Shown: in pieces, positions 1-64,000 of the stretch | Layout of the letters: every line of letters starts with the position of its first letter | Position numbering within the stretch: position 1 is the stretch's first letter | IMG/VR virus record: IMGVR_UViG_3300010262_000228 | Direction: 5' to 3' (one strand) | DNA length: 64,000 nt | Source of the DNA: an uncultured virus (IMG/VR IMGVR_UViG_3300010262_000228) | Lineage: Duplodnaviria > Heunggongvirae > Uroviricota > Caudoviricetes | Made by a program: the position numbers and the translations under genes | Notes under the pieces: model-generated | The model's input: only the letters and a program-made list of their open reading frames with translations | What the model was told of the DNA's origin: nothing | The model's database searches: none

Positions 1-44
1 TGAAAAGTTTTGGGTCTCAAAAAGCATAGCACATTATGTGAAGC

Positions 45-78
45 AACTGCGCCAGGAATCCTCTCCTGGCGCAGTTTT
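45..78. terminator. Intrinsic terminator-like hairpin
   Basis: 13-bp stem AACTGCGCCAGGA (45-57) / TCCTGGCGCAGTT (64-76) followed by T run. Confidence 0.6.
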
Positions 79-322
79 CACATCTGTTCTTCTCATAACG
101 ACCATGATTAAATAAACGCTGTTATGTTGAGCTTCACATAATAGTGTTGCCATCCCCTGCGTGGAATTTATCATGGACAGACTAGCAGTTGCCGTTCTCT
201 GTGCATGACCTTCTCCATTATGCTTGGGTTTACACCTTCTTCTTTGTTGGTGTTGGTAATAGCTTTTGCCAATAGCTTTAGATATACTTGCGTTGCAAAA
301 TCGAGGAAAGGAGCAACGGCTC

Positions 323-655
323 ATGGCAGAGAAAACAAAAAATCTATGCGCACAAATCCCCGAGTCCCTGCATGACATGGTCCGAACCAGGCAGCAGGAA
401 TCCGGCAAGACCCTGAGTGAATACATCACAGAGCTGCTCACAAATTACTATAACAATCAGAAAGGACTGGGAACCATGGAAAACACAAGAACTCTCGCGG
501 TGCAAATCGATGCCGAGCTGTTCGACCGGCTTGATGACTACCTGAAGAAGAACAAACTCAAGAAACGGAACTTCATCAGTGACCTCATTCGCAAGGTGCT
601 GGATGAAGCAGAGCGGACAGAAGATGCTCCCGCTCCGTCCAATGATGCGGAGTGA
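323..655 (+). CDS. Small DNA-binding protein, probably tandem ribbon-helix-helix
   Basis: AAGGAG RBS before ATG 323; two similar units NLCAQIPESLH..V / TLAVQIDAELF..L. Confidence 0.6.
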   Translation: MAEKTKNLCAQIPESLHDMVRTRQQESGKTLSEYITELLTNYYNNQKGLGTMENTRTLAVQIDAELFDRLDDYLKKNKLKKRNFISDLIRKVLDEAERTEDAPAPSNDAE

Positions 656-663
656 TCGATCAG

Positions 664-700
664 GAAGGCTGGTGCAGGCGCACCGGCCTTCTCTCTGTTT
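664..700 (+). terminator. Terminator-like hairpin after RHH gene
   Basis: GAAGGCTGGTGC / GCACCGGCCTTC then pyrimidine run. Confidence 0.5.
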
Positions 701-708
701 AAGGAGGT

Positions 709-978
709 GTGGAAGTGTTTATCTACCCTGACAACCTAAAGGCGAAAGCAAAGCTGTGGCTGTGGGAACTGAAGGATGTGGCCGTCATCGGCATTGGTCT
801 TCTGTTCTCTGTATTGGCGCTGACTCAGGGCGCGGGAATGTTCCTGTTGGTGGTGACCGTCTCGTATGCCTTTCTCTCTATCCGCACGGACGGCGCCAGC
901 ATACTGGACTACCTCAAGTGTGCGGTCTGCTTTCTGTTCCTGCATCAGCAATATTTTGAATGGGGGCCAACACAATGA
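709..978 (+). CDS. PrgI/VirB3-like small membrane conjugation protein
   Basis: 89 aa, two hydrophobic segments, AAGGAG RBS, upstream of VirB4. Confidence 0.65.
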   Translation: MEVFIYPDNLKAKAKLWLWELKDVAVIGIGLLFSVLALTQGAGMFLLVVTVSYAFLSIRTDGASILDYLKCAVCFLFLHQQYFEWGPTQ

Positions 979-1562
979 ATCGAAAACAGAAAAAGGAGCT
1001 GCGGCAGCATCAGACTACCCGGCAGCTCATGGGCATTGAACAACTCACCGAACACGGCATCAAAACTGCCAGAGGTGAGCTGATCTTTTACCTCATTAAG
1101 CCGGATAACCTGTCCATCCAGTCAGACGAGGGTGTGCGTAGTCGAGTTCTTGCGCTCACGAACCTGCTATGCAGCACTGATGACTTGTACCTGTTGGCGC
1201 TGGACTCCCGCGAGTCCTTTCAGCAAAACAAGAACTACTACCGCGACAGGCTGGACAAGGAGGAAATACCCGCTCTACGGAAACTGCTCCAACAGGATAT
1301 GGCATACCTTGATGCAATCCAAGCGAGCACCGCTTCCTCTCGGGAGTTTGCCTTAGTCCATTTCATAGAAAAAACCGCTAATGCCGATCCCGGTTATGCA
1401 GTGCGGCTGGAAAAGTCTATCCGTGACTTTGGCTTCTATGTCCGAAAGGCCACGGAGCAGGACATTATGCGCTTGCTGGCCGTCTATTATCAGCAGGACA
1501 TCACCACGGAGGTTTTTGAACACTACGATGGGGAAAGGTGGTTTGCCAGAAATGGAATATAA
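975..1562 (+). CDS. Conjugation protein (TrsD-like) preceding VirB4
   Basis: ATGA overlap with previous gene; operon position. Confidence 0.6.
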   Translation: MNRKQKKELRQHQTTRQLMGIEQLTEHGIKTARGELIFYLIKPDNLSIQSDEGVRSRVLALTNLLCSTDDLYLLALDSRESFQQNKNYYRDRLDKEEIPALRKLLQQDMAYLDAIQASTASSREFALVHFIEKTANADPGYAVRLEKSIRDFGFYVRKATEQDIMRLLAVYYQQDITTEVFEHYDGERWFARNGI

Positions 1563-1797
1563 GAACATCAGGATCTCATGCATTCCCGACTGCGGGGAAA
1601 ACGAGGGCGGTTACTTCTGCGAAGTGTATGCTCAGGACTGCGATGACCGCATGGACTCCTTCTGCATCCACCCCTTCGAGCTGGAGGAAAACCCCGACCC
1701 AGAATACTGGATGCGGGAGTATGCGGAGAACACCTATGAAGCCTATGTGCGGGAGGGGCTTGTGCAGCCTGCTCCCATGCAGAGCCAGACCATGTGA
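1552..1797 (+). CDS. Small acidic hypothetical protein (81 aa), ends PMQSQTM
   Basis: AAAGGTGG RBS before ATG 1552; fills the gap before VirB4. Confidence 0.6.
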   Translation: MEYKNIRISCIPDCGENEGGYFCEVYAQDCDDRMDSFCIHPFELEENPDPEYWMREYAENTYEAYVREGLVQPAPMQSQTM

Positions 1798-1809
1798 GGA
1801 GGTGCGAAA

Positions 1810-3666
1810 ATGGCAACGAAAAAAGTGCAGAAGAAAAAAGGAAAGCCTGCGGCGAAACCGGCCCCGGCCGCACCGCCCAAAGACTTCCTCGACATGATCG
1901 CCCCCGCCGCCGTCCGGTTCAACACAGATCACTATATCCTTGGCGGGACATACCGGTGCGTCCTTGCGCTGAAAAGCTATCCGGTCACTACCGAAGAACT
2001 GGCAATCCTGCGGCACCTGGGTGAGAAAAGCGGTGTGACATTGCGAATCTATAATCATCGGGTCACCCCAGCCGAGCAAAACGCTATCATCCACAATGCC
2101 GCCAACAAAAACCGTATGGAGCGGAGCAACACCAATAACCTCCAGCAAAGCGTAACTGCCGAAGCAAAGCTGCAGGATGTGGTCACGCTGATCAATTCCA
2201 CAAACCGCAATCAGGAGCCGCTCATCCACTGCGCAGTATTTCTCGAGCTGTCTGCCAGCGACACGGAGAGTCTGCGGACACTACGTGATGAGGTGATGGC
2301 AGAGCTGACCCGTGCAAAGATTAGCGCTGACCGCATCCTGCTCCGCCAGCGGGAAGGCTTCGGTGCTGTGAATCCGGCAGGACACAACACCTTCGGCGCG
2401 CTCTATGAGCGAGTTCTGCCTGCCTCGTCTGTTGCCAACCTTTACCCTTTTAACTATTCCGGCAAGACAGATCCTCATGGATTCTATATCGGAAAGGACA
2501 GGTACGGGTCCAACATCATCGTGGATCTGGAACGTCGCAGTGATGACAAGACCACTGGCAGCGTCCTTGTGCTTGGAAATAGTGGTCAAGGCAAAAGTTA
2601 TCTGCAAAAGCTCCTTCTCTGCAATGTGCTGGAGAGCGGCAAAAATGTGCTGTGCTTCGATACCGAGCATGAACTGAAGGATCTCTGCACCAGTCTGGGC
2701 GGGTGCTTCACCGATATGATGAGCGGCCAATACATCATTAACCCGCTTGAACCGAAACTGTGGAGCATCGATTCTCTGATGGAGGCGAAAGAGGATTTTG
2801 AAGCCCCGCCAGCTTTCCGGGAACAATCAAAACTTTCCCAGCATATTTCTTTCCTGAAAGATTTCTTCAAATCGTACAAGGATTTTTCCGACCGGCACAT
2901 CGACACAATCGAACTGATGCTGGAACGGCTCTACAACAAATGGAGTCTGAATGACCGAACTAACTTCTCTGTTCTGAATCCCAACGACTATCCCATCATG
3001 GCCGACCTGTACGATGTGATCGAGGAAGCATATCAGAACTATGACAGAGAAGAAAATCCTCTGTATCCCCGTGAACTTCTACAAGAGGTGCTACTGGGAC
3101 TACACTCCATGTGCCGTGGGGCTGACAGCAAGTTTTTCAATGGCCATACCAATATTACTTCTCACCGTTTCCTCGTGTTCGGTGTCCGCGATCTGGTGCA
3201 GACCGGTGGAAGTCTCTGCAACGCCATGCTGTTCAACATCCTGTCCTACTTCAGCAACAAGCTGCTGGTGGAGGGCAACACCGTGGCCGGACTGGACGAG
3301 CTTCATGTGTGGATCGCCAACCAGACGGCAATCCAGTACATTCGAAATGTCCTTAAGCGTGCGAGAAAGCGAGACTCAAGCCTGATCCTTGCTTCACAGA
3401 ATCTTGAGGACTTCACGCTCCCTGGCATTGCCGAGCTGACTCGCCCACTGTTCTCTATTCCCACCCACCAGTTCATCTTCAATTGCGGAAATGTCGACAG
3501 GAGGTTCTACATGGACAACCTCCAGTTGGAGAAATCCGAATACGATCTCATTCAACATTCGGAGCGCGGAATCTGTCTTTATAAATGCGGAAACGAGCGG
3601 TACCATCTGGATGTCCGTGCGCCGGAATATAAGGAGTCCCTGTTTGGCAAGGCAGGAGGAAAATAA
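1810..3666 (+). CDS. virB4: VirB4-family T4SS ATPase
   Basis: Walker A GNSGQGKS, Walker B LDELH, RARKR..ILASQN motif. Confidence 0.9.
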   Translation: MATKKVQKKKGKPAAKPAPAAPPKDFLDMIAPAAVRFNTDHYILGGTYRCVLALKSYPVTTEELAILRHLGEKSGVTLRIYNHRVTPAEQNAIIHNAANKNRMERSNTNNLQQSVTAEAKLQDVVTLINSTNRNQEPLIHCAVFLELSASDTESLRTLRDEVMAELTRAKISADRILLRQREGFGAVNPAGHNTFGALYERVLPASSVANLYPFNYSGKTDPHGFYIGKDRYGSNIIVDLERRSDDKTTGSVLVLGNSGQGKSYLQKLLLCNVLESGKNVLCFDTEHELKDLCTSLGGCFTDMMSGQYIINPLEPKLWSIDSLMEAKEDFEAPPAFREQSKLSQHISFLKDFFKSYKDFSDRHIDTIELMLERLYNKWSLNDRTNFSVLNPNDYPIMADLYDVIEEAYQNYDREENPLYPRELLQEVLLGLHSMCRGADSKFFNGHTNITSHRFLVFGVRDLVQTGGSLCNAMLFNILSYFSNKLLVEGNTVAGLDELHVWIANQTAIQYIRNVLKRARKRDSSLILASQNLEDFTLPGIAELTRPLFSIPTHQFIFNCGNVDRRFYMDNLQLEKSEYDLIQHSERGICLYKCGNERYHLDVRAPEYKESLFGKAGGK

Positions 3667-3668
3667 TT

Positions 3669-4865
3669 ATGGCTGTTGATCCTGTAACCATTGCTAAGAT
3701 CGCCGCCGCTGCGTTATCCGATGAGAGAGTTCGGAAAGGCATTGGTTGGATGCTGGTGGCGATTTTGGCACCACTCATCCTGCTGATAGCGGTGATATGC
3801 TCCTTCGCCTCCGGTGGTGCAGATCACAACAACGCAACTGTGGAGGCGTGCTTTTATGGAACCAGCTTCTCAGCGGAAGTCCCGGCTGAGTTTCGCAGCT
3901 ATGTCTCGGAGATGCAGTCGGCTTTTTCCTCTCTGGATTCGGCGGTTGCGTCTGTTAACAGTCAGATGGAAGATGGAAGTCTTGATCCAGTCAGGGTCAA
4001 GGCGATTTTTTATGCCCTCTGCTTTGGCGCGGATATCCCGGCCACCGCAACGGCAAACAATGTGGTCGGGTGTTACTACACCACCGAGACCCGCACCAGG
4101 ATAGTGCAGGTGGAACAGGAGGACGGAACGATCACAGAGGAGGAAGAAGAATATACGGTCGCGGTGCCTGTCAGTTTGGAGAGCGCCTATGCAAACCTCG
4201 CTGCCCTGTTGGGGTATGCGGTTACCGAAGAGCACAGAAGCAACGCCGACCATATCTACACCATGATTGCAGGTGCGGTCGGCGGCGACGGGAGCTACAG
4301 CGGCGAGTATGAGCGAGGGACAACCTACAGCGTGGCGCTGGACATCTCCGGGTTCACGGACCCGGCCACCAAGAACGCAGCCGACCTCGTGGCCTATGCC
4401 ATCCACGCATGGGAATCCGGCTGGGGATATGTCTGGGGCACATACGGCAACGTGCTGACCGATTCTCTCTTCAACTACAAGCTGGAGCAGTACCCAGACG
4501 GCGTTGGCAACCATGAGGAGTTCATCGAAGCCAACTGGCTCGGCGGCAGGACCACTGACTGCGTGGGACTGATCAAAGGCTATGGCTGGCTCGACCCGGA
4601 TACGCTGACCATCGGATACGCCACCAACGGAATGCCTGACTACGGTGCCAACCAGATGTATCGAAGTGCATCCGTGTCCGGCACCATCGACACCATCCCA
4701 GAGATCCCCGGACTGGCTGTGTGGTGCGACGGGCACATCGGTGTCTACATCGGCAACGGCGAGGTCATCGAGGCCATGGGCACCAAGTACGGCGTAGTCA
4801 AAACCAAGCTGGCAGACCGCAACTGGACGCACTGGCTGGAGATCGAATACATCAACTACGACTAA
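3669..4865 (+). CDS. Conjugation cell-wall hydrolase with C-terminal NlpC/P60-like domain
   Basis: N-terminal TM; DCVGLIKGY and GHIGVYIGNGEVIEA catalytic Cys/His motifs. Confidence 0.8.
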   Translation: MAVDPVTIAKIAAAALSDERVRKGIGWMLVAILAPLILLIAVICSFASGGADHNNATVEACFYGTSFSAEVPAEFRSYVSEMQSAFSSLDSAVASVNSQMEDGSLDPVRVKAIFYALCFGADIPATATANNVVGCYYTTETRTRIVQVEQEDGTITEEEEEYTVAVPVSLESAYANLAALLGYAVTEEHRSNADHIYTMIAGAVGGDGSYSGEYERGTTYSVALDISGFTDPATKNAADLVAYAIHAWESGWGYVWGTYGNVLTDSLFNYKLEQYPDGVGNHEEFIEANWLGGRTTDCVGLIKGYGWLDPDTLTIGYATNGMPDYGANQMYRSASVSGTIDTIPEIPGLAVWCDGHIGVYIGNGEVIEAMGTKYGVVKTKLADRNWTHWLEIEYINYD

Positions 4866-4883
4866 TGCAGAAAGGGTAATGAC

Positions 4884-5174
4884 ATGGCAAACATTGAAAT
4901 AACCCTCTCCTTCGATGAGAACAAACACCGCGCGCTGGAGTTTGCTCTGAGCAAGGAGAACACAACTGTGCGGGAGCGTCTGGAGCAGGCGCTCTCGCAG
5001 CTTTATGAGCAGGCCGTGCCGGAGCCGGTGCGTGAGTATGTGGAGAGCTTCAATCCGCCTCCCGCAAAATCCAAGCGTCCGGTCAGGTCTGCAAACAAAC
5101 CACAGCCGAAGGTTGAGCCGCCGCAGGCGGCACCCTCTGCTATCGCGTCTAAAAATGAGGAGGTGCAACAATGA
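4884..5174 (+). CDS. DUF6103-like small ICE protein
   Basis: ITLSFDENKHRALEFAL...LYEQAVPEPVREYV pattern; in tra operon. Confidence 0.6.
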   Translation: MANIEITLSFDENKHRALEFALSKENTTVRERLEQALSQLYEQAVPEPVREYVESFNPPPAKSKRPVRSANKPQPKVEPPQAAPSAIASKNEEVQQ

Positions 5175-6214
5175 CGCAGCGAGAGATTACGCTCTGGGTA
5201 GACGAGCGTTGGTGCAAAGCACTGGAAAAACATCTGCTGGACGGTACAGTCGCTGAGAAGCTTGAGGAACACATCGATGAGTTGGTAAACCGGCTACCGG
5301 AAAATGTGTACGAGCGGATTAGCAGTGAGATCTGGCAGGAGCGAGAACAAGCAAAGATAGAAGCGGAAGCCGCGCGCCGTTTCGCAGTCCTCCATGTGAC
5401 CGAGGCCGGAAACTCTACCTACCTTGTGGCCGAAGAAAATTTGGATATGCTTCATGTGGCAGACCGACTGCGAAGATACACACGGAAGCCACCTGAAAAC
5501 TCACCCTCGCGTCTTACCGGAATGTTCTCCAGGGGAGAAAAAATATCCCGCGAACAGTTCGATGTCTATGTGCAGGAGTGGCTGGAGAACACCGGACGTG
5601 TGGTCGGCGCATTCGACATCGACCTTGACCGGGGACGCTTCGATGCCCTTCACATCATGGATGGATGGCAGTGCTTCCGAACTCAGGATGTCAGCACGGC
5701 AGTCTACTTCGCAATGAAGAAAAGTGTTGCATCTCAGGATGAGCGGTGGCGAGTATTCCTGGACCGACTGGATGGGAAGCAGCTCACGCATGAAATGGAG
5801 CCGGGGTACATCTCTGGAAGTCAGACTCTCCGCGCAGAGGACGTCTCCTTCGCGGAGGACATCGTGCAGAATGAAAACCTGCTGGAGTTCTACATAGAGG
5901 TCTGCTTCGATGCAGACAAAGTGTTCGGCACTCATGTCTGCACCACCGAGAATGATGACTACCTGAATGTGTACGCCAACTACGATATGGAGAAACAGCA
6001 AGTCGCTGACACGCTGGAGGTGTATCTGGTGCGCGGCAGCGGCGGTGAGCAGGACTACAAGTACCGTCTCAATGATGAGGAGAAGGAACTCCTGCTCCCC
6101 AAGATGGAGGAATACTGTCAACAGCATTGGGGCCAGAGTCTAGACGAGTGCTGTCAGCAGTACCTATCCGAGCAACAGCAGGAGCAGCAGAGTGGCGGGA
6201 TGACATTCGGATGA
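5171..6214 (+). CDS. Hypothetical ICE protein, ends QEQQSGGMTFG
   Basis: 347 aa, GAGGAGG RBS, overlaps previous stop. Confidence 0.75.
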   Translation: MTQREITLWVDERWCKALEKHLLDGTVAEKLEEHIDELVNRLPENVYERISSEIWQEREQAKIEAEAARRFAVLHVTEAGNSTYLVAEENLDMLHVADRLRRYTRKPPENSPSRLTGMFSRGEKISREQFDVYVQEWLENTGRVVGAFDIDLDRGRFDALHIMDGWQCFRTQDVSTAVYFAMKKSVASQDERWRVFLDRLDGKQLTHEMEPGYISGSQTLRAEDVSFAEDIVQNENLLEFYIEVCFDADKVFGTHVCTTENDDYLNVYANYDMEKQQVADTLEVYLVRGSGGEQDYKYRLNDEEKELLLPKMEEYCQQHWGQSLDECCQQYLSEQQQEQQSGGMTFG

Positions 6215-6661
6215 TTCGTTGACGCTGTGTCATGAGGCCGTCTCGCGCCAGCGCGTGGTGGCTCTCGCCGTTCCGCCCTCCGTTGCCGCCTGTGTCGCCC
6301 TGTGTGCGATTTTCTCCCCCACGCCAGCATCCACGCCCACCAGAGGAAACGAGGCCGCCCTGGGAGCCGTTTCGCCGCCTTTTGCCCACATCGGCAGGTT
6401 GCACAATCGACTCCTCGCATGGGGCAGATTTGGGCGGTCGAAAACGGTGCAGGATAAAGCAGGTGGTCGCTTTCGCCCTCCTGCGGCTCACAACGCCCCG
6501 CAATGCGGGTCGTTTGTCCATTTTGCCAGGTGGTCGGTTTTCAAAGCGGTTTGCTGTGCAAGGTGGTCGGAATGATGGAAGGAACCAAGAAACAACCGCA
6601 CTTGCCGCCACTTTTAGGTGGCTGTAAGAGGTGGTTAAACCAATAAAGGAGGCTTTTCCAG
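6215..6661. promoter_or_regulatory. Candidate origin of transfer (oriT) region
   Basis: Non-coding gap directly upstream of RHH + relaxase; AGGTGGTCG three times (6461, 6528, 6561) plus AGGTGG at 6616 and 6629; short inverted repeat CCCGCA-A-TGCGGG. Confidence 0.55.
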
Positions 6662-7114
6662 ATGAAGAAAAATCGAGTAGCATTGGCAGACCCTTTTGAT
6701 GCCAATGATGAGAGTGAAACTAAAACCCGTATCCCTGTTTGGCTGTACCCGTCAACATTAGAAGCGATGGATAGAGTAGCTGAATCAATCAACTGCAAAA
6801 GCAGAAGTGATTTTCTTGAGCGAGCTGCGCAATTCTATGTTGGATACATTACAGAGCAGGATGCCTGTGCCTACCTTCCTCCTGCTCTGGCAACTGCGAT
6901 TCGAGGAACGGTGCAGGATACAGAGAACCGCATCGCGAGACTGCTATTTAAAAACGCGGTGGAACTTGACATGGTGATGAATGTATTGGCAGCAGGCATG
7001 GAGATAAGCGACGACACATTGAAAAGTCTGCGCGCCCGATGCATTCAGAATGTCAAGAAGACTGGCGGCACGGTGAAATTCGATGATGCGGTAAAGTATC
7101 AGCGCGGGGATTAA
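6662..7114 (+). CDS. Relaxosome accessory protein (RHH/MobC-like)
   Basis: RIPVWLYPSTL...SRSDFLERA RHH-like pattern; immediately upstream of relaxase. Confidence 0.65.
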   Translation: MKKNRVALADPFDANDESETKTRIPVWLYPSTLEAMDRVAESINCKSRSDFLERAAQFYVGYITEQDACAYLPPALATAIRGTVQDTENRIARLLFKNAVELDMVMNVLAAGMEISDDTLKSLRARCIQNVKKTGGTVKFDDAVKYQRGD

Positions 7115-7128
7115 GGAAGTGATCACAG

Positions 7129-8613
7129 ATGCCTCGCATCATCATGAAGTGTCCATTCATACGAGGCGGTTCGCAGAAAGCTGTATCACACCTGCGGCAT
7201 TACATCAATTATGTAGCGACCCGTAGTGGCGTTGAGAAAATACAAATTGATAAGCAAGATCTTCCCGCAACCAAGAAACAAAAAGAGTTTGTCAGTCGGA
7301 TCATCAAGGACTTCCCTCTCAGTAAAGGTATGTTTGAGTACGAGGATTTCCTAGCAAAGCAAACTCGCGGCAACGCATCAGAGTTCATCTCCCGTGCGGT
7401 GGAGGACAACTATGACAAGGTTGCTAAACTTGAAAACTACATGCAGTACATCGCACTGCGCCCTGGTGCAGAAAAGATAGAAACACATGGCTTGTTCACT
7501 GCATCAGATGAACGCGTTGTGCTGTCGCAGATCGCAGACATAATCGCCCATCACAAAGGTAACGTGTGGCTGCCCATCATATCGTTGAGACGTGAAGATG
7601 CGCAGCGATTAGGGTATGACAATGTGGAGCAGTGGCAATCGCTCCTACGCTCATGTGCTATGGAGGTAGCCCAGCAGATGCGAATACCCTCGGAGCAGTT
7701 CCGGTGGTATGCTGCATTCCACAACGAGTCATCACATCCTCACATTCATATGGTCTGCTACAGTGAAGATGGGAAAAGTGGTTTTCTCACAACCAAGGGT
7801 ATTGAGAACATCAAGTCCACGCTGGCTAAGGAAATCTTCCGTCAGGAGCTGACGGAGATATATGCGGAACAGACTATCCGACGAAATCGGCTGACGGTGG
7901 ATGCGGAGCAACGCCTGAAGGAACTCATAGAGCAGATGCAGAGTGGCGAAATGGAAAGTAGCCGTATCGAGCAGCTCATGGAAGAACTGTCTCTGCGCCT
8001 GCAAAATCTTTCGGGAAAGAAGCAATATGGGTATCTGAAAGCACCACTGAAATCTCTTGTGGATGAGATTGTAGACGAACTCGCCAAAGACGAGCGGATT
8101 AAGAAAGCCTACGAACTGTGGTATGAGATGCGGGAAGAAGTGCTGCGAACCTATGGTGATAACCTTCCAGAACGACTGCCACTCTCTCAGCAGAAGGAAC
8201 TAAAGCGGATCAAGAATGCGGTCATTGAAGAAGCCATGCGTCTTGGTACGCAGGGGAGCGACCACCAACAGGAGGACACCGATTCCGCAAAAGAAGCAAC
8301 GGAGTCACAACAGATTCCACAGGAAGATGTACCTATGCCTGAAGGCTCACAGCAAAGTGAGAGTAACAAAGCACATCAGGCAACGACATCTTCCACGAGT
8401 GTCCAAAGAAGCAAACCATGGATACCACGGTCTGTACAATGTGCAACAAGGCTCCTACGGCATATGAGTAAGATCTTTGAAGATAATCCGCCTCCCAGAC
8501 AATACAACACTAGATTCACTGACCGGAAGTTACTACAAAAAATTCAGGAACAGAAGATTGCCCACGGTCATAAAGCGGATGACCACGAGGATCAAAGCAT
8601 GTCTATGCAATGA
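7129..8613 (+). CDS. HUH relaxase (MobL/MobP3-type)
   Basis: YINYVATRSGVE, YMQYIALRPG, WLPIISLRREDA, AAFHNESSHPHIH. Confidence 0.85.
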   Translation: MPRIIMKCPFIRGGSQKAVSHLRHYINYVATRSGVEKIQIDKQDLPATKKQKEFVSRIIKDFPLSKGMFEYEDFLAKQTRGNASEFISRAVEDNYDKVAKLENYMQYIALRPGAEKIETHGLFTASDERVVLSQIADIIAHHKGNVWLPIISLRREDAQRLGYDNVEQWQSLLRSCAMEVAQQMRIPSEQFRWYAAFHNESSHPHIHMVCYSEDGKSGFLTTKGIENIKSTLAKEIFRQELTEIYAEQTIRRNRLTVDAEQRLKELIEQMQSGEMESSRIEQLMEELSLRLQNLSGKKQYGYLKAPLKSLVDEIVDELAKDERIKKAYELWYEMREEVLRTYGDNLPERLPLSQQKELKRIKNAVIEEAMRLGTQGSDHQQEDTDSAKEATESQQIPQEDVPMPEGSQQSESNKAHQATTSSTSVQRSKPWIPRSVQCATRLLRHMSKIFEDNPPPRQYNTRFTDRKLLQKIQEQKIAHGHKADDHEDQSMSMQ

Positions 8614-8654
8614 GCTACAGACTCAGGTTAAATTTCCAAACAGGAGGTGGCACC

Positions 8655-10133
8655 ATGCCGTATATCCATTTTACAGATGAACAGAAACAGCGCGCCGCAT
8701 CTGTTGACCTCGTAGAGTTCCTGCGGCGGCAGGGTGAAAAGCTCATCCGCTCTGGCCCTGAGTATCGTCTGGCCAGTGATCACAGCATCACGGTACGCGG
8801 CAGTGAATGGTACGATCATGCAGCCGAGCATGGCGGTGGCCCCGTGTCCTTTGTCAGAAGCTATTATGGTCTCACATACCCGGAGGCAGTCACTCGACTG
8901 CTAGATGGAGAACAAGGGACAGTCATCGAGCGCGGCACCAAGCAAATTGAGCCGGAGAAAAAAGAGTTCGCACTGCCGCCTGCTCACACCGATATGCGCA
9001 GGGTGTATGCCTACCTGCTACAGCGAAGGCTCATTGACCGGGAAGTCCTGTCGGCCTTCGCCCGTGCCGGTCTAATCTACGAGAGCTGTGAAAAAGCCAA
9101 GGATGGAATGAAAGAGTATCACAATGCCGTGTTCGTTGGAAAAGACGAACACGGCATTGCCCGTCATGCACACAAACGAAGTCTGAACAGCGGCGGCAAC
9201 TCTCTGCGAATCAATGTGGAAGGCTGCGATTCACGTTGCAGCTTCCACCACGCCGGGACCAGTGACCGGCTATATGTATTTGAGGCACCCATCGATCTGC
9301 TATCCTTCATCACCCTCTATCCGAAGAACTGGCAGGAGCATAGCTATGTGGCGCTCTGCGGCACATCCAGACACGCCATGCTATGGATGCTGGAGCAGAA
9401 CGCAAGGCTGAACAAGATCGTCCTCTGCATGGATCATGACGAAACAGGCATCGAGGTCAATGGCCGACTTGCGGAAACCTTGCGCGATGCCGGATACAGT
9501 GAAGTGTCCACTCTCCAACCTCGACACAAGGACTGGAACGAGGATCTCAAGGCCAGACATGGCGTAGAGGCGCAGGCTCCGGTGGAGCATCCGCAACTCC
9601 AAATAGCACCAGAGGTCTGTGGACGGATTGGGAAATACAGCGAAAATGCCAGACCGGACATCATCCGGCAGGCTCTTCCGTGGCTGTTGGAGAAGTACCG
9701 CGCCCACATACACTGGGGCCGCTTCGACCATGCTATGACTTGCATGGAGCAGATGTCCGCTCTATCCCTCGCCGCCTATGGCCGGGAGCTACGCCAGCTT
9801 GGTGCCCCAGTCAGCCTCGATGAACTGACAGAAACTCTCCGCAGGCATATTCTGCCCCATCAAAATCGCGGTGTGATCAAAAACCGTGATACGGAAATCG
9901 CTATGGAACTCCAGAGCGTGCTGGCGAAGGGCGATGCCGAGGGCATTCGTACCGAAACAGATAAACGGCAGCTTGCTGACGCTTGGTTTGGACTCGCGGT
10001 GTCCTGTGCCAAGATCCCGGTCAAATATGCAGCGGAGCAACTCAAGCAATATCAAAAGCAGATGGAAGAAGCGAAGCTGTCACCGGAACAAGCAGAGCCA
10101 CCGTCCATGGCGGTGGCTCTGCAAATGATGTAA
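8655..10133 (+). CDS. DUF3991 + Toprim primase-like ICE protein
   Basis: FEAPIDLLS and LCMDHD Toprim motifs, KDWNEDL; GGAGG RBS before ATG 8655. Confidence 0.8.
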   Translation: MPYIHFTDEQKQRAASVDLVEFLRRQGEKLIRSGPEYRLASDHSITVRGSEWYDHAAEHGGGPVSFVRSYYGLTYPEAVTRLLDGEQGTVIERGTKQIEPEKKEFALPPAHTDMRRVYAYLLQRRLIDREVLSAFARAGLIYESCEKAKDGMKEYHNAVFVGKDEHGIARHAHKRSLNSGGNSLRINVEGCDSRCSFHHAGTSDRLYVFEAPIDLLSFITLYPKNWQEHSYVALCGTSRHAMLWMLEQNARLNKIVLCMDHDETGIEVNGRLAETLRDAGYSEVSTLQPRHKDWNEDLKARHGVEAQAPVEHPQLQIAPEVCGRIGKYSENARPDIIRQALPWLLEKYRAHIHWGRFDHAMTCMEQMSALSLAAYGRELRQLGAPVSLDELTETLRRHILPHQNRGVIKNRDTEIAMELQSVLAKGDAEGIRTETDKRQLADAWFGLAVSCAKIPVKYAAEQLKQYQKQMEEAKLSPEQAEPPSMAVALQMM

Positions 10134-10142
10134 CGAAATGAG

Positions 10143-12161
10143 GTGAAACTCTTGAACGAGCAGGTCATGATACTCATTGGCGCTGGCGCTGTTGCACTCA
10201 TTGTCATCGGCGGTCTTGCGTTCCTCTCACAGCGATACACGCTGGACGGCATCAAGTCCAGGACTGTTGGCGACGGACAGCACGGAACGGCACGATGGGC
10301 CACGCAGAAAGAGATCCACGACACATACGCCTTCGTGCCTTTCCAACCGGAGCGGTGGCGGCAAGGCATCGACCTTCCCGAACAACAAGGTCTGGTAATT
10401 GGCTGCGTTGGAGGCAGTCGACCAAAGAACAGAAATAAGGCAAAGAAGGTCAAGAAGCCAAGCAAGCTGGTCAAGTACCTCGGTAAGTTCATGCCCAAGA
10501 AACTGGGCAAACCGAAGGCAAAGCCTAATCCCAAGAAATCTAAAGGTGTGGACAAAGGCACGAAGGACCAGCCCCTGAAAAAGAAGTTCAACCCCGTCCG
10601 TGCCATTGTGGATACAGATGATATCCATGCTCTTGTCACTGCAGCCAGCGGTGCGGGTAAAACCGCATACTTTCTGTACCCGAACATCGAGTACGCACTG
10701 GCCTCCGGCATGTCTTTTCTGTGTACTGATACAAAGGGTGATCTGTTCCGCAACTACGCTGGGATTGCAAGGGATCGGTACGGCTTTAACATCTCTGTCC
10801 TCGACCTCCGGAATCCAACAAGGTCGGACGGCAACAACCTTCTGCATCTTATCAACAAATACATGGATCTCTATAAGGCTGACCCGACCAATCTTGCGGC
10901 AAAGGCAAAGAGCGAAAAGTACGCCAAAATTCTTGCCAAGACACTAATCAATACAAGTGGTGCCGATGCAAACTACGGTCAAAATCAGTTCTTCTATGAT
11001 GCAGCAGAGGGTCTGCTCACCGCAATGTTTCTGGTGATAGCGGAATATCTTCCCACCGAAGATGAGGATGGAAACCCTATCGAACAGCGTCACATTGTCA
11101 GCGTGTTCAAACTGGTGCAGGAATTGTTAGCGCCGACTGGTTCCAAGAAGAGCAAGAACTCATTCCAAATGTTACTGGATATGCTTCCGGAAAATCATAA
11201 GGCCAAATGGTTTGCAGGGTCTGCGCTGAACTCAGCGGATCAGGCCATGGCCTCAGTCCTCTCCACTGTGCTCTCCCGCTTGAACGCCTTTCTGGACTCG
11301 GAAATGGAGCAGATCCTGTGCTTCGATACTGCCATCGATGCCGAAAAGTTCTGCAATGAAAAGTCCGCAATCTTTATCGTGCTTCCAGAGGAGGACACAA
11401 CAAAGTATTTCATGGTATCACTCATCATCCAAAACCTGTACCGTGAGATTCTGACCGTGGCTGATGAAAATGGCGGCAGACTTAAAAACCGTGTGGTCTT
11501 CTTCGCCGACGAGCTGGGCTCCTGTCCGCCGATCCAATCACTGGAGCTGATGTTCTCTGCCTCCCGTTCAAGAGGACTCATGCTGGTACCTATCGTGCAG
11601 AGCATCACTGGTCAGCTCCAGAAGAACTACGGCAAAGAAGGTTCTGAAATAATTGTCGATAATTGCCAAGTGAATATTTTTGGTGGATTCGCGCCAGGCA
11701 GTCAGACTGCAGATATGTTGTCAGAATCCCTGGGGAATCGCACAGTCCTTTCGGGAACAGTAAGTAAGGGAAAAGAAAATCCGTCACAGTCCCTGCAAAT
11801 GATGTCCCGGCGTCTGATGACACCCGACGAACTGAAATCCATGCCAAAGGGCAGCTTCATTGTGGCTAAGACAGGAGTACACCCTATGCAGGTTAGATTG
11901 CGTCTCTTCTTGGATTGGGGAATCCGTTTTGAAAAGCCATATGAGGTGCCAGAACGTGTACAGCGCACTGTGAGGTATGCCACAAAGCAGGAATTGGAGA
12001 TTTCGATTATGATGCAGAACCAGCCGTCTGGTAAAGCAAATTCTAAAGTGGAAAAAGAAGAATCGGAAGATGAGGCGTGCCTAATCGATCTTGAAGAAGG
12101 CAAAGAGGATATAGAGGACAACTCTACGCACAAGAGCCATACATCCGTAAGAACGGAGTAA
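10143..12161 (+). CDS. virD4: VirD4/TraG coupling protein
   Basis: HGTARWA, Walker A AASGAGKT, TDTKGD, FADELG, RRLMTPDELK. Confidence 0.9.
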   Translation: MKLLNEQVMILIGAGAVALIVIGGLAFLSQRYTLDGIKSRTVGDGQHGTARWATQKEIHDTYAFVPFQPERWRQGIDLPEQQGLVIGCVGGSRPKNRNKAKKVKKPSKLVKYLGKFMPKKLGKPKAKPNPKKSKGVDKGTKDQPLKKKFNPVRAIVDTDDIHALVTAASGAGKTAYFLYPNIEYALASGMSFLCTDTKGDLFRNYAGIARDRYGFNISVLDLRNPTRSDGNNLLHLINKYMDLYKADPTNLAAKAKSEKYAKILAKTLINTSGADANYGQNQFFYDAAEGLLTAMFLVIAEYLPTEDEDGNPIEQRHIVSVFKLVQELLAPTGSKKSKNSFQMLLDMLPENHKAKWFAGSALNSADQAMASVLSTVLSRLNAFLDSEMEQILCFDTAIDAEKFCNEKSAIFIVLPEEDTTKYFMVSLIIQNLYREILTVADENGGRLKNRVVFFADELGSCPPIQSLELMFSASRSRGLMLVPIVQSITGQLQKNYGKEGSEIIVDNCQVNIFGGFAPGSQTADMLSESLGNRTVLSGTVSKGKENPSQSLQMMSRRLMTPDELKSMPKGSFIVAKTGVHPMQVRLRLFLDWGIRFEKPYEVPERVQRTVRYATKQELEISIMMQNQPSGKANSKVEKEESEDEACLIDLEEGKEDIEDNSTHKSHTSVRTE

Positions 12162-12172
12162 GGGGTGAACAG

Positions 12173-12427
12173 ATGCCTTATTTCACTAATATTTATCAGA
12201 TGGAACTGAGCCACCGCGCAAAGGTCGTGTACATGTACCTGAAGGATCGCTCTGACGCAGAAGGTCACTGCTGGCCTTCCATCAAAACCATTGCGGCTGA
12301 CCTGCGGCTCTCTCGCTCTACTGTTAAGCGTGCCTTGGATGACCTGTGCAAAGCTGGGCTTCTTGCTAAGGATAAACGCTGGCGCGAAAACGGAAGCTAC
12401 ACATCCAATCTGTATACACTGCTATAA
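12173..12427 (+). CDS. HTH_36-type winged-helix protein (replication initiator N-terminus-like)
   Basis: CWPSIKTIAADLRLSRSTVKRALDDL...SNLY. Confidence 0.75.
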   Translation: MPYFTNIYQMELSHRAKVVYMYLKDRSDAEGHCWPSIKTIAADLRLSRSTVKRALDDLCKAGLLAKDKRWRENGSYTSNLYTLL

Positions 12428-12440
12428 AGACCGTGAACGC

Positions 12441-12481
12441 AAAAAGCAGGCTCTCCCGCCAAGGGGAGAGTCTGCTCATTT
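12441..12481. terminator. Hairpin between convergent tra operon and cargo operon
   Basis: AGCAGGCTCTCCC / GGGAGAGTCTGCT with an A run on the left (terminates minus-strand transcript). Confidence 0.6.
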
Positions 12482-12566
12482 ACTGAACCGAGGATAGGTT
12501 CATGATGGACCATCCAGAAGACCCACTTTAGGAGAAATCTTAATACAGAGGATGTACGATTACAAA

Positions 12567-13472
12567 TTAAGAATGCAGCGCATCTATGGAAACAATTTCC
12601 TCAAAACCGCTTTCTGGACAAAAATCCATTCTGTGGTTAAATGTAGCTACAAATTCAGATGCATCTATGGACTCATAATCAACATCTACCATCTCTCCTC
12701 GGGTAAATTCGACCGATAAAATATCTTTGCCACGATTCTCCGCATCCACGATTACCCGTCTAAACGGTAATAGAGCAAATAAATCCCTCGCAACTCGGAT
12801 GGCACAACCACAAACATAATCCTGTAGCAGTTCATTATATTCGGTTTTGGGCAAATGCTCTATATCTCGCAATACCTGTGAGCTGTTAACTTTGAAATGA
12901 ACTGAAAGCATTCTCGGATCTTCAGTCCCGCACTCGAATTCACTACCGAAACGAAGCAAATCATCAACCGGGTTCATGTCGGATATGATTTCAAAATATG
13001 TATCCAAATCCCCGTTCAATACACGTTCGGCTCGCGCTTTAAGGTAATCCCAATGAGGAATATCCGCGTCGTAATCCTCAATCAAAATCTTCCGCCAATC
13101 AATGGCCGCATCAGCGGTTTCATAAATCCCTTCAATTAAGGACATTGCGGCAGAACGATGATCCACTTCTTGAACAGGCGTGTATTCAGGAGTGGGCGGT
13201 AACGTCGTTGGAGCCGCATAGCTCGTAGCAGGGGTTTCTCTAATAGTGTTTGTACGCGATCTTGGAGACGCAGATGAATTCTTCTTCCGATTTGTTGAAG
13301 TCACATAGGACAAGCCTGTTCCGGGTATTCCGAAAGATTTTGTAACGCGACCAGTAGTGCTATAAGTTGTTCGGAACCCTTTCCCACCTAAACTAAGACT
13401 GGCGCTTTTCATGCCAAAATTCACTCTAACACCAGGCAAGAGTGTAACGCTTTTTCTAAATCTCCAGCCCAA
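12567..13472 (-). CDS. DUF4236 domain protein
   Basis: MGWRFRKSVTLLPGVRVNF...GIPGTGLSY N-terminus. Confidence 0.8.
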   Translation of the reverse strand: MGWRFRKSVTLLPGVRVNFGMKSASLSLGGKGFRTTYSTTGRVTKSFGIPGTGLSYVTSTNRKKNSSASPRSRTNTIRETPATSYAAPTTLPPTPEYTPVQEVDHRSAAMSLIEGIYETADAAIDWRKILIEDYDADIPHWDYLKARAERVLNGDLDTYFEIISDMNPVDDLLRFGSEFECGTEDPRMLSVHFKVNSSQVLRDIEHLPKTEYNELLQDYVCGCAIRVARDLFALLPFRRVIVDAENRGKDILSVEFTRGEMVDVDYESIDASEFVATFNHRMDFCPESGFEEIVSIDALHS

Positions 13473-13476
13473 AATA

Positions 13477-14397
13477 TCACCCCTTGTCCTCGTTTTTCTT
13501 CTTAAAGAAACTCATCAATCTACTTCTTGTAACTCCTTTTGGTTCGGAAGCATCTTCAGATAATTCGTGGTGTTCTTCCTCTTCAACAGGAGCTAAGGCA
13601 TCAGGCTGCACATTGGAACAAGTCTGATCTTCATGACCGGCAAGCGCGGACTCGGATTCTATATTGTCGCAGTCGATAATAATTGCACTACAGTCATCGG
13701 GAGAATTATTCTCCTTTGCGCGAGAAGCCAATTCACGGAGCGCTTTTGCCCAATCCCCATCACAACTACCTAATATATCTTCCATATCATCTGTGCTGAG
13801 ATAATCGTGGATGCCATCGCAAGTCAAAAGAAACTGGCGATATTGTACCAGATCGATATGATCTGTTTTGATTCGAAGCAACGAAGATTTTCCACCACCA
13901 AAACACGCAGTAATCTCATTTCTGGCAGGGTAATTAACTGCCTCTTCCTCCGTTAGCTTTCCGGTTCGGATAAGATACTCAACAACAGTGTCATCCGAGG
14001 TTAATTGTTTAAGATACTCACCAGCCTGAATCGCGTACAAGCGTGTGTTGCCCACATGATAGCTCTGTGCTGACGAAGTTGAAGAAAAATACACTCCTGT
14101 GGCAGTAGTAGCCATGTTTCGATAATTTTCATTGGCTGCACTCATCGAGATGAGGTGTTCATTGATTGCCGAAAATGATTCAGGTGTCAATTCGACAACG
14201 TCAGACATTTTTTTGCATACCTGAAATGCGGCAACTGCGCCAGCATTGTTCCCGCCTACGCCATCAGCGAGCAAAACATGGCCATGACTGAGGTTTCGGA
14301 CTGCCTCTTGATCTGAAAACACTTCGTTCCCGACAAGCGCCCTGTCCTCGCTGGCGTCTTTATTGATTCCCTTCTGTGATAGCAGGTACACTTTCAT
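13477..14397 (-). CDS. PP2C/PPM-family Ser/Thr phosphatase
   Basis: SEDR, ADGVGG, VGNTRLY, LLTCDG, DDCS motifs; AGGAGG RBS before ATG 14397. Confidence 0.88.
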   Translation of the reverse strand: MKVYLLSQKGINKDASEDRALVGNEVFSDQEAVRNLSHGHVLLADGVGGNNAGAVAAFQVCKKMSDVVELTPESFSAINEHLISMSAANENYRNMATTATGVYFSSTSSAQSYHVGNTRLYAIQAGEYLKQLTSDDTVVEYLIRTGKLTEEEAVNYPARNEITACFGGGKSSLLRIKTDHIDLVQYRQFLLTCDGIHDYLSTDDMEDILGSCDGDWAKALRELASRAKENNSPDDCSAIIIDCDNIESESALAGHEDQTCSNVQPDALAPVEEEEHHELSEDASEPKGVTRSRLMSFFKKKNEDKG

Positions 14398-16324
14398 CGA
14401 CAGACACCTCCTCTGTAGGAGCAACTACAGTTTCTTTTCTGTTGACTCGTCCGATTAGGCTTACAGGCTGTGTTGTCGTGTCAACCGAATCAATGTAAAC
14501 CTCGGCGTTATCAAATACTCTTTGATCGAACAAGAAGCGAGATAGGGGGTTGATTAGGTAACTTTCAACGATATTACCTATTCCTCGACCACCATTGTTG
14601 AGATTTCCAAGCGCAGAACTTGATAAGGCATCTCTGGCCGCTGCTTCAATAACCAAGTCGATTTTCTTCTCAGCTTTAAGCGTTCGAACAATCTTGTTGA
14701 TTTGCGCATCCAAAATTTGTTGCCCTATTTCAGGTCTAATATAATCGAATACTACGATGTTTTCGCCTATGCGGTTCAGAATCTCGGGCCTGCCAAGTTC
14801 CAACTTAAAATAATCTGCGATTGCAGATTTGACCTTATCGGACACTTCTTCGTATGCCATATCGATCGTAACATTGGCAACTCTCTCGCCAATTGAGTTT
14901 CGGGTGTAGATGCCCAGGTTGCTGGTAAATATGATGATACACTCCGAAAAATAAACCGTCTGTCCCTGCCCGTCAGTCATTCTGCCATCTTCGAGAATCT
15001 GCAAGAACTTATCAAGAATAGAAGGGTGAGCTTTTTCAATCTCATCGAACAAAAGGATCGAAAATGGTTTATTCCGTACAGCGTTTGTTAATTGGCCACC
15101 TGCTTCATAGCCCACATATCCAGGAGGTGCACCAAGCAGCTTCTGATCACTATGACTCTGACTAAACTCACTCATGTCAAAGCGAATACACGCATCTTCG
15201 TGTCCAAAAAGGATCTCAGCCAAGGTTTTAGCGGTCTCGGTTTTACCGGTACCTGTTGGACCCGCAAAGAAAAGGACACCTTTAGGACGTCCATGTGAAG
15301 ATCCCTGTAGTCCTGAAAGGCCGGTGATTGCGCGCTTAACAATATCTAAAGTTTTTGTTTGCGCATAGGACTGGCCCTTTACTCGACTTTCGAAATGTGC
15401 TGGCGCATTTTGAATCTCCTCTAGGTCAAGTTGCTTCCACGGATTCTCTCGAATTCCGTACTTGAAGAGGTCAACTACATCACACATCTCCTGAATCCGT
15501 AGCTTTTCCTTTTTGCAAAGTTTTCTAAGACCATTAAGTTCCGTGAAACTCATGCCTTCTGTCAGAGCAACAAATTTGTCTTGGATTTTGGCCAGCTCTT
15601 CGGGAGAAGATTCAAACGCTGCAAAATCCTCATCATAGATTGAACGATCAAAGAAACTGGCAAAATTATTGCCTTTCACCAGTAGTTCGCGCTCTTCAAT
15701 TGACGGGGGACCTATACTGATGGTCTTGACATTTGGATTTTGCAGATAGAACCATGCCGGAAGATCATTCACCTTATTCGCAACGATGACCAAAAGATTC
15801 TTGAGAATTGTTGTTCCTTCGCAGCGAACTTCTTTAGCCTCTAAGGACGCCTTAATAAGCGCGGAGTAGGCATCCACCTCCTCCTGAACCAGATTATCTG
15901 GGGAGGGTATGTACCTAGATGCCATATTCATGATGACCACAGAAGGGACATCCGTTTGAGCCAATATCTGACGAATATACTGCGGTGCAGAGTCTCGTTG
16001 GGCGCTTTTGAATTGAGCCTCCACTTTGCCGTTGCTGTTTCTAGCATGAACAGTCTTAGCAAAATGCTCCAGCATTTCAGGCGCGTTCGTGTTGTAAAAC
16101 CCTTCCACACTATCATAGTGGATAATTGTCTTATAGCCGATATCCTTGAAGTGATAAAAGAGGTAATCAGGCAGACGAAGGATAGATCCCTTCGGCATAC
16201 TTCCTTCGACGGGATATTGATAAACGTCGAGCACATTGCCCTCCAAAATCAAGAGAGGCTTGATTTGGGTAAACAGTTCAAGTTCCCTGTGCCATTTGGG
16301 GACATAACTTAATTCTTCAGCCAA
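14360..16324 (-). CDS. AAA+ ATPase with a single intact ClpB-NBD2-like module
   Basis: GPTGTGKT, RFDMSEF, GAPPGYVGY, LFDEIEKAHP; N-terminal half has no recognisable Walker A or Clp-N repeats. Confidence 0.85.
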   Translation of the reverse strand: MAEELSYVPKWHRELELFTQIKPLLILEGNVLDVYQYPVEGSMPKGSILRLPDYLFYHFKDIGYKTIIHYDSVEGFYNTNAPEMLEHFAKTVHARNSNGKVEAQFKSAQRDSAPQYIRQILAQTDVPSVVIMNMASRYIPSPDNLVQEEVDAYSALIKASLEAKEVRCEGTTILKNLLVIVANKVNDLPAWFYLQNPNVKTISIGPPSIEERELLVKGNNFASFFDRSIYDEDFAAFESSPEELAKIQDKFVALTEGMSFTELNGLRKLCKKEKLRIQEMCDVVDLFKYGIRENPWKQLDLEEIQNAPAHFESRVKGQSYAQTKTLDIVKRAITGLSGLQGSSHGRPKGVLFFAGPTGTGKTETAKTLAEILFGHEDACIRFDMSEFSQSHSDQKLLGAPPGYVGYEAGGQLTNAVRNKPFSILLFDEIEKAHPSILDKFLQILEDGRMTDGQGQTVYFSECIIIFTSNLGIYTRNSIGERVANVTIDMAYEEVSDKVKSAIADYFKLELGRPEILNRIGENIVVFDYIRPEIGQQILDAQINKIVRTLKAEKKIDLVIEAAARDALSSSALGNLNNGGRGIGNIVESYLINPLSRFLFDQRVFDNAEVYIDSVDTTTQPVSLIGRVNRKETVVAPTEEVSVDESVPAITEGNQ

Positions 16325-16943
16325 GAATGATTACACCTCTTTCTTTTGCTTTGTTCTGGAGATCACTTCTAAATCCCCTATGATGAATACCGACAGAGAC
16401 AAATCCGTCTGATGTTGGAAAAGTCTGGATTTCGTTTGAGCCAATCTGAGCCAGATAGTCTAGGTATCTTTCCTTGATTGAGCTGTCAAGAAATAGTATG
16501 CGTTGGTTTTGAGATCCCTTTAGAGGAGATCCGTCGTTGAGTTCATCTATGTATTTCCCATCTATGAGGACACTTACATTCTTGAGACAGTCCCTGTAAG
16601 CCTGATTGCAGAAAGAAAGTAATTGTTCATATTCATAGCCTGTGTAAACCAAAATATCATTCGAAAATGTCTTCAACATAGGAATGAGAATACATAATTC
16701 TTCTGCTTGCATCATTGGATCTCCACCAGTAAGGACAAACCCTTCAATGGGACCTTTTCCTGCAATAGCCGCAATCGCCGCAAAGATGGTATCCAACGAC
16801 ATTTCCTGATCATCACGCTGTTCCCATAGTTCCGGGTTGCAGCAATGCGCACAATGGTGTGGGCAGCCGGAGAACCATATGCCAACCCGCTTACCTGGTC
16901 CAAGGACTGTTACAGGATATAAAATTCGAGCAATTTTCATCAA
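16317..16943 (-). CDS. Small radical SAM protein, NrdG/activase-like
   Basis: GPGKR...GCPHHCAHC (CxxxCxxC), TGGDP, LIDGKY, GSQNQR. Confidence 0.85.
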   Translation of the reverse strand: MMKIARILYPVTVLGPGKRVGIWFSGCPHHCAHCCNPELWEQRDDQEMSLDTIFAAIAAIAGKGPIEGFVLTGGDPMMQAEELCILIPMLKTFSNDILVYTGYEYEQLLSFCNQAYRDCLKNVSVLIDGKYIDELNDGSPLKGSQNQRILFLDSSIKERYLDYLAQIGSNEIQTFPTSDGFVSVGIHHRGFRSDLQNKAKERGVIILG

Positions 16944-17551
16944 ACAGTCCCAACAATAAAATAGGCAGCTTCTTCTTGTCGTGTGCCGTTGACAATGATA
17001 CCACCAAGGGCAACTTCATCCCCAGCTTTGAGCGGTGTTCGGCCAGCGGGTATCCGAATGTTATTGACATACGTATAATTTGTGTTGCTCAGGTTCTCGA
17101 TGTATGCTGTGCCATTTTCAACCGTAAGTTTGGCGTGAATCCGACTGACATACTGCTTGCCGATTAAACACTCGCGCATTCCATGCTCACGACCGATGAT
17201 GATGCTTCCTTCTGGTAATGGATAAACATAATCCGAGTCAATGCTGGAGAGCTGATATCTGCATCCCGAATCAACTTCGCTTGGGATGGGCAGAATATCG
17301 CTTATATCTTCATTGCATTTCTGGCACTTCCTGGCTTGCGCAGGATTAACCTCTCCGCAATAACATACGCGAACGAGAGAGCGCTCAGCGGTTGGTGAAG
17401 ACTCCTCGGTATGTTCAGTTTGAACAGCTGGAGCAACCACCTCTGTATCCGTTATAGGAATTCCCATCAAGTCGGTTCCGCAGTTGATACATTCCATTGA
17501 GCGTGGATCGTTTTGTTCCTTGCAAGTGGGGCATAATTTGTATTTGCTCAT
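16940..17551 (-). CDS. Zinc-ribbon + FHA domain protein
   Basis: CPTC/CINC and CYC/CQKC pairs; FHA motifs IGRE, VSRIHA, TNYTYVN. Confidence 0.85.
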   Translation of the reverse strand: MSKYKLCPTCKEQNDPRSMECINCGTDLMGIPITDTEVVAPAVQTEHTEESSPTAERSLVRVCYCGEVNPAQARKCQKCNEDISDILPIPSEVDSGCRYQLSSIDSDYVYPLPEGSIIIGREHGMRECLIGKQYVSRIHAKLTVENGTAYIENLSNTNYTYVNNIRIPAGRTPLKAGDEVALGGIIVNGTRQEEAAYFIVGTV

Positions 17552-17571
17552 GGTAACACCTCAAAACGCAA

Positions 17572-18864
17572 TTAGTTCTGCAAAGAGCGTTGCTTCGGCT
17601 TCTTGTTGACTTTACGCTTTTGATTAGGACTACTCTTTGTTGTGACTGTGGAATAGTCAGTCACATTGATTACTTGTGCATATTCGGCTGCTGGCGGGCT
17701 TAACCTAATTCGATTCTTGAGTATAACACCACGCGCAGCCAGTCTTCTTTCAATTTCGGCAAAGTCAGAACAAAATGCCTCCATTGTTTCTACGATACTT
17801 TGGCTTTCGGAGCTTTCAGGAATTCGATCCTGGGTATCCGTTTTCCCGACCTCCATCGTGATTCGGCCATCATCGCTGAAAATGACGTTAACCGCAGAAT
17901 CATGGTCATATTGGAACAAGCTGCTGCTGTAATGGGAACCGTTGCGCTTGGTGACTTCTCGCTGACCGCGTATGCTATAGCCCATTTCCTCCATAACCGC
18001 AGAAATAGAGTCCTCGATATAAGCGTCTTCAGCTTGGCGCTGATACTCAATTTCTTCTAGCGCAATGAGCTTTGCAATCTCGGCGATAGCATTCGACGAG
18101 AATGGGATAACAGCCACTTGGTCTCGTCCGTTTTCCTTTGCTAATAGCTCATACCGCTGTAATAGCAATTCGTACTGAGCACCGTCTTTCTCCCACAATT
18201 CCACAAAGTCCTCACACATTTTGATGGTGGGTTGAACTTCAACGGAGAAGAAACCATCCATGCCATCGGGTGTCACATGAGCCTTTCGCTCGATCAGACC
18301 ATCAATTTTTTGGCGTAAGTTCGCAGGCAAGTGCTTGAGTGAGGCATAAGACTGTAGCATTGCAAATTGCTGCTCATGACGGCTCTCTGGCTCGGTGTTA
18401 TAATCAGGTTCTTCCTGCTGCGCAAAAAGTTCGGAAATACTAGAAGTTAACACACTTTGAAGCTTTTCAGCGATATTCGCTGCTTGCTCCGAAACAGAAT
18501 CAGCAGTTGTCTGGAGGTCTTTCACCTGCGCTTCAATAGTTCTCAGGTTTTTTTCTAGTTTTTCATTGTCCTGAAGATCTGCACTTACTGACATCAACTG
18601 TGTCAAGTTTTTGATCGAAGTGTTTGCCGCTGCAATCACGGCACTTAATGCGGAAGAATTCAAATGCAGGGTTTCTTCTTTTGCGACAAGATCGTACTTC
18701 AAAAGGGATTGTGAAATATGCTCCACCTTTGGAATATTAGCTTGTAGCTCATTCAGCAGTTCCTGACGCCGCTCCAGCTCACGCATTCTACGCTGCAACT
18801 CAGCTGCGATAATTGCACGCTGTTGGGGAGTCAAATCATAAACTGAGACTTTGGGTCCACTCAT
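17572..18864 (-). CDS. Coiled-coil hypothetical protein (starts MSGPK)
   Basis: AGGAG RBS before ATG 18864; helical heptad-like N-terminal half. Confidence 0.75.
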   Translation of the reverse strand: MSGPKVSVYDLTPQQRAIIAAELQRRMRELERRQELLNELQANIPKVEHISQSLLKYDLVAKEETLHLNSSALSAVIAAANTSIKNLTQLMSVSADLQDNEKLEKNLRTIEAQVKDLQTTADSVSEQAANIAEKLQSVLTSSISELFAQQEEPDYNTEPESRHEQQFAMLQSYASLKHLPANLRQKIDGLIERKAHVTPDGMDGFFSVEVQPTIKMCEDFVELWEKDGAQYELLLQRYELLAKENGRDQVAVIPFSSNAIAEIAKLIALEEIEYQRQAEDAYIEDSISAVMEEMGYSIRGQREVTKRNGSHYSSSLFQYDHDSAVNVIFSDDGRITMEVGKTDTQDRIPESSESQSIVETMEAFCSDFAEIERRLAARGVILKNRIRLSPPAAEYAQVINVTDYSTVTTKSSPNQKRKVNKKPKQRSLQN

Positions 18865-18875
18865 GTTGCTTCTCC

Positions 18876-20621
18876 TTAACCAGGTAAAACGCTTGTTTTT
18901 CCGTGAGCATATAACCACCCGGCGAACTGCGGCGCAGCTAAATCGGCAGCGCCTCCCCGTTTCCCTGCTTCTGCGTAATTGTATGTTCTTTTCTCGTGGT
19001 AGATAAGTTCTTTCGACAGAGCATCCAATTTGTCCGGGTTATCCTTAATCACTTCTTTTACATAGGTAATCAGAGCTTCCACGCTATTGAAGCTGCCAAA
19101 AGAAGTTACCAGATCCTTGGTGCAGGAATAGTAATATCCCAGAACAAACAGCTGCTCGAATTGAGTTCTCTTGTCTCCATATTGCTTTGCGAGTAAATAC
19201 TTGGACTCAATTGCATAAATGTTTTTGTGCCTGTTCTTATCGTTTATGCCCACACACTTCTCACGGATTGAAAAAAGACGATTGACAACAAAGGTATCAG
19301 CCATATCAAGAGTAGGTACGTCGGCCTTTCGCAAACCCGCGAGTAAAGCAATCCCTAATTCCTCCATGTTGGGGTAATGATAATCAATCCAATGGAAGGA
19401 CTTCATCTGCGGATACATCTTATAAAGAACAGTGAAAAACTCAATGTCTGCTCGCGTTTTGTCCTTTCGAACAGCTTCTTCGGCATCCATACAGGAACTC
19501 GCAATTTCCTGATCAACTGTGCGGAAATGATCGGTAAGCAGGGATCTGTATAAGCGCTTCTTGCCATTCGCCCAATCATTACCCAGTGCCTCAGCAAGTT
19601 CGCCGACCCGAGTATATTTCTTGTACTGGAATGTGAAAGAAGGCATAACCGTAGAAGTGCTTGCTGCCGTATTGATCTCCCCGCCAGGAAGAGGAATATA
19701 CTCCCCCTTGCACCATCTCTTCACTTCCTCATAAGTCCAGCGACGATTAGGATTGTTCTTGTCCTTGCGGTTTGTAATGTCGTTATACGTCAAGCCGGTA
19801 ATGAGGCGTTTGAGTTCTTCTGGAAAGGCAGCAGGAAACGGAATTTTCTGCACCGCAATGTATTGTTCGATTACATCCTTACTAACCCCAGAATATGGCG
19901 TATGCCCACAATAAAGCTCATATAGGGTCACGCCCAAAGAATAGTAGTCCGATTCTTCAAGAAACAGGTTTCTGAAAGTCTCGGGAGCAGAATACTCAGG
20001 TGTCATACCGGTTTTCGTTACGACAACCGTGTTTCCGCCCTCTCGAATCGAACTTATGCCAAAGTCAATAATAGCGACGCCCTTTTGATCATCACATAGC
20101 ATGATGTTGGACGGCTTCAGATCTTTATGAATAATATTCTTTTTGTGCAGTGCCAATAGGCCATCATTCAGTGCAGGAATAATCTCCTTGCGCAGGCGCT
20201 CGAAAGAAAAGGTCTTTCCTTCGAGGCTACCATATTTATAATACGGCAAAATCTCAAAGGGGGCGTTATTGTATGTGCCGGTTTCAAATAGCTTCGCAAC
20301 ATGGGGAGAAGAGACACCCTCAAGTGCGAGAACGATGTCATCCTTTATGGCCGACTGCCGGCGATATACTTTTGCTACGTATGTATTATTCCTGTATTTA
20401 CAGAGATACAGATTTGCCTCACCAGTATTCGTGGATAAAGGGGTTTCTACGCGGTACTTGCCTGCAAGGAGAGTTCCTGCCGGGATGTCCACCGTGTAGT
20501 TTTGAACCGTTGGGTTTACCTCTGTAAAACTGGTGTCATCGGACTGGACAGCACTATTAACGATGGTATCGGAAATGCTGAGCTGTTCGTTAATCAGTGT
20601 TTCGTTTTTACGGGTCGCCAT
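18876..20621 (-). CDS. Hanks-type Ser/Thr protein kinase
   Basis: VAK, HKDLKPSN, DFG, YSAPE. Confidence 0.92.
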   Translation of the reverse strand: MATRKNETLINEQLSISDTIVNSAVQSDDTSFTEVNPTVQNYTVDIPAGTLLAGKYRVETPLSTNTGEANLYLCKYRNNTYVAKVYRRQSAIKDDIVLALEGVSSPHVAKLFETGTYNNAPFEILPYYKYGSLEGKTFSFERLRKEIIPALNDGLLALHKKNIIHKDLKPSNIMLCDDQKGVAIIDFGISSIREGGNTVVVTKTGMTPEYSAPETFRNLFLEESDYYSLGVTLYELYCGHTPYSGVSKDVIEQYIAVQKIPFPAAFPEELKRLITGLTYNDITNRKDKNNPNRRWTYEEVKRWCKGEYIPLPGGEINTAASTSTVMPSFTFQYKKYTRVGELAEALGNDWANGKKRLYRSLLTDHFRTVDQEIASSCMDAEEAVRKDKTRADIEFFTVLYKMYPQMKSFHWIDYHYPNMEELGIALLAGLRKADVPTLDMADTFVVNRLFSIREKCVGINDKNRHKNIYAIESKYLLAKQYGDKRTQFEQLFVLGYYYSCTKDLVTSFGSFNSVEALITYVKEVIKDNPDKLDALSKELIYHEKRTYNYAEAGKRGGAADLAAPQFAGWLYAHGKTSVLPG

Positions 20622-20636
20622 AGTTCACCTCCAGGA

Positions 20637-21707
20637 TCAGTGTACTGCTACTTCCACCAATTGAGGTGTTGCAGCAGCGTTTGTTTTATCCTGATACGCA
20701 ATCAGTAAATATGAGTCCGGGCAACGGAAAGCGGTCGAATACACCTCAAAGGGTTCGTTGCAAATCTCAGTAACCAGCCCATCGGTGAGAGAGATTGAAT
20801 AGAGCGTCCCATCTTCCTGGTATAATACTTCGTCGCTTGTTGCCGAAACCAACCGCATGGAAGGATCGTTGGCACGGTACAGTTCTTCAGCTTTGTTACC
20901 ATTTGTGTGGCTAGTAAAAATCAAATCTGCACTCTCAATGATTAAATCACCATTTACAAAAAAGCGTTCGACATTCGACACAATGGAAGTCGCTGTTCCG
21001 GAACTGATCGAATGATTATATAAGTATTGGGTATTGGTGAGATACACAACGCTGTCGCCACAAACGAGGAAACTTGCAACTGGGTCATCAACGATGATAC
21101 TTTTCTCAGATCCATCGAGGTTTACGCAGGCAATAGAACTTGAGTCGGTATAACTGATGTAATAGACCTTCCCGTTGGCAACAAAGACTTCGCCACAATT
21201 ATCCTGAGAAACAACGAACTCGTCCTGCGTTTTCAGGTTGTACGCATGGATATTGCGGGTCAGGTCATCTCTATATATCACCGTGTCATCCAATACATTG
21301 ATGTAAGAAATACTAGAGTCGATCGTTTTAATTTCCTGATTATCAAGAACAAATACATAGGAATGCTCTTTCGGAGTTATTGACAGGGAATCCTTTGAAT
21401 AAAGCTTTCCGCCCGAAAGCAACACATTCACATCGTTACCAATGTCATTGTTATTCCAGCGAGAAAAAGTATCCTCGTATCTCAAATACTCAAAATCAAT
21501 GTTCTGGCTGTCATTCAGGTACTCTTCATATACCCGGCCACGCTCGCCACTTGTGCTTATCATGCCCAACACGATAGACGCAAGGATTCCCAAAGCGAAA
21601 ATCAAAGACACTCGCTTCTTTCGCTTGATGCCCTTTTCGGAGAAGGGTGCTGTTGCTTTATCGGCCCGCTTTTGCAAAGCCGCAATGTTTTCTCTTTTTG
21701 TAGCCAT
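20637..21707 (-). CDS. Membrane-anchored beta-propeller protein (DUF5050-like)
   Basis: One N-terminal TM then repeated short beta-strand units (VYY, NLDGS). Confidence 0.65.
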   Translation of the reverse strand: MATKRENIAALQKRADKATAPFSEKGIKRKKRVSLIFALGILASIVLGMISTSGERGRVYEEYLNDSQNIDFEYLRYEDTFSRWNNNDIGNDVNVLLSGGKLYSKDSLSITPKEHSYVFVLDNQEIKTIDSSISYINVLDDTVIYRDDLTRNIHAYNLKTQDEFVVSQDNCGEVFVANGKVYYISYTDSSSIACVNLDGSEKSIIVDDPVASFLVCGDSVVYLTNTQYLYNHSISSGTATSIVSNVERFFVNGDLIIESADLIFTSHTNGNKAEELYRANDPSMRLVSATSDEVLYQEDGTLYSISLTDGLVTEICNEPFEVYSTAFRCPDSYLLIAYQDKTNAAATPQLVEVAVH

Positions 21708-21709
21708 AT

Positions 21710-22477
21710 TTACCCCCTAATCCAGAACAGCAAGGTGACGAGAAAGACTATGAGGGTCCCCATCGAAACTGCTCCAGACGAAAGCAAGCCTGTCACCCCA
21801 CCAATAAGACTCGGAATAAGTAACGCAATCACGCCAACCGCAAATTTGGTAAATCTCCGGGTGCGTTTCTTCTTCTTAGCTGTGCGGATCTCGTCTTGCA
21901 AGCATTCAACTTTTTCCAGGTACTCTTGTTCTTTCTCTTGAATTTCGCTGCCACTGATGCAGTACTTCTTCCCGGCATATAAGGTGGCTATTGCAGCACC
22001 GTAATCAGAACAATTGGCAGGGAGATCATAGTAGTCTTCGTTTATGTCTTTAATAGTATCCTGATCAAAAATCGCCATGAAATCATCAGGAGCGATGTTG
22101 CAGTAGTTTTTACCGGTAGAGTTATGGAGTTTTGCAATGATTCGCTCTAAGCTATCTTTGTCCATAAAATCCGGTGCATCACCCTTCGTCAGACTGGGTG
22201 CATCACCATTTTGCAAAGAATAAACCAAGTCCTCCAGGACTGTAGGAATCAATGGCAGCACCTTAGTCACGTTAGAAAGCTGCTTCGGAGAATACGAACG
22301 TAGTTTGTCGGGCGCAAACAGTTCCTGGAATTGCTGGGAGAATGCTTCGCGCTTCGACACCTCAAGATATTCCGACGAATGTAAGATTGACTGCAATTTA
22401 CTCTCATGCGATAAAGTCTCGTCTTGAGGATTGCACCGATATAAGATAGACAGAAGAGAAACAGATTGGTTGTTCAT
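21710..22477 (-). CDS. Hypothetical protein with two C-terminal TM helices
   Basis: Basic stretch KKKKRTRR followed by two hydrophobic segments. Confidence 0.7.
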   Translation of the reverse strand: MNNQSVSLLSILYRCNPQDETLSHESKLQSILHSSEYLEVSKREAFSQQFQELFAPDKLRSYSPKQLSNVTKVLPLIPTVLEDLVYSLQNGDAPSLTKGDAPDFMDKDSLERIIAKLHNSTGKNYCNIAPDDFMAIFDQDTIKDINEDYYDLPANCSDYGAAIATLYAGKKYCISGSEIQEKEQEYLEKVECLQDEIRTAKKKKRTRRFTKFAVGVIALLIPSLIGGVTGLLSSGAVSMGTLIVFLVTLLFWIRG

Positions 22478-22490
22478 AGTTGTATCTCCT

Positions 22491-23036
22491 TTATTCGGTC
22501 GGAGTTACTTCAGATACGGTATTAACGGGCATATCAACCGGAGTGGTATCAGGGACATCCACCTTCGGCAAAATTGTGCTTCCCGGAACACTAGCAGCGC
22601 TGGTCAATCCCAACTGGGCACTCAAGTCAACAACATCGGTAGCTGCGGGAGCCTTGATGGAATTAAGGGTGCTGAGCGAAGGCGCCGCATTGCTATGGGA
22701 AGCGTGATTGCTATGGTTGCTATGAGAACTATGACTGCTGTGCGTACTGGAAGAATGGTTGCTGTGCCCAGAGCCGGACGAATGGGAAGAGTGCGAAGTA
22801 TGCGATACATGAGAATAGTGTCCGCCGCTTCCAGAAGAATGACTTCTATGGCTACTGTGAGATCTATGGCTGGAATGAGAACGATGTCCAGCAAACGCTT
22901 CATCCGCCAGCAAAAAGCAGAACAGTAGGAGCATAGAGCCAACAGTCAACACCTTGTTGCGGGGGATGTTACCCTCTTGGTCATACATAAAGTCTTCAAC
23001 CGCTTTTTTAATGTGCGGGAACAATGAATCGGCCAT
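22491..23036 (-). CDS. hxsA: His-Xaa-Ser repeat protein (HxsA-type putative radical-SAM substrate)
   Basis: 15 HxS and 4 HSN triplets after a hydrophobic leader; next to HxsB/HxsC. Confidence 0.85.
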   Translation of the reverse strand: MADSLFPHIKKAVEDFMYDQEGNIPRNKVLTVGSMLLLFCFLLADEAFAGHRSHSSHRSHSSHRSHSSGSGGHYSHVSHTSHSSHSSGSGHSNHSSSTHSSHSSHSNHSNHASHSNAAPSLSTLNSIKAPAATDVVDLSAQLGLTSAASVPGSTILPKVDVPDTTPVDMPVNTVSEVTPTE

Positions 23037-23048
23037 TTTCTATCCTCC

Positions 23049-24167
23049 TTAGCTCTCTACAACCTTGGTGCATTTACCGTTAGACCAAGTAGTAGTGAAT
23101 GTGTTTCCTGACTCTTTGTAATATGTAGCAGAGCCATCGGGCTTGCCATTGACAAATGTTCCTGTGATGTAAGGATAAGACTCTGCGGTGAAGTAGTATT
23201 CCCCACTTCCGCTCATGACACCATCAACCCATTCACCATCATAGGAAGCGATAACCGAAGAATTGCTTTTCCATTTGAAAACGCCGTCACCATGTCGGAC
23301 TCCATTCTTCACTTCACCTACATATGTATTTCCACTTTTATAGGTGATAGAGGCATCTCCAGTAACATCACCATCATAGCTGAGGCCGTCAGAAGTGACG
23401 AACTCAAAACCCGTCAATTCGCCAGAGGTGAATGTCGCTTCAAAGGAAGTAAAACCTTTCTCTGTAGCTAAAGCGCCCAGAGAGAATGTGCCGGAATCAT
23501 ATTTATTGTTGCTGAAGGTTCCTTTGTATGTACGGCCATCAGCAAATGTATATGTTCCATCATACATCTGATCGTTTTCCCAAGTCCCAGAGAAAGAGTC
23601 TCCGTTCTCCCAAACGAAAACACCCTTTCCTCCGCGCAAGCCGTGCTCGATGTCACCAACGTAAGTTCCACCGCTTGCGAATGCTGTCTCGGAATCGAAG
23701 CTACCAGAGCCAAATGCTCCATCCTCAAATGTTCCAGTATAAGTCAGCCCATTCACATAGGTCAGGGTTCCTTCGACCAGTCCATCAGCGGACCATGTTC
23801 CCTCAAAACGATCACCATTTTCCCAGGTATAGACGCCTTCACCATCACGAAGGGAATCGACAAAATCGCCTTCGTAGATGCCGCCTTCGATATACTGGAA
23901 CTCGCCAATGCCAGAATAAACGAGATCGGTGGCATTACCTAAATAAGTACCACCTTCGCTTTCGATAACGGTGTAGACCTGTGTAAAAGGCTCGGTTGAG
24001 GTCAGCTTCTCTGGGGAGGCAAAATTGGAAATTAAAGAGACAACGATTAGAAAAACAAATATCAGCCCGGTGTTTTTCAACAGGCCGCCAACAAAGCGTC
24101 CTGTCTTCTTGTTCTTTTGCGGCTTCGCAGCCTTAATTTTTGGTTTCGATTTCTTTACAATCTTCAT
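23049..24167 (-). CDS. Membrane-anchored MORN-repeat protein
   Basis: N-terminal TM; repeated YEGDF..G.RxG.G.Y.W.NG units. Confidence 0.85.
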   Translation of the reverse strand: MKIVKKSKPKIKAAKPQKNKKTGRFVGGLLKNTGLIFVFLIVVSLISNFASPEKLTSTEPFTQVYTVIESEGGTYLGNATDLVYSGIGEFQYIEGGIYEGDFVDSLRDGEGVYTWENGDRFEGTWSADGLVEGTLTYVNGLTYTGTFEDGAFGSGSFDSETAFASGGTYVGDIEHGLRGGKGVFVWENGDSFSGTWENDQMYDGTYTFADGRTYKGTFSNNKYDSGTFSLGALATEKGFTSFEATFTSGELTGFEFVTSDGLSYDGDVTGDASITYKSGNTYVGEVKNGVRHGDGVFKWKSNSSVIASYDGEWVDGVMSGSGEYYFTAESYPYITGTFVNGKPDGSATYYKESGNTFTTTWSNGKCTKVVES

Positions 24168-24171
24168 AGTT

Positions 24172-25566
24172 TTAACCCTCAATCCAAGAATGCAAAATTC
24201 GAATTGTTTCCTCGTCGTTTTCCTTCAGCAACGAGAAAAGATGATCCAGAATGCCGGCATATACTTTGCAGCGATAACCATGGGCTTGTCTCGCAAAAAT
24301 ATCTCCGTCCATCGCATAATTGATCACCGGACAGACTCCGCAGTACGGGTGGTAAACACAATCGCAGCAACCGGGTATCGATTCAAGAACTGACGAAGCA
24401 CAAGTTACCTTGCAGGTGCTCGAACTTACAAGAGACTCATAATCATCGGAGAATACATCTCCTAAACAGAAGGCATTGTCACCGGCCTCCGCAACCATTC
24501 GGCCTTCATCGCAGGTATAAACCTTACCATCATAATAGTAAGCCATTTGGCCAACACCGGCACCGCAAGGGGATCGGAGTTCCATGTAGTTGTAGGAATA
24601 TCCGTGCAATATCTTTTTTAAGAAATATGTAGAATGCTGCTCTGGGAAACAAAGCCCTTCCCGATTCACCGCAAGAATCTCGTCGAAAGCCTCTTTATAG
24701 AAAGCGGAAAATTCCTCCGGAGAGTATCCAATAAGATCCCAATCTTCTTTTGCAAAGCCGAGTGGAGTCAAGGGGCGGAGGAAGATCCCGTTGGTTCCGA
24801 TGCTAACATATTCACGAACGATCTCTTTCGCATAGGCCAATGACTCTCTGGTTGTTGTTTGAATAGCACCAACAGAGTAGTTTTTTGCATGAATACGCTG
24901 CACGCCATCCATAACATACTCATAGCTGCTACCGACACCACAAATTCTTCGGTTATGATCGTGCAAGACCTTGGGGCCATCGAGCGATGTGCTGATTGAG
25001 AAGTTGTGTTCAATCAGAAAATCGAGAATTTCGTCCGTTGCAAGGGTGAGATTGGAAACAATGGTATATTCAATTTTCTTGTCCCCCTTGTGAGCCTCGC
25101 TGTATTCAACCATCGCTTTTATTGTCGCAAAGTTGACCAGCGGTTCCCCACCTTGAAACTCAAACGTGAGATTGTTGGAAGGAGACTGAAGCGCAATGTC
25201 TATGGCTCGAATACCCACCTCAGCGGACATCATGCCGTGCTTTCTCTCCTTTGATGCCTGTGCTTGACAATAAATACACTGGAGATTGCAGGCATTGGTA
25301 ACAACAAAAATGTGGAGGGTTGTTGGGGTGAATACATAGTTCTTCATTTTGCGTAGATCTGAAGCAATCTCGCTGGAGTACAGCTCCATTGGTTCAAGCA
25401 AAAACAATTTTTGATGCAGTTGCTCATACAAAGGCGAACTCGTATCGACCTGATTTGTGGCTAGTGCCCGAAACTCGGAATCGGTCAAAAAGGCATGGAG
25501 TCCAAAGTCATTTGTGACTAGCACACAATCTTTGTCGATCTTTTTGAAATTGAAATGATTAAGCAT
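24172..25566 (-). CDS. hxsB: His-Xaa-Ser system radical SAM/SPASM maturase HxsB
   Basis: LHIFVVTNACNLQCIYCQA, EFQGGEPL, YMELRSPCGAG, YTCDEGRM, C-terminal Cys cluster. Confidence 0.88.
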   Translation of the reverse strand: MLNHFNFKKIDKDCVLVTNDFGLHAFLTDSEFRALATNQVDTSSPLYEQLHQKLFLLEPMELYSSEIASDLRKMKNYVFTPTTLHIFVVTNACNLQCIYCQAQASKERKHGMMSAEVGIRAIDIALQSPSNNLTFEFQGGEPLVNFATIKAMVEYSEAHKGDKKIEYTIVSNLTLATDEILDFLIEHNFSISTSLDGPKVLHDHNRRICGVGSSYEYVMDGVQRIHAKNYSVGAIQTTTRESLAYAKEIVREYVSIGTNGIFLRPLTPLGFAKEDWDLIGYSPEEFSAFYKEAFDEILAVNREGLCFPEQHSTYFLKKILHGYSYNYMELRSPCGAGVGQMAYYYDGKVYTCDEGRMVAEAGDNAFCLGDVFSDDYESLVSSSTCKVTCASSVLESIPGCCDCVYHPYCGVCPVINYAMDGDIFARQAHGYRCKVYAGILDHLFSLLKENDEETIRILHSWIEG

Positions 25567-25590
25567 AGTATTCGACCACCAAAAGAAGAG

Positions 25591-26691
25591 TTAAAGATGT
25601 ATAGGGATGACCTTTGGTTTGGCAACACCCAAAGTGCTGCTGAAATACCCGCCGCAAAACGATTTTGCATCACATTCATCGCAGCCGGAAGCATACCGTA
25701 TCTTGTACGGCGTAATGCTCTGGCGGCATAGGGACCAAAATCCTCGTTCGACTGTGCAAAGCGGGTAGTTATATAACGATGTATCAATTCCTGCATCGAC
25801 CAAAACACGCAGCGCCGGCTTTATGAACTTAAATGTTTCTGTATAGTCCATGTAAACCTGTTCGAAGTTTTTCGCACAGTTTCCAAGCGTTTCCAATCCG
25901 ATAAAGTTAACAATCCGCACTTTGGGCAGGGTCGTCTTTATGAATTGAGCTATATCGGAAAGATATTCGACATTCAATTTAGATACAACGACTCTAAGCT
26001 CAATAGGAATACCCTTCGCAGAGAGATTGTGAATTCCCATAAGGGTGTGCTTAAAGCTATCCTTAGCTCTTGCTATCGAATCATGCAAACCAGCGTTATG
26101 GCCGTGTAAAGGAATGGCGATTTCCAAAAATGGAGGGCAATGGGACACAAGCTTTTCCACCATTGATTTTGAGGCGAATGACCTCCCGTTGGTCAATAGT
26201 AGAACACCGGCAGTTGGGAACTTGTCTGCTAACAATTCCATGGCCATGAAGAATTGATTTGTCTTCAGTGTCGGCTCGCCGCCAGTCACAACGATGTGAG
26301 ACAGATCCGGAGGAAGCAGCTCAATATATTTTCTGAGCAAATCATCTGTGTAGCCAGTATTATACTGTCGCTCGTAATCTGAACAAGGACACATCACGCA
26401 GTTAGAGTTACATTGCCCAGTAATGAAGACCGTCGCATCAGAGTCGCAGCTATCATACAGTTTGTAAACAAAGCCGGTATTACTTATTGAGATAATATCT
26501 CCGGAGCGAAGCTCGTTGTGAAACTTTTCTGCATGGGTTCCAAGTTCGAAATCCGCACCTATAGATAAAATCGTTGCGGAAGACTCGTGAAGCACAAAAA
26601 TATCTTCTCTACAAACAGCAAGATCATCCTCATCTGTCTGAACCATCAGGACAAATTCTTCTGATTTATAGTTCGGTATCATCAGAGCCAT
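25591..26691 (-). CDS. hxsC: His-Xaa-Ser system radical SAM maturase HxsC
   Basis: TGQCNSNCVMC, TGGEPT, LLTNGRSF, IELRVV, YNYPLC, CDEC..SFCGG. Confidence 0.85.
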   Translation of the reverse strand: MALMIPNYKSEEFVLMVQTDEDDLAVCREDIFVLHESSATILSIGADFELGTHAEKFHNELRSGDIISISNTGFVYKLYDSCDSDATVFITGQCNSNCVMCPCSDYERQYNTGYTDDLLRKYIELLPPDLSHIVVTGGEPTLKTNQFFMAMELLADKFPTAGVLLLTNGRSFASKSMVEKLVSHCPPFLEIAIPLHGHNAGLHDSIARAKDSFKHTLMGIHNLSAKGIPIELRVVVSKLNVEYLSDIAQFIKTTLPKVRIVNFIGLETLGNCAKNFEQVYMDYTETFKFIKPALRVLVDAGIDTSLYNYPLCTVERGFWSLCRQSITPYKIRYASGCDECDAKSFCGGYFSSTLGVAKPKVIPIHL

Positions 26692-27731
26692 AGCATAATC
26701 ACCTCGATCAGGAGAAAAATGATTGTTCCGATACTAATAAAAGTGGCAAAAGGAATCTTTCTAACTATTACAACAAAAGGTTTTCCGAGAGATGAGGTCT
26801 CCCAACGATGAATACTTTCTGCCTCTTCAGCGGTTATTCTCGACCGCAGGTCTTCAGTCATCCCTGTAGGCAACCCTTGCACTCGTGAAGGCTTGAAACT
26901 CATAACGGTAGCAGCTGAGAGTATATTGCCCTTTCGTACTTCGGAAGTGGGGATTGCTTTATAGTTGTATTTTTCCGAAATCAGTCTGACGCCCATAATA
27001 CCGAGAACAAGAAGCCAAGATCTCACATCAAAGGTGGTGGAGAGAGATACAACGTGCGTTACGGTAAGGCCAGCAATTAGGAGCCAAATGGCTACGGTAT
27101 AACAAACAAGGATTCGAAAACGGAGTTTTGCCCTCAGATGGATCAATGTGAGAACCACCAAAAAATTGATTGCCGTTGCAAATACAGTATCACTGTTATA
27201 CAGGTTGTGGAATAACCGAGAAAAAAGCAAATTGATCACAAGGATAGATCCGACCATCGAGAAATACGAGACTATTCCTTCGAGGAAATGGGGTTGTCCA
27301 AATGATACCTTAAATAAATCTTTGTTCCGAATTCCAAGAACAATTGATTCCGCAACAACAAAAATGAAAGCAATAGAAAAGGTCAGCACAATGATTACGA
27401 AACCCGACCAAATTCCGATATCCCAGAAAGAGTAAAATCGACCAGGAATGCTGAGGCCAACAACAAATAGCAGCTTGCTGTCGCCGGCAGCCCATAAATG
27501 ATAACCGTAGAAGGCTATGGCCACAATGACCAACAAGAGCATATTGGTTGCCGCAAGCACAAAATACTCAGAGGCAAACCCCAGATAATAAATTGCATCC
27601 AATATCGCAGCAACGGCACCGCATTTTGCAAGTGTTCTGTTCTTTACAATGCTCTCTTTACAGTCGGTATAGCTGGAGCACACAAGAAGAACTATTAGAT
27701 TGGTTAAAAGTAAAGCTTCAAGAATAATCAT
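26682..27731 (-). CDS. A24 (prepilin/preflagellin-type) aspartyl peptidase
   Basis: Polytopic membrane protein with SYTD and AAGDSKL catalytic Asp motifs; C-terminal IPFA. Confidence 0.75.
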   Translation of the reverse strand: MIILEALLLTNLIVLLVCSSYTDCKESIVKNRTLAKCGAVAAILDAIYYLGFASEYFVLAATNMLLLVIVAIAFYGYHLWAAGDSKLLFVVGLSIPGRFYSFWDIGIWSGFVIIVLTFSIAFIFVVAESIVLGIRNKDLFKVSFGQPHFLEGIVSYFSMVGSILVINLLFSRLFHNLYNSDTVFATAINFLVVLTLIHLRAKLRFRILVCYTVAIWLLIAGLTVTHVVSLSTTFDVRSWLLVLGIMGVRLISEKYNYKAIPTSEVRKGNILSAATVMSFKPSRVQGLPTGMTEDLRSRITAEEAESIHRWETSSLGKPFVVIVRKIPFATFISIGTIIFLLIEVIMLWL

Positions 27732-27949
27732 ATTTCTCCACGGGCATTTGAAAGCTCAATAAGATAGTTTGAAAATTCGTTCGCAGTCAGCTCAAGATCA
27801 GCCACACTTTTTATAAAAATGCAGAGTGTGCCCCCACGCTGGCGCTTTTTCATAATCACACAAATAGAGCGGTAATCCAGAATGGCGCGATCGATCAGAG
27901 CCTCGCTATATACCGTTTGCGGTAAAAAGAGTTCAATTCTTTTTTTCAT
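27728..27949 (-). CDS. HxsD-like small protein
   Basis: VYS..LI..AI.DY...ANEFSNYLIEL pattern; in Hxs operon. Confidence 0.6.
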   Translation of the reverse strand: MKKRIELFLPQTVYSEALIDRAILDYRSICVIMKKRQRGGTLCIFIKSVADLELTANEFSNYLIELSNARGEI

Positions 27950-28325
27950 AGCTATCAAACCAATTCGTTAGGATGGAATTCAATTCGTTTTCATCGATGT
28001 CTGCCTGATCACCCGCAATGCGCTCCATCGGATCATTATCATCTATCATAGTAGACGTCATTGCGCGGGCCATCAGCAATTCACGGAGGGTGTGCGTCTG
28101 CTGATAAACATTCCACCGTACAGCCTGTGAAATAAGTTCATTCTCGAACTCGCCCATAAATGCGGCATAATTACCGGCATCGTTTTTCAAACTAAAATTG
28201 ATGATCCATGTGTCGGGGGTTTCATCAATATGGATATACGCATCTTTTATAAACGCATAGGCTGCTTTAAGGATAACCTGTGGCAAATACATACCCTTTG
28301 TAACGGTAAAGGAAAACTTGTTCAT
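27933..28325 (-). CDS. hxsD: His-Xaa-Ser system protein HxsD
   Basis: ILKAAYAF...GEFENELI...LRELLMARAM. Confidence 0.7.
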   Translation of the reverse strand: MNKFSFTVTKGMYLPQVILKAAYAFIKDAYIHIDETPDTWIINFSLKNDAGNYAAFMGEFENELISQAVRWNVYQQTHTLRELLMARAMTSTMIDDNDPMERIAGDQADIDENELNSILTNWFDSYEKKN

Positions 28326-28371
28326 TTGGGAATCCCCTTCATTCGAGATATAGGTTAATTCGTAGGTGATG

Positions 28372-28581
28372 TTATTCTTTGTCGGGAACATACTCTATGA
28401 TGTCGCCGAAGTTTAACGAAAGCTCTTTACAAATGCGTTCGAGAACAGCAAGGGATACAGGCTCATCTTTGCGCATTTTCGTCAGTGTGTTTGGGGACAA
28501 CTGTAGCTGCTTGCGCAAGTCTGCCTTGCTCATTTTTCGGTCAATAAGATGCTTCCACAGAGGATTATAAGAAATAGCCAT
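28372..28581 (-). CDS. Cro/XRE-like HTH (HTH_26) regulator, first gene of the operon
   Basis: ISYNPLWKHLIDR.MSK..L...VSL.VL.RIC..L. Confidence 0.85.
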   Translation of the reverse strand: MAISYNPLWKHLIDRKMSKADLRKQLQLSPNTLTKMRKDEPVSLAVLERICKELSLNFGDIIEYVPDKE

Positions 28582-28633
28582 TACGACACCCCACATATGC
28601 GACTTGCTCGCAATTTAGATTTCTGATAGACTA

Positions 28634-28738
28634 AGGATAGCATAAATACAACCATTTCTCAATAGCGTTTCACACGTTCTTGTGAAATCCTCCCTCAAAA
28701 CCTGCGTTCTTGCCGTTTGGCAGTGAGCGTGCTATACT
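28634..28738. promoter_or_regulatory. Divergent sigma70-type promoters with a palindromic operator between them
   Basis: Minus: TTGAGA (28662-28657)-17-TATCCT with extended TG; plus: TTGCCG (28710)-17-TATACT (28733); palindrome TTTCACA-N6-TGTGAAA 28668-28687. Confidence 0.6.
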
Positions 28739-28765
28739 CATTATACATCTTTGTGGAGGTGTGTT

Positions 28766-29722
28766 ATGGATCTGAGCAATCGAACTCTTCTTGTGTTAAA
28801 ACATCTGTGGGAAAAATCTGATGAGGATCACCCCATCACGATAAGCAATCTGCGGGAGTTTCTGAGTCAATCAAACATTTCCGCAGATCCACGAACACTG
28901 AGAAAAGACATAGAACAACTCATTCAACTTGGCGTTGATATTGTGTGCAATCGTTCCGTGCAAAACCAGTACCACGTTGCAACGAGGCACTTCGATTCTC
29001 CAGAGGTGAAGCTTCTCATTGACGCAATTCAATCAGCACGATTTATTACACCCAAAAAGAGCAAGGAACTCATCAATAAGCTATCTACCTTTGTAGCGCC
29101 TTGTGATGTAAAGGTGTTGAAGCGGCAGCTCTACGTTGAGGGGCGAACAAAAGCAAACAACGAAAGCATCTACTTAACTGTGGATCGCCTCCAAACGGCA
29201 ATCACCGACGAACATAAAGTGCGGTTTCAATATTTTAGTTACTCTGCGGTGAAGGAAAAGAAATTGCGCCACAATGGAGACTTCTATGACGTGTCTCCTT
29301 ATGCTCTGGTCTGGTATAATGACACATACTATCTAGCCGGCCATCATCAGAGGAGAGGAATTGTCGCAAAATTCCGTGTTGATCGGATAGTCAATTTGGA
29401 GATTGTTGAGGAAGACGCCATTCCGAAACCCGCTGATTTTTCGGTGGCAGAGTTCTTTGCTCACGAGTTTTCGATGTTTGATGGAAAAGATTGCAGAGTA
29501 GAGTTGCTTTGTGAAAACCCTCTTATGAATAGCATCATTGATCGCTTTGGAGAGAGTGTTGATACAAAAATTATTGACGATAAGCATTTTCTGGCAACAG
29601 CTACGGTTGATTTGAGCAGCAACTTTTATGGTTGGGTGTTCGCTTCAGCTGGGAAAATGAAAATTGTTGGTCCGCAAGAAGCAGTATCAGAGTTTAATTA
29701 TATCATGGATTGTTTCAAATAG
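28766..29722 (+). CDS. HTH-WYL-WCX transcriptional regulator
   Basis: N-terminal wHTH (RTLRKDIEQL), VSPYALVW..DTYYL, FRVDRI, IIDRFG, FYGWV. Confidence 0.88.
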   Translation: MDLSNRTLLVLKHLWEKSDEDHPITISNLREFLSQSNISADPRTLRKDIEQLIQLGVDIVCNRSVQNQYHVATRHFDSPEVKLLIDAIQSARFITPKKSKELINKLSTFVAPCDVKVLKRQLYVEGRTKANNESIYLTVDRLQTAITDEHKVRFQYFSYSAVKEKKLRHNGDFYDVSPYALVWYNDTYYLAGHHQRRGIVAKFRVDRIVNLEIVEEDAIPKPADFSVAEFFAHEFSMFDGKDCRVELLCENPLMNSIIDRFGESVDTKIIDDKHFLATATVDLSSNFYGWVFASAGKMKIVGPQEAVSEFNYIMDCFK

Positions 29723-29863
29723 GGAGCCAACCCGCATCCAAGGTGAGCATTTGAATGCACACCTCGGGCTTGATTTTCAGTTGCGTTAATGAGACAATAA
29801 CTCTATATGTCTGTTGTTGCGCCTATGTTCCGCAACAAAACAATGCTAATGATATTTTAGGAG

Positions 29864-31420
29864 ATGCTGCCAGTGATAAAGAAAATATTATTATGGATGT
29901 TGTCCGGGCTGCTGCTGATCTGCGGCTTGGCCTTTATGCCTAGCATCAGTAGTATTCTGTTTTTGGCTGTTGCCATTCTGCTGTTGCCGGTGAACAAACT
30001 GCAAAATGTGCTCAAGAACGTGTTCCCGCGCAAAAAACTCAAAGGAATACTATGTGCAGTATTGGCAGTCATCGCCATTATCGCCTCACCAACGGATACT
30101 CCTACCAATAATGCGGAACTACCTGCTCAATCCGGAAGTAGTCAGGTTATTCAAGGGGATTTGGATAGCGAATTACCGGAACATGATGTTTCCGCAAGTA
30201 CAGAGCCGAATGATCAACAAAATGCGGTTATTCTCCCTGCCGAAGAAAACTTAAACGAAAAAGTTGATCCTCCGCAGGGATCGTCACCGGAAGCATCATC
30301 TACTCCCACGGACGATACCCAAGATGCGACTACTGCCCCGCAGGAACCAGAGCAAACGCCTGGAGCTGGAGCAGCAATTCCGCTTGAGTCCACTTTCGAA
30401 GTTCATTTTATCGATGTCGGCCAAGCTGATGCAGCCTTGGTGCTCTGTGATGGTCATGCTATGCTGATTGATGGCGGCAACAGCGGCGATAGTAGCCTGA
30501 TATATTCCTACTTAAAGAACCACGAGATTTCATACCTTGATGTAGTTGTCGCAACACATGGCCACGAAGATCATGTCGGTGGATTGTCCGGTGCGCTGAA
30601 TTTTGCTTCGGTCGGTAAAGCATATTGTTCAGTGACCAGTTACGATAGCGATGCCTTCAATGACTTTGTGAAGTATTTGGGCAAGCACGATACAACCATC
30701 ACTGTACCTAAACCCGGAGACACATTCCAATTAGGCAGTGCAGATGTGCAAATTGTTGGAGTTGACGGGAATGCCGCTGATCATAACAACAGCTCGATTG
30801 TACTCCGCATCGAATACGGCGAGACATCCTTCCTCTTTACGGGAGATGCTGAACGTGAAGCTGAGCAGACAATTTTAAGTTCTGGTTACGAAATTGAAAG
30901 CACCGTCCTTAAAGTGGGTCATCACGGAAGTGACAGCTCCACAAGCTATGTTTTCCTCAGAGAAGTTGCCCCACAATACGGTGTCATATCTGTTGGTGAA
31001 GGCAACAGTTATGGGCATCCAACTGAAGACGCATTGAGTCGCCTGCGGGATGCCGATGTAACTGTGTATAGGACGGATTTGCAAGGAACGATCGTTTGCA
31101 CGAGCGATGGCGAAAATGTTTCTTTCTCTGTTTCCAAGAACAAGGATGCGGACACATTGGCCCCTCCCAGTAAGACACAATCAACTGTAGTTACTCCCAC
31201 TATTCCGACTCCCCCAGCTCAAACGGACGATTCTGGAGATGAAGATACTGGTTCCGTGACGGTGACAGACTATGTAGGAAATAAAAACACAAAGAAGTTC
31301 CACTATGACTGGTGCGGAAGCGTTGGGAAGATGAAAGAAAGCAATAAGTATTATTACACCGGCACGAGAGACGAGATGATCGCAAAAGGATACAAACCTT
31401 GCGGTAATTGTAATCCATGA
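29864..31420 (+). CDS. Membrane-anchored ComEC/Rec2-type metallo-beta-lactamase-fold nuclease with C-terminal Ada-like Zn domain
   Basis: FIDVGQAD, HGHEDHVGG, FTGDAE, KVGHHGS, YGHP; C-terminal KFH...C...GYKPCGNCNP. Confidence 0.85.
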   Translation: MLPVIKKILLWMLSGLLLICGLAFMPSISSILFLAVAILLLPVNKLQNVLKNVFPRKKLKGILCAVLAVIAIIASPTDTPTNNAELPAQSGSSQVIQGDLDSELPEHDVSASTEPNDQQNAVILPAEENLNEKVDPPQGSSPEASSTPTDDTQDATTAPQEPEQTPGAGAAIPLESTFEVHFIDVGQADAALVLCDGHAMLIDGGNSGDSSLIYSYLKNHEISYLDVVVATHGHEDHVGGLSGALNFASVGKAYCSVTSYDSDAFNDFVKYLGKHDTTITVPKPGDTFQLGSADVQIVGVDGNAADHNNSSIVLRIEYGETSFLFTGDAEREAEQTILSSGYEIESTVLKVGHHGSDSSTSYVFLREVAPQYGVISVGEGNSYGHPTEDALSRLRDADVTVYRTDLQGTIVCTSDGENVSFSVSKNKDADTLAPPSKTQSTVVTPTIPTPPAQTDDSGDEDTGSVTVTDYVGNKNTKKFHYDWCGSVGKMKESNKYYYTGTRDEMIAKGYKPCGNCNP

Positions 31421-31480
31421 TGACTTTCTACCAGGAAGGGGAGAATACTTATAAAAATTAACATTTCTCATGATGACGAA

Positions 31481-31963
31481 TTGAACGAGCTTGGATACGA
31501 GCATCCTGCGAGGATAATAGTGCGTACATTCACGGGAAAAGAGTATTCTTTTAGTGCGGAGGATTGTTGGCAAGAGGGTTTGGAAGGATTAACGATTAGG
31601 CGAAACAGACTGTTCTATCTTTTCTCGGATGCAGAAATTACCTCACCACGTGGTCTTGCGGCTGTGTTCTACTTTATTGATATTTGGGAAAGTTGGCCTG
31701 ATATAGTATTCCCTACATTCGATTTTCTCTGCGGACAGATACCAGTTGAAGACTATGTTGAGTTGATGAAAGCAGGCAACAATCACATAAAATCTGCATT
31801 AACAGGCATTGATGTCAATAATTGTACTCGAGGACAAGTAATGTCAGCTATAGAGCCTTATATTCCCGCGTATTCTGACGAGCTTATTAAACCCTATATT
31901 AAATTTTTCGAAGAAGTAAATAGTTTGGGGGAAATCGCCACGATTGATATTACAATATATTGA
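31481..31963 (+). CDS. Hypothetical protein (start uncertain)
   Basis: 160-aa ORF ending just before a strong terminator. Confidence 0.5.
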   Translation: MNELGYEHPARIIVRTFTGKEYSFSAEDCWQEGLEGLTIRRNRLFYLFSDAEITSPRGLAAVFYFIDIWESWPDIVFPTFDFLCGQIPVEDYVELMKAGNNHIKSALTGIDVNNCTRGQVMSAIEPYIPAYSDELIKPYIKFFEEVNSLGEIATIDITIY

Positions 31964-31968
31964 TTTCC

Positions 31969-32013
31969 AATAACGAAGAAAGGCTTGCAACAGGCAAGCC
32001 TTTCTTCATTATT
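31969..32013. terminator. Bidirectional terminator-like hairpin
   Basis: AATAACGAAGAAAGGCTTGC / GCAAGCCTTTCTTCATTATT. Confidence 0.7.
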
Positions 32014-32046
32014 TATTGGGGAAAATATAAAGTCAGGTAGACAGGT

Positions 32047-32330
32047 ATGAGAAAATAGAGTTGGAACATTTCGAAAGGCTACTTCCATACCGCTCATCCG
32101 GTAACCTTTTGTATGCAGTAGGACGAATATCTCCGTCTGGTGGCTAAATGGTGCTTGACCTTGTCAGACACTACAGCACAAAAACGGAAAACTGTGGAAC
32201 GAAATATCCGAACAGCCTTTGCCATTGCTTGGAAACGAGATCATCCTCTACCTAAAGCGCGCTTGCTCAAAAAATCTTGAGAGATGTCCGCGCTCCACAG
32301 AGTTCCTTGCGCACCTTTTCACGCTGTTCA
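32047..32330 (+). pseudogene. Degraded Spo0A C-terminal-domain regulator
   Basis: Hand translation KGYFHTAH...Q*DEYLRLVAKW...KTVERNIRTAFAIAWKR, then PRSTEFLAHL in another frame; internal stop and frameshift. Confidence 0.65.
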
Positions 32331-32366
32331 GCCTAAAGCGCTTATGACGGGAGGACAGGAACAGCC

Positions 32367-32636
32367 ATGAAACTTACGCAAGATAAAACAGGTTTCCGGC
32401 CAGCACTCTTCTGGAACCTTCTGATAATTCTTTTCAGCTACCGTCTGCAAATGCCTATTACTGAAGTGATGGTTTTTCCAGATGGAAATGGCTATTATGT
32501 CTGTCCTAGGTGCCACATAACCGTGGAACGGGAATTTATGTCCTTTTGTGACCGATGTGGCCAACACTTAGGATGGAAAGGCTACAAAAAGGCCAGAAAG
32601 ATCTATCCTGGACAACACAATTCAGTACATACCTGA
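32367..32636 (+). CDS. Small zinc-ribbon protein
   Basis: CPRC...CDRCGQ.L.W. Confidence 0.7.
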   Translation: MKLTQDKTGFRPALFWNLLIILFSYRLQMPITEVMVFPDGNGYYVCPRCHITVEREFMSFCDRCGQHLGWKGYKKARKIYPGQHNSVHT

Positions 32637-32737
32637 TGTGCTGAAGTAAGGTCGCTCCATCTGCAACTGTTTATGTTTCATTTGAATCTTACGATATTTA
32701 TACATCGGTCAGTTGGAATCGCATTAGAGCATGTATT

Positions 32738-32771
32738 AGACAAGCCGCACAGCGTGCTGTGCGGCTTGTCT
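32738..32771. terminator. Hairpin between convergent genes
   Basis: Perfect 16-bp inverted repeat AGACAAGCCGCACAGC / GCTGTGCGGCTTGTCT. Confidence 0.55.
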
Positions 32772-32785
32772 GCGGCAGAATGGCC

Positions 32786-33301
32786 TTATGACGGTATCAT
32801 TGCCCGTTTCGTGGTTCGCTTCATAGGCTTTGCATTGGATTTCTGAGAATTCCAATACAGCTTTTCGATGTAGTCTTCTTCCCGACCCACGGCTTCGCCA
32901 TAGTTTACATGTGCGCCGAACGCAGTCCAGCTACACACGAAATAAGTGCCTTCCGGCGAGAGCTCAGAGGTGTAACACTGGTTGACCATACCATGTTTGC
33001 CGTAGCAAAGATAAATTGCTCTGCAGAGCGGAGACTGCTCTGGCTCCGGCAACCCAATGCGGAACATCATCATCGAACCATTGCGGCCTGCACAAAGCCG
33101 ATGCGACACGGAAAACTGTTCTGCGGTATAGGGGCAGTGATAATCAGGATTTGCCGCTTCTGCTTTGGCATAGAATCCGCGAATTGTCTGCCCAGATCCA
33201 TTCATTAACGAAAGCATCAACTGCGCACCGCTCTGAAAGAATGCGTTCGGAATAGCCTTATGTTCCAGATAATAGCGCGCCTGCAACTCCAACGGTGTCA
33301 T
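32786..33301 (-). CDS. Hypothetical protein
   Basis: Start MTPLELQ overlaps upstream HTH stop; AAGGGGG RBS. Confidence 0.65.
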   Translation of the reverse strand: MTPLELQARYYLEHKAIPNAFFQSGAQLMLSLMNGSGQTIRGFYAKAEAANPDYHCPYTAEQFSVSHRLCAGRNGSMMMFRIGLPEPEQSPLCRAIYLCYGKHGMVNQCYTSELSPEGTYFVCSWTAFGAHVNYGEAVGREEDYIEKLYWNSQKSNAKPMKRTTKRAMIPS

Positions 33302-33507
33302 TGGCTTACCCCCTTTTCTGCGAAGAAATCTGCCAGCGAAATGTTGAGTCCAGCGCAAATCAATTCGATGGTATCCACTGTCAACTGACTACCACGCTTC
33401 TCTGCGCTTTTCAGGGTATTGTATGAAACATCGCAAATGGCAGATAAATCATAAAACGTGAGGTTCCGCTCGTTCGCAAGTTCCTTTACCCGTGCAATTG
33501 TGTTCAT
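33298..33507 (-). CDS. XRE-family HTH protein
   Basis: RVKELANERNLT...TIELICAGLNISLADFF. Confidence 0.85.
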   Translation of the reverse strand: MNTIARVKELANERNLTFYDLSAICDVSYNTLKSAEKRGSQLTVDTIELICAGLNISLADFFAEKGVSQ

Positions 33508-33595
33508 GTATCAACCCCACCTTTCTGATAAATGAGCGAACCGCTGATTAGAACAGCTTCATTCTATAACAAGAGCAGTCCGATAAAACGTACAA

Positions 33596-34417
33596 TCAAA
33601 GCACTCGACCAATGATTTTGAGCTCCGTTTCCGGTGTGATGACCTTGGGAGGATAATCCTTGTTGTAGGAAACCAGAATCGGCTGCATATGCAGACACCC
33701 AGTGCTGTCCAGGTAAGCATCTCGGATGCTCTCGTCCGGTTCCTGCTCATCATACATTTTCAGGAAGCCCTCACCATCGCAGACAAAAATACCAACTTCG
33801 CCAACAGCGAGGTTGCTGCATTGCTGAACCCAGACTATCTGGCCGTCATGGTAGACCGGCTCCATACTATCGCCAGAAACACGAATGCCGAACTCCGCAC
33901 CTGCAGGAACAGAATTCTCAGGGAACGAAACCATCTCAAAATTACCTTCATCAAGGAAGGCACCAGTACCTGCTGATACAGAAAGATTGCTGACAGCGTA
34001 ATCAGCATACTTGAGAACATTTACAATCTTGGGCTGCGGCTTATACTTCCCAGAGGCAATCAGGTCATCACGGTAGGCTCGTACCTTCTGCTGTCCCAAA
34101 TCGTTGAGCAGCGGAGTATAGTCAGCGCAGAAATAAGATAAATCCAGCTCCATATCAAGCGCATGGCAAATTGCGACCAACTGATACGCATTGGGGAGAG
34201 CTTTTCCGCGAACCCACTTACTGACACCGTTGGGAGACATGGTGACTCCGTAGATTTTCAGCAGGTCGCTGAACTCGTTCATACTCAGACCAGCCTTGCG
34301 TCGGGCCTCGTCAATTTTAGAGCCAATTACATTTGCTTCTCTTTCATGGTCCGCATTGTATGCGGAGCTCTTTGCAGAGGGAAAAGATATCACTTTGGAT
34401 TCTGTGTCTTTCTTCAT
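33596..34417 (-). CDS. LexA/CI-like repressor (XRE HTH + S24 peptidase)
   Basis: HTH; VSAG cleavage site; RVSGDSMEP catalytic Ser; FLK catalytic Lys. Confidence 0.88.
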   Translation of the reverse strand: MKKDTESKVISFPSAKSSAYNADHEREANVIGSKIDEARRKAGLSMNEFSDLLKIYGVTMSPNGVSKWVRGKALPNAYQLVAICHALDMELDLSYFCADYTPLLNDLGQQKVRAYRDDLIASGKYKPQPKIVNVLKYADYAVSNLSVSAGTGAFLDEGNFEMVSFPENSVPAGAEFGIRVSGDSMEPVYHDGQIVWVQQCSNLAVGEVGIFVCDGEGFLKMYDEQEPDESIRDAYLDSTGCLHMQPILVSYNKDYPPKVITPETELKIIGRVL

Positions 34418-34447
34418 AGCACAACCATCCTCTCTGTTTATGCTCAC

Positions 34448-34538
34448 AGTATATATGGGAAAACACTCCTTGTCAAGCAAAATCGGATAAATACTCCGCA
34501 AATGCGTATTTGACAAGGATACATAATCCGTTTATGAT
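34448..34538. promoter_or_regulatory. Back-to-back near-consensus promoters for repressor and dinB operon
   Basis: Plus: TTGACA (34510)-17-TATGAT (34533); minus: TTGACA (34476-34471)-17-TATACT. Confidence 0.8.
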
Positions 34539-34571
34539 AGAGGCACACCAAATGAGAGGGGGTGGCCGGAC

Positions 34572-35813
34572 ATGGTTTCTCGGCGTGGGATCTTGCATAG
34601 CGATATGAACGCCTTTTATGCCTCTGTTGAGATGATGCTCAATCCGACATTAAAGGGAAAGCCAGTTGCTGTGTGTGGATCGACGGAAGAACGCCACGGG
34701 ATTGTACTTGCCAAATCAGACTTGGCGAAGAAGGCCGGAGTTAAGACTGGTATGGTAAATTGGGAAGCAAGGAGGCTCTGCCCAGGACTGATTGTCGTAC
34801 CGCCCCAGTACGATCAGTACCTGAAATACTCCAAACTCGCTCACGACATCTATCGGCGTTATACCGACCTGGTGGAGCCATTCGGCATGGATGAGTGCTG
34901 GCTTGATGTAACAGGCAGCGATATATATGGCTCTGCCATGGAAATTGCCCAAGCCATTCGTCAGGCCACCAAAGACGAACTTGGTCTGACCGTCAGTATC
35001 GGTGTGTCGTTCAACAAGATCTTTGCCAAGCTTGGCTCGGATATGAAAAAGCCTGATGCTATCACGGAAATCTGTGAAGATGACTTCAGAGAAAGAATAT
35101 GGCCGCTGGATGCTTCTGAACTTCTCTATGTAGGCAGAGCAACCGAGGCCAAGCTTTCTAAATACGGTATCCGCACCATTGGAGATTTGGCAAATACCAA
35201 TCCCGACACGCTTCGATATATGCTCGGGATCAACGGCCTGAAACTCTGGCACTTTGCCAATGGAACAGACACTTCCCGCGTTATGCCCTACGACTATGTC
35301 AGCCCCGTTAAGTCTGTTGGTCATGGCATCACCTGCACAGCGGATCTGGAAACGCCGGAAGAAGTCTATCGGGTCATGCTTGAGTTAAGCCAGGACATTG
35401 GTCATCGGCTCCGCGTTCACGAGCTTATGGCATGTGGTGTGCAGATTTACATCCGCTCCAATGATTTGTATGGAAACCAGTATCAATGCAAACTCCCGTT
35501 CCGGACTCAGCTTCCCAACGAGATTGCCAACGCAGGATTTAACCTCTTTGTGGATCGGTACAAGTGGACAAACCGTGTCCGCGCAGTCACAATCCGTGGC
35601 ATCGACTTAGTCCCAAAGAAAGAAGCGGAACAGCTCTCAATGTTTGTGGACACAAAGAAGCGAGATCGCCGAGTTCGGTTGGAAGATGCCGTCGAGGACA
35701 TTCGCAGACGGTTCGGGAAACACGCCTTGACCTATGCCTGTCTGATGGGCGATTTAAAAATGCCCGATGACGGACGGCATATTGTGACCATGCCAGGTCT
35801 CATGTATCAGTAA
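34572..35813 (+). CDS. dinB: Y-family DNA polymerase (DinB/UvrX-like)
   Basis: HSDMNAFYASVE, GMDECWLD, SIGVSFNKIFAKLGSD.KKP. Confidence 0.92.
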   Translation: MVSRRGILHSDMNAFYASVEMMLNPTLKGKPVAVCGSTEERHGIVLAKSDLAKKAGVKTGMVNWEARRLCPGLIVVPPQYDQYLKYSKLAHDIYRRYTDLVEPFGMDECWLDVTGSDIYGSAMEIAQAIRQATKDELGLTVSIGVSFNKIFAKLGSDMKKPDAITEICEDDFRERIWPLDASELLYVGRATEAKLSKYGIRTIGDLANTNPDTLRYMLGINGLKLWHFANGTDTSRVMPYDYVSPVKSVGHGITCTADLETPEEVYRVMLELSQDIGHRLRVHELMACGVQIYIRSNDLYGNQYQCKLPFRTQLPNEIANAGFNLFVDRYKWTNRVRAVTIRGIDLVPKKEAEQLSMFVDTKKRDRRVRLEDAVEDIRRRFGKHALTYACLMGDLKMPDDGRHIVTMPGLMYQ

Positions 35814-35827
35814 AGGGGGTATCTACC

Positions 35828-36142
35828 TTGTTCGATCTTTCTCGGATTCAGCCGTACATGGATAACCACGGCTATATCACCAATCCTTCAACAAATGAAG
35901 AAGTTGAAATCAAAAACCTATTTGCGACAGTGGTCAGCTCTGTTGAGAGATTCCAACACCTTGGTATTCGCAAAGGCGCACGCCTGATTTTCAATGTTGC
36001 AGCGCCTTTTGAGGACGGAAAGCTGTCCTGCTTCGCAGATTTGTCCATCCCGAAGAAGCCTAAATTGCAGTTATCCACTTCTGCAGTGGACGGCTGTGAA
36101 TATGTGGGACAACTGCTCTGCTACATCAACCGCTATGACTAA
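35828..36142 (+). CDS. Hypothetical protein in dinB operon
   Basis: AAGGGGG RBS before TTG; fills the operon gap. Confidence 0.55.
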   Translation: MFDLSRIQPYMDNHGYITNPSTNEEVEIKNLFATVVSSVERFQHLGIRKGARLIFNVAAPFEDGKLSCFADLSIPKKPKLQLSTSAVDGCEYVGQLLCYINRYD

Positions 36143-36160
36143 GATGGAGGCTTAAAATCC

Positions 36161-36418
36161 ATGGAACCTCAATTCCATAAAGTGGTGGTCAAGGTGCTGG
36201 TCAGCATCGCTACCGATAGGACGAAGACACCTATCTCCCTAACCTTTGAAGACGGGAAAGAATACATCATTGATCGTGTGCGCGGCAGACAAAGAGCCGC
36301 TGCAACGAAGGTTGGTGGAACAGGCATCCGCTACACGATTGTCGTAGGCGGTCGGCAAACCTACCTGTTTGAAGATGAGGATGAGTGGTTTGTCGAAGCC
36401 AAAAACCTACATGTATGA
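36161..36418 (+). CDS. Small beta-rich protein accompanying the Y-family polymerase
   Basis: EDG..Y.IDRV...AA.KVGG.GIRY...LFE...WFVE; GGAGG RBS. Confidence 0.7.
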   Translation: MEPQFHKVVVKVLVSIATDRTKTPISLTFEDGKEYIIDRVRGRQRAAATKVGGTGIRYTIVVGGRQTYLFEDEDEWFVEAKNLHV

Positions 36419-36437
36419 CCCCAAGGAGGATTATGTA

Positions 36438-37193
36438 TTGAAATATCTATCCCGCAATGATTTGGAGCTCATAGGGAACCGAGTCATTACAGCCTATAGG
36501 AAGTTACCCGAGGTAGCCGCAGCTCCCTTCACTCGAGTGGATATTGATTACCTCGTAGAAACGCTGCTTGGCCTGCGAGTAGACTATCAGCATCTGTCCC
36601 GAAACCGAACTTATCTGGGTGCGACATCCTATGAAGAAATCGGCATCGAAGTTTTTCCAGATGATGTCGAAGATGATGTATCTTTCTATATGTTAGATGG
36701 AAAAACGCTGCTGATAGAAAGCGACTTGATGCTTAAAGGTGCTTGCATTGGCCGACGAAATTTCACCGTCGCTCACGAGGGATGCCATCACATCCTGCGA
36801 ATGCTATTCCCGAAGTGCTACGGCGTGGGCGCTAAAAATCGCAAAGTCCACTACTTTCGTAGCGGGAAGGCAAGCAATCACGACTGGGAGGAATGGCAGG
36901 TCGATGTACTGGCATCAACGCTTCTGCTTCCCTCAGAATGTGTTTACAACAATATGAGAGCCTTTGGTCTGGGTGGCGAGATGCGCTTGCTCAACCGGGT
37001 GTTTGCTCCCAGAGAATATGTCTGCTTTGAAGAAATGGCTGCACACATGGGCGTATCTAAAACCGCATTATCTATTCGTATGCAGCGGTTGGGACTACTC
37101 AAAAGGAGCGACCTTGGTGATCCCTACGCCCTCGTCAGAATCGAAAACACGGAGGAAGAAACCATATGGCAGAACAACAAATGCGTGTCATAA
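36438..37193 (+). CDS. ImmA/IrrE-family metallopeptidase
   Basis: RRNFTVAHEGCHH (HExxH), EEWQVD..ASTLLLP, C-terminal HTH; AGGAGG before TTG 36438. Confidence 0.85.
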   Translation: MKYLSRNDLELIGNRVITAYRKLPEVAAAPFTRVDIDYLVETLLGLRVDYQHLSRNRTYLGATSYEEIGIEVFPDDVEDDVSFYMLDGKTLLIESDLMLKGACIGRRNFTVAHEGCHHILRMLFPKCYGVGAKNRKVHYFRSGKASNHDWEEWQVDVLASTLLLPSECVYNNMRAFGLGGEMRLLNRVFAPREYVCFEEMAAHMGVSKTALSIRMQRLGLLKRSDLGDPYALVRIENTEEETIWQNNKCVS

Positions 37194-37357
37194 AAAAGTG
37201 TCCGAAATGCGATTGGCGCATTCTTGATAAGGTCACTCCAACAAGCGGCATTATTGAATTGAAATGCCCTAACTGTAAAAAGATCGTGCCGGTCGATCTC
37301 AGCAATCGCATTGCTCGACCGCGGCAGATCCACTACCGCATCGCTTGTAGAATATAA
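37166..37357 (+). CDS. Small zinc-ribbon protein (Mu Com-like spacing)
   Basis: CPKC..RI.D......IELKCPNC; GGAGG RBS. Confidence 0.65.
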   Translation: MAEQQMRVIKKCPKCDWRILDKVTPTSGIIELKCPNCKKIVPVDLSNRIARPRQIHYRIACRI

Positions 37358-37440
37358 GAACATATCCAACTATAACAGAATAAAGGAGCTGAATGCACCG
37401 AGCCACGGGTCCTTAGACTAAGTCTATGAGTCACCAAATT

Positions 37441-37510
37441 GCCGGGCATTGAGATGAACGGGTAGCCGAAAGGCGTACCTCTTCTTCTCAATGCCCGGCT
37501 TTTTTATTTC
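37441..37510 (+). terminator. Long terminator/attenuator hairpin upstream of sigma-like gene
   Basis: 14-bp stem GCCGGGCATTGAGA / TCTCAATGCCCGGC, inner GCC-GAAA-GGC hairpin, then T6. Confidence 0.75.
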
Positions 37511-37631
37511 TGTTGCCGCCTAACTGGAGGTAACAATGCTGGCAACTCATTGGGAGCCGTATCTCGCTAAATACCCGTGATCTCCGGATTTGATTCCTAC
37601 CAATCAAATCCACAACAAAAGGAGATCACAA

Positions 37632-38177
37632 ATGTCAAAACAGTATTTCGTCTGGAAAGACCCCAACTGCAATGGAATCAACCCCGAATGGATCGAGATG
37701 ACTCCCAAGGAGTTCTATTTGTTCCGTAAGAAACCAAAGAACCGCTCCCGCCTGTTCGTCATTCTGGACGATGGTGGCTGCGATGAAGCTGGAGTCCTGA
37801 TCATGGAAGCATCCAAGGAATGCTACGACGCATGGAGAAAGGAGTATCGCGCCGCATTAAGGCGAAAGAAGCACAACGATGCATTTGGCGCCGTTATTCT
37901 CTCCCTCGATGCGCTTCTCGGTACCGATGATGACCTGCTGGGTCACGATGTCGTTCCAGCAGATCAGGAAAGCGTGGAGTCTCAAGTTGAGCATCAATTG
38001 GATTTGGAGCGGCTTCGCACCTTCCTGAACACCCTATCCGACGAGGAAATGGAAATCATCAATGCGTTGTTTCTCTGCAATCCGGATGAGTTAAGTGAGC
38101 GTGAAATCGCCAGAAGGCTCGGTGTTCCTCAGAAAACACTAAACTGCGCCAAGCAGCGAATTTTCAAAAAATTCTAA
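37632..38177 (+). CDS. Sigma-70 region 4 domain activator (Tn916 Orf7-like)
   Basis: ILSLD, L..LSDEE..II.ALF...SEREIARRLGVPQKT. Confidence 0.8.
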   Translation: MSKQYFVWKDPNCNGINPEWIEMTPKEFYLFRKKPKNRSRLFVILDDGGCDEAGVLIMEASKECYDAWRKEYRAALRRKKHNDAFGAVILSLDALLGTDDDLLGHDVVPADQESVESQVEHQLDLERLRTFLNTLSDEEMEIINALFLCNPDELSEREIARRLGVPQKTLNCAKQRIFKKF

Positions 38178-38199
38178 AAAACTTTTCGCTCAAAGCGCG

Positions 38200-38612
38200 A
38201 AACAGTTGGCCAGTAAGAGAGTAGAGGGCGAAGTCCCTCTTTGAATCTTGAAAACTTCATACACATTCACTAAGTACGTGAAATCTGGTGCGTGAGAACG
38301 CAAGCCACTGTAGCGGGTACGCCATGACTCCTGAAAGGGACGAGCGAGAACACCTTCTGCGAGTGTCGGGTTGCCCCCGGCATGGCCATGACAGCCAGAT
38401 ACTTCAAAGCTACTCCCGTCTTGAACGCGTCACTGCATTGGGCGGCTCTGTGAGATCCACAGTTGGGGTGAGACTCCCGTGAGGCAGGTAAGCAGCCTGC
38501 CGCTTAGTGATTTCCCTGTACATTCGGGGTGTCGTGGACAAATGGAATGTAAATACACCAAAACGATTATGCGGGGAGGGCAACCTCCACAGGTCTGCCC
38601 TCCCCGTTTACT
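38200..38612 (+). ncRNA. Candidate structured RNA or long leader downstream of sigma-like gene
   Basis: About 500 nt without a credible ORF; GNRA-capped hairpins at 38289-38302 and 38329-38340, several more stems, closing hairpin 38571-38607. Confidence 0.5.
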
Positions 38613-38695
38613 AAACCAGATTTCTGAGTTTAGCAAAGGAATCTAAATACATGGATGCCCTTGCTAAGACCAGAAAACAGAAAGGAAGATGAAAA

Positions 38696-39145
38696 ATGCG
38701 AACAATCAAGGCGATTACATACCACATCAAGAACTGCGGCGACGAGATTAAACCCGCCTACGAGCAGATCGGACTCTACCCACACAAGCAGCGGGTGGAG
38801 TACAAGAGTCCGAACCTGCTTGGGAGCATCGTCAATGCTGATTGCAGCCTGCTCTACCTTTTATGGCGTCAGTTGGTGGACTCCTACGAGGAACATTGCT
38901 TTGATGAAGCGACCTGCCATGAACGGTTTAGCACGGAAGCTCAGTTCGAGAGCTGGGCACGACAGACCTCGTTTCATGATGAAGATGTCACTTGGGAAGT
39001 TGCCATTCATCATATCTCGGGCGAAATCGAAAAGTTTATCTGCTGTGGCACCGCTCCTGTCCCTGTGATTTTAGAGGAGGTCACTCAGGTACTGAAGGCA
39101 CGATATCCGCAACTTGATGAATTACAGGAGGAAGATCACAGATGA
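38696..39145 (+). CDS. Hypothetical protein
   Basis: 149 aa, AAGGA RBS, coupled to next gene. Confidence 0.65.
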   Translation: MRTIKAITYHIKNCGDEIKPAYEQIGLYPHKQRVEYKSPNLLGSIVNADCSLLYLLWRQLVDSYEEHCFDEATCHERFSTEAQFESWARQTSFHDEDVTWEVAIHHISGEIEKFICCGTAPVPVILEEVTQVLKARYPQLDELQEEDHR

Positions 39146-39999
39146 GAGAAAAGAACGCTGAAGCAATCGAAAGCTACTACGAGGAACTGGCTCTCCGCTT
39201 GCGGCTGGAGGGATTTACCGTTACCCGGCCTGATGACAGAAAACTTCATGTGGCACTCGGCGATACGCCCATTTGCGATGTTCATGAAGATGGCATCCGA
39301 TACAGCCGCGGGGATATTGCTTCCAGCCTCCAAGAAGAAGCTAAAGACCATGTCCTGAACCTTTCCCGGCAGGTACGAGAATACACGACTGCATTTCAGG
39401 CAGCACCCTTCTTAAAGGCCGAAAGTCTGGAGGAAGGCTATAAGGTGCTGATCGACTACCATGACACCGTTTTGGCTGCGAAGCCGAGCCAATATGGTAT
39501 GCAGTTCGTTACTTGGGATTGGGATTTCCATCACCGGGGCCTGAATCATGGCCACTACCACAACACCGATTATGAAAACGCCAAGCGTGACTTTGCCGCT
39601 CGTGCAGGCTTAGTGGAACGTTATCCTGCGTTCAACCAAAAGCAGATGGTTGAAATCTATCGCTGTTGTGAAGATACGCTCTGCGACACCTATGAGATGA
39701 CAGATGAACAGCGGAATATCATCCGGTCCGTTCAGGAAACCATTCGAGATAAGTATCCCAACATTCTCGACCTTATCCGAGAGCATGACAACATCTATGC
39801 GGAAGCAATGTTCTCAGCCCCCAAAGATCCAGAGCTGGAGGAAGAAACGGAAATCGACATTATGTGGGATGACCTGAAACCGGCCACACAGAAGCGGATC
39901 TTAAACATGCTTGGCGAGAATGGCAACTATGATATTTACCCAATCGCCACCATCCAGTCCGAGCAGGCCATGGGGCAAACCATGGAGCAGACCATGTAA
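39142..39999 (+). CDS. Hypothetical ICE protein, ends MGQTMEQTM
   Basis: VLAA....GMQFVTW......G..HGHY...Y..AK.DFA.RAGL pattern. Confidence 0.75.
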   Translation: MREKNAEAIESYYEELALRLRLEGFTVTRPDDRKLHVALGDTPICDVHEDGIRYSRGDIASSLQEEAKDHVLNLSRQVREYTTAFQAAPFLKAESLEEGYKVLIDYHDTVLAAKPSQYGMQFVTWDWDFHHRGLNHGHYHNTDYENAKRDFAARAGLVERYPAFNQKQMVEIYRCCEDTLCDTYEMTDEQRNIIRSVQETIRDKYPNILDLIREHDNIYAEAMFSAPKDPELEEETEIDIMWDDLKPATQKRILNMLGENGNYDIYPIATIQSEQAMGQTMEQTM

Positions 40000-40016
40000 G
40001 GAGGGTGCGAAATTCC

Positions 40017-40373
40017 ATGAGGATTCTTAAAGTGGAGCCAGGAGAAGCACCCTACGAAAAAGAGATGGACAACAGCTTGGATGCCATCCAGAAGGAAGTC
40101 GGAGGCGGTTTGTTCGAGCCTATCTATCTGGACAGAGACATCGTCCTCTGTTGCAACGAGGAGGGCAAACTTAACGGAATGGCTATGAATCGTCGACTTG
40201 GACAGGACATTATTTGTGGTCCGTTTTTCCTCGTCGGTGAGGATCGCCACGGAAACTTCCGTTCTCTGACCGATGAAGAGATCGCAACATTCAGCCAGCG
40301 ATTTGCTGAACCAGAACAATTCCAAGAGCATGAACCTGATGCCGAACCTCGATGGATGATCATTTCCATGTGA
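40017..40373 (+). CDS. DUF3846 domain protein
   Basis: LKVEPG..P...L.A.Q..VGG..E...CNEEGKL.G...NR...I.GPF. Confidence 0.8.
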   Translation: MRILKVEPGEAPYEKEMDNSLDAIQKEVGGGLFEPIYLDRDIVLCCNEEGKLNGMAMNRRLGQDIICGPFFLVGEDRHGNFRSLTDEEIATFSQRFAEPEQFQEHEPDAEPRWMIISM

Positions 40374-40413
40374 GAGATTCGGCATTTTACTTTTACAGAA
40401 GGAGAAATAGAAA

Positions 40414-40854
40414 ATGTCAAGATACTTCCTGCAAGATACTCCTCTCGCTGCGTGGGAGCGGGAGATGATGGCGGTCCCAGGCTTTGGCCGTCGAAGAGTC
40501 AAACAAACTGACGAGGAATCCTCGGCAGTTACTCCCGTGTATGAATTGGACTTCCCGTTCAATGAATATCACTTCCCTGTTGGAGATGGATGCTTTGTCG
40601 GCACTCTGGTCATGAAGCGCTGGAACGGGCGAAATGGTCTCAATTGTTTCTTTGATGGAGCCGATGGAACGCCGTACAAGCTCTGCGTGTGGAACAGCTA
40701 TGAGGATGGACGAGCCTACCGACCCGACTATTCCGACTTGGACATTTCCACCATGGCATTGGGCACTACACTGCGGGTTAAGTTTAGAGCCACCCGCTCG
40801 GGTAAAACCAAGTGGCTGGAAGCCGAGATTCTGGAGGTAAGCGCATGTATGTAA
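40414..40854 (+). CDS. Hypothetical protein
   Basis: AAGGAG RBS; 146 aa. Confidence 0.65.
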   Translation: MSRYFLQDTPLAAWEREMMAVPGFGRRRVKQTDEESSAVTPVYELDFPFNEYHFPVGDGCFVGTLVMKRWNGRNGLNCFFDGADGTPYKLCVWNSYEDGRAYRPDYSDLDISTMALGTTLRVKFRATRSGKTKWLEAEILEVSACM

Positions 40855-42032
40855 TAAAAGCAACACTCAGCAATTGTCAGCATCCAGAATACGGACAAGT
40901 GACCGTCCCTTTCCCCATCCCCAATGACGAATATGACAGTATCATCGAGATGCTTCGGGAGTTGGACATTGGTGACCCCAAGGCAAGAGATTGCCAAGTA
41001 ACTGATATCGACTCCCACTACAATATCCTGAAACAATTCGAAGGAAACGAAATCAACTTGGACGAGATGGACTACCTCGCCAAGCGGTTGGACAGCTTCT
41101 GTGTCGGAGAAGATGCGCAGTTTCAGGGAATGGCAGCCAAGCTAAATCTCACGGATATGACCGATTACATCAACCTGACATTCTGTTGTCAGCGAGCTAC
41201 CGTTATCACCGACTTCTCTGACTTGGAGCAAATTGGCAAGGACCACTTTATGAATATCAACGGCGGCAGTTGCAAAGTTGAGGATCTGGAGAATTTGGAC
41301 GGTGTCGAAACAGCCTACCTGCTGATTACCGAAACACCTGCCACGATTACCCCCTTTGGTGTCGTCTATGATAACGGAATGCGTCTGGAGCAGATCTATG
41401 ACGGGCAGCACTTCCCGGAATACTGGTACGGAGATACCAATCTGTCGGTCATCATGACTCCAGCAAATGACAAGAATGCGCCGGAAACCTGCCTGCTATT
41501 CCCTATGCCGGACAGCAAGGTGGAGCGTGTTATGAATCGGGCAGACATCCATTGTCCGGAGGATATGGCTCTCCGCTTCTCCAGCAGTGAGATGCCTGAC
41601 GAAGTGGATGCTTCACTCATCATAGAGCATGAAAGCCTGCGAGACATCAATCGCATGGCTCGTGCAGTCAAGGATCTAAGTAAGAGCGACCAGGATAAAC
41701 TTGCCGCCGTCATTTTATGGGCCAAACCAAATGGTGCCAGACAGGTAGCGAACTTGGCCGAGAGTCTGGAGTTTTTCGAGTTTGCACCAAATGTGAGAAA
41801 CGCAGAGGAATACGGCAAGTACATGATCCAGGAGTCCGGCCACTTTGAGTTCGATGAAAACCTTGAACAATACTATAACTACAGGGTCTTCGGTCAGAAT
41901 CAGTTAGACAGCGAAAGCGGTATGTTCACGCATCGCGGGTATGTATCCTACCACGGAGAAATGTCCTTGGAGGAACTGATGGTAGAAGGTCCCCCTGAAC
42001 AGGAGTTTGGTATGGGAGGGATGTCATTTTGA
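40845..42032 (+). CDS. Acidic ArdA-like anti-restriction protein, ends EQEFGMGGMSF
   Basis: Very D/E rich; EEYGKYMI..SG...ENLEQYYNY..FG...GY resembles the ArdA C-terminal domain. Confidence 0.55.
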   Translation: MYVIKATLSNCQHPEYGQVTVPFPIPNDEYDSIIEMLRELDIGDPKARDCQVTDIDSHYNILKQFEGNEINLDEMDYLAKRLDSFCVGEDAQFQGMAAKLNLTDMTDYINLTFCCQRATVITDFSDLEQIGKDHFMNINGGSCKVEDLENLDGVETAYLLITETPATITPFGVVYDNGMRLEQIYDGQHFPEYWYGDTNLSVIMTPANDKNAPETCLLFPMPDSKVERVMNRADIHCPEDMALRFSSSEMPDEVDASLIIEHESLRDINRMARAVKDLSKSDQDKLAAVILWAKPNGARQVANLAESLEFFEFAPNVRNAEEYGKYMIQESGHFEFDENLEQYYNYRVFGQNQLDSESGMFTHRGYVSYHGEMSLEELMVEGPPEQEFGMGGMSF

Positions 42033-42775
42033 GAACACCGACCAACCTCCCCAAAATCAAACGGATTGCCCATACATTACTGAATACCGATATCAAGCTG
42101 ACCAACTATTCTCCGGTGATTGTAAAACATCCCTTCACCAACAGCGGAATCAGCGCGGTGCGTGGTGAAAACGGAAACTTGGTAATGGTTGACCTGGTTA
42201 ACAAGCCAGAAGACCTTGCCGCTTGGAGAAAGCAGGTCGGCGGGCTGATTGACAGTTCTAAATCCGCCTATGAAGTCTATCTCATGGTGGACAAGACCTA
42301 CTCTCTTGCTTTTATCAAGTTCGCAGAGCCGTTTCTATCAGATCAGGATCTGGGACAGATTTTATCAAGTGCCTGGATTGCAAATGAAGCGCCAAGCAGT
42401 GACCCTAACATAAACAAGCGCAATCTCGTTTCGCTGTTCAGATCCATTCCTCATGAATACCTCATGGACGCAGAGGAACTTCAGCAGCTTGAAGAACTGG
42501 AAGATCCCGTTACCATCTACCGTGGTGTCCGCTCAGAAAAGCAGAAGCACATCAAAAATCTCTCCTGGACACTGGATAGAGAAAAGGCAGAATGGTTTGC
42601 ACATCGTTTCAGCAGAGAGGGAACCGTGTACGAAGCACAAATTGAAAAGAAACATATTCTGGCTCTGTTTAATGGTCGTGGTGAATCAGAGGTTGTTGTA
42701 GATCCCAAATATCTTCAAAATCTTACCGTGGCCATGGAGCAGGAGCAGGGGTTTCAAATGGGAGGGATGACATGA
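42029..42775 (+). CDS. Putative R-S-E clade ADP-ribosyltransferase-fold protein, ends EQEQGFQMGGMT
   Basis: IYRG ... LSWT....A.WFA ... GESEVVV. Confidence 0.6.
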   Translation: MRTPTNLPKIKRIAHTLLNTDIKLTNYSPVIVKHPFTNSGISAVRGENGNLVMVDLVNKPEDLAAWRKQVGGLIDSSKSAYEVYLMVDKTYSLAFIKFAEPFLSDQDLGQILSSAWIANEAPSSDPNINKRNLVSLFRSIPHEYLMDAEELQQLEELEDPVTIYRGVRSEKQKHIKNLSWTLDREKAEWFAHRFSREGTVYEAQIEKKHILALFNGRGESEVVVDPKYLQNLTVAMEQEQGFQMGGMT

Positions 42776-43905
42776 CCATGATGCTGCACTTAGTACGAGG
42801 GAATAATCATGAGGGAGCTAACCTCGTCCTGCCTGCGACACCAGCCGATGTGGGCCAAGCCTATGCGAGACTGGATGCGGTGACTCGGTATCCCGGCGAA
42901 GTAAAAATCGACAGCGTAACCTGCTCTGTGAGAAATCTTGAGAACTACTTAAAAGGCATGGATTTGGATAGACCTACGGTCATGCTGCGTCTCAATCAGT
43001 TGGCTGAGAAAGTTGAGCAAATGACCAGCTTGGAAAAGAAAATCTTCTCCGGTGCTTTGGATGGTGAGTCTATCAATGGTCTGGATGATATCCTCCATGT
43101 TGCAAGCCACCTCCACGATTATGTTTTGATTGAGGATGTAGGTTCCGACCGCAGCCTGGGCGAATACATGATTGAAACAGGGCTGTTCGATGATTGCCCG
43201 AAAGAGCTCCGTCACTACCTCGATGCTGTTGCCATCGGCGCTGAAGCCTACAGCAACTGCGGCGGTGCCTATACCCTTGATGGGTATGTGCTCCGCAAGG
43301 AAAACGCCACATTCCGCCTTGCAGAAAACCAGGACATGGGTGGTGGGCATATGGTCTTTAAGCTGTTGCTTCGCTCCCAGGAAACATCCATCAATCTGAT
43401 TCTCCCGGCCACGGAGGAACAGTTGGAGCGGGTTTTGCAAAAACTCCATATTGATGAGTTCGCACAGGCAAAAGTGGAAATCATCGATGCAATCCCTTAC
43501 GCCAAGGAACTCATTCCTGACTGTTGCATAAGCATAGAGGAAGCAAACGACCTTGCCCTGGGAATTGAAGAGATGCAACAGAGCGATGGGCAACTGCTCA
43601 AATTCTTCTCTGCTCTGGCAGTTGAGCAACCAGAAACCTTCAGCGAGGCATATCAGATTGCCCTGAATCTGGATGACTACGAACGTGTCCCGGCAGATAT
43701 GGACGAATATGGTCGCATGGTTCTGCGCCGCTCCGGTATGGATGACGAGCTGATGGACATGATCGACGGCTACATGGACTTCGCTGGACTCGGGGAGTTC
43801 TATGTAGAAGAAAATGTTGTACGAACGACTGACTTCGGTATGGTCCGGCGCTGTAGTGCCCCCTTCGAGCCGGAGGAACAGTCTTTACAGATGGGAGGAA
43901 TGTAA
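42772..43905 (+). CDS. Acidic ArdA-like protein with two internal repeats, ends EEQSLQMGGM
   Basis: L.LPAT twice; SLGEYMI..G....PKELRHYLD..AIG and DEYGR...YMDFAGLG. Confidence 0.55.
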   Translation: MTMMLHLVRGNNHEGANLVLPATPADVGQAYARLDAVTRYPGEVKIDSVTCSVRNLENYLKGMDLDRPTVMLRLNQLAEKVEQMTSLEKKIFSGALDGESINGLDDILHVASHLHDYVLIEDVGSDRSLGEYMIETGLFDDCPKELRHYLDAVAIGAEAYSNCGGAYTLDGYVLRKENATFRLAENQDMGGGHMVFKLLLRSQETSINLILPATEEQLERVLQKLHIDEFAQAKVEIIDAIPYAKELIPDCCISIEEANDLALGIEEMQQSDGQLLKFFSALAVEQPETFSEAYQIALNLDDYERVPADMDEYGRMVLRRSGMDDELMDMIDGYMDFAGLGEFYVEENVVRTTDFGMVRRCSAPFEPEEQSLQMGGM

Positions 43906-43908
43906 CCG

Positions 43909-44022
43909 ATGAAGAAAACGATGCTTATTATCACCGCAGCAGCTGCGGCCATTGGTGCCGCTGTTGCCGGTTATTTCTGCTTTGCACATCCGCAGCGGTA
44001 TGTAGGGAGGCATCTGAAGTGA
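43909..44022 (+). CDS. 37-aa hydrophobic peptide (not in ORF track)
   Basis: MKKTMLIITAAAAAIGAAVAGYFCFAHPQRYVGRHLK; GGAGG RBS; stop overlaps next GTG. Confidence 0.6.
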   Translation: MKKTMLIITAAAAAIGAAVAGYFCFAHPQRYVGRHLK

Positions 44023-44357
44023 CGAAAGAAACCTTCTGCAAAGCCATGCGGCTACGAGATCAGCAGGTCAAAAAGAACCGCGCCTTTGAGGAGTTTGTCC
44101 TCGACCATTACGACTTTCCGCGGGAACAGTACAGAAACGTGGTGCTTTCGCCTGCAATGACGGGACTTGCTCTTATCATTGCAGACTACTTCCTGATTGA
44201 CCCAAGCCTCGTCAATTACACGATCAATCTGGAAGACCGTTCAGATCCTTTCACCTTCCCTGCACTCGTTGGTTTGCAAGGCCGTCCTCCTCGTACATAC
44301 GAAGGGCTCTATGATTTATTTGACAGAATGAGGAGGAAGAAACTTGGTATCTCGTGA
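44019..44357 (+). CDS. Hypothetical protein
   Basis: Coupled start, GGAGG RBS. Confidence 0.6.
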   Translation: MTKETFCKAMRLRDQQVKKNRAFEEFVLDHYDFPREQYRNVVLSPAMTGLALIIADYFLIDPSLVNYTINLEDRSDPFTFPALVGLQGRPPRTYEGLYDLFDRMRRKKLGIS

Positions 44358-44688
44358 ATTATATCGGGCAGGAATATGGGCCTACCAGAATCAACGGAAA
44401 TTCAATCGAGAGGTCAACGATGTTGTCCAGATGATGATGGGGATTCCAGGTCCATTTGTATCGAGGGGTCCCCAGATTTGTTCTGATGAGGACATCCTTG
44501 AATTAACCATTGCTGCTGTCGAGGACACACATGGCGTAACGAAGAAACTGCTCAACGATGAGGTGTTCTACAAAGACGATACCAGAATGATAGCTATCTC
44601 CATAAGCGGAGATGAGCCTATGGAGTTCCGCATTGAGGACATCGACGATGCCTACGACTGCATTGCCGCTCTGCGCATGGTGCGCTAA
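44344..44688 (+). CDS. Hypothetical protein
   Basis: GAGGAGG RBS before TTG. Confidence 0.6.
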   Translation: MVSRELYRAGIWAYQNQRKFNREVNDVVQMMMGIPGPFVSRGPQICSDEDILELTIAAVEDTHGVTKKLLNDEVFYKDDTRMIAISISGDEPMEFRIEDIDDAYDCIAALRMVR

Positions 44689-44776
44689 ATAGAATTCTTT
44701 CCGCTATTGTCGATGGCTATTTCATACAAGCTGTGGTATGTTGTGTGCTTACAAACAGGGAAAGGAGGTGTACGCA

Positions 44777-44923
44777 ATGTCGGCAATCCCTAAGAAAATC
44801 TTAGCTGTTCAACTTCGCCCCGCTTCAGTTGATGAGGCGGGGCTATTCTATGCCCTCACGCCTGGGTGTAGCCGACACTGGTGGCCGAACGGCCTGAAGT
44901 TGAACAGCCAGAAGAACAAATGA
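44777..44923 (+). pseudogene. Short ORF, possibly an internally deleted remnant of a longer ICE gene
   Basis: Strong AAAGGAGG RBS but only about 48 codons; LRPAS.DEAGLFY and WWP motifs look like fragments of a larger ICE protein (recollection, unverified). Confidence 0.35.
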
Positions 44924-44939
44924 TAGGAGGAATCTACAA

Positions 44940-45923
44940 ATGAGCAAGCTACCACAGGGATGGCTGGACTTCCTACGGGAACAGCACCCCATTGGAAGCA
45001 GAGTCCAGGTCAAAGAAATGGCTGATTCGCAAAGCACCATTCAACCCGGAGCGACAGGTAAGCTGCTGGAGATCGAAGACGATGGCGCGTTCATTGTTGG
45101 CTGGGATCGAGGCGGCGTATCGGCTGTCACCATCGGCAAGGATCGCTTCTCTCTTCTGCAGCCGGAGCCCACAACGCTGAAACTGTATATGCCCTTGACC
45201 GCCGACCTCTATGCCTACGACGAATGGGGCGACCTGGAGCCTGAAAGCGAGGAACTGAACGGAACCGGCTTGTTACCCTACGAAGCCCAGATTGTATCCG
45301 CATTGGTAAAGTACCGCGATCCTGCAGAAGCAGAGCGTGGCATTATGAATTGGTACGATACGCAGGACAGCGTGAATGCCAAAGTCCGTTCCGCTGTCTT
45401 CACTGCTGAGATTCGCGACCACGCACTCTGGGGCGTGACCGAATGCCGGGTCATTGGTGACCTGACCCCGGACGAGTTGAGTACGCTGAAGGACTACATC
45501 ACCGGCCAAGCCGCAGACGGCTGGGGCGAAGGCTTCGAACAGCGTGAACTGCAAAACGAAGACGGTGAACTCTATGTACATCTCTGGAGCTTCGGCGATT
45601 GGGAAATCAAAACGGAGCAAGAGCAATTCGGTCCGAAGGTAGCCGAAGGACTGCCTGAAACCTGTTACTCTGTCCTGCACAGCACCGGCGAGCTGATTAT
45701 TCTCAAACGCGGTGAGTCTGGGTACTACAGGGTAGACTTCAGCTCCCCTGACAAAGAGGAGAACATGGAGCTGGCGGATCACTACAACGAAAAGCTGGGT
45801 GTCACATCCGAGCAGCGTCAGGCCATGGAAGTTGGGAGCATGGTCGGATGGAATGTACCTGGTGCCGATCCGCAGAACTATGTTTGCGAAGAGCCGCAGA
45901 TGGGAGGGATGACACTTGGCTGA
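44940..45923 (+). CDS. DUF4314-containing ICE protein, ends EEPQMGGMTLG
   Basis: LR..HP.GSRV....M.D....I.PG.TG.....D.G...V.WD.G; GQAADGWGEGFEQ; GSM.GW.VPGADP. Confidence 0.75.
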   Translation: MSKLPQGWLDFLREQHPIGSRVQVKEMADSQSTIQPGATGKLLEIEDDGAFIVGWDRGGVSAVTIGKDRFSLLQPEPTTLKLYMPLTADLYAYDEWGDLEPESEELNGTGLLPYEAQIVSALVKYRDPAEAERGIMNWYDTQDSVNAKVRSAVFTAEIRDHALWGVTECRVIGDLTPDELSTLKDYITGQAADGWGEGFEQRELQNEDGELYVHLWSFGDWEIKTEQEQFGPKVAEGLPETCYSVLHSTGELIILKRGESGYYRVDFSSPDKEENMELADHYNEKLGVTSEQRQAMEVGSMVGWNVPGADPQNYVCEEPQMGGMTLG

Positions 45924-47526
45924 GATTTTCAAGGTCGAACTCATTTCAGAGGAGGATCTGTGCTGTGAACTTTCGCTTCCCGCAGGTGACCACCGCCTGT
46001 TCGATGCCTATGAACAGCTTCGACAGCCTCTGGCCGAACCCATCCGATGGGACATCTTAGGATGCCGGGGCTATGAGTATCTCGTCCCCTATATCCAGGA
46101 AGAGAATCTTCTTGCTGTAAATGAGCTTGCTCGGCGGCTATCGGAGATGAGCGACACCCAACGCTCTGCCTTTGAAGGCATCACAAAAATGGAGCTTGAA
46201 CTGCGGCGCGGCCCCTTCGGTGTGGAGGATCTCCTTCACTATGCGCAGAGCGTTGACCTCTGCCATGTAGTGCAGGAAGCAACAGATGATGCCTCTCTCG
46301 GGCGTTTCTACGCAGAAAATGGCTTCATTCCAGAAGTGGAAGACCTGTCCGATGATGTATTCGAATTGCTGGACTTCGCCAAACTCGGCAGAAAGAGTCG
46401 TGGAGAAGAAAAAGGCGTCTTCACGCACAATGGCTATGTTGTGCTTCACGATCCAATCGACCGCACCCCTGTCCCTGTCCAAGATCAGCCGCAGAAGCCC
46501 GTATATGTGTTCCTGCTGAAGTTGGAGCCGTACCCCTTTGAAAATGAGAGCACTACGGCGGTTGAGCTGAAGTTGCCTGCGAGTGAGGAGCAGCTCCAGC
46601 AGGCTGTCGAGAAACTTGCAGTGGGAAACTGGAGCGAGGGACTCTATACCATCGAGGATAGTATAATCCAAGATGTCTTGGATGAAAGCGATACCTTGGT
46701 TGGGCTAAGAGCACTGAACACTCTTGCAAACGAGATCTCAGCTCTCTCCCAAGACGAACTCCCCAAATACAAAGCGCTGTTGGAAGTGACACAGTGTTGC
46801 AGCGTAGAGGGGGCTCTTGAGTATATTAGAGCACTTGACCAGTACAAGATGGACAGCAATATCCGCAGTTATGAGGAACTTGCCCGTGAAGATGTCTGCG
46901 GCATTGTCGAAGCTAGTACCGCAGATATGCTAATCAGGCACTTGGATCTGACTGCTTATGGGCGAGATCTGGCAACACAAGAACATGGCTATCTCACTGC
47001 CTATGGATACCTCGCGCGCAATGACATGGAGCCAATCCATACCGAAATGCAAGAGTTCAAGGTTTATGCGATGGATGGTCATGGTGCAACTGGTGGTTTG
47101 CCAGAGGGTTATGTCGTCGCTAGAAATCAGGCGGGAGCAGAACGGTTTCTGAAAGAGCGTGGGGTAGACTTGGCGAAAGTCTGTATTGTCCCCGAACACC
47201 CTGTAGAAAGAGAGGATAGCGAAATGAATTGGTTTGATAAAGGCCGTCAGATGGCCGAAGTGAACAAGAAGTTATATCCGCCCGGCACAAGGATCGAACT
47301 TGTCTCTATGGGGAACGATCCTCGTCCCATCGAGCCCGGCACCAGAGGAACTGTCGACCTCGTCGATGATATGGGAACCCTGCATTGCACCTTCGACAAC
47401 GGGCGCAAACTGGGTGTCTGCCTCGAGGAAGACAGAATCCGTGTCATTCGAGGCCAGGAAGTCGCCCAGCAGGAACAGGCCATTGAGCCCCAACATGGTC
47501 CTGAGATGAGCGGCATGTCTATGTAA
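45916..47526 (+). CDS. ArdA-like repeats fused to C-terminal DUF4314, ends GPEMSGMSM
   Basis: SLGRFY..NG...LDFAKLGR; LDLTAYGRD; YPPGTRIEL..M.NDPRPIEPGTRGTV..VDD.G.LH. Confidence 0.7.
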   Translation: MAEIFKVELISEEDLCCELSLPAGDHRLFDAYEQLRQPLAEPIRWDILGCRGYEYLVPYIQEENLLAVNELARRLSEMSDTQRSAFEGITKMELELRRGPFGVEDLLHYAQSVDLCHVVQEATDDASLGRFYAENGFIPEVEDLSDDVFELLDFAKLGRKSRGEEKGVFTHNGYVVLHDPIDRTPVPVQDQPQKPVYVFLLKLEPYPFENESTTAVELKLPASEEQLQQAVEKLAVGNWSEGLYTIEDSIIQDVLDESDTLVGLRALNTLANEISALSQDELPKYKALLEVTQCCSVEGALEYIRALDQYKMDSNIRSYEELAREDVCGIVEASTADMLIRHLDLTAYGRDLATQEHGYLTAYGYLARNDMEPIHTEMQEFKVYAMDGHGATGGLPEGYVVARNQAGAERFLKERGVDLAKVCIVPEHPVEREDSEMNWFDKGRQMAEVNKKLYPPGTRIELVSMGNDPRPIEPGTRGTVDLVDDMGTLHCTFDNGRKLGVCLEEDRIRVIRGQEVAQQEQAIEPQHGPEMSGMSM

Positions 47527-47543
47527 CTGCAATACCTAATAAG

Positions 47544-47582
47544 CACAGCCCTGCTCGGAAGAGTGGGGCTGTGTCCATTTTG
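47544..47582 (+). terminator. Terminator-like hairpin
   Basis: CACAGCCC-TGCTC-GGAA-GAGTG-GGGCTGTG. Confidence 0.6.
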
Positions 47583-47602
47583 GAAGGAAGGAGAACTGCA
47601 CC

Positions 47603-47899
47603 GTGGAAACACCGATGGTCAAAGAGCCTACACCGGAACAATGGGAGGATCTTGCCAATGCCATAATCATCCGTGCCGCCTTTGACTATCGGGAGGTGCG
47701 TGTGGCGCTGAAAGAGAACCCTGACGATTACAGACTGCTGAGAGAACTAAAGTCAATTGAGCGCTTTTTCCTTTCCGACTGGTACCGCCACCTGACAACT
47801 GTAGACGGGAGATATATCCTGCGACGGCTAAAAAAAGAGCCTGTCGGCTGGTCGCCAGTAAAAGGCAGAATGCCCACAAAGAAAGGGGCGAAAGAATGA
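47603..47899 (+). CDS. Phage/ICE-type hypothetical protein
   Basis: LANAII..A..DYR...IERFF.S.W...LT.VDG..I..RL. Confidence 0.7.
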   Translation: METPMVKEPTPEQWEDLANAIIIRAAFDYREVRVALKENPDDYRLLRELKSIERFFLSDWYRHLTTVDGRYILRRLKKEPVGWSPVKGRMPTKKGAKE

Positions 47900-48390
47900 C
47901 GGCAGCATTGCACCTGCTCTTCTTATTTATCGCAAAGATGCTGGACAACGCTTTCAGCACCATGAAAACAATCCTTGTACAGCGCAATCATCCCATTCTG
48001 GCGGGATTGTCTCTTGCTGTATCCAGCTATCTCTACCTTATCATCACTAAAAACATCGTAACTGCCGATAGTCAGCTTTCACTGGTTGTGGTCTCTGTCG
48101 CAAGCGGCGTGGGTTGCTGTGTGGCCGTCTTAGTCAGCAACAAGCTGTCCAAAGAGAGAACCTATGTCAATGTCGTGATGTCGGATGACAAAGCAGGGAT
48201 GCAGGCATTTCGAGATTTCCTCGCCACGCACCATATCACCAATGTGGCAACCGACAGCTATACCATCGATTGGGATACCAAGAGCATCGCGGTTACGGCC
48301 TATGCTGAAACCAAAGAGCAGAGCCGCTTGATTAACGAGTACATCGAAGAGAGCGGCCTTAAGTGTAAGCGCATGATTCAGAAGACATAG
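47896..48390 (+). CDS. Membrane protein, DUF5698/DUF2179-like
   Basis: Three TM segments then a small soluble domain. Confidence 0.6.
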   Translation: MTAALHLLFLFIAKMLDNAFSTMKTILVQRNHPILAGLSLAVSSYLYLIITKNIVTADSQLSLVVVSVASGVGCCVAVLVSNKLSKERTYVNVVMSDDKAGMQAFRDFLATHHITNVATDSYTIDWDTKSIAVTAYAETKEQSRLINEYIEESGLKCKRMIQKT

Positions 48391-48391
48391 G

Positions 48392-48535
48392 ATCATTTTC
48401 CCGGCATCGGGAAAATGATAAGCTCATCCTCAGATTGGCCGTGTGCGATTTTCCTGGCATCAGGAAAATCGCAACAACAGCACTTGTCATATAAAGCAAA
48501 ACTGGACGTTTTCCCGAGGTCAGGAAAACGTCCAG
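48392..48535. repeat. Three palindromes sharing the core TTTTCCYG-N4-CRGGAAAA
   Basis: 48392-48419, 48444-48473, 48502-48535; arms of 12-13 bp. Confidence 0.85.
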
Positions 48536-48541
48536 CATGAT

Positions 48542-49042
48542 TTAGATTTTGACAAGTCCGCTGTTGGAAGGCAGGAAACTGAATACTTCAGGCGGGTTCT
48601 GGCCCCACAGTTTGAGAACATCAAGCTGATGCTTGTTCAATGTGTCCCGGCAATTACTGAGCGCACAGAAATCTCTCTTGAAGTCCTTTGTGCTTTTGCT
48701 CCGAGTCAACTCCGTGATGGTCTTAATATCGGTGCAGCGAACCAGCTCGTCCTCCAGATTTCTTACTTGAGGTAAAAATACAACCTTGGTCTTAGCGCAA
48801 TACTTGCTGACCAGTTCGATATTTTGCTTCAAGTAATCCGTGATTTCCACATCCGTGTCAAAGACGAATACCACAATCGTCCCCGGCTGGATCGTAATCA
48901 ACTGTGAGCGTGGAATCAGGCTGTTAATCACATTCAGGACTTTGACTCTTCCGGCAAGGATTTTTTGCGGGTTCTCTTTCAAAGCGTTTAAGAGTGTGGC
49001 CTCGCACTTTCCTTCGGCGAAATAAATGCAGTTACTCCTCAT
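48542..49042 (-). CDS. TOPRIM-like (RloB/AbiLii-like) protein
   Basis: YFAEGKCE and VFDTD acidic motifs, NLEDEL; coupled to ABC ATPase. Confidence 0.65.
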   Translation of the reverse strand: MRSNCIYFAEGKCEATLLNALKENPQKILAGRVKVLNVINSLIPRSQLITIQPGTIVVFVFDTDVEITDYLKQNIELVSKYCAKTKVVFLPQVRNLEDELVRCTDIKTITELTRSKSTKDFKRDFCALSNCRDTLNKHQLDVLKLWGQNPPEVFSFLPSNSGLVKI

Positions 49043-50138
49043 CAGACCACCCCTTCTCCAAGGTGTTCAGCAGGGAGTCATCAGGCAAAGAAGAGAACAC
49101 ATCATTCTCTACGGCACAACGAACGGAGTCAGTATTTCGCTTAAGGAATTCGGAGGCAAACGCAACTTTAACATACCCTTCGCCATCCACAACGCTCTTA
49201 TGAAGGAAAGCGAAAGAATGCTTCGGAAGGTTGAGATCGAGCATATCTGTGTTATGCGTCGTGAAGATTAATTGCTCATGCTCTTTTAAGTGATCCAACA
49301 TGATTGCGAAGATGCGCTTCTCAATATCCGTTTGGATGTAAGAGAAGTGTTCGTCGCAGTAGTAGAAGCAAGCCGGGCCGGAAAGAATCGAAGCGAGGAA
49401 GATTGCGATGTCTACACCTTCGGCTGTTCCGCTGGAAAGAATCTCTTTGTTCAGGAGCTTACCATCCTGGATGATAATTTCCGCGCCCTTTCGCCGGATA
49501 ATAAAGGAGTCTCGCAGATCCTTGGATTCAGACACATCAGTAAGCGTAGGATCGAGCGTCCCAATTACAGCTTTCAAAGTGCGAAGCAAAGTCTTTTTAT
49601 CAATATCCTGAATCTTCAAAGATGTTTCAATTTCGGGATAAGCAAATCGGTAATTAAGCTCACCAAACACACGCTTCAATGTTTTGGGCTCGTAGTCGAT
49701 TACCAGAAGTCCATCTGCCAACCGTGCAGCGCATTTCTCATAGGTATCTCGCTCACCGATTTCCGTTTGTGCATGAGAAAGCACAATACTATCATTCGCC
49801 GCATCAATCACTGCTGACACGCGGTGTAGTGTATACCCCTCATTTACGAAGTCGATAGTAAAGTGACCTGCCGTCTTAGCGGGCACCATTTCAAACAGAA
49901 GCGCCGTGTTTCCAGATCCGAGGAACTTGAACATTCTGAGCAAGGATTTGCCCAGGCTGGTCTTGCCAGTGGCGTTCGCGCCCATGAGAATAACAGCCTT
50001 CTTGTACCGGAAGAAAGGGCGACCAGGCAGATGCTCATCCTCAATGAGTGAGTTTACGATTTTTTTAGGATAAGAGAAATTGATTTCGAAATCTGTAAAG
50101 CCATAGATGTTTTTCAGGCTTAGATTCATCACAACCAT
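49032..50138 (-). CDS. ABC-type AAA_21 ATPase (RloA/AbiLi-like)
   Basis: GANATGKT, LSSGT signature, YCDE Walker B, IFTTH. Confidence 0.85.
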   Translation of the reverse strand: MVVMNLSLKNIYGFTDFEINFSYPKKIVNSLIEDEHLPGRPFFRYKKAVILMGANATGKTSLGKSLLRMFKFLGSGNTALLFEMVPAKTAGHFTIDFVNEGYTLHRVSAVIDAANDSIVLSHAQTEIGERDTYEKCAARLADGLLVIDYEPKTLKRVFGELNYRFAYPEIETSLKIQDIDKKTLLRTLKAVIGTLDPTLTDVSESKDLRDSFIIRRKGAEIIIQDGKLLNKEILSSGTAEGVDIAIFLASILSGPACFYYCDEHFSYIQTDIEKRIFAIMLDHLKEHEQLIFTTHNTDMLDLNLPKHSFAFLHKSVVDGEGYVKVAFASEFLKRNTDSVRCAVENDVFSSLPDDSLLNTLEKGWSDEE

Positions 50139-50240
50139 GAGCGGTTCCTCCGTTCTCTGTTAGTTCGTCATTTACGAACTAATGATAACATAGACTCTTG
50201 CCTTTTGCAATAGGTCAATCGTGTCGAATTTTGAGTTAAC

Positions 50241-50282
50241 CCCTATTTTTAACCCCTGCGGCGTCAGAGGCTAAAAATAGGG
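50241..50282. promoter_or_regulatory. Inverted repeat upstream of recombinase operon
   Basis: CCCTATTTTTA-N20-TAAAAATAGGG. Confidence 0.5.
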
Positions 50283-50304
50283 ATTAAATGAAAGGAGTCA
50301 TTCC

Positions 50305-50463
50305 ATGATAGCAGAAGCCCAGACCAAAAGTGCTAATTTCCTTCGCATTGTGAGCATCTTGAGAAGGCTCCGCAACGAGGGAACGATCACTGTTAAAGAA
50401 TATGATAGGGCAAAGAAATACTACCAGCAGCTCACCGGTGCTGATATCATTTTGGCCGATTAA
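50305..50463 (+). CDS. 52-aa SHOCT-like protein preceding recombinases (not in ORF track)
   Basis: AAAGGAG RBS; LRRLRNEGTITVKEYDRAK. Confidence 0.7.
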   Translation: MIAEAQTKSANFLRIVSILRRLRNEGTITVKEYDRAKKYYQQLTGADIILAD

Positions 50464-50578
50464 AGAGCAGATATTTCGTTGGTTTTGCCACATCAATTTC
50501 ACTCGCTTTATTTTTCTTTATAGATATAATGTCTGTTAATACCTGAAGCGTAACAATGAAAAGAAAGGAGTTCAGACC

Positions 50579-52120
50579 ATGGGAAAGGCAAAACTCATCT
50601 CCCCCGTCAGCGGGAAAATGATACCCAAGAAAAAGGTCGCCGCGTACTGCCGCGTATCTTCCAACTCTGCTGATCAGTTGAACTCCTACGCTAACCAGAT
50701 CAAGGTATACACCAGACTTATCCGTGATAACCCTGCATGGGATATGGTGGAAATTTTCGCAGATGAAGGTCTCAGCGGAATGAAGGCAGACAACCGTGCC
50801 GAGTTCCAACGGATGATCCAGATGTGCGAAACGAAGCAAATCGACCTTATCGTGACTAAGTCAATCTCCCGCTTCGCAAGAAATGTAAAAGAGGCACTGG
50901 CCTATGTCCGCAAGCTAAAGCTGATGGGAATTGGTGTCCAATTCGAGAAAGAGGGCATCAACACCCTGGCCCTTGGCGATGAAATGTTGCTCAGTACCTT
51001 TACTGCCATCGCACAGGAGGAATCCAAAGCCATCTCACAGCATCAACGGCTCTCTATCGTGAAGAGAATGGATGCTGGCGAGTATGTGGACAGCAATGCT
51101 CCCTATGGATTCCGCCTCGTTAACAAAGCACTCGCTGTGTATGAGCCGGAAGCGGAAATCGTGCGCTGGATATATAACGCATATCTCAATGGCTGGTCTA
51201 CTTCTGAAATTGCGAGAGATCTGACTCAGAGAGGTATCCCGACCAAAACTGGAAAGAGCAAGTGGACATCCTCCCGAGTGGCATTCATCCTTACGAATGA
51301 GCGATACAAGGGAGATTGCAAATACCAAAAGACCTATCGTGATACAACTGTTCCCTTCCGTCAGTATAAGAACCGTGGACAGGAGGACATGTACTATGCC
51401 ACTGGTACCCATACGCCCCTTCTCGATGCCGAAATCTTCGAGAAGGTGCAGGTGCTGATGCAGCAGAGAAAACAGCAATTCGCTAAAACTGAAACTCAAA
51501 ATATCTATCCGCTGACAAGCCGCATTCGGTGTTCCGAATGCGGCTCTTTCTATCGCCGGAAGATACAGAACGGCACAATCAAGTGGGTCTGTGCAAACCA
51601 TCTCAACGACACCCACTCCTGTGATTCCTTCTACTACAGTGAGGCGCGAATCTACGATGCCTTCATCACCATGGTCAATAAGCTGCGCTTCTGCGAGGAA
51701 GATATTCTGGGTCTTATCATCTCCAAGCTGGACTACGCAGCCGTCGAGTACAAAAGAAACAATCGTGAAGCAACACAGTTAAGCCAAAGCATAGCGGAAC
51801 TGAACGCAAAACTCCTTATGCTGGAGCAGCTCCGAGCCAAGAACTATCTTGCCTTGGATGTCTACCAGAGTCAGGCATTGCAACTCCGAAATGAGATAAA
51901 CAAGCACAAGGAAGAGCGTAGCCGAGCGTTCGAGTCCCCAATGCTGAAGATGCTGGAAGAAGTAAAGAAGCTGAAAGCTCTTCTGGATGAAATGGAAGAG
52001 CCGCTAGAAGAATTCAACGAAAAGCTGTTTCAGGAACTGATTCTGGAAATCACGGTAAACAACCGTGACGAAATGACCTTCACCGTACTTGGTGGCCTGA
52101 AGTTCACGGAACTGCTGTAG
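50579..52120 (+). CDS. Large serine recombinase
   Basis: AYCRVSS, DEGLSG, TKSISRFARN, recombinase domain, CSEC zinc ribbon. Confidence 0.92.
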   Translation: MGKAKLISPVSGKMIPKKKVAAYCRVSSNSADQLNSYANQIKVYTRLIRDNPAWDMVEIFADEGLSGMKADNRAEFQRMIQMCETKQIDLIVTKSISRFARNVKEALAYVRKLKLMGIGVQFEKEGINTLALGDEMLLSTFTAIAQEESKAISQHQRLSIVKRMDAGEYVDSNAPYGFRLVNKALAVYEPEAEIVRWIYNAYLNGWSTSEIARDLTQRGIPTKTGKSKWTSSRVAFILTNERYKGDCKYQKTYRDTTVPFRQYKNRGQEDMYYATGTHTPLLDAEIFEKVQVLMQQRKQQFAKTETQNIYPLTSRIRCSECGSFYRRKIQNGTIKWVCANHLNDTHSCDSFYYSEARIYDAFITMVNKLRFCEEDILGLIISKLDYAAVEYKRNNREATQLSQSIAELNAKLLMLEQLRAKNYLALDVYQSQALQLRNEINKHKEERSRAFESPMLKMLEEVKKLKALLDEMEEPLEEFNEKLFQELILEITVNNRDEMTFTVLGGLKFTELL

Positions 52121-52129
52121 GAGGAAGCG

Positions 52130-53041
52130 ATGAAAAAGATACGCTATGTTCCATACGGATACACCATAAGAGATGGCCATACAGTCATCGAACACAGCGA
52201 AGCCGATATCATTCGTCAGATCTTCGAGGTGTATATCAACGGTGCCTCCCTCAAGGAGATTGCCGACGACCTTACCCGTAGGAAGATTCCTTACACAGAA
52301 AAGACGGATGTATGGGACAAGGCACGTATCGCCCGAATCATTGACAATGCACGCTACATAGGTGCTGACAGCTATGACCCCATTATCGATGAAAACACCT
52401 ACGAAGAGGCATCGGCTGTAAAGAGTGCTCGACAGAGGAATATCGTCACTCAAGAGTGCGAGGGCATCAAACTTCTACGCAACCGTGTCCGCTGTGCCAA
52501 GTGCGGCGCACCAATGACACGCCGAATCTGCTCAAAACGGCAAACAAAAGAGAGTTGGACTTGCACCAATGATGAGTGTGGGTGCAGGCTCCGCATCAGC
52601 GACACGGAGCTTCTCTTGAAAATCAACCTGATTATGAACCGCATTATAGAGAACAGCCAGTTGGTCATCCCAAAACGGAGAGCCAAAAAGCAGGATTCGC
52701 CAACAGTAGCCAGCTTGCAGGCAGAAATTCAGAAGGAATTGAGTTCAGGCCAGCCGAGCGAAACACTGATCATCTCCAAATTAGGCGAGATTGCCTCCCA
52801 ACTTTATCGGGAAACCAATGAGAAGGAGCGCATCGCCGCACAAATCCTCAAAAAGAGAATCCTGCTTATGAAGCCACAGGAGAACTTCAACTGCGACTAC
52901 TTCGCCGACCTAATTGACATTGTATATCTGGACTGCACCACTGGTGAAGTTCAGCTCCAAACGAAAACATCAACCATCATAGGAGGGGTGAACAGCGATG
53001 GAGGTAAAGAAAATCCCGAAGAGAACCGTCACGCTGATTGA
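52130..53041 (+). CDS. Recombinase-domain protein lacking the catalytic resolvase domain
   Basis: Begins at PYGY recombinase domain; CAKC zinc ribbon; no YxRVS. Confidence 0.85.
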   Translation: MKKIRYVPYGYTIRDGHTVIEHSEADIIRQIFEVYINGASLKEIADDLTRRKIPYTEKTDVWDKARIARIIDNARYIGADSYDPIIDENTYEEASAVKSARQRNIVTQECEGIKLLRNRVRCAKCGAPMTRRICSKRQTKESWTCTNDECGCRLRISDTELLLKINLIMNRIIENSQLVIPKRRAKKQDSPTVASLQAEIQKELSSGQPSETLIISKLGEIASQLYRETNEKERIAAQILKKRILLMKPQENFNCDYFADLIDIVYLDCTTGEVQLQTKTSTIIGGVNSDGGKENPEENRHAD

Positions 53042-54629
53042 GCCTAAACGCTCTATCCTTGTCGACAAAGGGAAGTACGACCAGAAGCGTGTTGCCGCCT
53101 ACTGCCGTGTATCGACAGACAGCGAAGAACAGCTTACTTCCTACGAAAACCAGATGAAAGCCTACACTGAGATGATAGGCAGGCGTACAGATTGGCAGTT
53201 TGCGGGTATGTACGCTGATGAGGGCATCTCAGGCACTCGTGCAGATATGCGTCCCAGGTTCACGAAGATGATCGATGACTGCTTGTCCGGCAAAATCGAC
53301 TACATCATCACCAAATCTGTTTCACGCTTCGCTCGAAACACAGTAGATTGTCTGGACACGGTGCGTATGCTCAAAGCCCGAGGGATTGGCGTCTTCTTCG
53401 AAGAGCAAAACATCGACACCCTGAAGAGTGACAGTGAACTCTACCTCGTCATCTATGCAGGCTTCGCTCAGTCCGAATCAGAGAGCATCAGCAAGAACAT
53501 TACCTGGACCTATCGGAAAAACTTTGAAGATGGCAAGCCCATATACCGCTATAAGAACTGGCTGGGCTATAAGAAGGGCGAAGATGGCGAACCCGAAATT
53601 GTGCCTGAAGAAGCCGCTATCGTGGAGCGCATCTTCAATATGTTCCTGTCTGGAAGTTCAACTCAGGCAATTGCCAATGCCCTCGCAAGCGAAAACATCG
53701 AAATCCCCGGCAAGAAGTTCGTATTCAGTAATCACATGATTCAAAGCATTCTGCGCAATGAGAAATACTGCGGTGACTGCATCCTTCAGAAGACAGTTAC
53801 GATTGATTGCATCGAAAAGAAAAGGAAGCCCAACGAGGGCGAAGCGCCTATGTACATCGTTGAGAATAGCCATCCGGCAATTATCAGCCGAACGATATTC
53901 AACCGCACACAGGAGGAACTGAGCCGCAGAGGAACGATCAAACCCAAGTCGCAGAAAAATACCTTTACTGCCTCTGGCCATCATTCTAAGTACGCCCTTA
54001 CCGACATCTTGAAATGCGGTGAGTGTGGGACAAGCTATCGCAGAGTGACTTGGACATCGCAAGGAAAACACCGAGTGGTCTGGCGCTGTATCAGCAGACT
54101 GGACTATGGAAAGAAATATTGCACGGATTCCGTCACTGTTCCTGAACCAGCACTGCAGGCCGCAATCGTCCGAGCGCTCAAAAAATTCAATCAGGAGAAC
54201 GAGGCAACATACATTGCTCTGATGAGAGCCACTATCGGCGAAGCCATCGGACTGAATGGAGGATCAGAAGAGATTGACCTGCTGACTCGACGCATCGATG
54301 CACTGAACAAGCGAATGCTGGAACTGGTCAATGATACAGTCAGCAGTGGCGGCGACATGGAAAGCTGTGAAGATGAATTCAAGGAAATCTCAGAACAGAT
54401 CGAGCAACTGAACAGCCGAATCGATGCCATCCGTGCCGCCTACATCAACGACCGCTCCTACGAGGATCGCTTGTCGGAGATTCAGCAGATCATCGATGAA
54501 CGAGCAAATCACGAGGACGAATACGATGATGCCATTGTCCGCCAGATGATTGAGTGCATCAAGGTCTATAAGGGTGGCCGACTTACCGTTATCTTCGGAG
54601 GCGGCTATGAAGTAGAAGAAACTCTGTAA
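52998..54629 (+). CDS. Large serine recombinase
   Basis: AYCRVSTD, DEGISGT, TKSVSRFARN, CGEC zinc ribbon, coiled coil. Confidence 0.92.
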   Translation: MEVKKIPKRTVTLIEPKRSILVDKGKYDQKRVAAYCRVSTDSEEQLTSYENQMKAYTEMIGRRTDWQFAGMYADEGISGTRADMRPRFTKMIDDCLSGKIDYIITKSVSRFARNTVDCLDTVRMLKARGIGVFFEEQNIDTLKSDSELYLVIYAGFAQSESESISKNITWTYRKNFEDGKPIYRYKNWLGYKKGEDGEPEIVPEEAAIVERIFNMFLSGSSTQAIANALASENIEIPGKKFVFSNHMIQSILRNEKYCGDCILQKTVTIDCIEKKRKPNEGEAPMYIVENSHPAIISRTIFNRTQEELSRRGTIKPKSQKNTFTASGHHSKYALTDILKCGECGTSYRRVTWTSQGKHRVVWRCISRLDYGKKYCTDSVTVPEPALQAAIVRALKKFNQENEATYIALMRATIGEAIGLNGGSEEIDLLTRRIDALNKRMLELVNDTVSSGGDMESCEDEFKEISEQIEQLNSRIDAIRAAYINDRSYEDRLSEIQQIIDERANHEDEYDDAIVRQMIECIKVYKGGRLTVIFGGGYEVEETL

Positions 54630-54791
54630 TACGCAGCTTTAGTATGTAAAAGAAATCCGACAATACGCAGGTTTGAAGTGATGTTTCCCCCTTTACCATC
54701 AGCACTGGCGATTAAACCAGCGGTTCAATGACATTGCTTACAAAGTGGATTATCATAAACTCAACACGAAATGAAAGCGAGGAGTAACGCC

Positions 54792-55442
54792 ATGAATTTG
54801 AAAGAAGCCTTTCGATTCCAAAATAAAATCCAGTCTCTGATGACGGAGGCTGATGGAATCCTGAGCCGGGAACAGAACATTACCAAGGTGCAAAACACCT
54901 ATCTTCGCAAAAAGGTAATGGCAGAGGCCGAGGACGAAACCACCATTGATGCGCCCAACACCGAGTACAGCGGCAGAATCACTGAAATGGCGATGTTCCT
55001 GCTCCACCTGCTCGACGAGCGAGAGAAGCTCAGTAGCGCAATTCACAAGGCCAAGGCTGGCCTGGATTTGCCTGCCGGTCTGGATGGCGAAGTCAGCCTG
55101 AATTCCAAGCGCCAGGAGATTGCGGGAACACTGCGCCGCATGGCAGCGCTGCGCAGCTCCGAGGTGGTCATCCCCAATGGCGGTACCGGCTATCGCTTTA
55201 ATAACGAGGGCAATCAGGTGTCCTACCGCTGTGATGTGAAGCGGGTGACCACCATTGACTTTGACCGCAACAAGATTCGGAAACTCTGTGCTGACCTGAG
55301 TAAGAAGTCCGATGAGATGTCTGCGGCGCTGGATATGGCGCTCATCAACACGGTCGTGGAATATGAGCAGCCCTTCGATGTCAATGACACCTTTGCGGAT
55401 ATCTTCGAGACCTTTGCTCCTGCGGAGGCAACCGAAGCATAA
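54792..55442 (+). CDS. Hypothetical helical protein (MNLKEAFRFQN...)
   Basis: GAGGAG RBS before ATG 54792; helical segments flanking GYRFNNEGNQVSY. Confidence 0.8.
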   Translation: MNLKEAFRFQNKIQSLMTEADGILSREQNITKVQNTYLRKKVMAEAEDETTIDAPNTEYSGRITEMAMFLLHLLDEREKLSSAIHKAKAGLDLPAGLDGEVSLNSKRQEIAGTLRRMAALRSSEVVIPNGGTGYRFNNEGNQVSYRCDVKRVTTIDFDRNKIRKLCADLSKKSDEMSAALDMALINTVVEYEQPFDVNDTFADIFETFAPAEATEA

Positions 55443-55468
55443 AGAAGCCCATGGCCTGTATCAGCCAT

Positions 55469-55852
55469 GGGGGATGCGGCAGGATAAGAGATCGTGGAGA
55501 TCGGTTCAGATGCAGACGAACTATAGTGCTGCATGATTCAAGATCAAACATCTACATAGATGATAAAAAGGACAATTGCTGTCTTTTGGGGAAAGGTTAG
55601 CAATCACCGCTTCGTCCATCGTTCTATCGATGTTTCATCATACGCACTTGCGTCAACTCTTTCTACCACCCATACTCCCTTACATCTCCATTCTGAAAAT
55701 AATGAGCGCCGGAATTCCGGAAGAGCCACTAACTGCTATGTGCCACCTGGCACAACAACGCCGCAATGATGGATTGCCGATATTTCGGTATCGAGCGACT
55801 ATCCGAACGGCAAAAATGGTCTAAGCTATCTTGGACTTCTGCCGTATCCCCC
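55469..55852 (+). ncRNA. Candidate 384-nt structured RNA
   Basis: Ends pair over 16 bp (55469-55484 / 55837-55852, two G-U); several internal hairpins; G-poor quasi-periodic centre. Confidence 0.55.
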
Positions 55853-56168
55853 AGAGCTGATACATTACACCCATAAAATGAGGTGAGCAGCAGGCTCTGG
55901 CCTGCTGCTCATTTACGATTATATTCAATTTTGGTTTTGCTGAAACAAGGATCTCCTCCATAGGAACATCCAGCAAAGCACCGAGAGCGTACAGGTTGTC
56001 AACGGTCGGCAGGCTCTTTCCACGCTGCCACTTGTAGATTGCTTGCGGTTCTTCAAAGCCGAAATAGGCTTGCAGATCCCGGACAGAAAGACCGCGTTCC
56101 TGGCGCAGACGCACGATGTTCTCGCCGGTGGCAACAGGGTCGATGACCGGAAATTGCTTGTAGGTCAT
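55821..56168 (-). CDS. XRE-family HTH regulator
   Basis: TGENI..LR..RGLSV.DLQ.YFGF..PQAIYKWQ.G..LP; GGAGG RBS before MTYKQ. Confidence 0.85.
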   Translation of the reverse strand: MTYKQFPVIDPVATGENIVRLRQERGLSVRDLQAYFGFEEPQAIYKWQRGKSLPTVDNLYALGALLDVPMEEILVSAKPKLNIIVNEQQARACCSPHFMGVMYQLWGIRQKSKIA

Positions 56169-56289
56169 GGCAATCGCCTCCAAATAAGTATTTCCCAAAA
56201 GGGAGTACCTCAGAATAAACGATAACCGGCGAAAAAGCAAGAGCAAAACAGAAATTGTAATAAGAATGATACATAACCGGAGGTGCTTC

Positions 56290-56664
56290 GTGAATCAGGA
56301 CTATAACCGTGACTGCTGTTGGACATTGGAACGCTTCTCTCTTCTCTATAATCACTTTGCCATTATTGATACTGACGAGTACCTGGCCGATTCGCTCTTT
56401 GTTCGACACAAGGTTCGAGTCTGGTTCAGCGCTGAGTTTGGCAAAGATGATAGCCCCTACCGAGTGATCATGTGTAAATGCAGAAAGAAAGATACGCCAA
56501 AGTTTCTGAGCGCCATTAAGGAGTTGCCCAATAAGATGCTTCTGTGCGGATATCAGGATTACCTGACTTTCTGCGCAGAACTTAGAAACAAGTTGGAAAC
56601 TGCGAAAGCAAATGGAGGTGTTGATCGCTATGCGCCGAATGGTTCCGCTCTCCAAACAAAGTAA
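56290..56664 (+). CDS. Hypothetical protein
   Basis: GGAGG RBS before GTG 56290. Confidence 0.65.
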   Translation: MNQDYNRDCCWTLERFSLLYNHFAIIDTDEYLADSLFVRHKVRVWFSAEFGKDDSPYRVIMCKCRKKDTPKFLSAIKELPNKMLLCGYQDYLTFCAELRNKLETAKANGGVDRYAPNGSALQTK

Positions 56665-56794
56665 GAAAGCCCAGAAGGAGTTTCATAACAAACAGCGCGG
56701 GTCATGGAACGGCATTTCGCCTGTGACTCGTGTCGTGCCGAATGGGAGGGCCTATGACAGAAATCGAATTAAACGAGAGACTCGCACAGATTGA
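56630..56794 (+). CDS. Small basic hypothetical protein
   Basis: GGAGG RBS; SKK.QKE....RG.W..I.PVTRV....AYDR. Confidence 0.6.
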   Translation: MRRMVPLSKQSKKAQKEFHNKQRGSWNGISPVTRVVPNGRAYDRNRIKRETRTD

Positions 56795-57116
56795 GGAGCA
56801 GCGCCTTGCATCTCTTCCCCCTGTATCCAAGCGTCGGACCGGACAGGCATATCGTCGGCGAATGCATATCAAGAAAAACGATGACCTTCTGAAAATCGTA
56901 ACAAGGCAATATGCGCCTCATGCCGGATATGTAGACTGGGGCTTTGATGGCCGCACGTTGCTTCACAGTGGCAAGTACATCAAGTATAAGAAGAACAGCA
57001 ACTGCCAGCGGTGGATGAAGCGAGAAACCAGTCGAAAATTCAGGCGACGGTTAGACTTGCCCCGCAAGGGCAATGCTTACCGCCGCCTGTTTGATTATTG
57101 GTGGACACTATATTGA
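56754..57116 (+). CDS. Basic hypothetical protein
   Basis: GGAGG RBS; R/K rich; ends YRRLFDYWWTLY. Confidence 0.6.
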   Translation: MTEIELNERLAQIEEQRLASLPPVSKRRTGQAYRRRMHIKKNDDLLKIVTRQYAPHAGYVDWGFDGRTLLHSGKYIKYKKNSNCQRWMKRETSRKFRRRLDLPRKGNAYRRLFDYWWTLY

Positions 57117-57132
57117 GCCTGGAAAGGACGGC

Positions 57133-57864
57133 TCACTTTAGATACTCCCTCGTCAGAATTCGCATGGAATAATCAGACGGTTGGAGATTCAATTCATATG
57201 CATCAGAGTATATTCTGGGCACCTTCTTCAAGCGGAAATTCATATCCTCCAAATCGAAGGTTGCAAGATCCAGTTCTTCGACACCTAACCACTGAGAATA
57301 GGTATCGTACATTTCCCCGGAGCCTTTCTTGAACGCTTCTGCAATGTCTTCGAGGCCACCGGTGCCGCCGCAATCTTCAATGATGCCATAGCCTGCGCCA
57401 TCAAGCACTCGTGGAAGCTCCTTGCCGGGCAGCTCGGTATCCTGAAAGATTTTCTCAACAGTCAAATTGATTTCCCAGCCATCGCCGTAATCGTACTGCA
57501 TGGAAGCCCTGTCGCCTTCGTTCTCCAGAACTTTGTAGAGCTTGTTGGAGCAGGCATCCATTGATTGCACATCTACGAACTCAGCGGACCATTCGTTCTG
57601 CACTTCGTATCGAAGCACAGGCCGAATAAAGGTTACTAGCTCATCTGTTGTGGGGGCACCTTGCTTCTCCTTATGCTGAATGTAGTTTGATCGATACGGA
57701 ACTTCAATGCAGAACAGATGACTTGCCTGCATTTCAAAAAGCGTCATTATGATGTAACCCAGACGAGCGATGGAGATGTTCTGCATCACCTGAAAGCGCC
57801 GCCACATTTTCGGCTCATAATCAGCAAGCTCTGCATAAATCTGGTAGATCGGTTGAGATGCCAT
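57133..57864 (-). CDS. pRiA4b ORF-3 family protein
   Basis: PKMWRRFQV, HLF, YDYGDGW, EDCGG.GG. Confidence 0.85.
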   Translation of the reverse strand: MASQPIYQIYAELADYEPKMWRRFQVMQNISIARLGYIIMTLFEMQASHLFCIEVPYRSNYIQHKEKQGAPTTDELVTFIRPVLRYEVQNEWSAEFVDVQSMDACSNKLYKVLENEGDRASMQYDYGDGWEINLTVEKIFQDTELPGKELPRVLDGAGYGIIEDCGGTGGLEDIAEAFKKGSGEMYDTYSQWLGVEELDLATFDLEDMNFRLKKVPRIYSDAYELNLQPSDYSMRILTREYLK

Positions 57865-57903
57865 AGGTTGTCCCTCCTCCTGTATGTAATCGTGCGCGTA
57901 TTA

Positions 57904-58257
57904 TCATTTAGTCAGTTGATGACTCATTTCCAACAAACTCTTCATCAATTCAGCATCTACCGAGCCGTCAAGAAGGATGCTGATCCATTTTTCCTTATTC
58001 ATATGATAGGCCGGAAAAATCCCCGGCTCCTGTCGCAAAGTGCCTGAGAGCAGGGGGTCACATTTAACATTGACAACATCCACGGTTCCTTCACCGGAGA
58101 GGCCAAGCTTTGACCTGCCTACTTCCAATATAACTGCGTACCATTTCCGGGACGGTTGATGCCGCAGCACGGCATTGTTGTCTCCCCATGGATAATCCGG
58201 CTCGGTTCCATATAGCCCTTTTGCCAGATCAAAAAGCTCTTCTCTGGTACTGCCCAT
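57904..58257 (-). CDS. MmcQ/YjbR family protein
   Basis: KWYA, VNVKCDP, PAYHMNKEKWISI.LDG. Confidence 0.88.
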   Translation of the reverse strand: MGSTREELFDLAKGLYGTEPDYPWGDNNAVLRHQPSRKWYAVILEVGRSKLGLSGEGTVDVVNVKCDPLLSGTLRQEPGIFPAYHMNKEKWISILLDGSVDAELMKSLLEMSHQLTK

Positions 58258-58576
58258 GGATTGACACCACCCTCCCAAGTCTGCAAAAAATTGACCAAAA
58301 TTTGCGGCCTAATCCCCATGCAAGACCGCTGTATACTCTTCCCATAGAATTAGCAAAAATATCGTTTGAATAAGAGATGTGGCTTTCCAGAACACACTTC
58401 TCGATGAATACGCCTTTCAATTATTTGCATGAAGGCCGCAAGAAATCAAGATGCACTCAGGGTATGAGAAAACCGCAAAATCGCCATCTAATTTTGCGGT
58501 CTTAATTTTCCTTTTGCACCATTTAACCGCACTTAAATAATACTCGAAAGCGATTGAGTATACAAGCCAAGTCTGA

Positions 58577-58891
58577 TTAGTCTGGGCTTGTATGTGATTC
58601 GAGCAAATGAAGTGCATCTTCCCTTGCGCGGTCGTCTGCATTGCGAGCTGCAACCACTAGGGCTCGTTCATAAGAGGACAGCGTTCCGTCCTCTACTTGC
58701 TCCTTGCCAACTAAATAATCAATAGTGACGCCAAACAAATCAGACAGTCTGATGAGGACATCAATCGAAGGCTGTCTGGTTTCTCTCTCATATCTGCTGT
58801 ACACCATAACACTACAGCCAATGGCATCTGCCACCTGCTGTTGTGTAAGGCTACGTTTTGTGCGTAAGTCTTTCAAATTCACGGCATACAC
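58577..58891 (-). CDS. XRE-family repressor (ImmR-like)
   Basis: LKDLR....LTQQQVA...YSRYE...RQP...L..LSD.FGVTIDYL.G. Confidence 0.88.
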   Translation of the reverse strand: MYAVNLKDLRTKRSLTQQQVADAIGCSVMVYSRYERETRQPSIDVLIRLSDLFGVTIDYLVGKEQVEDGTLSSYERALVVAARNADDRAREDALHLLESHTSPD

Positions 58892-58962
58892 CTCCCGTGT
58901 AACTGACTTGATTATACTACCGGTGCGGTTATATGAGTATGTCCGTTTTGGTTAATTACTTG

Positions 58963-58991
58963 TTGACGAATAACCAAATTGGCTATATAAT
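58963..58991 (+). promoter_or_regulatory. Sigma70-type promoter for AAA_25/recombinase operon
   Basis: TTGACG-17-TATAAT; GGTTA/TAACC motifs repeated around it. Confidence 0.7.
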
Positions 58992-59031
58992 ATCTCCGTA
59001 ATGGTTATTATGTTGCGAGGAGGTGTTATCC

Positions 59032-60027
59032 GTGAACGAGGCTTTATGCGTGTACTATTCATCAGTCGAAAGCAAAAAAGTCGACTGGTTATGGTATCCG
59101 TATATTCCTTACGGAAAGCTAACCTTGCTGCAAGGTGATCCCGGCGAAGGAAAATCAACCTTCATTATCAATGTAGCCGCTCGATTAACTAATGGTGAGG
59201 CCATGCCAGGGACTTCGGATGCGGGTACCCCCCAAACGGTGATTTACCAATGTGCGGAGGATAATGTCGCAGATACCATCAAACCTCGATTAGTTGCTGC
59301 GGGAGCTGACTGCTCCCGAATTGCATTTATTGCAGATGAAAGCGAACAGCTTACATTAGAAGATCAGCGCATCGAGCAGGCCATAAAGGAAACGAAAGCT
59401 CGACTGCTTATCATAGATCCATTACAGGCTTTTATGGCACAAGACGGTGATATGCAAAATGCCGTTCGTGTGCGCACAGTCCTTCGCAAGCTGGCAAATG
59501 TGGCCGATAGAAATAATTGTGCCGTTGTTATGATTGGTCACATGAATAAAGGTGTCGGTGGAAAGAACCTGTATAGAAGTTTGGGGAGCATTGACATAGC
59601 AGCAATCTCAAGAAGCGTCCTTATGATTGCAAGGGATAATGCAGATCCAAATCTGCGGTATATGTTTCCGGTTAAAAGCAGTCTTGCCGCTGAAGGAAGC
59701 CCGATTGCCTTCCGTATGGATGAAAAACGTGGCTTTACATGGATTGGTAAATGTGCCATGGGAGATTCTGTCAAGAATGAGGATGCAAACATATCCAAAT
59801 TGGATCTCGCGCGTAGCTTTATTGTCGATATCCTCGCAGATGGTCCCGCTCCCGCAAAAGACATTATTGGCGACTTAGCAAAATTGAGTATTGGTCAAAG
59901 AACCGTTGAGAGCGCTAAGAAAGCACTTGGCGTCAAGTCACATCGCATTGGTTCTGCGTGGTTCTGGTCTTTGGACGGGAACTATGAACAAAGAACGGGA
60001 GGTCATTCAGTATGCGATATCGAGTAG
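59032..60027 (+). CDS. AAA_25 (RepA helicase-like) ATPase
   Basis: WLWYPYIP.GK...GDPGEGKS, AED, IIDP, H.NK, GS.DI. Confidence 0.85.
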   Translation: MNEALCVYYSSVESKKVDWLWYPYIPYGKLTLLQGDPGEGKSTFIINVAARLTNGEAMPGTSDAGTPQTVIYQCAEDNVADTIKPRLVAAGADCSRIAFIADESEQLTLEDQRIEQAIKETKARLLIIDPLQAFMAQDGDMQNAVRVRTVLRKLANVADRNNCAVVMIGHMNKGVGGKNLYRSLGSIDIAAISRSVLMIARDNADPNLRYMFPVKSSLAAEGSPIAFRMDEKRGFTWIGKCAMGDSVKNEDANISKLDLARSFIVDILADGPAPAKDIIGDLAKLSIGQRTVESAKKALGVKSHRIGSAWFWSLDGNYEQRTGGHSVCDIE

Positions 60028-60518
60028 CTGGATATGTAAAGTTGGCAAAGCTCTGGGAGCGTAGCCGAGATACTGCCATCCCGTATCACCATCAATACTA
60101 CGAGAAGAAGTTTGAAGGACACCCTGATTTCGAGCTTGTGGATGTTTATATCGATATCACCGGACGGAAGGAAATCAAGAACCGGCCCGAAATGTTGCGC
60201 CTGATCAATGACTGCAGAGAAGGGAAAATCGACTGCATCGCAACACAGACGAGAGCGTATCTTGCAGCCAACACCGGAGAGTTCTGCAGTTTGTTGCGGT
60301 ACCTCTTTGACATGGCGAATCCTATTCACATCATCACCGAAGATGAGCAATACAACATCAACACAATCGCGAACGATGACCATCAGAGAGAAGAACTCTA
60401 TCGAATGGCAAGAAGTTTCACAGAGATAAATCCCGACGAATACCGAAAATGGCTGGAGGATGTATTCCTCGGCATCGATAAATACGTACCGCAGGAGAGT
60501 GGAACCCATGGATACTGA
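60012..60518 (+). CDS. Stand-alone resolvase-like domain lacking the catalytic Ser motif
   Basis: GYVKLAK replaces YxRVS; retains DITG...RPEM.RLI.DC..GKID.I. Confidence 0.7.
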   Translation: MRYRVAGYVKLAKLWERSRDTAIPYHHQYYEKKFEGHPDFELVDVYIDITGRKEIKNRPEMLRLINDCREGKIDCIATQTRAYLAANTGEFCSLLRYLFDMANPIHIITEDEQYNINTIANDDHQREELYRMARSFTEINPDEYRKWLEDVFLGIDKYVPQESGTHGY

Positions 60519-62490
60519 TAAGCTCAAAGAAATGCCGGAAGCAACAGCAAGCGGTGAGGCAGAAGCTGTTGCCTCTGCCCCAGAAAAGCCTGTCAGCACA
60601 TGGCGGCCACAGGATGCAGACCGTGAAATCATCAAGGCAAATATTCGCCGTAGAGTTTGGTCATCCAATGCGTCCCCAAAGGCACAATTCATCCCGGCCA
60701 AGCCTTTGCCCACCGTTCAGGATGAGGGGCAAAAGCGAGTGGCTGTGTATGCCCGAGTCAGTACGAAGAGCACTGAACAGGTCTCATCGATTGAGAACCA
60801 GACTCGATACTATACCGAAAAGATTGAAAAGACCCCCAATTGGGATATGCAGGAAATCTATAGTGATGAGGGCATTTCCGGCGTCTCCATCAAAAAGCGT
60901 CCCGCATTCCTTCGCATGATCGATGATGCCAGCCATAAACGGATGGATCTTATTCTCTGTGCCAGTGTCTCGAGATTTGCTCGTAATATGTCCGAATGCT
61001 TGGAGCAGATCCAGATACTGAGGACGAAAAATCCCTCACATCCCGTCGGTGTTTACTTCGAAACCGAGAACATCTACACCCTCGACCCCAGAAGCTCCGA
61101 CCAGCTCCAGATCCACGCAATGCTGGCTGACTGGGAATCCGCCAATAAGAGCAGACGCATGATTCTCTCCTATGACCAGAGAATCAGCACCGGACAGTAT
61201 CCAGTTTCTGACTTGCTGGGGTATCGGCATACCGAAGACGGTCAGTTGATCATCCAGGAGGATGAGGCGACTACAGTGCGCTTTATCTTCCTTGCCTACC
61301 TTGTAGGTTACTCTCTGGGCGAGATTGCCGATATCCTGACCGAAAAGGCAAGGCCGACCCTGAAGGGCAATACCGTATGGAATGCCGCCATGGTAAAGAA
61401 CATCATGCAGAATGAGCGGCGTTGGGGACACCTCGAAGCGCGAAAGAGCATCGTCATTGACCACAAGTCCAAGAAGGTGACCAAGAATAACAACACTCGT
61501 GACTCCGCCTACGATCCTGAACATCACGAGGGAATCGTCACCTACGAAATCGCCAAGGCCGTACATATGGTAGCCGCAAGCGGCAGATCGTTAAAAGGTG
61601 GCATCCACGATTTGCACGTTATCGAAGAGGGTGCGCTGAAAGGATTTATCTGCGTCTGCCCTGCATGGAGCGGTATGAACAGTCAGGCTCTGCAGGATAT
61701 CTGTACAAGCGTATATTCCGATGATGAGTTCGAAGACCTGCAGTATAAAGCAAGTATCCTGCGTGGTGAAGCACATGGCAAAGTGGATTCTATGACTTTC
61801 TACAGCTATGAGGCACCTCCGGGCGTTTACTTCATGAACAGCAGGACACCGTCTCTAACGCTTTCAAAGAAAAACATCAAACTCAATGCAGCTTGTAAAG
61901 CCCGTTTCACCAAGTACACCCATGTAGAAATCCTTTATCATCCTGTGCTTCAGGTAATTGCCCTGCGCGGCTGCGCGCCTGATGCTCCGAATGCAGTTCC
62001 TCTCGATGTTGATAAGGCGAATACTCCGATTCCAACCAATTCCTTCACCGAAGCTATCTTCGAAAAGATGGAATGGGTTCCTCGCTATCGTTTCCGTTTC
62101 CGTGGGATCGGTCGGGAGCGTGGCAACAGCCAAATCATGCTGTTCTTCCTTGACGATCCGCAGATCCTTCTCCCTAAAAAGGATCGGGAGCGCATAGAAG
62201 CAGAGAAAGAAGAATGTGAAAGCAATGCACGCTATATTCCCTATAAAGTGCAGGAAGAAGCTGTAGTGATGGAAGATAATCCCTTCCAAGTGGCCTATCC
62301 CGAAAAATGGGGTGGCCACCATATCGGAATTAGCTATGGCCTGTGTGAACAAAGAAATTTGCTGCTCAATACCTTAACCGAACGCGATCTCCGTATCGAA
62401 GGCACTGCCGTACTGAATCCCCTGATTGGCATTTTGCCGGACCGACTTGAGGTTGAAGATGAAATCGAGCAGTTGCTTCTGAAAATGTAA
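60508..62490 (+). CDS. Large serine recombinase with long C-terminal extension
   Basis: VYARVST, DEGISG, SVSRFARN, recombinase domain. Confidence 0.9.
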   Translation: MDTDKLKEMPEATASGEAEAVASAPEKPVSTWRPQDADREIIKANIRRRVWSSNASPKAQFIPAKPLPTVQDEGQKRVAVYARVSTKSTEQVSSIENQTRYYTEKIEKTPNWDMQEIYSDEGISGVSIKKRPAFLRMIDDASHKRMDLILCASVSRFARNMSECLEQIQILRTKNPSHPVGVYFETENIYTLDPRSSDQLQIHAMLADWESANKSRRMILSYDQRISTGQYPVSDLLGYRHTEDGQLIIQEDEATTVRFIFLAYLVGYSLGEIADILTEKARPTLKGNTVWNAAMVKNIMQNERRWGHLEARKSIVIDHKSKKVTKNNNTRDSAYDPEHHEGIVTYEIAKAVHMVAASGRSLKGGIHDLHVIEEGALKGFICVCPAWSGMNSQALQDICTSVYSDDEFEDLQYKASILRGEAHGKVDSMTFYSYEAPPGVYFMNSRTPSLTLSKKNIKLNAACKARFTKYTHVEILYHPVLQVIALRGCAPDAPNAVPLDVDKANTPIPTNSFTEAIFEKMEWVPRYRFRFRGIGRERGNSQIMLFFLDDPQILLPKKDRERIEAEKEECESNARYIPYKVQEEAVVMEDNPFQVAYPEKWGGHHIGISYGLCEQRNLLLNTLTERDLRIEGTAVLNPLIGILPDRLEVEDEIEQLLLKM

Positions 62491-62500
62491 TGGAGGGCGA

Positions 62501-63208
62501 ATGATGAGCACAACCGAACAGAAAAGCCAGGGTTATACCGCGAAAGAACAGGAACTTATCCGTCAGCTCGTTCAGGCCCGGTTAGAGCAAAAGAGCGAGT
62601 TGGGTTATGAGAGCTTGGAAAGCTATGAATTGCCTCCCCGCACACAATTCTCTATGCTCAACAAACCGGCAGTCAGTATCAAGCATAGAGAAATGACCTT
62701 CAATATGGCGTGTATTCGTCTGTTTGAAGGTGTACAATTCATCCTCCCCTTCACCAGCCGCACGAAGAAGCGTTTGGCCGTGGCCACCTGTAACGAAGAA
62801 GAGGCTGAATCTGTCCAATGGGCACGCATCAATAACAAAGGGGCTTGGGCAAACAGAACTATCGTGTCTGAAGAGTATCTGCATAAGATCTTTGAATTCA
62901 TGCACTGGGACCCGAACTGCCGCTACAAGGTAATGGGGCGCGTTACGAACTCGGATCGTGGTCTCATCCTCGTCTTTGATTTGGACGAAGCGATTCTCTT
63001 TACCACACCCGAAGAATATGTGGACAGAAGAACTGGCGAGGTCAAGAAACGCACGATCAAGTATTATCCTGACGAATACAGGGAGCGAATCGGAAAGTCC
63101 TACAAGGATTATCTCGAGAAATATCAGATGAGTATGTTCGAGCAGCTCAGTGATTATGGCAGCGAGGATGAACAGCAAGCCCCCGCACCTAGTTTCAGTG
63201 GGTATTAA
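62501..63208 (+). CDS. Hypothetical protein of the recombinase module
   Basis: KPAVSI....MTFNMACIRLF...M.W....RYK..G resembles the C-terminal extension of the upstream recombinase. Confidence 0.75.
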   Translation: MMSTTEQKSQGYTAKEQELIRQLVQARLEQKSELGYESLESYELPPRTQFSMLNKPAVSIKHREMTFNMACIRLFEGVQFILPFTSRTKKRLAVATCNEEEAESVQWARINNKGAWANRTIVSEEYLHKIFEFMHWDPNCRYKVMGRVTNSDRGLILVFDLDEAILFTTPEEYVDRRTGEVKKRTIKYYPDEYRERIGKSYKDYLEKYQMSMFEQLSDYGSEDEQQAPAPSFSGY

Positions 63209-63218
63209 GGAGGGCAGT

Positions 63219-63599
63219 ATGAGTAACGGAGAAAAGAGCGCAACCGCAAAGACTCTGAGTCTTATTCTCACTATCAAGAGTTTAAGAAACAAAATATATG
63301 TAGGAAAAGACATCGTTCGAGTTCTCGGTGCCCCTAGATATGTATGCGTAAAAATCAATGAGGATATGTCCTCTCTTGCCATTCAGCCCGGTGATGAGAA
63401 GGAATATATGTCATTTAAGGTCCCAGAAAAACTATTCCTCTCTCACAAATGCGAATTCACCATAAACAGCAAGAGTTTTGTGAATGATCTGCTCAAAGCA
63501 AACAACCTAGACCCTACAAAGAATCACCCGATTACTGGAGTGTATTCCGAAAAGACAAACTCCGTCATTTTCAAAATCAATCCCGATACGGAGAACTGA
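63219..63599 (+). CDS. Hypothetical protein
   Basis: AAGGAGG RBS before ATG 63219. Confidence 0.7.
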   Translation: MSNGEKSATAKTLSLILTIKSLRNKIYVGKDIVRVLGAPRYVCVKINEDMSSLAIQPGDEKEYMSFKVPEKLFLSHKCEFTINSKSFVNDLLKANNLDPTKNHPITGVYSEKTNSVIFKINPDTEN

Positions 63600-63652
63600 C
63601 ATCGTAATGAAACAAAAGCACCCCGCCGAGCGACGAGGTGCGGTCAATGTAT

Positions 63653-64000
63653 TTACTTGCGTTTCGCTTCCAGATCGGATTCCTTGATGGTTCTACTGTT
63701 GGCGTACCATGCGGAGCGTTTGTTGCTCCATCTACCGCCACGTGCCTCAATCAGTTCCTTGTGTGCGTCAGTATCCCCAGACAGCCAGATAACCGGAGAA
63801 TCGGTCTGTGCTCCCTTGATGGTAGTAGTCACACCCTCCAGGTCGGCAAAGCGTGTTGCAATCATTTCTGCAATGCTGACTTCTGACGGATGTTCAGATT
63901 GATGCAGCTCTACAGGCGCATCATCGCTCAAAGCATCGAAAAGTGCATTCGCGTAGACAAGCAGTGTCGCCCGTTCCTTCCGTGAGAGATTGCTCGGAAA
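63653..64000 (-). CDS. 3' end of a hypothetical protein (5' part beyond window)
   Basis: Frame is open to the window edge; IWLSGDT..HKE.I...GGRWS.KR.AWY. Confidence 0.65.
   Translation of the reverse strand, partial: FPSNLSRKERATLLVYANALFDALSDDAPVELHQSEHPSEVSIAEMIATRFADLEGVTTTIKGAQTDSPVIWLSGDTDAHKELIEARGGRWSNKRSAWYANSRTIKESDLEAKRK

Follow-up and report, generated by a model that had tools for sequence, protein, structure and literature searches.

The question raised by this locus is why proteins of unrelated families should end alike. The window, i.e. the whole 64-kb stretch of DNA that was analysed, contains a conjugative element (ICE) of gut Clostridia, and 10-11 unrelated soluble proteins of this ICE, including the relaxase, exhibit the same short Gln/Glu/Pro-rich, Met-ended tail. 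A preliminary description had listed ten such C-termini, and translation of the window yields each of them at the stop given there. The carriers, all encoded on the + strand, comprise a small protein of 81 aa, if the ATG at 1552 is taken as the most likely start (1552..1797, ending in ...PAPMQSQTM), a 347-aa protein with no assigned function (5171..6214, ...QEQQSGGMTFG, or ...QQEQQSGGMTFG over a longer stretch), the relaxase (Pfam MobL, NCBIfam MobP3; 7129..8613, ...EDQSMSMQ, or ...GHKADDHEDQSMSMQ over a longer stretch) and a primase-like protein with DUF3991 and Toprim domains (8610..10133, ...EPPSMAVALQMM). They further comprise a 285-aa protein with no assigned function (39142..39999, ...EQAMGQTMEQTM), an ArdA-like protein (40812..42032, ...PEQEFGMGGMSF), a 248-aa protein with a TTG start and no assigned function (42029..42775, ...EQEQGFQMGGMT), an ArdA + DUF6329 protein (42772..43905, ...EPEEQSLQMGGM), a DUF4314 protein (44940..45923, ...EEPQMGGMTLG) and an ArdA + DUF4314 protein (45916..47526, ...EPQHGPEMSGMSM). 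A DUF3846 protein (40005..40373, + strand, ...AEPRWMIISM), absent from the first list, is a borderline eleventh carrier. The presence of the tail on the relaxase, on the primase-like Toprim protein and on three ArdA-like proteins supports the preliminary description; for the label "ART-like" used there, the support is a weak Atlas lead on the 248-aa carrier (DRAT, 0.83).

The tail is equally missing where it had been said to be missing, namely from VirB4, VirD4, the protein at 3669-4865, the three serine recombinases and every one of the 22 cargo proteins. The VirB4-like T4SS ATPase (T4SS, type IV secretion system; 1810..3666, + strand), which ends in ...FGKAGGK, serves as a negative control within the ICE. 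The VirD4-type coupling protein (CD1115-like; 10143..12161, + strand) has an end of another kind. Several soluble ICE proteins also lack the tail, i.e. DUF6103, the proteins at 6662-7114 and 960-1562, and the sigma-like factor. A UmuC-like protein (35813, ...VTMPGLMYQ) satisfies one of the two rules defined below, which 0/4 of its homologues do.

In structure, the tail is a short linear motif that occupies the free C-terminus. Its first part is a linker of 10-15 residues, which is rich in Gln, Glu, Pro and Ser, partly helical, and poor in Lys, Arg and bulky hydrophobic residues, followed by a chain end exhibiting Met-x-Met, Gln-x-Met or Met-x-x-Met inside the last 2-7 residues. Relative to the background, the last 14 residues are enriched 3.7-fold in Q and 1.2-fold in E, whereas K and R are each at 0.4 times the background level, i.e. 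depleted 2.5-fold. In the AF2 model of the protein at 5171-6214, the E/Q linker closes a helix spanning residues 324-341, and the last 6 residues have a pLDDT below 50.

Two rules were used to score the tail: at least two Met in the last 8 residues (rule 1), and a Met in the last 4 residues combined with at least four E/Q/P in the last 14 (rule 2). In the window, rule 1 is satisfied by 11/29 ICE proteins versus 0/36 other proteins (Fisher p 3.9e-5), and rule 2 by 10/29 versus 1/36. As both rules were drawn up after the window had been seen, the fair test is provided by other genomes. We used two independent host genomes with related ICEs, G001 and G002, in which the ICE limits were drawn by eye from homology; the background of G002 comprised 16 evenly spaced 20-kb stretches. 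Genes were called throughout by a home-made codon-model caller. In G002, rule 1 is satisfied by 10/42 ICE proteins versus 3/294 background proteins (p 7e-8), rule 2 by 14/42 versus 5/294 (p 2e-10), and both rules by 9/42 versus 0/294. In G001, the corresponding values are 9/40 versus 8/244, 9/40 versus 2/244, and 6/40 versus 0/244. None of the 538 background genes of the two genomes satisfies both rules together. In G002, Met makes up 9.2% of the last 8 residues of ICE proteins versus 2.0% in the background, and its overall frequency is 2.7% versus 2.6%. The tail is thus commoner in ICE proteins than in background proteins of both genomes, as the preliminary description had required of a transfer signal, and this enrichment is not due to chance.

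Conservation was then considered family by family. In the family of the protein at 5171-6214, a Met is present in the last 4 residues of 118/120 homologues (35/35 within related loci); 85 of the 120 end in Met and 58 end in M-x-M. The Met frequency given for this family is 77% at position -1 and 54% at position -3. The same property is found in 23/26 distinct relaxases from related loci and in 19/24 homologues of the Toprim protein. The small protein at 1552-1797 keeps it in 2/5 homologues in the loci, and the DUF3846 protein has a Met end in 2/3 homologues. Relatives of the DUF4314 protein at 44940-45923 end in ...TTMGGMTLG, ...ETGGMTLE and ...PQMGGMTLE. Among the non-carriers, a Met in the last 4 residues is found in 0/27 homologues of VirB4, 0/31 of the protein at 3669-4865, 0/36 of DUF6103, 0/21 of the HTH protein and 1/30 of the protein at 6662-7114; for VirD4, the values are 3/24 from the loci and 1/120 among the homologues listed. 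This split between carrier and non-carrier families persists down to about 40% identity, in the most distant loci. The wording of the tail varies (...PEMQM, ...SPQM, ...GPAM, ...GGMVFS, ...TMC) and the terminal Met stays. As the terminal Met is kept while the sequence turns over, it is a property that is conserved rather than a stretch of DNA; since Met has only one codon, synonymous variation does not distinguish peptide-level from DNA-level conservation of the Met positions. In P0025, a homologue of 473 aa with a duplicated C-terminal module, the tail is present at the true end only and is lost at the internal junction. These observations support the tail as a real, peptide-level, ICE-specific feature, which is strictly terminal in every case and has been retained among orthologues despite the turnover of its exact sequence. 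In the wider relaxase family, a Met in the last 4 residues is seen in 48 of 150 representatives, and either rule is satisfied by 25 of the 150, so the Met tail on the relaxase is restricted to this lineage; a box, ...KKxAxGH[KA]xDDHE, is found family-wide just upstream of the tail position.

What, then, could the tail be for? Judging from the sequences, there is about an even chance that it tags proteins for recruitment or translocation by the coupling protein. The tail would act as an address label whose reader, most likely the VirD4-type coupling protein, is encoded by the element itself. It would direct the relaxase, the primase-like protein and a set of anti-restriction and establishment proteins towards the channel for type IV secretion, and these carriers may then pass into the recipient together with the DNA, or may at least collect at the channel. 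We infer export of the carriers through VirD4. The tail is present on the relaxase, a bona fide substrate of the same machine, and absent from machine parts and housekeeping proteins. In addition, the carriers (relaxase, primase-like, ArdA-like, YodL, SpoVG-like and DUF4314 proteins) belong to types known or proposed to be transferred by conjugation systems. ArdA-type proteins can also act without transfer, once they are expressed early in the recipient. Passage of plasmid proteins through an F-type T4SS is described in part of PMC8406263, delivery of such proteins has been proposed for Tn1549-like ICEs (PMC5512222, in part), and a precedent exists in C-terminal signals that secretion ATPases or coupling complexes recognise (parts of PMC6954902 and PMC7251119).

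The coupling protein itself provides a further hint. Most ends of the 120 VirD4 homologues listed contain Arg or Lys, and 18 of these 120 exceed 690 aa. The six long VirD4 proteins scanned with Pfam, as well as P0323, all exhibit N-terminal extensions, five of them with accessory domains, which include DUF4314, LPD28 and a Dam methylase. In P0323, the accessory domain is the 5171-6214 family's N-terminal module (35% identity, E 3e-32). By Rosetta-stone reasoning, such fusions, which come from metagenome gene calls, mostly on one or a few contigs, hint that these accessory proteins may work at the coupling protein.

Other conjugative elements of the same genomes exhibit different shared tails, which are acidic or Lys-rich and are followed by Met/Leu/Phe-Glu-Leu/Val/Ile. 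A terminal [MLFIV]-E-[LVI] is found in 5/13 and 4/15 genes of these elements versus 5/538 background genes and 0/42 genes of the Met-tail ICE, and none of the other elements' genes passes both Met rules. A distinct tail flavour for each co-resident element argues for a reader encoded by the element, as a host-wide reader would predict one flavour.

Several other explanations were weighed. The tail may dock on another partner, such as an ICE-encoded hub or chaperone (a relaxosome component or a single-strand-binding-like hub), with a complex being assembled in the donor and the carriers not being exported. Short acidic-then-hydrophobic C-terminal tails are known to bind hubs, as in SSB tails and TraD-TraM, and docking of this kind fits a terminal, conserved, ICE-specific tail of element-specific flavour equally well. 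Nevertheless, this explanation is unlikely, since the analysis turned up no candidate hub, most carriers are anti-restriction or establishment proteins with targets in the recipient, and the N-terminal fusions of VirD4 point to the coupling protein.

It is quite unlikely that the tails have no specific function, i.e. that they are disordered ends inherited as modules were shuffled between mosaic accessory genes, in which Met, Gln and Glu would persist through drift or because short homologies at the junctions favour recombination. The accessory proteins are indeed mosaics of ArdA, DUF4314, DUF6329 and DUF3846, the tails are short and variable, and some junctions are alike in DNA, for example CAGACCATGTRAGGAGG at 1797 and 39999. 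However, nearly all homologues of the 5171-6214 family keep the Met (118/120) while the remaining tail changes, the relaxase, the Toprim protein and T4SS-module proteins share the property although they lie outside the mosaic region, and the duplicated protein lost the tail at its internal junction but kept it terminally.

Non-polar C-terminal ends are also classic degrons, and the tail is exposed and of low confidence in the AF2 model. The tail could therefore be a degradation tag read by a protease such as ClpXP or Lon, which would make the ICE proteins short-lived in the donor. This is very unlikely, as a host protease predicts one flavour per host whereas three flavours coexist, each confined to one element, and as the tail is all but absent from background proteins (both rules: 0/538).

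The remaining explanation concerns the M-G-G-M appearance of some tails. A Shine-Dalgarno sequence (SD) embedded in the 3' end of an upstream gene is a case of translational coupling. Among 52 distinct GG+Met tails, the Gly-Gly is encoded by GGAGG in 41, and in 37 of these 41 the start of a downstream ORF (at least 50 aa) falls between -14 and +20 nt relative to the stop. The tail codons thus double as the SD of the next gene, and the residues between the Met residues are forced to Gly-Gly where genes overlap. This holds for each of the four M-G-G-M tails of the window, with GGAGG (+ strand) at 42015..42019 in the gene at 40812-42032, 9 nt ahead of the TTG start at 42029; at 42761..42765 in the gene at 42029-42775, 6 nt ahead of the ATG at 42772; at 43894..43898 in the gene at 42772-43905, 10 nt ahead of the ATG at 43909; and at 45903..45907 in the gene at 44940-45923, 8 nt ahead of the TTG at 45916. 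The ATG at 43909 opens a 37-aa ORF with one hydrophobic helix (43909..44022, + strand), which is translationally coupled to the preceding gene. The M-G-G-M look therefore stems from the GGAGG of an overlapping next gene, and its Gly-Gly is a ribosome-binding site, not a peptide motif.

The Met tail, in contrast, is independent of ribosome-binding sites. In the protein at 5171-6214, Gly-Gly is encoded by GGC GGG, which is no SD, and 447 nt separate this gene from the next real one. For the genes ending at 1797 and 39999, the SD of the following gene lies past the stop; the tail ending at 47526 contains no SD, and the next gene is 76 nt away. GGAGG is absent from the tail in 19 of the 27 tail-bearing genes of the window and G002, and a distance of 25-450 nt separates many of these 19 from the start of the following gene. 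The preliminary description had counted conservation confined to overlap with a downstream ribosome-binding site as evidence against a tag; this was found for the Gly-Gly core but not for the Met tail, which persists without a following gene. That the tails are a mere by-product of translational coupling, with 3' ends shaped only by the ribosome-binding site or start codon of the next gene, is thus largely refuted and highly improbable: embedded SDs account for the GGA GGN codons alone and leave the Met residues, the linker and the tails without an adjacent gene unexplained, the 5171-6214 family retains its tail despite the 447-nt gap, the end of VirB4 (...AGGK/R) embeds GGAGG but has no Met, and the flanking ATG codons belong to neither an SD nor a usable start.

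With regard to known signals, one of the closest resemblances is to the LxxxMxF signal of EsxB in ESX-1 (type VII) secretion, which is bound by the third FtsK/SpoIIIE-like ATPase domain of EccCb1, so that the reader is the secretion ATPase (PMC6954902, in part). As described there, this signal, too, sits at the extreme C-terminus, where a helix leads into a short loose end, with an E/Q-rich stretch just upstream; it requires the Met at -3 and a hydrophobic residue in last place, and a 7-residue tag is portable, as a foreign protein was transferred in work cited in PMC6954902. The 5171-6214 family, with Met at -3 and above all at -1, a helix up to residue 341 and 6 loose terminal residues, shows a resemblance to this pattern, not membership. 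Coupling proteins share a broad superfamily with the ESX secretion ATPase. However, ESX-1 is another secretion system in another phylum, and the ICE tail usually ends in Met itself and is found on many unrelated folds.

Substrates of the Legionella Dot/Icm system exhibit a hydrophobic residue at the extreme C-terminus (RalF) and a Glu-rich E-block (EExxE), the proposed binder of basic patches of DotM in the coupling complex (PMC7251119, in part). These signals resemble the ICE tail in that an acidic or polar block precedes a hydrophobic end, in that they sit on dozens of unrelated proteins and, if the ICE tail has a reader of the proposed kind, in being recognised by a type IV coupling-protein complex. 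Dot/Icm, however, belongs to a Gram-negative pathogen, is an effector system of type IVB and uses DotM together with the IcmSW and LvgA adaptors. The ICE linker is E/Q/P-rich and precedes a hydrophobic end, but Gln outweighs Glu and Met is the hallmark. Signals of the Agrobacterium type are C-terminal tags, VirD4-dependent, on proteins co-transferred with DNA, as the ICE tail may be. In the Agrobacterium VirB/VirD4 system and in conjugative substrates, these signals are positively charged (PMC11288057, in part). A net-positive, Arg-rich signal in the last ~20 residues was rejected for the ICE tail, given its depletion in K and R. The TSA and TSB signals of F/R1-type relaxases (PMC12624023, in part) are meant to bring the relaxase to VirD4, as the ICE tail would, but they are internal folded domains of ~200 residues and are relaxase-specific, whereas the ICE tail is a terminal peptide that is found on non-relaxases too. 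The polyvalent and accessory proteins of Firmicutes conjugative elements have the same repertoire (ArdA, DUF3846, YodL, Toprim primases, LPD domains), and T4SS delivery has been proposed for them; a search of the main text of PMC5512222 found no terminal tag described. The motif had been presented as undescribed, and our literature searches found no description of the tail.

It is possible, although doubtful, that in gut Clostridia each family of conjugative elements has a C-terminal address code of its own, consisting of a linker followed by hydrophobic-x-hydrophobic-COOH, with each coupling protein reading its own flavour only, such that co-resident elements could load their own anti-restriction and establishment payloads. 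The flavours would be a Gln/Glu linker with Met-x-Met in this ICE, an acidic linker with Met/Leu/Phe-Glu-Leu/Val/Ile in a second family, and a Lys-rich linker with Asp-Met/Leu-Glu-Leu/Val, after DUF4316, in Tn1549-like elements. In that case, the sequence of any such element would reveal its payload. Differences in tail flavour between elements could also stem from ancestry instead of reader specificity.

We know of no consensus signal for Gram-positive conjugation. Substrate choice by type IV coupling proteins is only partly understood, model plasmids included (PMC12624023, in part). A short recognisable tag on a relaxase and about a dozen accessory proteins would make this question directly testable. 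The Gly-Gly residues are a caution to motif hunters, as part of a striking peptide motif proved to be the ribosome-binding site of the next gene. If the tag holds, the protein payload of ICEs of uncultured gut Clostridia would be predictable from sequence, and the tag would also show which anti-defence proteins reach the recipient before gene expression.

The unrelated proteins of the ICE that concern us here share one kind of C-terminus, the Met tail, which consists of a linker rich in Gln, Glu, or Pro followed by Met at the extreme end. The preliminary description had listed ten such proteins, and upon translation each tail is indeed found at its stop codon, as a Gln/Glu/Pro-rich stretch with two or three Met within the last nine residues; the DUF3846 protein (40005-40373) is a borderline eleventh bearer. 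The UmuC-like protein was ruled out as a member of the set, as 0/4 of its homologues exhibit a tail. Under rule A (at least 2 Met in the last 8 residues), 11/29 ICE proteins of the window are retained versus 0/36 of the others; under rule B (Met in the last 4 residues and at least 4 E/Q/P in the last 14), the figures are 10/29 and 1/36. As both rules were devised after viewing the window, they were tested in other genomes, with the host genomes of related loci, G001 and G002, each of which carries a related ICE, serving as background (for G002, sixteen evenly spaced 20-kb stretches). The expectation that the motif would be commoner in related ICEs than in host genes was borne out in both genomes. 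In G002, rule A retains 10/42 ICE genes versus 3/294 in the background (Fisher p 7e-8) and rule B 14/42 versus 5/294 (Fisher p 2e-10); in G001, the corresponding values are 9/40 versus 8/244 and 9/40 versus 2/244. The two rules combined retain 9/42 (G002) and 6/40 (G001) ICE genes versus 0/294 and 0/244 in the background, with gene calls from our own codon-model caller and ICE limits drawn by homology and by eye. In G002, Met accounts for 9.2% of the last eight residues in the ICE versus 2.0% outside, and for 2.7% versus 2.6% of whole proteins. The sharing of the Met tail among ICE proteins is confirmed; the tail is conserved and has strong statistical backing.

With regard to its layout, the ICE in the window belongs to a type present in gut Clostridia, among them Oscillospiraceae. 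The segment 960-12427 (+ strand) encodes a small HTH protein, a VirB4-like ATPase (1810-3666), a MobL/MobP3 relaxase (7129-8613), a DUF3991-Toprim protein (8610-10133), and a CD1115-like VirD4 coupling protein (10143-12161). A search of the gap at 6200-6680 for inverted repeats of a candidate transfer origin returned no pairs. The cargo (12567-34516, mostly - strand) looks like a signalling or defence-type operon and comprises a Ser/Thr kinase, a PP2C phosphatase, an FHA/zinc-ribbon protein, a ClpB-like AAA ATPase, three radical-SAM proteins, a MORN-repeat protein, a DUF4236 protein, a WYL regulator, and an MBL-fold hydrolase, the latter being a superfamily match only, without evidence of beta-lactam resistance. 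A LexA-like S24 repressor (33596-34516) faces the UmuC-like polymerase (34572-35813), with which the accessory region (34572-48390) begins; this region also encodes a sigma-like factor, a DUF3846 protein, three ArdA-like proteins, and two DUF4314 proteins. Further along, serine recombinases occupy 50579-54629. The segment 60460-63208 holds a fourth serine recombinase (676 aa) and, after it, a 235-aa protein ending in ...EDEQQAPAPSFSGY; a second mobile element, with a further type of end, may begin here.

The tail is a property of particular protein families. Among distinct sequences from 47 related loci, scored for Met in the last four residues, the family of the 347-aa protein at 5171-6214 (35/35), the relaxase (23/26), and the Toprim protein (19/24) are positive. 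VirB4 (0/27), the 3669-4865 protein (0/31), DUF6103 (0/36), and the HTH protein (0/21) are negative, and low values are obtained for the proteins at 6662-7114 (1/30) and 960-1562 (1/22) and for VirD4 (3/24), the latter showing 1/120 among its 120 listed homologues. For 5171-6214, the 120 homologues listed of 653 matches (62-99% identity) exhibit Met in the last four residues in 118/120 cases, a terminal Met in 85/120, and a Met-x-Met end in 58/120. The globular part of this family closes at ...CCxxYLxEQ, beyond which the tail varies freely (...PEMQM, ...SPQM, ...GPAM, ...GGMVFS) while the terminal Met is kept; in the end profile, position -5 is Pro in 48%, -4 is Glu in 45%, -3 is Met in 54%, -2 is Gln in 58%, and -1 is Met in 77%. 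In the homologue P0025 (473 aa), whose C-terminal module is duplicated, the tail is present at the true end only. In the AlphaFold model of 5171-6214 (26 sequences, mean pLDDT 82), the E/Q linker forms the end of helix 324-341, and the last six residues have a pLDDT below 50. A Foldseek search of this AF2 model against the PDB gave no matches at E<=0.001. Atlas look-ups returned only 'hypothetical' neighbours, apart from a weak DRAT (ADP-ribosyltransferase) lead for 42029-42775, with a score of 0.83, a level that the tool flags as often due to chance. Besides a tag for the transfer machinery, the tail could serve as a docking tag for another partner, which we consider unlikely, or could be inherited without any function, for which the likelihood appears small.

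The relaxase deserves separate consideration. Among 150 representatives of its wider family (40-65% identity), Met is present in the last four residues of 48/150, which rules out the tail as a general trait of MobL/MobP3 relaxases, and either rule retains 25/150. The relaxase tail is a trait of the present ICE lineage and not of the relaxase family. The 150 representatives, of 290 to 1281 aa, mostly exhibit a C-terminal box, ...(D/E)KKxAxG[HQIL][KR]xDDHE or, in another rendering, ...KKxAxGH[KA]xDDHE, a few residues before the end; this box may itself be a terminal element common to the whole family.

Other elements, which came up among further ArdA/DUF4314 matches in the same genomes, exhibit tails of their own. 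The locus L081 (G002:C1:1951001-1971000; genes 1318-13588, - strand) is a separate conjugative element in the same genome as a Met-tail ICE, and encodes a MobL-like relaxase, a DUF3991 protein, and a 2060-aa polyvalent LPD11/GNAT/methylase/SNF2 protein. In 5/13 of its called genes, the end consists of an acidic linker and then [MLF]-E-[LVI] (e.g. ...EVEDDMEL, ...DLEDDFEL, ...ESEQGMEV), and several more end in near-variants. Four loci of G001 and of a further genome, G005 (L086, L087, L088, and L089), are Tn1549-like elements with CD1107-like, topoisomerase III, NlpC/P60, and VirB4 proteins. In their ArdA-DUF3846-LPD18, ArdC-N/DUF3849, and MutS_I-like proteins, a Lys-rich linker leads into a terminal D-[ML]-E-[LV], an end carried by 4/15 genes of L087, and Pfam DUF4316 (43 positions), of which no mention was found in the literature searched, lies about 20-45 residues ahead of the end in three ArdA-containing polyvalent proteins of these elements. 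The other-element pattern is found in 5/538 background genes and in 0/42 genes of the Met-tail ICE, and no gene of the other elements passes both Met rules. The Glu of these tails is coded by both GAA and GAG, and several of the genes have no adjacent gene; these tails, too, are peptide-level features. The coexistence in the same cells of three flavours, each limited to one element, is at odds with a single reader supplied by the host, for instance a protease, which makes a degron improbable, and favours a reader encoded by each element.

The Gly-Gly present in part of the tails has a different basis. All four M-G-G-M tails in the window are coded ATG GGA GGR ATG, and the genes that follow start between 8 nt upstream and 3 nt downstream of the last base of the stop codon. 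Across all loci, GGAGG encodes the Gly-Gly in 41/52 distinct tails with Gly-Gly and Met, and 37/41 of these have the start of an ORF of at least 50 aa in the interval -14..+20 nt around the stop; this identifies the Gly-Gly as the Shine-Dalgarno sequence of the coupled next gene. In contrast, GGAGG is absent from the tail in 19/27 tail-bearing genes of the window and G002 (e.g. ...EMQM, ...QQTM, ...TMSM, ...EMTM, ...MSGMSM), many of which have the next start 25-450 nt off, and the VirB4 end (...AGGK/R) embeds GGAGG without Met around it. The concern that the motif might be tied to a downstream ribosome-binding site thus applies to the Gly-Gly and not to the Met tail: M-G-G-M combines a peptide tail ending in Met with a ribosome-binding site embedded in it, the whole motif is ruled out as an artefact of that site, and pure translational coupling is a very improbable explanation of the tails. 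As Met has a single codon, synonymous variation is uninformative at these positions, and the peptide-level case for Met is made by position and context. A 37-aa ORF (43909-44022) with one hydrophobic helix begins 3 nt past the stop of the ArdA/DUF6329 gene and is served by the GGAGG within the tail of that gene. The junctions at 1786-1822 and 39988-40022 are near-identical DNA, CAG ACC ATG TRA GGAGG(G)TGCGAAA, spanning the Q-T-M end, the stop, the Shine-Dalgarno sequence, and the spacer; either a recombination scar or a conserved cassette for coupling could account for this common DNA.

For the Met tail as a putative recruitment or translocation tag, the nearest working analogues are the ESX-1 EsxB signal and the Legionella Dot/Icm signals. 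The former, LxxxMxF, consists of a helix and a short loose end, of which the Met and the last residue are essential; its binding partner is an FtsK/SpoIIIE-like ATPase domain (PMC6954902). The latter are a hydrophobic extreme C-terminus and a Glu-rich E-block, the proposed binding site of the E-block being basic patches of DotM (PMC7251119). The Agrobacterium-type positive signal is a misfit, since Lys and Arg are depleted in Met tails, and the F-type relaxases have their TSA/TSB signals in the protein interior, as folded domains (PMC12624023), whereas the Met tail is a terminal peptide. Many plasmid and host proteins are passed on by F-type systems; their signals may be C-terminal or internal and follow no single consensus (PMC8406263; PMC11288057). 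T4SS delivery of such accessory proteins was proposed by Iyer et al. (PMC5512222), in the searched text of which a terminal tag is not described. No description of the Met tail was found in the literature searched, a search that reached neither subscription-only papers nor supplements.

A lead towards VirD4 comes from its longer homologues, 18 of the 120 listed exceeding 690 aa. The six scanned with Pfam, and P0323, carry N-terminal extensions, most of which join directly before the membrane helix. Five of these extensions contain an accessory domain: DUF4314 in two cases, LPD28 and a Dam methylase in one each; in P0323 the domain is the N-terminal module of the 5171-6214 family (35% identity, E 3e-32). 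The fusion proteins include P0306, P0324, P0311, P0370, and P0323. These fusions may be real or may be gene-call read-throughs, and we take them as a lead only, because they are metagenome gene calls, most of them on one or a few contigs. The C-terminal ends of VirD4 mostly contain Arg/Lys (...RRPKIRR, ...RKTVFRP), which, speculatively, would suit the acidic/Gln linker of the tails. We give about an even chance to the reading in which the Met tail serves as a tag for recruitment to, or translocation by, the transfer machine of the ICE, where it would be read by a receptor from the same element, with VirD4 as the likeliest candidate.

What the first reader, a model, noticed from the sequence alone, without database searches (positions are those of the whole stretch)
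12567..28581. 17-gene operon joining a His-Xaa-Ser radical-SAM system to a kinase/FHA/PP2C/AAA module, divergent from a WYL regulator
Seen: 17 co-directional genes with overlaps or gaps under 50 bp: HTH, two HxsD-like, A24 peptidase, HxsC, HxsB, MORN, HxsA, 2-TM protein, beta-propeller, kinase, coiled-coil, Zn-FHA, NrdG-like radical SAM, ClpB-like AAA, PP2C, DUF4236. Known: HxsA-D is a bioinformatically defined system whose function I know of no proof for, and WYL regulators (BrxR, CapW) often control anti-phage loci. Inference: one integrated system with a modified surface or membrane His/Ser peptide, extracellular MORN and propeller partners and a phospho-switch/unfoldase output, plausibly for defence or inter-cell conflict.
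Basis: partly seen in the sequence, partly recalled or inferred. Interest (0 to 1): 0.82.

Follow-up and report, generated by a model that had tools for sequence, protein, structure and literature searches.

The report
HXS phage barrier fused to kinase-AAA cassette
A mobile element of a gut Clostridia bacterium carries one 17-gene operon that joins a Gram-positive version of the recently proven HXS phage-DNA-entry barrier to a separate, undescribed kinase/phosphatase/AAA/radical-SAM gene set, and related elements appear to keep the two together.

Summary
The array is low-GC cargo of a conjugative element.

It is not one indivisible system. It has three blocks:
- A (genes 1-8): an HxsA3-type variant of HXS, which was shown in 2026 to block phage DNA entry in E. 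coli. Here it also has an A24-type peptidase and a MORN membrane protein.
- B (genes 9-10): two membrane proteins.
- C (genes 11-17): kinase, coiled-coil protein, Zn-FHA, NrdG-like radical SAM, ClpB-like AAA+, PP2C and DUF4236.

Each main block stands alone in most relatives:
- None of 15 HxsB loci from species genomes carries block C.
- None of 12 genomes with block C has HxsB.
- Elsewhere block C, or its AAA/radical-SAM core, sits beside Hhe- or Mokosh-like helicases.

In the window's own clade, however, A and C travel together:
- One metagenome contig has C directly upstream of HxsD, the opposite order to the window.
- Twelve further HxsB/AAA cluster pairs share an exact contig length (about 0.6 expected by chance). 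This is indirect, because those contigs could not be fetched.

Best reading: a stable, co-regulated fusion of two autonomous defence modules. Obligate integration is not shown. Block C is the more novel part.

The parts
28372..28596 (-). Gene 1: Cro/C1-type HTH regulator, first gene of the operon
   Evidence: PF13443 HTH_26, 3.3e-20. An HTH homologue lies next to a WYL gene upstream of Hxs in L010.
27933..28391 (-). Gene 2: HxsD
   Evidence: TIGR03976, 73.9 bits against a cut-off of 50. Found in 14 of 15 HxsB loci.
27728..27958 (-). Gene 3: HxsD-like small protein
   Evidence: NF038315, 42.9 bits against a cut-off of 41. tblastn finds it in 8 of 15 loci, and ORF-level blastp labels more.
26682..27731 (-). 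Gene 4: polytopic membrane protein, an A24-type (prepilin/preflagellin-like) aspartyl peptidase with a C-terminal extension
   Evidence: Seven hydrophobic segments. D23, N31, W80, G83, D84 and K86 are invariant in 13 homologues. Twelve of 13 homologues hit PF01478, though the window copy does not. The only PDB profile hit is FlaK 3s0x, E 0.26, aligned over both Asp motifs. Present in 15 of 15 loci.
25591..26691 (-). Gene 5: HxsC radical SAM maturase
   Evidence: TIGR03977, 306.5 bits against 267.9. CNSNCVMC at residue 94.
24172..25566 (-). Gene 6: HxsB radical SAM/SPASM maturase
   Evidence: TIGR03978, 541.7 bits against 370. CNLQCIYC at residue 93.
23049..24182 (-). Gene 7: membrane-anchored MORN-repeat protein
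   Evidence: PF02493, 2.6e-25. One N-terminal hydrophobic segment at residues 33-51. Found in 14 of 15 HxsB loci. Also found with block C and without Hxs in L212.
22491..23036 (-). Gene 8: HxsA3, the His-Xaa-Ser repeat substrate/effector
   Evidence: NF038309, 112.9 bits against 65. It has 15 H-x-S triplets, 20 His and 40 Ser in 181 residues, and one hydrophobic segment at 29-47. A conserved leader of about 30 residues is seen across the 15 loci.
21710..22477 (-). Gene 9: protein with a helical cytoplasmic domain and a C-terminal membrane hairpin ('bridge' gene)
   Evidence: No family hit. Two C-terminal hydrophobic segments. The family is small, 23 proteins. Outside the window it is seen after HxsA3 in L015 and beside block C in L212. 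Model pLDDT 84, with no PDB fold match.
20637..21707 (-). Gene 10: membrane-anchored DUF5050 beta-propeller-type protein
   Evidence: PF16472, 9.7e-11. Hydrophobic segment at 33-51. It follows HxsA3 in L001, L003 and L015 and precedes the AAA gene in L212.
18876..20621 (-). Gene 11: Ser/Thr protein kinase with a C-terminal domain of about 280 residues and unknown family
   Evidence: PF00069, 2.1e-28. HKDLKPSN and DFG are present. PADLOC mad6 1.4e-33 and PD-T4-6 models match over the kinase domain only.
17572..18918 (-). Gene 12: long coiled-coil protein with an alpha/beta end domain. The true start is probably M19, at 18864.
   Evidence: The Atlas holds the sequence from residue 19. MSG at the start is invariant in 12 homologues. 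Model pLDDT 77. Structural matches are middling: spermine synthase N-domain Z 9.0, Chk1 KA1 Z 8.6.
16940..17551 (-). Gene 13: double zinc ribbon plus FHA phosphothreonine-binding protein
   Evidence: PF00498, 1.3e-12; PF12773, 4.8e-06.
16317..16943 (-). Gene 14: small NrdG/PflA-type radical SAM protein
   Evidence: Fer4_12, 8.3e-31. TIGR02491, 106 bits against a cut-off of 126. C27, C31 and C34 are invariant in 15 homologues.
14360..16324 (-). Gene 15: AAA+ ATPase with one active ClpB-D2-like module and a family-specific N-terminal domain of about 300 residues
   Evidence: AAA_2, 1.7e-49; ClpB_D2-small. GPTGTGKT and ILLFDE are present. 1589 proteins match the N-domain. It is paired with the radical SAM gene in Clostridia, Rhizobium, Moellerella and Acinetobacter.
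13477..14424 (-). Gene 16: PP2C Ser/Thr phosphatase
   Evidence: NF033484, 8.8e-38 (below its cut-off); PF13672, 2.3e-06. DGVGG motif present.
12567..13472 (-). Gene 17: DUF4236 protein with an S/T/P-rich linker and an unknown C-terminal domain; last gene of the operon
   Evidence: PF14020, 1.3e-18. It holds the same last position in L031 and L219. A terminator-like hairpin lies at 12470-12451 on the minus strand.
28597..28766 (.). Divergent control region between the HTH gene and the WYL gene
   Evidence: Promoter-like hits on both strands: minus 28662-28634 and plus 28710-28738, each with an upstream TG. These are consensus matches only. Sequence read.
28751..29722 (+). Divergent WYL-domain regulator (likely ATG start at 28767)
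   Evidence: PF13280, 4.8e-14. PADLOC WYL, 8.8e-26. A 32% identical WYL gene lies upstream of Hxs in L010.

Best explanation
The array is a stable, lineage-specific fusion of two defence modules that can each stand alone. They are expressed as one operon on a conjugative element, under a divergent HTH/WYL control region.

Block A (genes 1-8) is a Gram-positive form of the HXS phage-DNA-entry barrier.
- Inferred: HxsB and HxsC, helped by HxsD and the HxsD-like protein, modify the His-Xaa-Ser repeats of HxsA3 in the cytoplasm.
- Inferred: the A24-type peptidase removes the conserved 30-residue leader at the inner face of the membrane. HxsA3 then stays anchored by its hydrophobic helix, with the repeats and the Ser/Thr/Pro-rich tail outside, beside the MORN protein.
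- By analogy with E. coli HxsA (shown there, not here): it hinders entry of phage DNA.

Block C (genes 11-17) is a cytoplasmic phospho-switch. All steps are inferred.
- The kinase marks a target, possibly the coiled-coil protein or the Ser/Thr-rich linker of the DUF4236 protein.
- The Zn-FHA protein reads the phosphothreonine and recruits the ClpB-like AAA+ unfoldase with its radical SAM partner as the executing pair.
- PP2C resets the switch.

Block B (genes 9-10) supplies a membrane and extracellular link and may feed envelope events to the kinase.

Together they would give layered protection: a barrier at the membrane and a regulated response inside the cell.
For: Membership of block A:
- HxsB, HxsC, HxsD and HxsA3 all score above their curated cut-offs.
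- HXS is shown to be anti-phage in E. coli: all four genes are needed, HxsA is processed at its N-terminus, modified by +8 Da and exported (PMC13128918, sections read).
- The 7-gene cassette HxsD-(HxsD-like)-A24-HxsC-HxsB-MORN-HxsA3 is conserved in gut Clostridia: A24, HxsC, HxsB and HxsA3 in 15 of 15 loci, HxsD and MORN in 14 of 15. Four near-identical virus-classified contigs carry it too.

Autonomy of the two modules:
- None of 15 Hxs loci carries block C. Twelve have 3 kb or more of sequence downstream, and ten have 6 kb or more upstream.
- None of 5 Hxs genomes has the AAA N-domain.
- Block C was found in 7 of 399, 4 of 401 and 1 of 401 sampled Clostridia genomes.
- In those 12 loci: kinase and AAA in 12 of 12; radical SAM, FHA and the coiled-coil protein in 11 of 12; no Hxs gene in any.
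- HxsB is over its cut-off in 0 of those 12 genomes; the positive controls G001 and G004 score 509 and 511 bits.

Stable fusion in the window's clade:
- L031 carries kinase...DUF4236 and then HxsD and HxsD-like with a 4-nt overlap.
- There are 10 exact contig-length matches between the top-120 AAA and HxsB cluster lists (0.55 expected by chance), plus 2 more through AAA cluster members.
- Nine of 17 HxsB clusters at 61-66% identity to the window are matched, against 0 of 15 at 54-58%.
- One contig of 14,857 nt appears to hold HxsB, gene 9 and the AAA gene.
- The matched AAA clusters are spread through the large clade that contains the window.

Mobile and defence context:
- In the window: VirD4, a MobL relaxase, ArdA genes and serine recombinases, and a GC drop from 0.50-0.56 to 0.42-0.46.
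- Around block C elsewhere: a VirD4 gene, an integrase, RelB and HigB genes, a YhcG nuclease, ArdA, and Hhe/PDC-S37- or MkoA-like helicases.
Against: - No experiment bears on this locus or on any HxsA3-type system or block C.
- The evidence for recurrence of the fusion is mostly indirect.
- The tight coupling, the persistence of the fusion through roughly 35-40% protein divergence, and genes 7, 9 and 10 occurring with block C alone in L212 would fit true functional dependence equally well.
- Block C has no recognisable toxic effector such as a nuclease, pore or NADase.
- PADLOC hits cover only the generic kinase and P-loop cores. Its defence role therefore rests on context.
- Block C often lies next to surface-repeat proteins: BspA-type LRR, MORN, DUF5050, SH3 and DUF6273. 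That could point to a role in the envelope or in cell contact rather than in defence against phage.
Confidence: 0.5

Rival explanations
1. One obligately integrated 17-gene system. In this clade the kinase/FHA/PP2C/AAA/radical SAM genes are needed for, or are triggered by, the HxsA3 surface barrier. For example, genes 9-10 could sense an engaged barrier and switch on the cytoplasmic arm, or the AAA+ and the third radical SAM could take part in HxsA3 maturation or export.
For: - The spacer between the halves is 15 nt with a strong ribosome-binding site, and L031 has a 4-nt overlap at its junction.
- The scan places no terminator-like site in the junction between the halves.
- The fusion persists in diverged relatives and in two gene orders.
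- MORN, a gene-9 homologue and DUF5050 sit directly upstream of block C in L212, without Hxs.
- Gene 9 was found in only 1 of 401 Lachnospiraceae genomes, and that genome also has block C.
- The E. coli authors state that extra host factors may be needed for HxsA maturation and export (PMC13128918, Discussion).
Against: - Both modules are complete and conserved without the other in all species genomes examined: 15 Hxs loci and 12 block C genomes.
- Block C pairs with unrelated partners elsewhere, namely Hhe/PDC-S37-like and MkoA-like helicases.
- The E. coli system needs only four genes.
Confidence: 0.25
2. Block C, and perhaps the whole array, is not anti-phage. It would be a phospho-regulated AAA+/radical SAM machine that controls surface or envelope proteins, cell-to-cell contact or conjugative transfer, carried as ICE cargo. 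HxsA3 would serve here as a surface or exclusion factor for incoming DNA in general.
For: - Block C recurs next to predicted surface-repeat proteins: a 1480-residue BspA-type LRR protein in L023, an LRR_5 protein in L030, an SH3_3 protein in L025, DUF6273 in L190, and MORN/DUF5050 in L212.
- It lies next to a VirD4 coupling-protein gene both in the window and in L029.
- From my own knowledge: the kinase/PP2C/FHA/ClpV set resembles the threonine-phosphorylation control of type VI secretion.
- The E. coli paper notes that effects of HXS on plasmids and other mobile elements are untested.
Against: - No secretion-system genes accompany block C in the loci examined.
- Its neighbours are typical of defence islands: toxin-antitoxin genes, nucleases, and Hhe- or Mokosh-like helicases.
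- The Hxs half belongs by score to a family with demonstrated anti-phage activity.
Confidence: 0.12
3. The two modules are merely neighbours in a crowded defence island. They happen to be read through from one promoter, with no selection for keeping them together.
For: - Each module is autonomous elsewhere.
- Gene order differs between the window and L031.
- The island also holds a WYL gene plus an MBL-fold protein.
Against: - Twelve contig-length matches against about 0.6 expected by chance.
- The matches are spread through a diversified AAA clade.
- The junctions are translationally tight in both gene orders.
Confidence: 0.1

Closest known systems
HXS anti-phage system of E. coli/Klebsiella (HxsD-HxsB-HxsC-HxsA; Li et al., Nat Commun 2026, PMC13128918)
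   Same: - Twin radical SAM maturases HxsB and HxsC, the small HxsD protein and a His-Xaa-Ser repeat protein, all above NCBIfam cut-offs.
- The substrate has an N-terminal part that is removed and is placed outside the cytoplasmic membrane. This was shown in E. coli and is inferred here.
   Different: - The substrate is HxsA3 rather than HxsA. It has a conserved 30-residue leader, one hydrophobic helix, 15 H-x-S triplets and a Ser/Thr/Pro-rich tail, and Pfam finds no peptidoglycan-binding domain.
- Extra conserved genes: an HxsD-like protein, an A24-type peptidase and a MORN membrane protein.
- Gene order is D-D'-A24-C-B-MORN-A3, against D-B-C-A in 99.6% of the systems the paper surveyed.
- The host is a Gram-positive Clostridia bacterium, whereas the paper finds 99.7% of systems in Pseudomonadota.
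Threonine-phosphorylation control of type VI secretion (PpkA kinase, PppA PP2C, Fha1, ClpV AAA+); recalled from my own knowledge, not from a call
   Same: The same four kinds of protein: a Hanks-type kinase, a PP2C phosphatase, an FHA protein and a ClpB/ClpV-type AAA+. The AAA+ scores 220 bits on TIGR03345 (ClpV1) and the FHA protein scores weakly on TIGR03354; both are far below their cut-offs.
   Different: - No secretion-system genes.
- A Gram-positive host.
- The AAA+ has a single active module and its own N-domain.
- A radical SAM partner, a coiled-coil protein and a DUF4236 protein are added.
Helicase-based defence genes Hhe / PDC-S37 / Mokosh MkoA (PADLOC models)
   Same: In relatives, block C or its AAA/radical SAM core is directly joined to such helicases:
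- L190 and L219: a DUF4011 helicase, PDC-S37 1308 bits and Hhe 545 bits.
- Rhizobium: a kinase-helicase fusion.
- Acinetobacter and Moellerella: an MkoA-like helicase plus a PIN protein.
   Different: The window has no such helicase: tblastn of the L190 helicase against the window finds nothing. The Hxs cassette occupies the position that the helicase has in L190 and L219.
Kinase-based phage defences (Stk2, PD-T4-6, MADS Mad6)
   Same: An active Hanks-type kinase domain. PADLOC mad6 1.4e-33 and PD-T4-6 2e-25, over the kinase core.
   Different: - The matches are to the generic kinase fold only.
- NCBIfam MAD6 scores 78.9 bits against a cut-off of 460.
- None of those systems is described, to my knowledge, with FHA, PP2C, a ClpB-like AAA+ and a radical SAM.
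WYL-domain regulators of defence loci (BrxR, CapW); recalled
   Same: A divergently transcribed WYL protein next to a defence operon. PF13280 4.8e-14 and PADLOC WYL 8.8e-26.
   Different: - Membership of the BrxR or CapW families was not tested.
- A homologous WYL gene is linked to Hxs in only 1 of 15 loci, L010.

Membership tests
HXS system (Haft models TIGR03976-03979; Li et al. 2026) | HxsB radical SAM/SPASM maturase | tested here: met
   TIGR03978, 541.7 bits against a cut-off of 370; CxxxCxxC present.
HXS system (Haft models TIGR03976-03979; Li et al. 2026) | HxsC, the second radical SAM, adjacent to HxsB | tested here: met
   TIGR03977, 306.5 bits against 267.9. It lies directly upstream of HxsB with a 24-nt gap.
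HXS system (Haft models TIGR03976-03979; Li et al. 2026) | HxsD small protein | tested here: met
   TIGR03976, 73.9 bits against 50. A second HxsD-like protein scores NF038315 42.9 against 41.
HXS system (Haft models TIGR03976-03979; Li et al. 2026) | [quoted passage not shown] | tested here: not met
   TIGR03979 scores 28.7 bits against 121.65. The protein is HxsA3 (NF038309, 112.9 against 65) with 15 H-x-S triplets, and Pfam finds no peptidoglycan-binding domain. It is therefore a subtype variant, not the canonical four-gene system.
HXS system (Haft models TIGR03976-03979; Li et al. 2026) | Blocks phage DNA entry; HxsA is cleaved, modified by +8 Da and exported | not testable with these tools
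   Shown only for the E. coli system (PMC13128918).
Peptidase A24 (type IV prepilin / preflagellin peptidases) | Two catalytic Asp residues in membrane segments, the second in a GxGD-type motif (motif recalled from my own knowledge) | tested here: met
   D23 and G83-D84 are invariant in 13 homologues. Both align to FlaK 3s0x, profile E 0.26.
Peptidase A24 (type IV prepilin / preflagellin peptidases) | Significant match to Pfam PF01478 | tested here: inconclusive
   The window's copy has no match at E<=10. Twelve of 13 homologues match, best 1.4e-10.
NrdG (anaerobic ribonucleotide reductase activase) | Score above the TIGR02491 cut-off and an NrdD partner | tested here: not met
   106.4 bits against 126.1. 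No family scan of the window's ORFs returned an NrdD-like gene. The conserved partner is the AAA+ gene.
ClpB/ClpV/ClpA two-ring AAA+ chaperones | Two active AAA+ modules and a score above the family cut-offs | tested here: not met
   Only residues of about 274-616 match ClpB D2 (260 bits against 1232). The N-domain has no Walker motifs and few invariant residues.
Mokosh / Hhe helicase defence systems | A large SF1-type helicase gene | tested here: not met
   The window has no helicase homologue (tblastn). The kinase matches only the N-terminal kinase part of an MkoA model.
Any PADLOC v2 system, for block C as a whole | Model hits on the system-specific genes (radical SAM, FHA, coiled-coil protein, DUF4236) | tested here: not met
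   No PADLOC hit at E<=0.01 for the FHA, radical SAM or DUF4236 genes. The coiled-coil protein has only marginal hits (PDC-S06 0.0054, JetC 0.007). The AAA hits PDC-M37B and DolB over the P-loop core only. PADLOC dates from 2023.

The most novel reading that the evidence does not exclude
Block C is a new, widespread and portable immune signalling and effector module. Its conserved core is a ClpB-D2-like AAA+ paired with an NrdG-like radical SAM enzyme, and it plugs into different front ends: Hhe/Mokosh-type helicases, surface-repeat proteins, or HXS. In this clade it would be wired through the membrane proteins of genes 9-10 to the HXS DNA-entry barrier, so that events at the envelope are reported by phosphorylation to a radical-chemistry/unfoldase effector. 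That would be a two-layer, envelope-sensing defence with no described counterpart.
Probability: 0.2. Interest if true: 0.85.

Novelty: new variant of a known kind. Interest (0 to 1): 0.62.

Why it matters
- **Extending HXS.** HXS is presented by its discoverers as the first system shown to block phage DNA ejection, and they report it almost only from Pseudomonadota. This locus shows a conserved Gram-positive form with its own leader peptidase and a MORN partner. Those could supply the processing and anchoring steps that remain unexplained in E. coli.
- **A new candidate module.** The second half defines a six- to seven-gene cassette (kinase, PP2C, FHA, coiled-coil protein, AAA+, radical SAM, with or without DUF4236). 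I found no description of it in print. Its AAA+/radical SAM core spans Clostridia, Proteobacteria and Cyanobacteria and sits in defence-type neighbourhoods.
- **A test case.** The stable fusion of the two offers a natural way to ask whether a surface barrier and an intracellular response cooperate.

Tried and rejected
- **AAA+/radical SAM complex.** Complex prediction with alignments A2 and A3 gave no answer (score 0.00). It counts neither for nor against binding.
- **Fold of gene 9.** Foldseek against the PDB gave nothing at E<=0.001. The wide VIA search matched only the C-terminal helical hairpin (Z up to 7.5). Nothing was learned about the N-domain.
- **Fold of gene 12.** The matches are middling only: Foldseek E 0.025; VIA Z 9.0 for the spermine synthase N-domain, 8.6 for the Chk1 KA1 domain and 7.3 for the AMPK C-terminal domain. 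This is a lead, not an assignment.
- **Atlas searches.** Genes 12 and 17 gave only 'hypothetical' or DUF4236 clusters.
- **RNA evidence.**
  - Contigs from four metatranscriptome runs of three studies carry fragments of both halves.
  - One bovine run covers 28 of 30 bins at 90-99% likeness.
  - These are assembly contigs from RNA libraries, so they do not prove transcription.
  - No listed piece bridges 20621-20637, so co-transcription stays untested.
- **Glycyl-radical motif.** I looked for one in the AAA+ family and found no candidate. The invariant GGRGIG at 578-583 sits where ClpB has its sensor-2 arginine (the motif knowledge is recalled).
- **BLASTP comparisons.** Gene 12 against the Acinetobacter 371-residue protein, and gene 17 against the L212 360-residue protein, showed no significant similarity.
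- **The missing end of L015.** L015 is the closest HxsB relative and its contig ends inside DUF5050. Its genome G004 has no AAA N-domain and only a generic kinase. Gene 9 was found in 1 of 181 relatives of G004, and that one is G004 itself.
- **Other collections.**
  - Viral contigs: the AAA query gave only ClpB-like D2 matches.
  - Viral contigs: the N-domain alignment gave nothing.
  - Viral contigs: the single HxsB query gave nothing.
  - Phage records: nothing for the AAA N-domain.
  - Plasmids: HxsB matched only at 38% identity or less, the canonical type.
- **Earlier findings of this scan.** Searches by sequence, by place and by block C words found nothing.
- **Literature on block C.** Searches found nothing relevant. 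The one paper holding all the terms (PMC7159879, passages read) does not describe it.

Full report
**Observation**

The window holds 17 consecutive ORFs on the minus strand, from 28596 down to 12567.
- Neighbouring genes overlap by 4-65 nt or are separated by 2-24 nt.
- A WYL gene runs the other way from 28751.

- Gene 1 is an HTH_26 regulator.
- HxsD scores 73.9 bits (cut-off 50) and the HxsD-like protein 42.9 (cut-off 41).
- HxsC scores 306.5 (cut-off 267.9) and HxsB 541.7 (cut-off 370).
- The MORN and DUF5050 proteins are recognised by Pfam.
- The repeat protein is HxsA3 (112.9 bits, cut-off 65). It is not canonical HxsA (28.7 bits, cut-off 121.65).
- The second half holds a Ser/Thr kinase, a double-zinc-ribbon FHA protein and an NrdG-like radical SAM (106 bits, below the NrdG cut-off of 126).
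- It also holds an AAA+ with a ClpB-D2-like module, a PP2C phosphatase and a DUF4236 protein.

Catalytic motifs are intact, and the hydrophobic segments fall where a membrane or surface reading requires them.

Gene 4 has no Pfam hit of its own. It is still an A24-type aspartyl peptidase by family evidence:
- 12 of 13 homologues hit PF01478.
- D23 and G83-D84-x-K86 are invariant.
- The only PDB profile hit is the preflagellin peptidase FlaK, aligned over both motifs, with a weak E of 0.26.

**Setting**

The whole window is a conjugative element. It carries:
- a VirB4/TraG-like ATPase, a MobL relaxase, a Toprim primase and a VirD4 coupling protein;
- a LexA-like repressor with a Y-family polymerase;
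- three ArdA-domain proteins and several large serine recombinases.

The operon lies in a stretch of 0.42-0.46 GC, against 0.50-0.56 to its left. Sequencing runs that hold the stretch are animal gut, faeces and bovine samples.

**What is known**

The Hxs half is no longer of unknown function. Li et al. (Nat Commun 2026, PMC13128918) describe the system; I read the abstract and outline, the first Results section, the distribution section and the Discussion. They show that:
- E. coli HxsD-HxsB-HxsC-HxsA restricts 110 of 113 coliphages by hindering DNA entry;
- all four genes are needed;
- HxsA is cleaved at its N-terminus, carries a +8 Da modification and acts in the periplasm.

They report 99.7% of systems in Pseudomonadota and 99.8% with four genes.

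**Is the Hxs half a conserved unit?**

A scan of one genome per species with HxsB gave 15 loci at 46-61% identity. All are gut or rumen Clostridia, including Anaerostipes, Faecalibacterium and Lachnospiraceae MAGs, except one bin (L002) that its record labels Bacteroidales. tblastn and ORF-level blastp with all 19 window proteins show the cassette HxsD-(HxsD-like)-A24-HxsC-HxsB-MORN-HxsA3:
- The A24 peptidase, HxsC, HxsB and HxsA3 are present in 15 of 15 loci.
- HxsD and MORN are present in 14 of 15.
- Two loci have MORN-HxsA3 moved to the front.
- DUF5050 follows HxsA3 in 3 of 15 loci, and gene 9 in 1 of 15 (L015).

Four near-identical virus-classified contigs carry the same seven genes.

The HxsA3 proteins share a common layout:
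- a roughly 30-residue leader;
- a conserved Gly followed by a small residue;
- a hydrophobic helix ending in an AxA-like site;
- the HxS repeats, then a Ser/Thr/Pro-rich tail.

An earlier report of this scan (e1-2565730) had already described this Gram-positive six-gene variant. My results agree with it.

**Do the halves co-occur?**

In species genomes they do not.
- None of the 15 Hxs loci has any gene of the second half. The only partial exception is an unrelated 767-residue kinase in L011.
- Twelve of those loci have 3 kb or more of sequence downstream and ten have 6 kb or more upstream.
- The N-domain of the AAA+ is absent from 5 of 5 Hxs genomes tested.

Conversely, I searched for the AAA N-domain in samples of Clostridia genomes.
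- It was found in 7 of 399 genomes of the class (two further genomes could not be scored), in 4 of 401 Lachnospiraceae and in 1 of 401 genomes of the order of L015's genome.
- In the 12 fetched regions the cassette coiled-coil / Zn-FHA / radical SAM / AAA+ / PP2C / kinase is conserved. Kinase and AAA+ are present in 12 of 12; radical SAM, FHA and the coiled-coil protein in 11 of 12. The kinase lies at either end.
- No Hxs gene lies in these regions.
- HxsB over its cut-off is found in 0 of the 12 genomes, while the control genomes G001 and G004 score 509 and 511 bits.

The AAA+/radical SAM pair also occurs outside Clostridia, on plasmids:
- In Rhizobium it is followed by a 2086-residue kinase-helicase fusion.
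- In Moellerella and Acinetobacter it is preceded by an MkoA-like helicase, a PIN protein and a hypothetical protein.
- A Geminocystis plasmid carries a related AAA+ gene, but no radical SAM gene was detected beside it.
- In the Aristaeella plasmid (L190) and in L219 the kinase is directly preceded by a giant DUF4011 helicase that matches PADLOC PDC-S37 and Hhe.

Both halves are therefore autonomous modules, and the second half takes different partners.

**The fusion recurs in the window's own clade**

- *Direct evidence.* The metagenome contig L031 (AAA+ 64% identical) reads kinase, a 450-residue unknown, coiled-coil, Zn-FHA, radical SAM, AAA+, PP2C, DUF4236, HxsD, HxsD-like, and then the contig ends. 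HxsD scores 84 bits and HxsD-like 74.8 bits, and the junction overlaps by 4 nt. This is the reverse order to the window.
- *Close variant.* A bovine RNA-library assembly covers both halves at 90-99% likeness, so it is a close variant of the same element.
- *Indirect evidence.* The protein-database listings give each cluster's longest contig.
  - Between the 120 best AAA clusters and the 120 best HxsB clusters there are 10 exact length matches. About 0.55 are expected from the density of near-misses.
  - Two more matches come through members of an AAA cluster.
  - Several pairs are singletons seen on one contig each. The 14,857-nt contig also matches a gene 9 cluster.
  - Among HxsB clusters with a contig of 14 kb or more, 9 of 17 at 61-66% identity to the window are matched, 3 of 12 at 58-61%, and 0 of 15 at 54-58%. 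Because both lists are truncated, these are lower bounds.
- *Trees.*
  - In a FastTree of 74 AAA+ sequences, the matched clusters are scattered through the large clade that holds the window. The helicase-linked L190, L211 and L219 fall in another clade.
  - An IQ-TREE of 21 sequences groups the window with L031 and L030, with 93/95 support.

I could not fetch the matched contigs, so their gene order is unknown.

**The bridge genes**

- Gene 9 belongs to a small family of 23 proteins in the 5.8-billion-protein set.
- In 401 Lachnospiraceae genomes it was found once, in G623.
- There the order is MORN, a 360-residue protein, the gene 9 homologue, DUF5050, AAA+, PP2C, kinase, coiled-coil, FHA and radical SAM. 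No HxsB is found in that genome.
- MORN, gene 9 and DUF5050 therefore go with either module.
- Other copies of the second half lie next to BspA-type LRR, SH3 or DUF6273 proteins.
- This is the best hint that the cytoplasmic switch listens to the cell surface, but it rests on few loci.

**Transcription signals**

- The junction between gene 10 and the kinase gene is TGA, 15 nt containing GGAGGTG, then ATG.
- The scan's first-listed terminator-like hairpin on the operon strand is at 12470-12451, after the last gene.
- Promoter-like sites are no more frequent than in shuffled sequence: 29 found against 30.3 expected.

**Mechanism**

*Block A.* What is shown elsewhere is the function of HXS in E. 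coli. The rest is inferred here: cytoplasmic modification of the HxS repeats, removal of the leader by the A24 peptidase, and display of anchored HxsA3 beside the MORN protein.

*Block C.* Everything is inferred from domain content. It resembles the kinase/PP2C/FHA/ClpV control of type VI secretion, which I recall from my own knowledge.
- The kinase writes the mark, FHA reads it and PP2C erases it.
- The AAA+ with its cross-phylum radical SAM partner executes the response.
- The coiled-coil protein has an alpha/beta end domain with middling likeness to KA1/AdoMetDC-type folds (Z 9.0-7.3). That would suit a kinase-associated scaffold.
- No toxic effector domain is recognisable.

**Verdict**

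- The array is a composite of a known kind (an HXS variant) and an undescribed cassette.
- Each part is autonomous elsewhere, yet the two are kept together in one clade of mobile elements.
- Whether they depend on each other is open.

My odds are 0.5 for a co-inherited pair of autonomous modules, 0.25 for true integration, 0.12 for a non-defence role of the second half, and 0.1 for mere neighbourhood.

Noticed in passing
window 28751-31420 (+): The WYL gene is followed, after a 141-nt gap, by a 518-residue MBL-fold protein with two N-terminal hydrophobic segments. It matches the ComEC/Rec2 C-terminal domain (2.6e-41) and PADLOC LmuA, RTasMBL and Avs1a models. A 35% identical MBL gene lies about 2 kb from the kinase/AAA cassette in L025. 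It may be a third defence-type unit controlled by the WYL protein.
   Followed up: partly
L212 (G623:C7) 558-10917: MORN, a 360-residue protein, a gene 9 homologue and DUF5050 lie directly upstream of AAA-PP2C-kinase-coiled-coil-FHA-radical SAM. No HxsB is found in that genome, and a YhcG PD-(D/E)XK nuclease lies downstream.
   Followed up: partly
L190 1176-19038 and L219 7190-20000: A giant DUF4011 helicase (PADLOC PDC-S37/Hhe) is joined head-to-tail to the kinase gene of the cassette. The L190 and L219 copies are 41% identical over 912 residues. L190 also has a second, 950-residue kinase and a DUF6273 protein.
   Followed up: partly
L210 731-10450 (Acinetobacter plasmid) and L191 1478-11431 (Moellerella plasmid): A five-gene set recurs next to ArdA, integrase and IS genes: an MkoA-like helicase, a PIN protein, a hypothetical protein of about 375 residues, the ClpB-like AAA+ and an NrdG-like radical SAM. 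In Acinetobacter a second small AAA (VakA/PDC-M51B-like) and another radical SAM follow.
   Followed up: partly
window 16317-16943 (-), residues 183-187: The NrdG-like radical SAM family has an invariant Gly-Ile near its C-terminus, inside a conserved S/A-V/I-G-I-H/P stretch. I cannot place this motif in NrdG or PflA.
   Followed up: no
L031 9208-10171: The DUF4236 gene of this metagenome contig is read in three frames. It is either broken or carries assembly errors.
   Followed up: no
L002 3941-5302: This short contig seems to carry two HxsA3-like ORFs after the MORN gene.
   Followed up: no
window 33596-35813: A divergent pair on the element, next to the cargo island: a LexA-like repressor (HTH_3 plus Peptidase_S24) and a Y-family (ImpB/MucB/SamB) polymerase.
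   Followed up: no
window 40812-47526 (+): Three ArdA-domain proteins, one of them with a DUF4314 domain, plus a fourth protein with DUF4314 alone (44940-45923), lie in a row. This is an unusually large anti-restriction block on the same element that carries the defence cargo.
   Followed up: no
window 50579-54629 and 60460-62490 (+): Three large serine recombinases and a truncated-looking fourth (52130-53041), which lacks the resolvase domain. These are the likely integration and excision genes of the element.
   Followed up: no
L029 4943-6817: A VirD4-type coupling-protein gene lies directly upstream of the kinase/AAA cassette. In the window the VirD4 gene abuts the cassette end. This suggests a shared cargo slot in conjugative elements.
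   Followed up: no

What the first reader, a model, noticed from the sequence alone, without database searches (positions are those of the whole stretch)
54792..55852. Unknown helical protein followed by a 384-nt closed RNA-like element: candidate new ribonucleoprotein system
Seen: 27 bp after the stop, GGGGGATGCGGCAGGA (55469-55484) is complementary to TTCTGCCGTATCCCCC (55837-55852). The only two imperfect positions are G-U pairs on the + strand, which favours RNA pairing over a DNA inverted repeat. Inside are further stems: ATGCAG/CTGCAT (55510-55534), AAAGGACA/TGTCTTTT, TGTGCCA/TGGCACA (55739-55754), GCAAT/ATTGC, GCCGA/TCGGT, and a near match GTTCAGAT (55504) / ATCCGAAC (55801). The ORFs there lack RBSs. 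The 3' arm overlaps the tail of the convergent XRE gene. Inference: a co-transcribed ncRNA partner of the protein.
Basis: partly seen in the sequence, partly recalled or inferred. Interest (0 to 1): 0.78.

Follow-up and report, generated by a model that had tools for sequence, protein, structure and literature searches.

The report
Conserved mobile-element RNA with partner protein
A folded RNA of about 400 bases, matching no catalogued RNA family, sits directly after a small protein gene of unknown function on conjugative elements and phages of gut bacteria, and looks like a new RNA-plus-protein module.

Summary
The inverted repeat (55469-55484 / 55837-55852) is the inner part of a closing stem of at least 24 bp (55457-55484 / 55837-55864). 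In 45 non-redundant homologous loci this stem keeps pairing while its sequence changes: 95.3% of cells pair against 82.6% in shuffles, and 0 of 500 shuffles reach the observed value. G·U pairs outnumber A·C by 126 to 32, so the + strand is the one that folds.

Inside the stem is a near-invariant core, GGTTCAGnTGCAGAyGAAC…GCTGCA, with two interleaved stems, plus two further conserved blocks. No reading frame is conserved across the interior. Rfam 15 has no match.

Searches that started from the RNA core found a homologue of the 216-aa protein directly upstream in 27 of 27 viral-contig loci and 104 of 120 metagenome loci. Some of those proteins are only 31-36% identical to the window's. The module occurs on conjugative elements, including this window, and on phage contigs.

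In four metatranscriptomes the contig over the element's interior is 4.7-18 times deeper than the contig over the gene.

The protein has no Pfam family. Its fold resembles the uncharacterised structure 3kdq, and it is predicted to form a homodimer.

Best reading: a new structured RNA coupled to a dedicated protein. Binding, RNA ends and function were not tested.

The parts
54728..54756 (+). promoter-like site (ATGACA, 17 nt spacer, TATCAT) upstream of the protein gene
   Evidence: 10 of 12 consensus matches. This is a pattern match only.
54792..55442 (+). gene of the 216-aa protein of unknown family, preceded by the RBS GAGGAG
   Evidence: no Pfam, PHROG, NCBIfam or PADLOC match; 3949 homologues; 1037 clusters at 50% identity. 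AF2 pLDDT 93.5; best fold match 3kdq at Z 10.8; homodimer score 0.75 against a best control of 0.17.
55448..55471 (+). hairpin 1 (CCCATGGC…GCCATGGG) just after the stop codon; its 3' half overlaps the outer closing stem, so the two pairings exclude each other
   Evidence: Similar gene-end hairpins are visible in other loci in the output.
55457..55484 (+). 5' arm of closing stem P1
   Evidence: 24 pairs, of which 20 show changes on both sides.
55500..55502 (+). 5' side of short helix P2 (ATC), pairing with GGT at 55818-55820
   Evidence: columns 62-64 with 602-604: AU 26 and GC 17 at the first pair; CG 32 and UG 11 at the second.
55503..55534 (+). near-invariant core GGTTCAGATGCAGACGAACTATAGTGCTGCAT, formed by hairpin ATGCAG/CTGCAT and the interleaved GTTC/GAAC (candidate H-type pseudoknot)
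   Evidence: The core is identical in loci whose proteins are only 31-36% identical. It occurs once in the window.
55535..55811 (+). variable interior with locus-specific hairpins and a G-poor stretch ending in the conserved ACATCTCCAT (55682-55691)
   Evidence: the motif was located in most of the 74 loci that have a core; 17% G and 35% C in the 110 nt around the motif; stop codons in all six frames in 39-43 of 45 sequences.
55812..55826 (+). conserved 3' block AAAAATGGTCTAAGC, which holds the GGT partner of P2
55837..55864 (+). 3' arm of closing stem P1, lying inside the XRE ORF tail
55884..55911 (.). 12-bp GC-rich hairpin with a T-run on the - strand side, terminator-like for the XRE transcript; the XRE ORF reads through it as EQQAxACCS
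   Evidence: amino-acid changes on the two sides mirror each other, so the hairpin covaries.
55821..56168 (-). convergent XRE-family (HTH_3) gene whose last ~35 codons overlap hairpin 2 and the 3' arm

Best explanation
The element is a previously undescribed family of structured non-coding RNA. It is about 390-450 nt on conjugative elements and about 500-550 nt in an AT-rich phage form. It is read from the + strand and encoded immediately after the gene of a roughly 205-220-aa protein family of unknown function. The two are inherited together as a two-part module of mobile elements of Bacillota.

Shown here:
- The stretch folds on the + strand. A long covarying stem closes it, and next to that stem is a near-invariant core with two interleaved stems.
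- No reading frame is conserved across the interior.
- It is almost never found without the protein gene directly upstream.
- Its interior is several-fold over-represented in RNA libraries relative to both flanks.

Inferred:
- The RNA is made as the 3' part of the gene's transcript, starting from the promoter-like site at 54728-54756.
- It is trimmed and accumulates because its structure protects it.
- It works together with the predicted homodimeric protein, most likely as a ribonucleoprotein.
- The module serves the mobile element after entry or during host takeover, perhaps as a counter-defence function. It sits at the end of ArdA anti-restriction arrays on some conjugative elements and next to tRNA genes on phage contigs.
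- In the conjugative-element form, the RNA's 3' end is antisense to the tail of the convergent XRE repressor mRNA. That could couple expression of the module to the level of the repressor.

My odds: a functional + strand structured RNA 0.85; a functional partnership with the protein 0.6; direct binding 0.5; a counter-defence or establishment role 0.25.
For: Conservation:
- blastn with window 55443-55920 hits the DNA downstream of the protein gene in 74 of 79 homologous loci that have at least 100 nt there. The 5' and 3' blocks are 75-97% identical, although the proteins are only 56-90% identical.

Structure:
- 66 of 80 loci have an arm pair of at least 12 bp spaced 340-410 nt apart, and the arm sequences differ between loci.
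- On 45 non-redundant sequences, 41 pairs form in 95.3% of cells, against 82.6% in shuffles (0 of 500 shuffles reach the observed value) and 33-43% when the partners are slid.
- 28 pairs change on both sides, and 250 cells are compensatory against 71 expected.

Strand:
- G·U cells number 126 against 32 A·C.
- In three phage copies the closing-helix energy is -53.1, -40.5 and -46.9 kcal/mol on the + strand, against -35.0, -29.9 and -32.8 on the - strand.
- The fold z-score is more negative on the + strand in 8 of 8 elements.

Non-coding:
- Only 2-6 of 45 sequences are free of stops in any one frame.

Linkage:
- The core pattern gave 27 viral-contig loci, and 27 of 27 have the protein directly upstream. 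In 18 of them the protein is 31-36% identical.
- A degenerate pattern gave 120 metagenome loci, 104 with the protein upstream. Of the 11 without it, 9 lack the hairpin's 3' half and are chance matches.
- Both copies in one complete genome carry the RNA.

RNA:
- In four metatranscriptome runs from four studies, the contig over 55505 to 55762-55845 (0 mismatches) has depth 358, 54, 82 and 240.
- The gene contig has depth 60, 11.5, 4.5 and 16.6, and the contig beyond 55901 has 13, 7, 3.6 and 5.

Occurrence on phage contigs next to tRNA genes on the same strand argues against a conjugation-only DNA element.

Protein: confident model, predicted homodimer with score 0.75 against a best control of 0.17, runs agreeing in at least 95% of contacts, partner pLDDT at least 90. 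That mark was reached by 20 of 30 proteins solved as pairs of one chain and 1 of 23 solved as single chains.
Against: - No test of binding was possible, and the protein has no recognisable RNA-binding domain.
- The RNA-library evidence comes from assembled contigs. It gives no strand, no ends and only one depth figure per contig. The tool itself warns against ranking by depth.
- A hairpin lies between the stop codon and the closing stem. The only terminator-like T-runs found point along the - strand. A - strand transcript running on from the XRE gene across the element is therefore possible.
- The interleaved GTTC/GAAC stem never varies in the 45-sequence alignment, so it is untested by covariation. 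The only variants seen are single loci: GTTGA/TCAAC in L064 and GAAT in L231.
- One locus (L111) has a true core with no protein gene within 800 nt upstream.
- The interior is too divergent to align, so most of the fold is undefined.
- The ArdA neighbourhood is not universal: no ArdA in three phage records and none nearby in two genomes.
Confidence: 0.6

Rival explanations
1. The element is a cis-acting RNA with no dedicated protein partner. It would be a structured 3' UTR that stabilises or insulates the upstream operon and, by convergent overlap, acts as an antisense regulator of the XRE repressor mRNA. The protein gene would then be merely the last gene of that operon.
For: The 3' arm and 3' block lie inside the XRE ORF tail wherever the convergent XRE ORF could be read. 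The hairpin at 55884-55911 covaries and is terminator-like on the - strand. Binding was not tested.
Against: The RNA stays directly behind the same protein family on phage contigs. There the next gene is a tRNA on the same strand, and no XRE ORF was noted downstream, although none was searched for. The core is identical where the proteins are only 31-36% identical, which is more than a stabiliser would need. The genes upstream of the protein gene vary freely while the protein itself does not.
Confidence: 0.2
2. The element acts as single-stranded DNA of the + strand during conjugative transfer. It would be a single-strand origin or a single-strand promoter that folds in the transferred strand.
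For: Folding is strand-specific with G·T wobbles, which single-stranded DNA also tolerates. The window is a conjugative element with a MobL relaxase, a coupling protein and a VirB4-like ATPase. Such elements are known to carry folded non-coding single-strand signals; this last point is from my own knowledge and no call tested it.
Against: The same element sits on 97-146 kb phage contigs beside an endolysin, a head protease and tRNA genes. Its interior is 4.7-18 times deeper than the gene in RNA libraries. It is tied to one protein family rather than to relaxase or origin regions.
Confidence: 0.07
3. The element is a DNA-level feature: terminal inverted repeats of a small non-autonomous mobile element, or a recombinase site linked to the three serine recombinase genes upstream.
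For: The flanking inverted repeats are long, at 26 nt. Three large serine recombinase genes lie just upstream at 50579-54629.
Against: - The core occurs once in the 64 kb window.
- The element is always in the same place relative to the protein gene.
- The recombinases were not among the neighbours in any of the 13 other loci whose ORFs were listed. Pfam scans of three of those loci and five further ORFs found a recombinase upstream only in L012.
- The 126 to 32 excess of G·T over A·C has no meaning for double-stranded repeats.
- The conserved unpaired blocks and the interior hairpin would go unexplained.
Confidence: 0.03

Closest known systems
ROOL and GOLLD large 'ornate' RNAs of phages and prophages
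   Same: Large, elaborately folded RNAs of unknown function carried by mobile elements of Bacillota, often beside tRNA genes. In two phage copies here a tRNA-Lys gene follows the RNA about 65 nt downstream on the same strand. The properties of ROOL and GOLLD are from my own knowledge.
   Different: No match to any Rfam 15 model at E up to 10 in the window, nor at gathering score in four other loci. This RNA has an obligately linked protein gene, which as far as I recall those RNAs lack.
omega-RNA/HEARO with IscB or TnpB
   Same: A structured RNA encoded directly at or after the 3' end of its partner protein gene on a mobile element, and inherited with it.
   Different: The protein is 216 aa with no nuclease or other Pfam domain. 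There is no sign of a guide segment or a transposon end. The RNA is closed by a long stem.
FinP antisense RNA with FinO/ProQ chaperone of F-like plasmids
   Same: An RNA and a small, largely helical protein on a conjugative element, with the RNA antisense to a regulator's mRNA. Here it is antisense to the XRE tail. The FinP-FinO account is from my own knowledge.
   Different: The RNA is about five times larger. No FinO/ProQ domain is found. The module also occurs on phage contigs where no convergent XRE ORF was seen next to it; no search for XRE was run there.
Single-strand origins (ssoA-type) and single-strand promoters (Frpo/ssi) of plasmids
   Same: Strand-specific, highly folded, non-coding stretches of transferable elements with a few conserved unpaired motifs.
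   Different: Present on phage contigs, enriched in RNA libraries, and tied to a protein gene.
PDB 3kdq, a protein of unknown function from Corynebacterium diphtheriae
   Same: Best structural match of the protein: Z 10.8, 147 of 152 residues aligned, rmsd 4.6; Foldseek probability 1.0. Uncharacterised phage proteins in BFVD share the fold.
   Different: 14% sequence identity, no profile match in the PDB, and no known function, so the match gives no mechanism.

Membership tests
Any family of Rfam 15 (including ROOL, GOLLD, HEARO, OLE, raiA, 6S, introns, ribozymes) | match to the family's covariance model | tested here: not met
   the only hits at E up to 10 in window 54000-57000 are a miRNA and two snoRNA models, all far below gathering score, and none lies on the element; only tRNAs reach gathering score in L108, L042, L005 and L024.
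Structured non-coding RNA (generic criteria) | secondary structure conserved through compensatory changes | tested here: met
   95.3% of cells paired against 82.6% in shuffles (0 of 500 reach it). 28 of 41 pairs change on both sides. Slid controls pair in 33-43% of cells.
Structured non-coding RNA (generic criteria) | strand-specific pairing (G·U rather than A·C) | tested here: met
   126 G·U cells against 32 A·C. Searches agree.
Structured non-coding RNA (generic criteria) | no conserved reading frame | tested here: met
   each of the six frames is free of stops in only 2-6 of 45 sequences.
Structured non-coding RNA (generic criteria) | a discrete transcript of the right strand and size | tested here: inconclusive
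   the interior contig is 4.7-18 times deeper than the gene contig in 4 of 4 RNA runs. These are contigs, so strand and ends are unknown.
   Only co-inheritance is shown. The complex tool takes proteins only.
Single-strand origin or single-strand promoter of conjugative/rolling-circle elements | confined to replicons that pass through a single-stranded stage | tested here: not met
   also found on 97-146 kb phage contigs with endolysin, head protease and tRNA genes.
Single-strand origin or single-strand promoter of conjugative/rolling-circle elements | family-specific conserved motifs (RSB and CS-6 in ssoA) | not tested
   I know these motifs only from memory, and no model was at hand.
Type III toxin-antitoxin (ToxIN-like) | antitoxin RNA made of tandem direct repeats upstream of the toxin gene | tested here: not met
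   no tandem repeat family in the element. The RNA lies downstream of the gene.
omega-RNA with IscB/TnpB | partner protein carries RuvC (and HNH) nuclease domains | tested here: not met
   no Pfam domain in the 216-aa protein.
MITE or other element bounded by terminal inverted repeats | several copies at unrelated sites | tested here: not met
   one copy in the window; always directly behind the same gene.
Intrinsic terminator (hairpin 55884-55911 only) | GC-rich hairpin followed by a T-run | tested here: met
   met on the - strand (12 pairs, tail CCTCATTTTA). No + strand terminator was called.

The most novel reading that the evidence does not exclude
This is a new class of ribonucleoprotein encoded by mobile elements. 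A homodimeric protein with a fold of unknown function is bound to a stem-closed RNA of 400-550 nt with a pseudoknotted core. Conjugative elements and phages of gut Bacillota would deploy it against a conserved host machine or defence system. The near-invariance of the RNA core, while the protein drifts to about 32% identity, would mean the core is read by something the host keeps constant, not only by its own protein.
Probability: 0.3. Interest if true: 0.9.

Novelty: categorically new. Interest (0 to 1): 0.8.

Why it matters
Large, highly structured bacterial RNAs are rare. Several of the known ones turned out to be ribozymes, guide RNAs or unusual assemblies.

This RNA is well defined by covariation and matches nothing in Rfam 15. 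The protein family has 3949 homologues at 90% clustering and 1037 clusters at 50% identity. It is carried by conjugative elements and phages of gut anaerobes, and it appears abundant in gut and wastewater metatranscriptomes.

The RNA comes with a dedicated protein of unknown fold family, which gives a direct handle for biochemistry and structure work. Several cultured isolates carry the module, among them Dysosmobacter segnis BX15, Flintibacter faecis BX5 and Hominicoprocola fusiformis (record titles). The open question of what the RNA does can therefore be tested directly.

Tried and rejected
Searches that found nothing:
- Rfam at a permissive threshold on the window, and at gathering score on four loci.
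- blastn of the element against PLSDB plasmids and INPHARED phages.
- tblastn of the window protein against both collections, and of the phage-type protein against phages.
- A PDB sequence profile search.
- PHROGs, NCBIfam and PADLOC for the protein.
- Literature searches for the core sequence, for structured RNA with ArdA or conjugative terms, and for 3kdq/DUF7873. I saw the listings only and found nothing relevant.
- Earlier findings of this scan.
- The ESM Atlas gave only 'hypothetical protein' clusters and a weak lead to DUF7873, carried by 26% of one cluster. Pfam did not confirm it.

Things that could not be run:
- No whole genome is held for the window.
- MAFFT Q-INS-i could not run because a component is missing.

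Ideas tested and dropped:
- A global MAFFT alignment of 112 elements was too gappy, at 1419 columns, to define interior helices. Mutual information on A2 recovered only the outer helices and one extra pair in the core loop.
- A general link to ArdA. There is none in three phage records and none near the module in two genomes.
- A link to the RdRP-like polymerase seen two genes upstream in phage contig L108. Relatives occur in 2 of 5 carrier genomes, at places not near the module loci, although contig names and numbers could not be matched.
- A conserved small ORF in the interior.

Weak hint, not counted as evidence: adapter read-through at 55808 (run X9) and 54793 (run X3). Its orientation would fit a + strand RNA if the libraries are dUTP-stranded. 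That rests on adapter sequences recalled from memory and an unknown library type.
Full report
OBSERVATION

GGGGGATGCGGCAGGA at 55469-55484 pairs with TTCTGCCGTATCCCCC at 55837-55852 over 16 positions, two of them G·T wobbles on the + strand. The pairing begins 27 nt after the stop codon of a 216-aa ORF (54792-55442). The repeat finder extends the arms to 26 nt, 55457-55482 / 55839-55864, at 88% Watson-Crick complementarity.

As RNA, the 384-nt stretch folds at -131.8 kcal/mol, z = -6.1 against dinucleotide shuffles. The reverse strand reaches only z = -3.1. The core sequence occurs once in the 64 kb window.

CONTEXT IN THE WINDOW

The window is part of a conjugative element:
- a VirB4/TraG-like ATPase at 1810-3666
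- a MobL relaxase at 7129-8613
- a Toprim primase at 8610-10133
- a coupling protein at 10143-12161

An array of ArdA-domain and DUF4314 proteins lies at 40812-47526. An AbiLi-like ATPase (49032-50138) and three large serine recombinase genes (50579-54629) lie between that array and the 216-aa gene.

The recombinases are not conserved neighbours. They did not appear next to the gene in any of the 13 other loci whose ORFs I listed. Pfam scans of three of those loci and of five further ORFs found a recombinase upstream only in L012. In L042 the gene is the last of a + strand array that begins with an ArdA-domain protein.

Downstream, on the opposite strand, is an XRE-family gene (55821-56168, HTH_3 E 2.9e-8).

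THE ELEMENT IS CONSERVED BEHIND HOMOLOGUES OF THE PROTEIN

The protein has 3949 relatives at E <= 1e-3 in the 90%-clustered collection, all without a name or a Pfam domain. It has 1037 clusters at 50% identity.

The search for related loci returned 80 loci from species-representative genomes, mostly Oscillospiraceae, Lachnospiraceae and other Clostridia. L001 is identical to the window over the protein and the 478 nt compared.

blastn with window 55443-55920 hit the first 800 nt downstream of the gene in 74 of the 79 loci that have at least 100 nt there. Two blocks are conserved:
- a 5' block, window ~55472-55533, mostly 75-90% identical and up to 97%
- a 3' block, window ~55809-55919

The middle is diverged, but its length is kept.

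THE STRUCTURE COVARIES

A simple search for perfect arms, allowing at most two G·U pairs, found a pair of at least 12 bp in 66 of 80 loci. The arms sit just upstream of the core and 340-410 nt further on. Their sequences differ between loci, for example TTGCTCCGACTATCAC/GTGATAGTCGGAGCAG and CGGGGAAAGAAGGAAT/ATTCCTTCTTTCCCCG.

I aligned 45 elements that are less than 93% identical to one another (A2). They were picked from the 58 loci that had all anchors; the rest were dropped as redundant or incomplete.

RNAalifold predicted 37 pairs, 28 of them with compensatory changes. I added the four pairs of the interleaved stem and counted:
- 95.3% of 1841 cells pair, against 82.6% in shuffles. 0 of 500 shuffles reach the observed value.
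- Only 33-43% of cells pair when the partners are slid by 1-3 columns.
- 250 cells are compensatory, against 71 expected.

The helices are:
- P1, 24 pairs (55457-55484 / 55837-55864), of which 20 change on both sides.
- A short P2, in which the three bases before GGTTCAG pair with GGT of the 3' block AAATGGT. Its first pair is A-U in 26 sequences and G-C in 17.
- The core hairpin GTGCAG/CTGCAC, whose two outer pairs covary.

One more pair inside the core loop switches between U-A (30 sequences) and C-G (15 sequences). It follows the two main clades, so it may reflect a single event.

The GTTC/GAAC stem, interleaved with the core hairpin, would make an H-type pseudoknot. It never varies in the alignment and is therefore untested. 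The only variants I saw are GTTGA/TCAAC in L064 and GAAT, which keeps pairing through a G·U, in L231.

WHICH STRAND FOLDS

Over the 37 nested pairs there are 1448 Watson-Crick cells, 126 G·U cells and 32 A·C cells. On the - strand, the 126 G·U cells would be mismatches.

In the AT-rich phage form the closing helix runs for about 50 bp with 8-9 G·U pairs. Its energy is -53.1, -40.5 and -46.9 kcal/mol on the + strand, against -35.0, -29.9 and -32.8 on the - strand.

I folded eight diverse elements with my own dinucleotide shuffles. The + strand z-score (-4.8 to -8.7) was more negative than the - strand's (-3.2 to -5.05) in 8 of 8. With 30 nt removed from each end, it was more negative in 7 of 8.

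So the + strand, the sense strand of the protein gene, is the one that folds.

NOT CODING

Between the core and the 3' block, each of the six frames is free of stops in only 2-6 of 45 sequences. The roughly 110 nt ending in the conserved ACATCTCCAT (55682-55691) are G-poor, at 17% G and 35% C.

THE XRE OVERLAP

In most loci where a convergent XRE-like ORF could be read, it runs through a GC-rich hairpin (window 55884-55911) and the 3' arm before it stops. The hairpin reads as EQQAxACCS. Where one side changes (Q to R, E to G, Q to P), the mirrored codon changes too (C to R, S to P, C to G). So it is the hairpin that is under selection.

After the hairpin the reading frame differs between groups, so the tail is conserved as nucleic acid and not as protein. 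The T-run next to the hairpin lies on the - strand side, which makes it terminator-like for the XRE transcript. No + strand terminator was called. A second - strand terminator-like site coincides with hairpin 1 (55448-55471).

These points leave a - strand read-through transcript possible. They count against the simplest co-transcription picture.

LINKAGE OF RNA AND PROTEIN, TESTED FROM THE RNA SIDE

Viral contigs. The 25-nt core pattern found 27 loci. All 27 have a homologue of the protein ending about 80-100 nt upstream on the same strand:
- 18 are only 31-36% identical to the window's protein
- 1 is a partial match at 40%
- 8 are 57-79% identical

Metagenome contigs. They break down as follows:
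- 104 have the protein upstream.
- 5 hold fewer than 300 nt upstream.
- 11 show none. Nine of these lack the 3' half of the core hairpin and are chance matches. One (L211) holds only 300 nt upstream, and its translation shows the protein's C-terminal motif. One (L111) is a true core behind a NUDIX-like gene with no protein homologue.

Other observations:
- The N-terminus MNLKEAFR(F/Y)QN is identical between the window protein and a phage-type protein that is 36% identical overall.
- In one complete genome both copies of the gene are followed by the RNA.
- A distant homologue (E 3e-19, L232) is followed by a different AT-rich stretch, closed by a stem of about 26 bp some 330 nt apart, without the core. 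This suggests the architecture outlives the sequence, but it is a single case.
- The gene is sporadic. It was found in 2 of 300 genomes drawn evenly from the class, as expected for cargo of mobile elements.

PHAGE CONTEXT

Three IMG/VR records of 97-146 kb, with CheckV completeness 63-88%, carry the module. Around it are an exonuclease, an endolysin, a head maturation protease, PhoH and an integrase.

In L108 and L110 a tRNA-Lys(UUU) gene follows the RNA about 65 nt after the end of the closing helix, on the same strand. No ArdA is present in these records.

This context argues against reading the element as a conjugation-specific single-strand DNA signal.

RNA LIBRARIES

Eleven of the 19 listed runs that hold the stretch are on record as RNA. 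I laid four metatranscriptome runs from four studies; all are Logan contigs.

In each run a contig with no mismatches covers the interior, from 55505 to 55845, 55820, 55762 or 55808.

| Run | Interior contig depth | Gene contig depth | Depth beyond 55901 |
|---|---|---|---|
| X3 | 357.7 | 60.3 | 13.4 |
| X5 | 53.5 | 11.5 | 7.3 |
| X7 | 81.6 | 4.5 | 3.6 |
| X9 | 239.7 | 16.6 | 5.2 |

The common break at 55505-55534 is the conserved core, which is a branch point of the assembly graph and not an RNA end.

Contigs give no strand and no ends, and the tool warns against ranking by depth. I take this as moderate evidence that an RNA covering the interior accumulates above both flanks.

THE PROTEIN

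AlphaFold2 on a 41-row alignment gives pLDDT 93.5 and pTM 0.73. The model has long helices (3-25, 60-89, 96-119, 159-186) and two beta hairpins (123-153).

- The only match that covers most of the chain is 3kdq, an uncharacterised protein of Corynebacterium diphtheriae: Z 10.8, 147 residues aligned, rmsd 4.6; Foldseek probability 1.0 at E 0.085.
- BFVD gives uncharacterised phage proteins, the best at E 2.3e-4.
- A two-copy prediction passed its controls, with score 0.75 against a best control of 0.17. The runs agree in at least 95% of contacts, and the partner pLDDT is at least 90. That mark was reached by 20 of 30 proteins solved as pairs of one chain and 1 of 23 solved as single chains. The model supports a homodimer but does not show one.

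INTERPRETATION

The data fit a new family of structured RNA made from the + strand and functionally tied to a dedicated protein on mobile elements.

Co-transcription, trimming and binding are inferences. So is any role. The position at the end of anti-restriction arrays on some conjugative elements, and beside tRNA genes on phages, hints at an entry or counter-defence function, but the ArdA link is not general.

The core stays identical while the protein drifts to about 32% identity. That suggests the core is constrained by more than its own protein.

Rivals:
- A purely cis-acting or antisense RNA: about 0.2.
- A single-strand DNA signal: about 0.07.
- A DNA-level repeat: about 0.03.

COMPARISON WITH WHAT IS KNOWN

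No Rfam 15 family matches. No Pfam, PHROG, NCBIfam or PADLOC family matches the protein. Literature searches for the core sequence and for related terms found nothing relevant (listings only).

The nearest analogies are generic:
- large ornate phage RNAs such as ROOL and GOLLD
- RNA-protein gene pairs such as omega-RNA with IscB or TnpB
- FinP with FinO on F-like plasmids

The module meets the defining features of none of them.

Noticed in passing
window 50579-54629: Three large serine recombinase genes in tandem (513, 303 and 543 aa). The middle one lacks the catalytic resolvase domain. With the AbiLi-like ATPase at 49032-50138, they look like an insertion between the ArdA array and the RNA module. 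They were not among the neighbours listed in 13 other loci.
   Followed up: partly
window 40812-47526: An array of four large proteins with ArdA anti-restriction domains, two of them fused to DUF4314 or DUF6329.
   Followed up: no
window 55884-55911 and XRE ORF 55821-56168: The XRE ORF reads through a terminator-like hairpin, coded as EQQAxACCS, and stops only inside the RNA element. If transcription ended at that hairpin, the mRNA would have no stop codon. Amino-acid changes on the two sides mirror each other across loci.
   Followed up: partly
L108:3809-6442 (phage contig), with relatives in L109 and L110: An 877-aa protein two genes upstream of the module matches Pfam RdRP (PF05183, E 1e-10, above cut-off) and phrog_8308. 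It may be a single-subunit polymerase of the cellular-RdRP/YonO type; the YonO comparison is from my own knowledge. Relatives in 2 of 5 carrier genomes lie at places not near the module loci.
   Followed up: partly
L108:8650-8723 and L110:8854-8927: A tRNA-Lys(UUU) gene follows the RNA on the same strand, about 65 nt after the end of the closing helix. tRNA-Tyr, tRNA-Met and tRNA-Glu genes lie further on.
   Followed up: no
L111 (metagenome contig), core at 801: A true copy of the RNA core with no homologue of the protein within 800 nt upstream. A NUDIX-like ORF lies there instead. It may be a truncated or rearranged module.
   Followed up: no
L232 (G293:C35:168700-170800): A distant homologue of the protein (E 3e-19) is followed by an unrelated AT-rich stretch closed by a stem of about 26 bp roughly 330 nt apart, without the conserved core.
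   Followed up: partly
window 12567-27731, - strand: A long operon with three radical-SAM proteins, a Ser/Thr kinase, a PP2C phosphatase, an FHA protein, a ClpB-like AAA ATPase, and MORN and DUF4236 proteins. It may be a cargo or defence-like system of the conjugative element.
   Followed up: no
window 54793 and 55808: Contigs of two RNA runs carry sequencing-adapter letters directly at these places (table 7), which may mark RNA fragment ends. I recognised the adapters from memory, so this is not evidence.
   Followed up: no
window 55448-55471 versus 55457-55484: The gene-end hairpin and the outer part of the closing stem use the same bases (GCCATGGG), so the two structures exclude each other. 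Similar gene-end hairpins, some with the stop codon in the loop, are visible in other loci.
   Followed up: no
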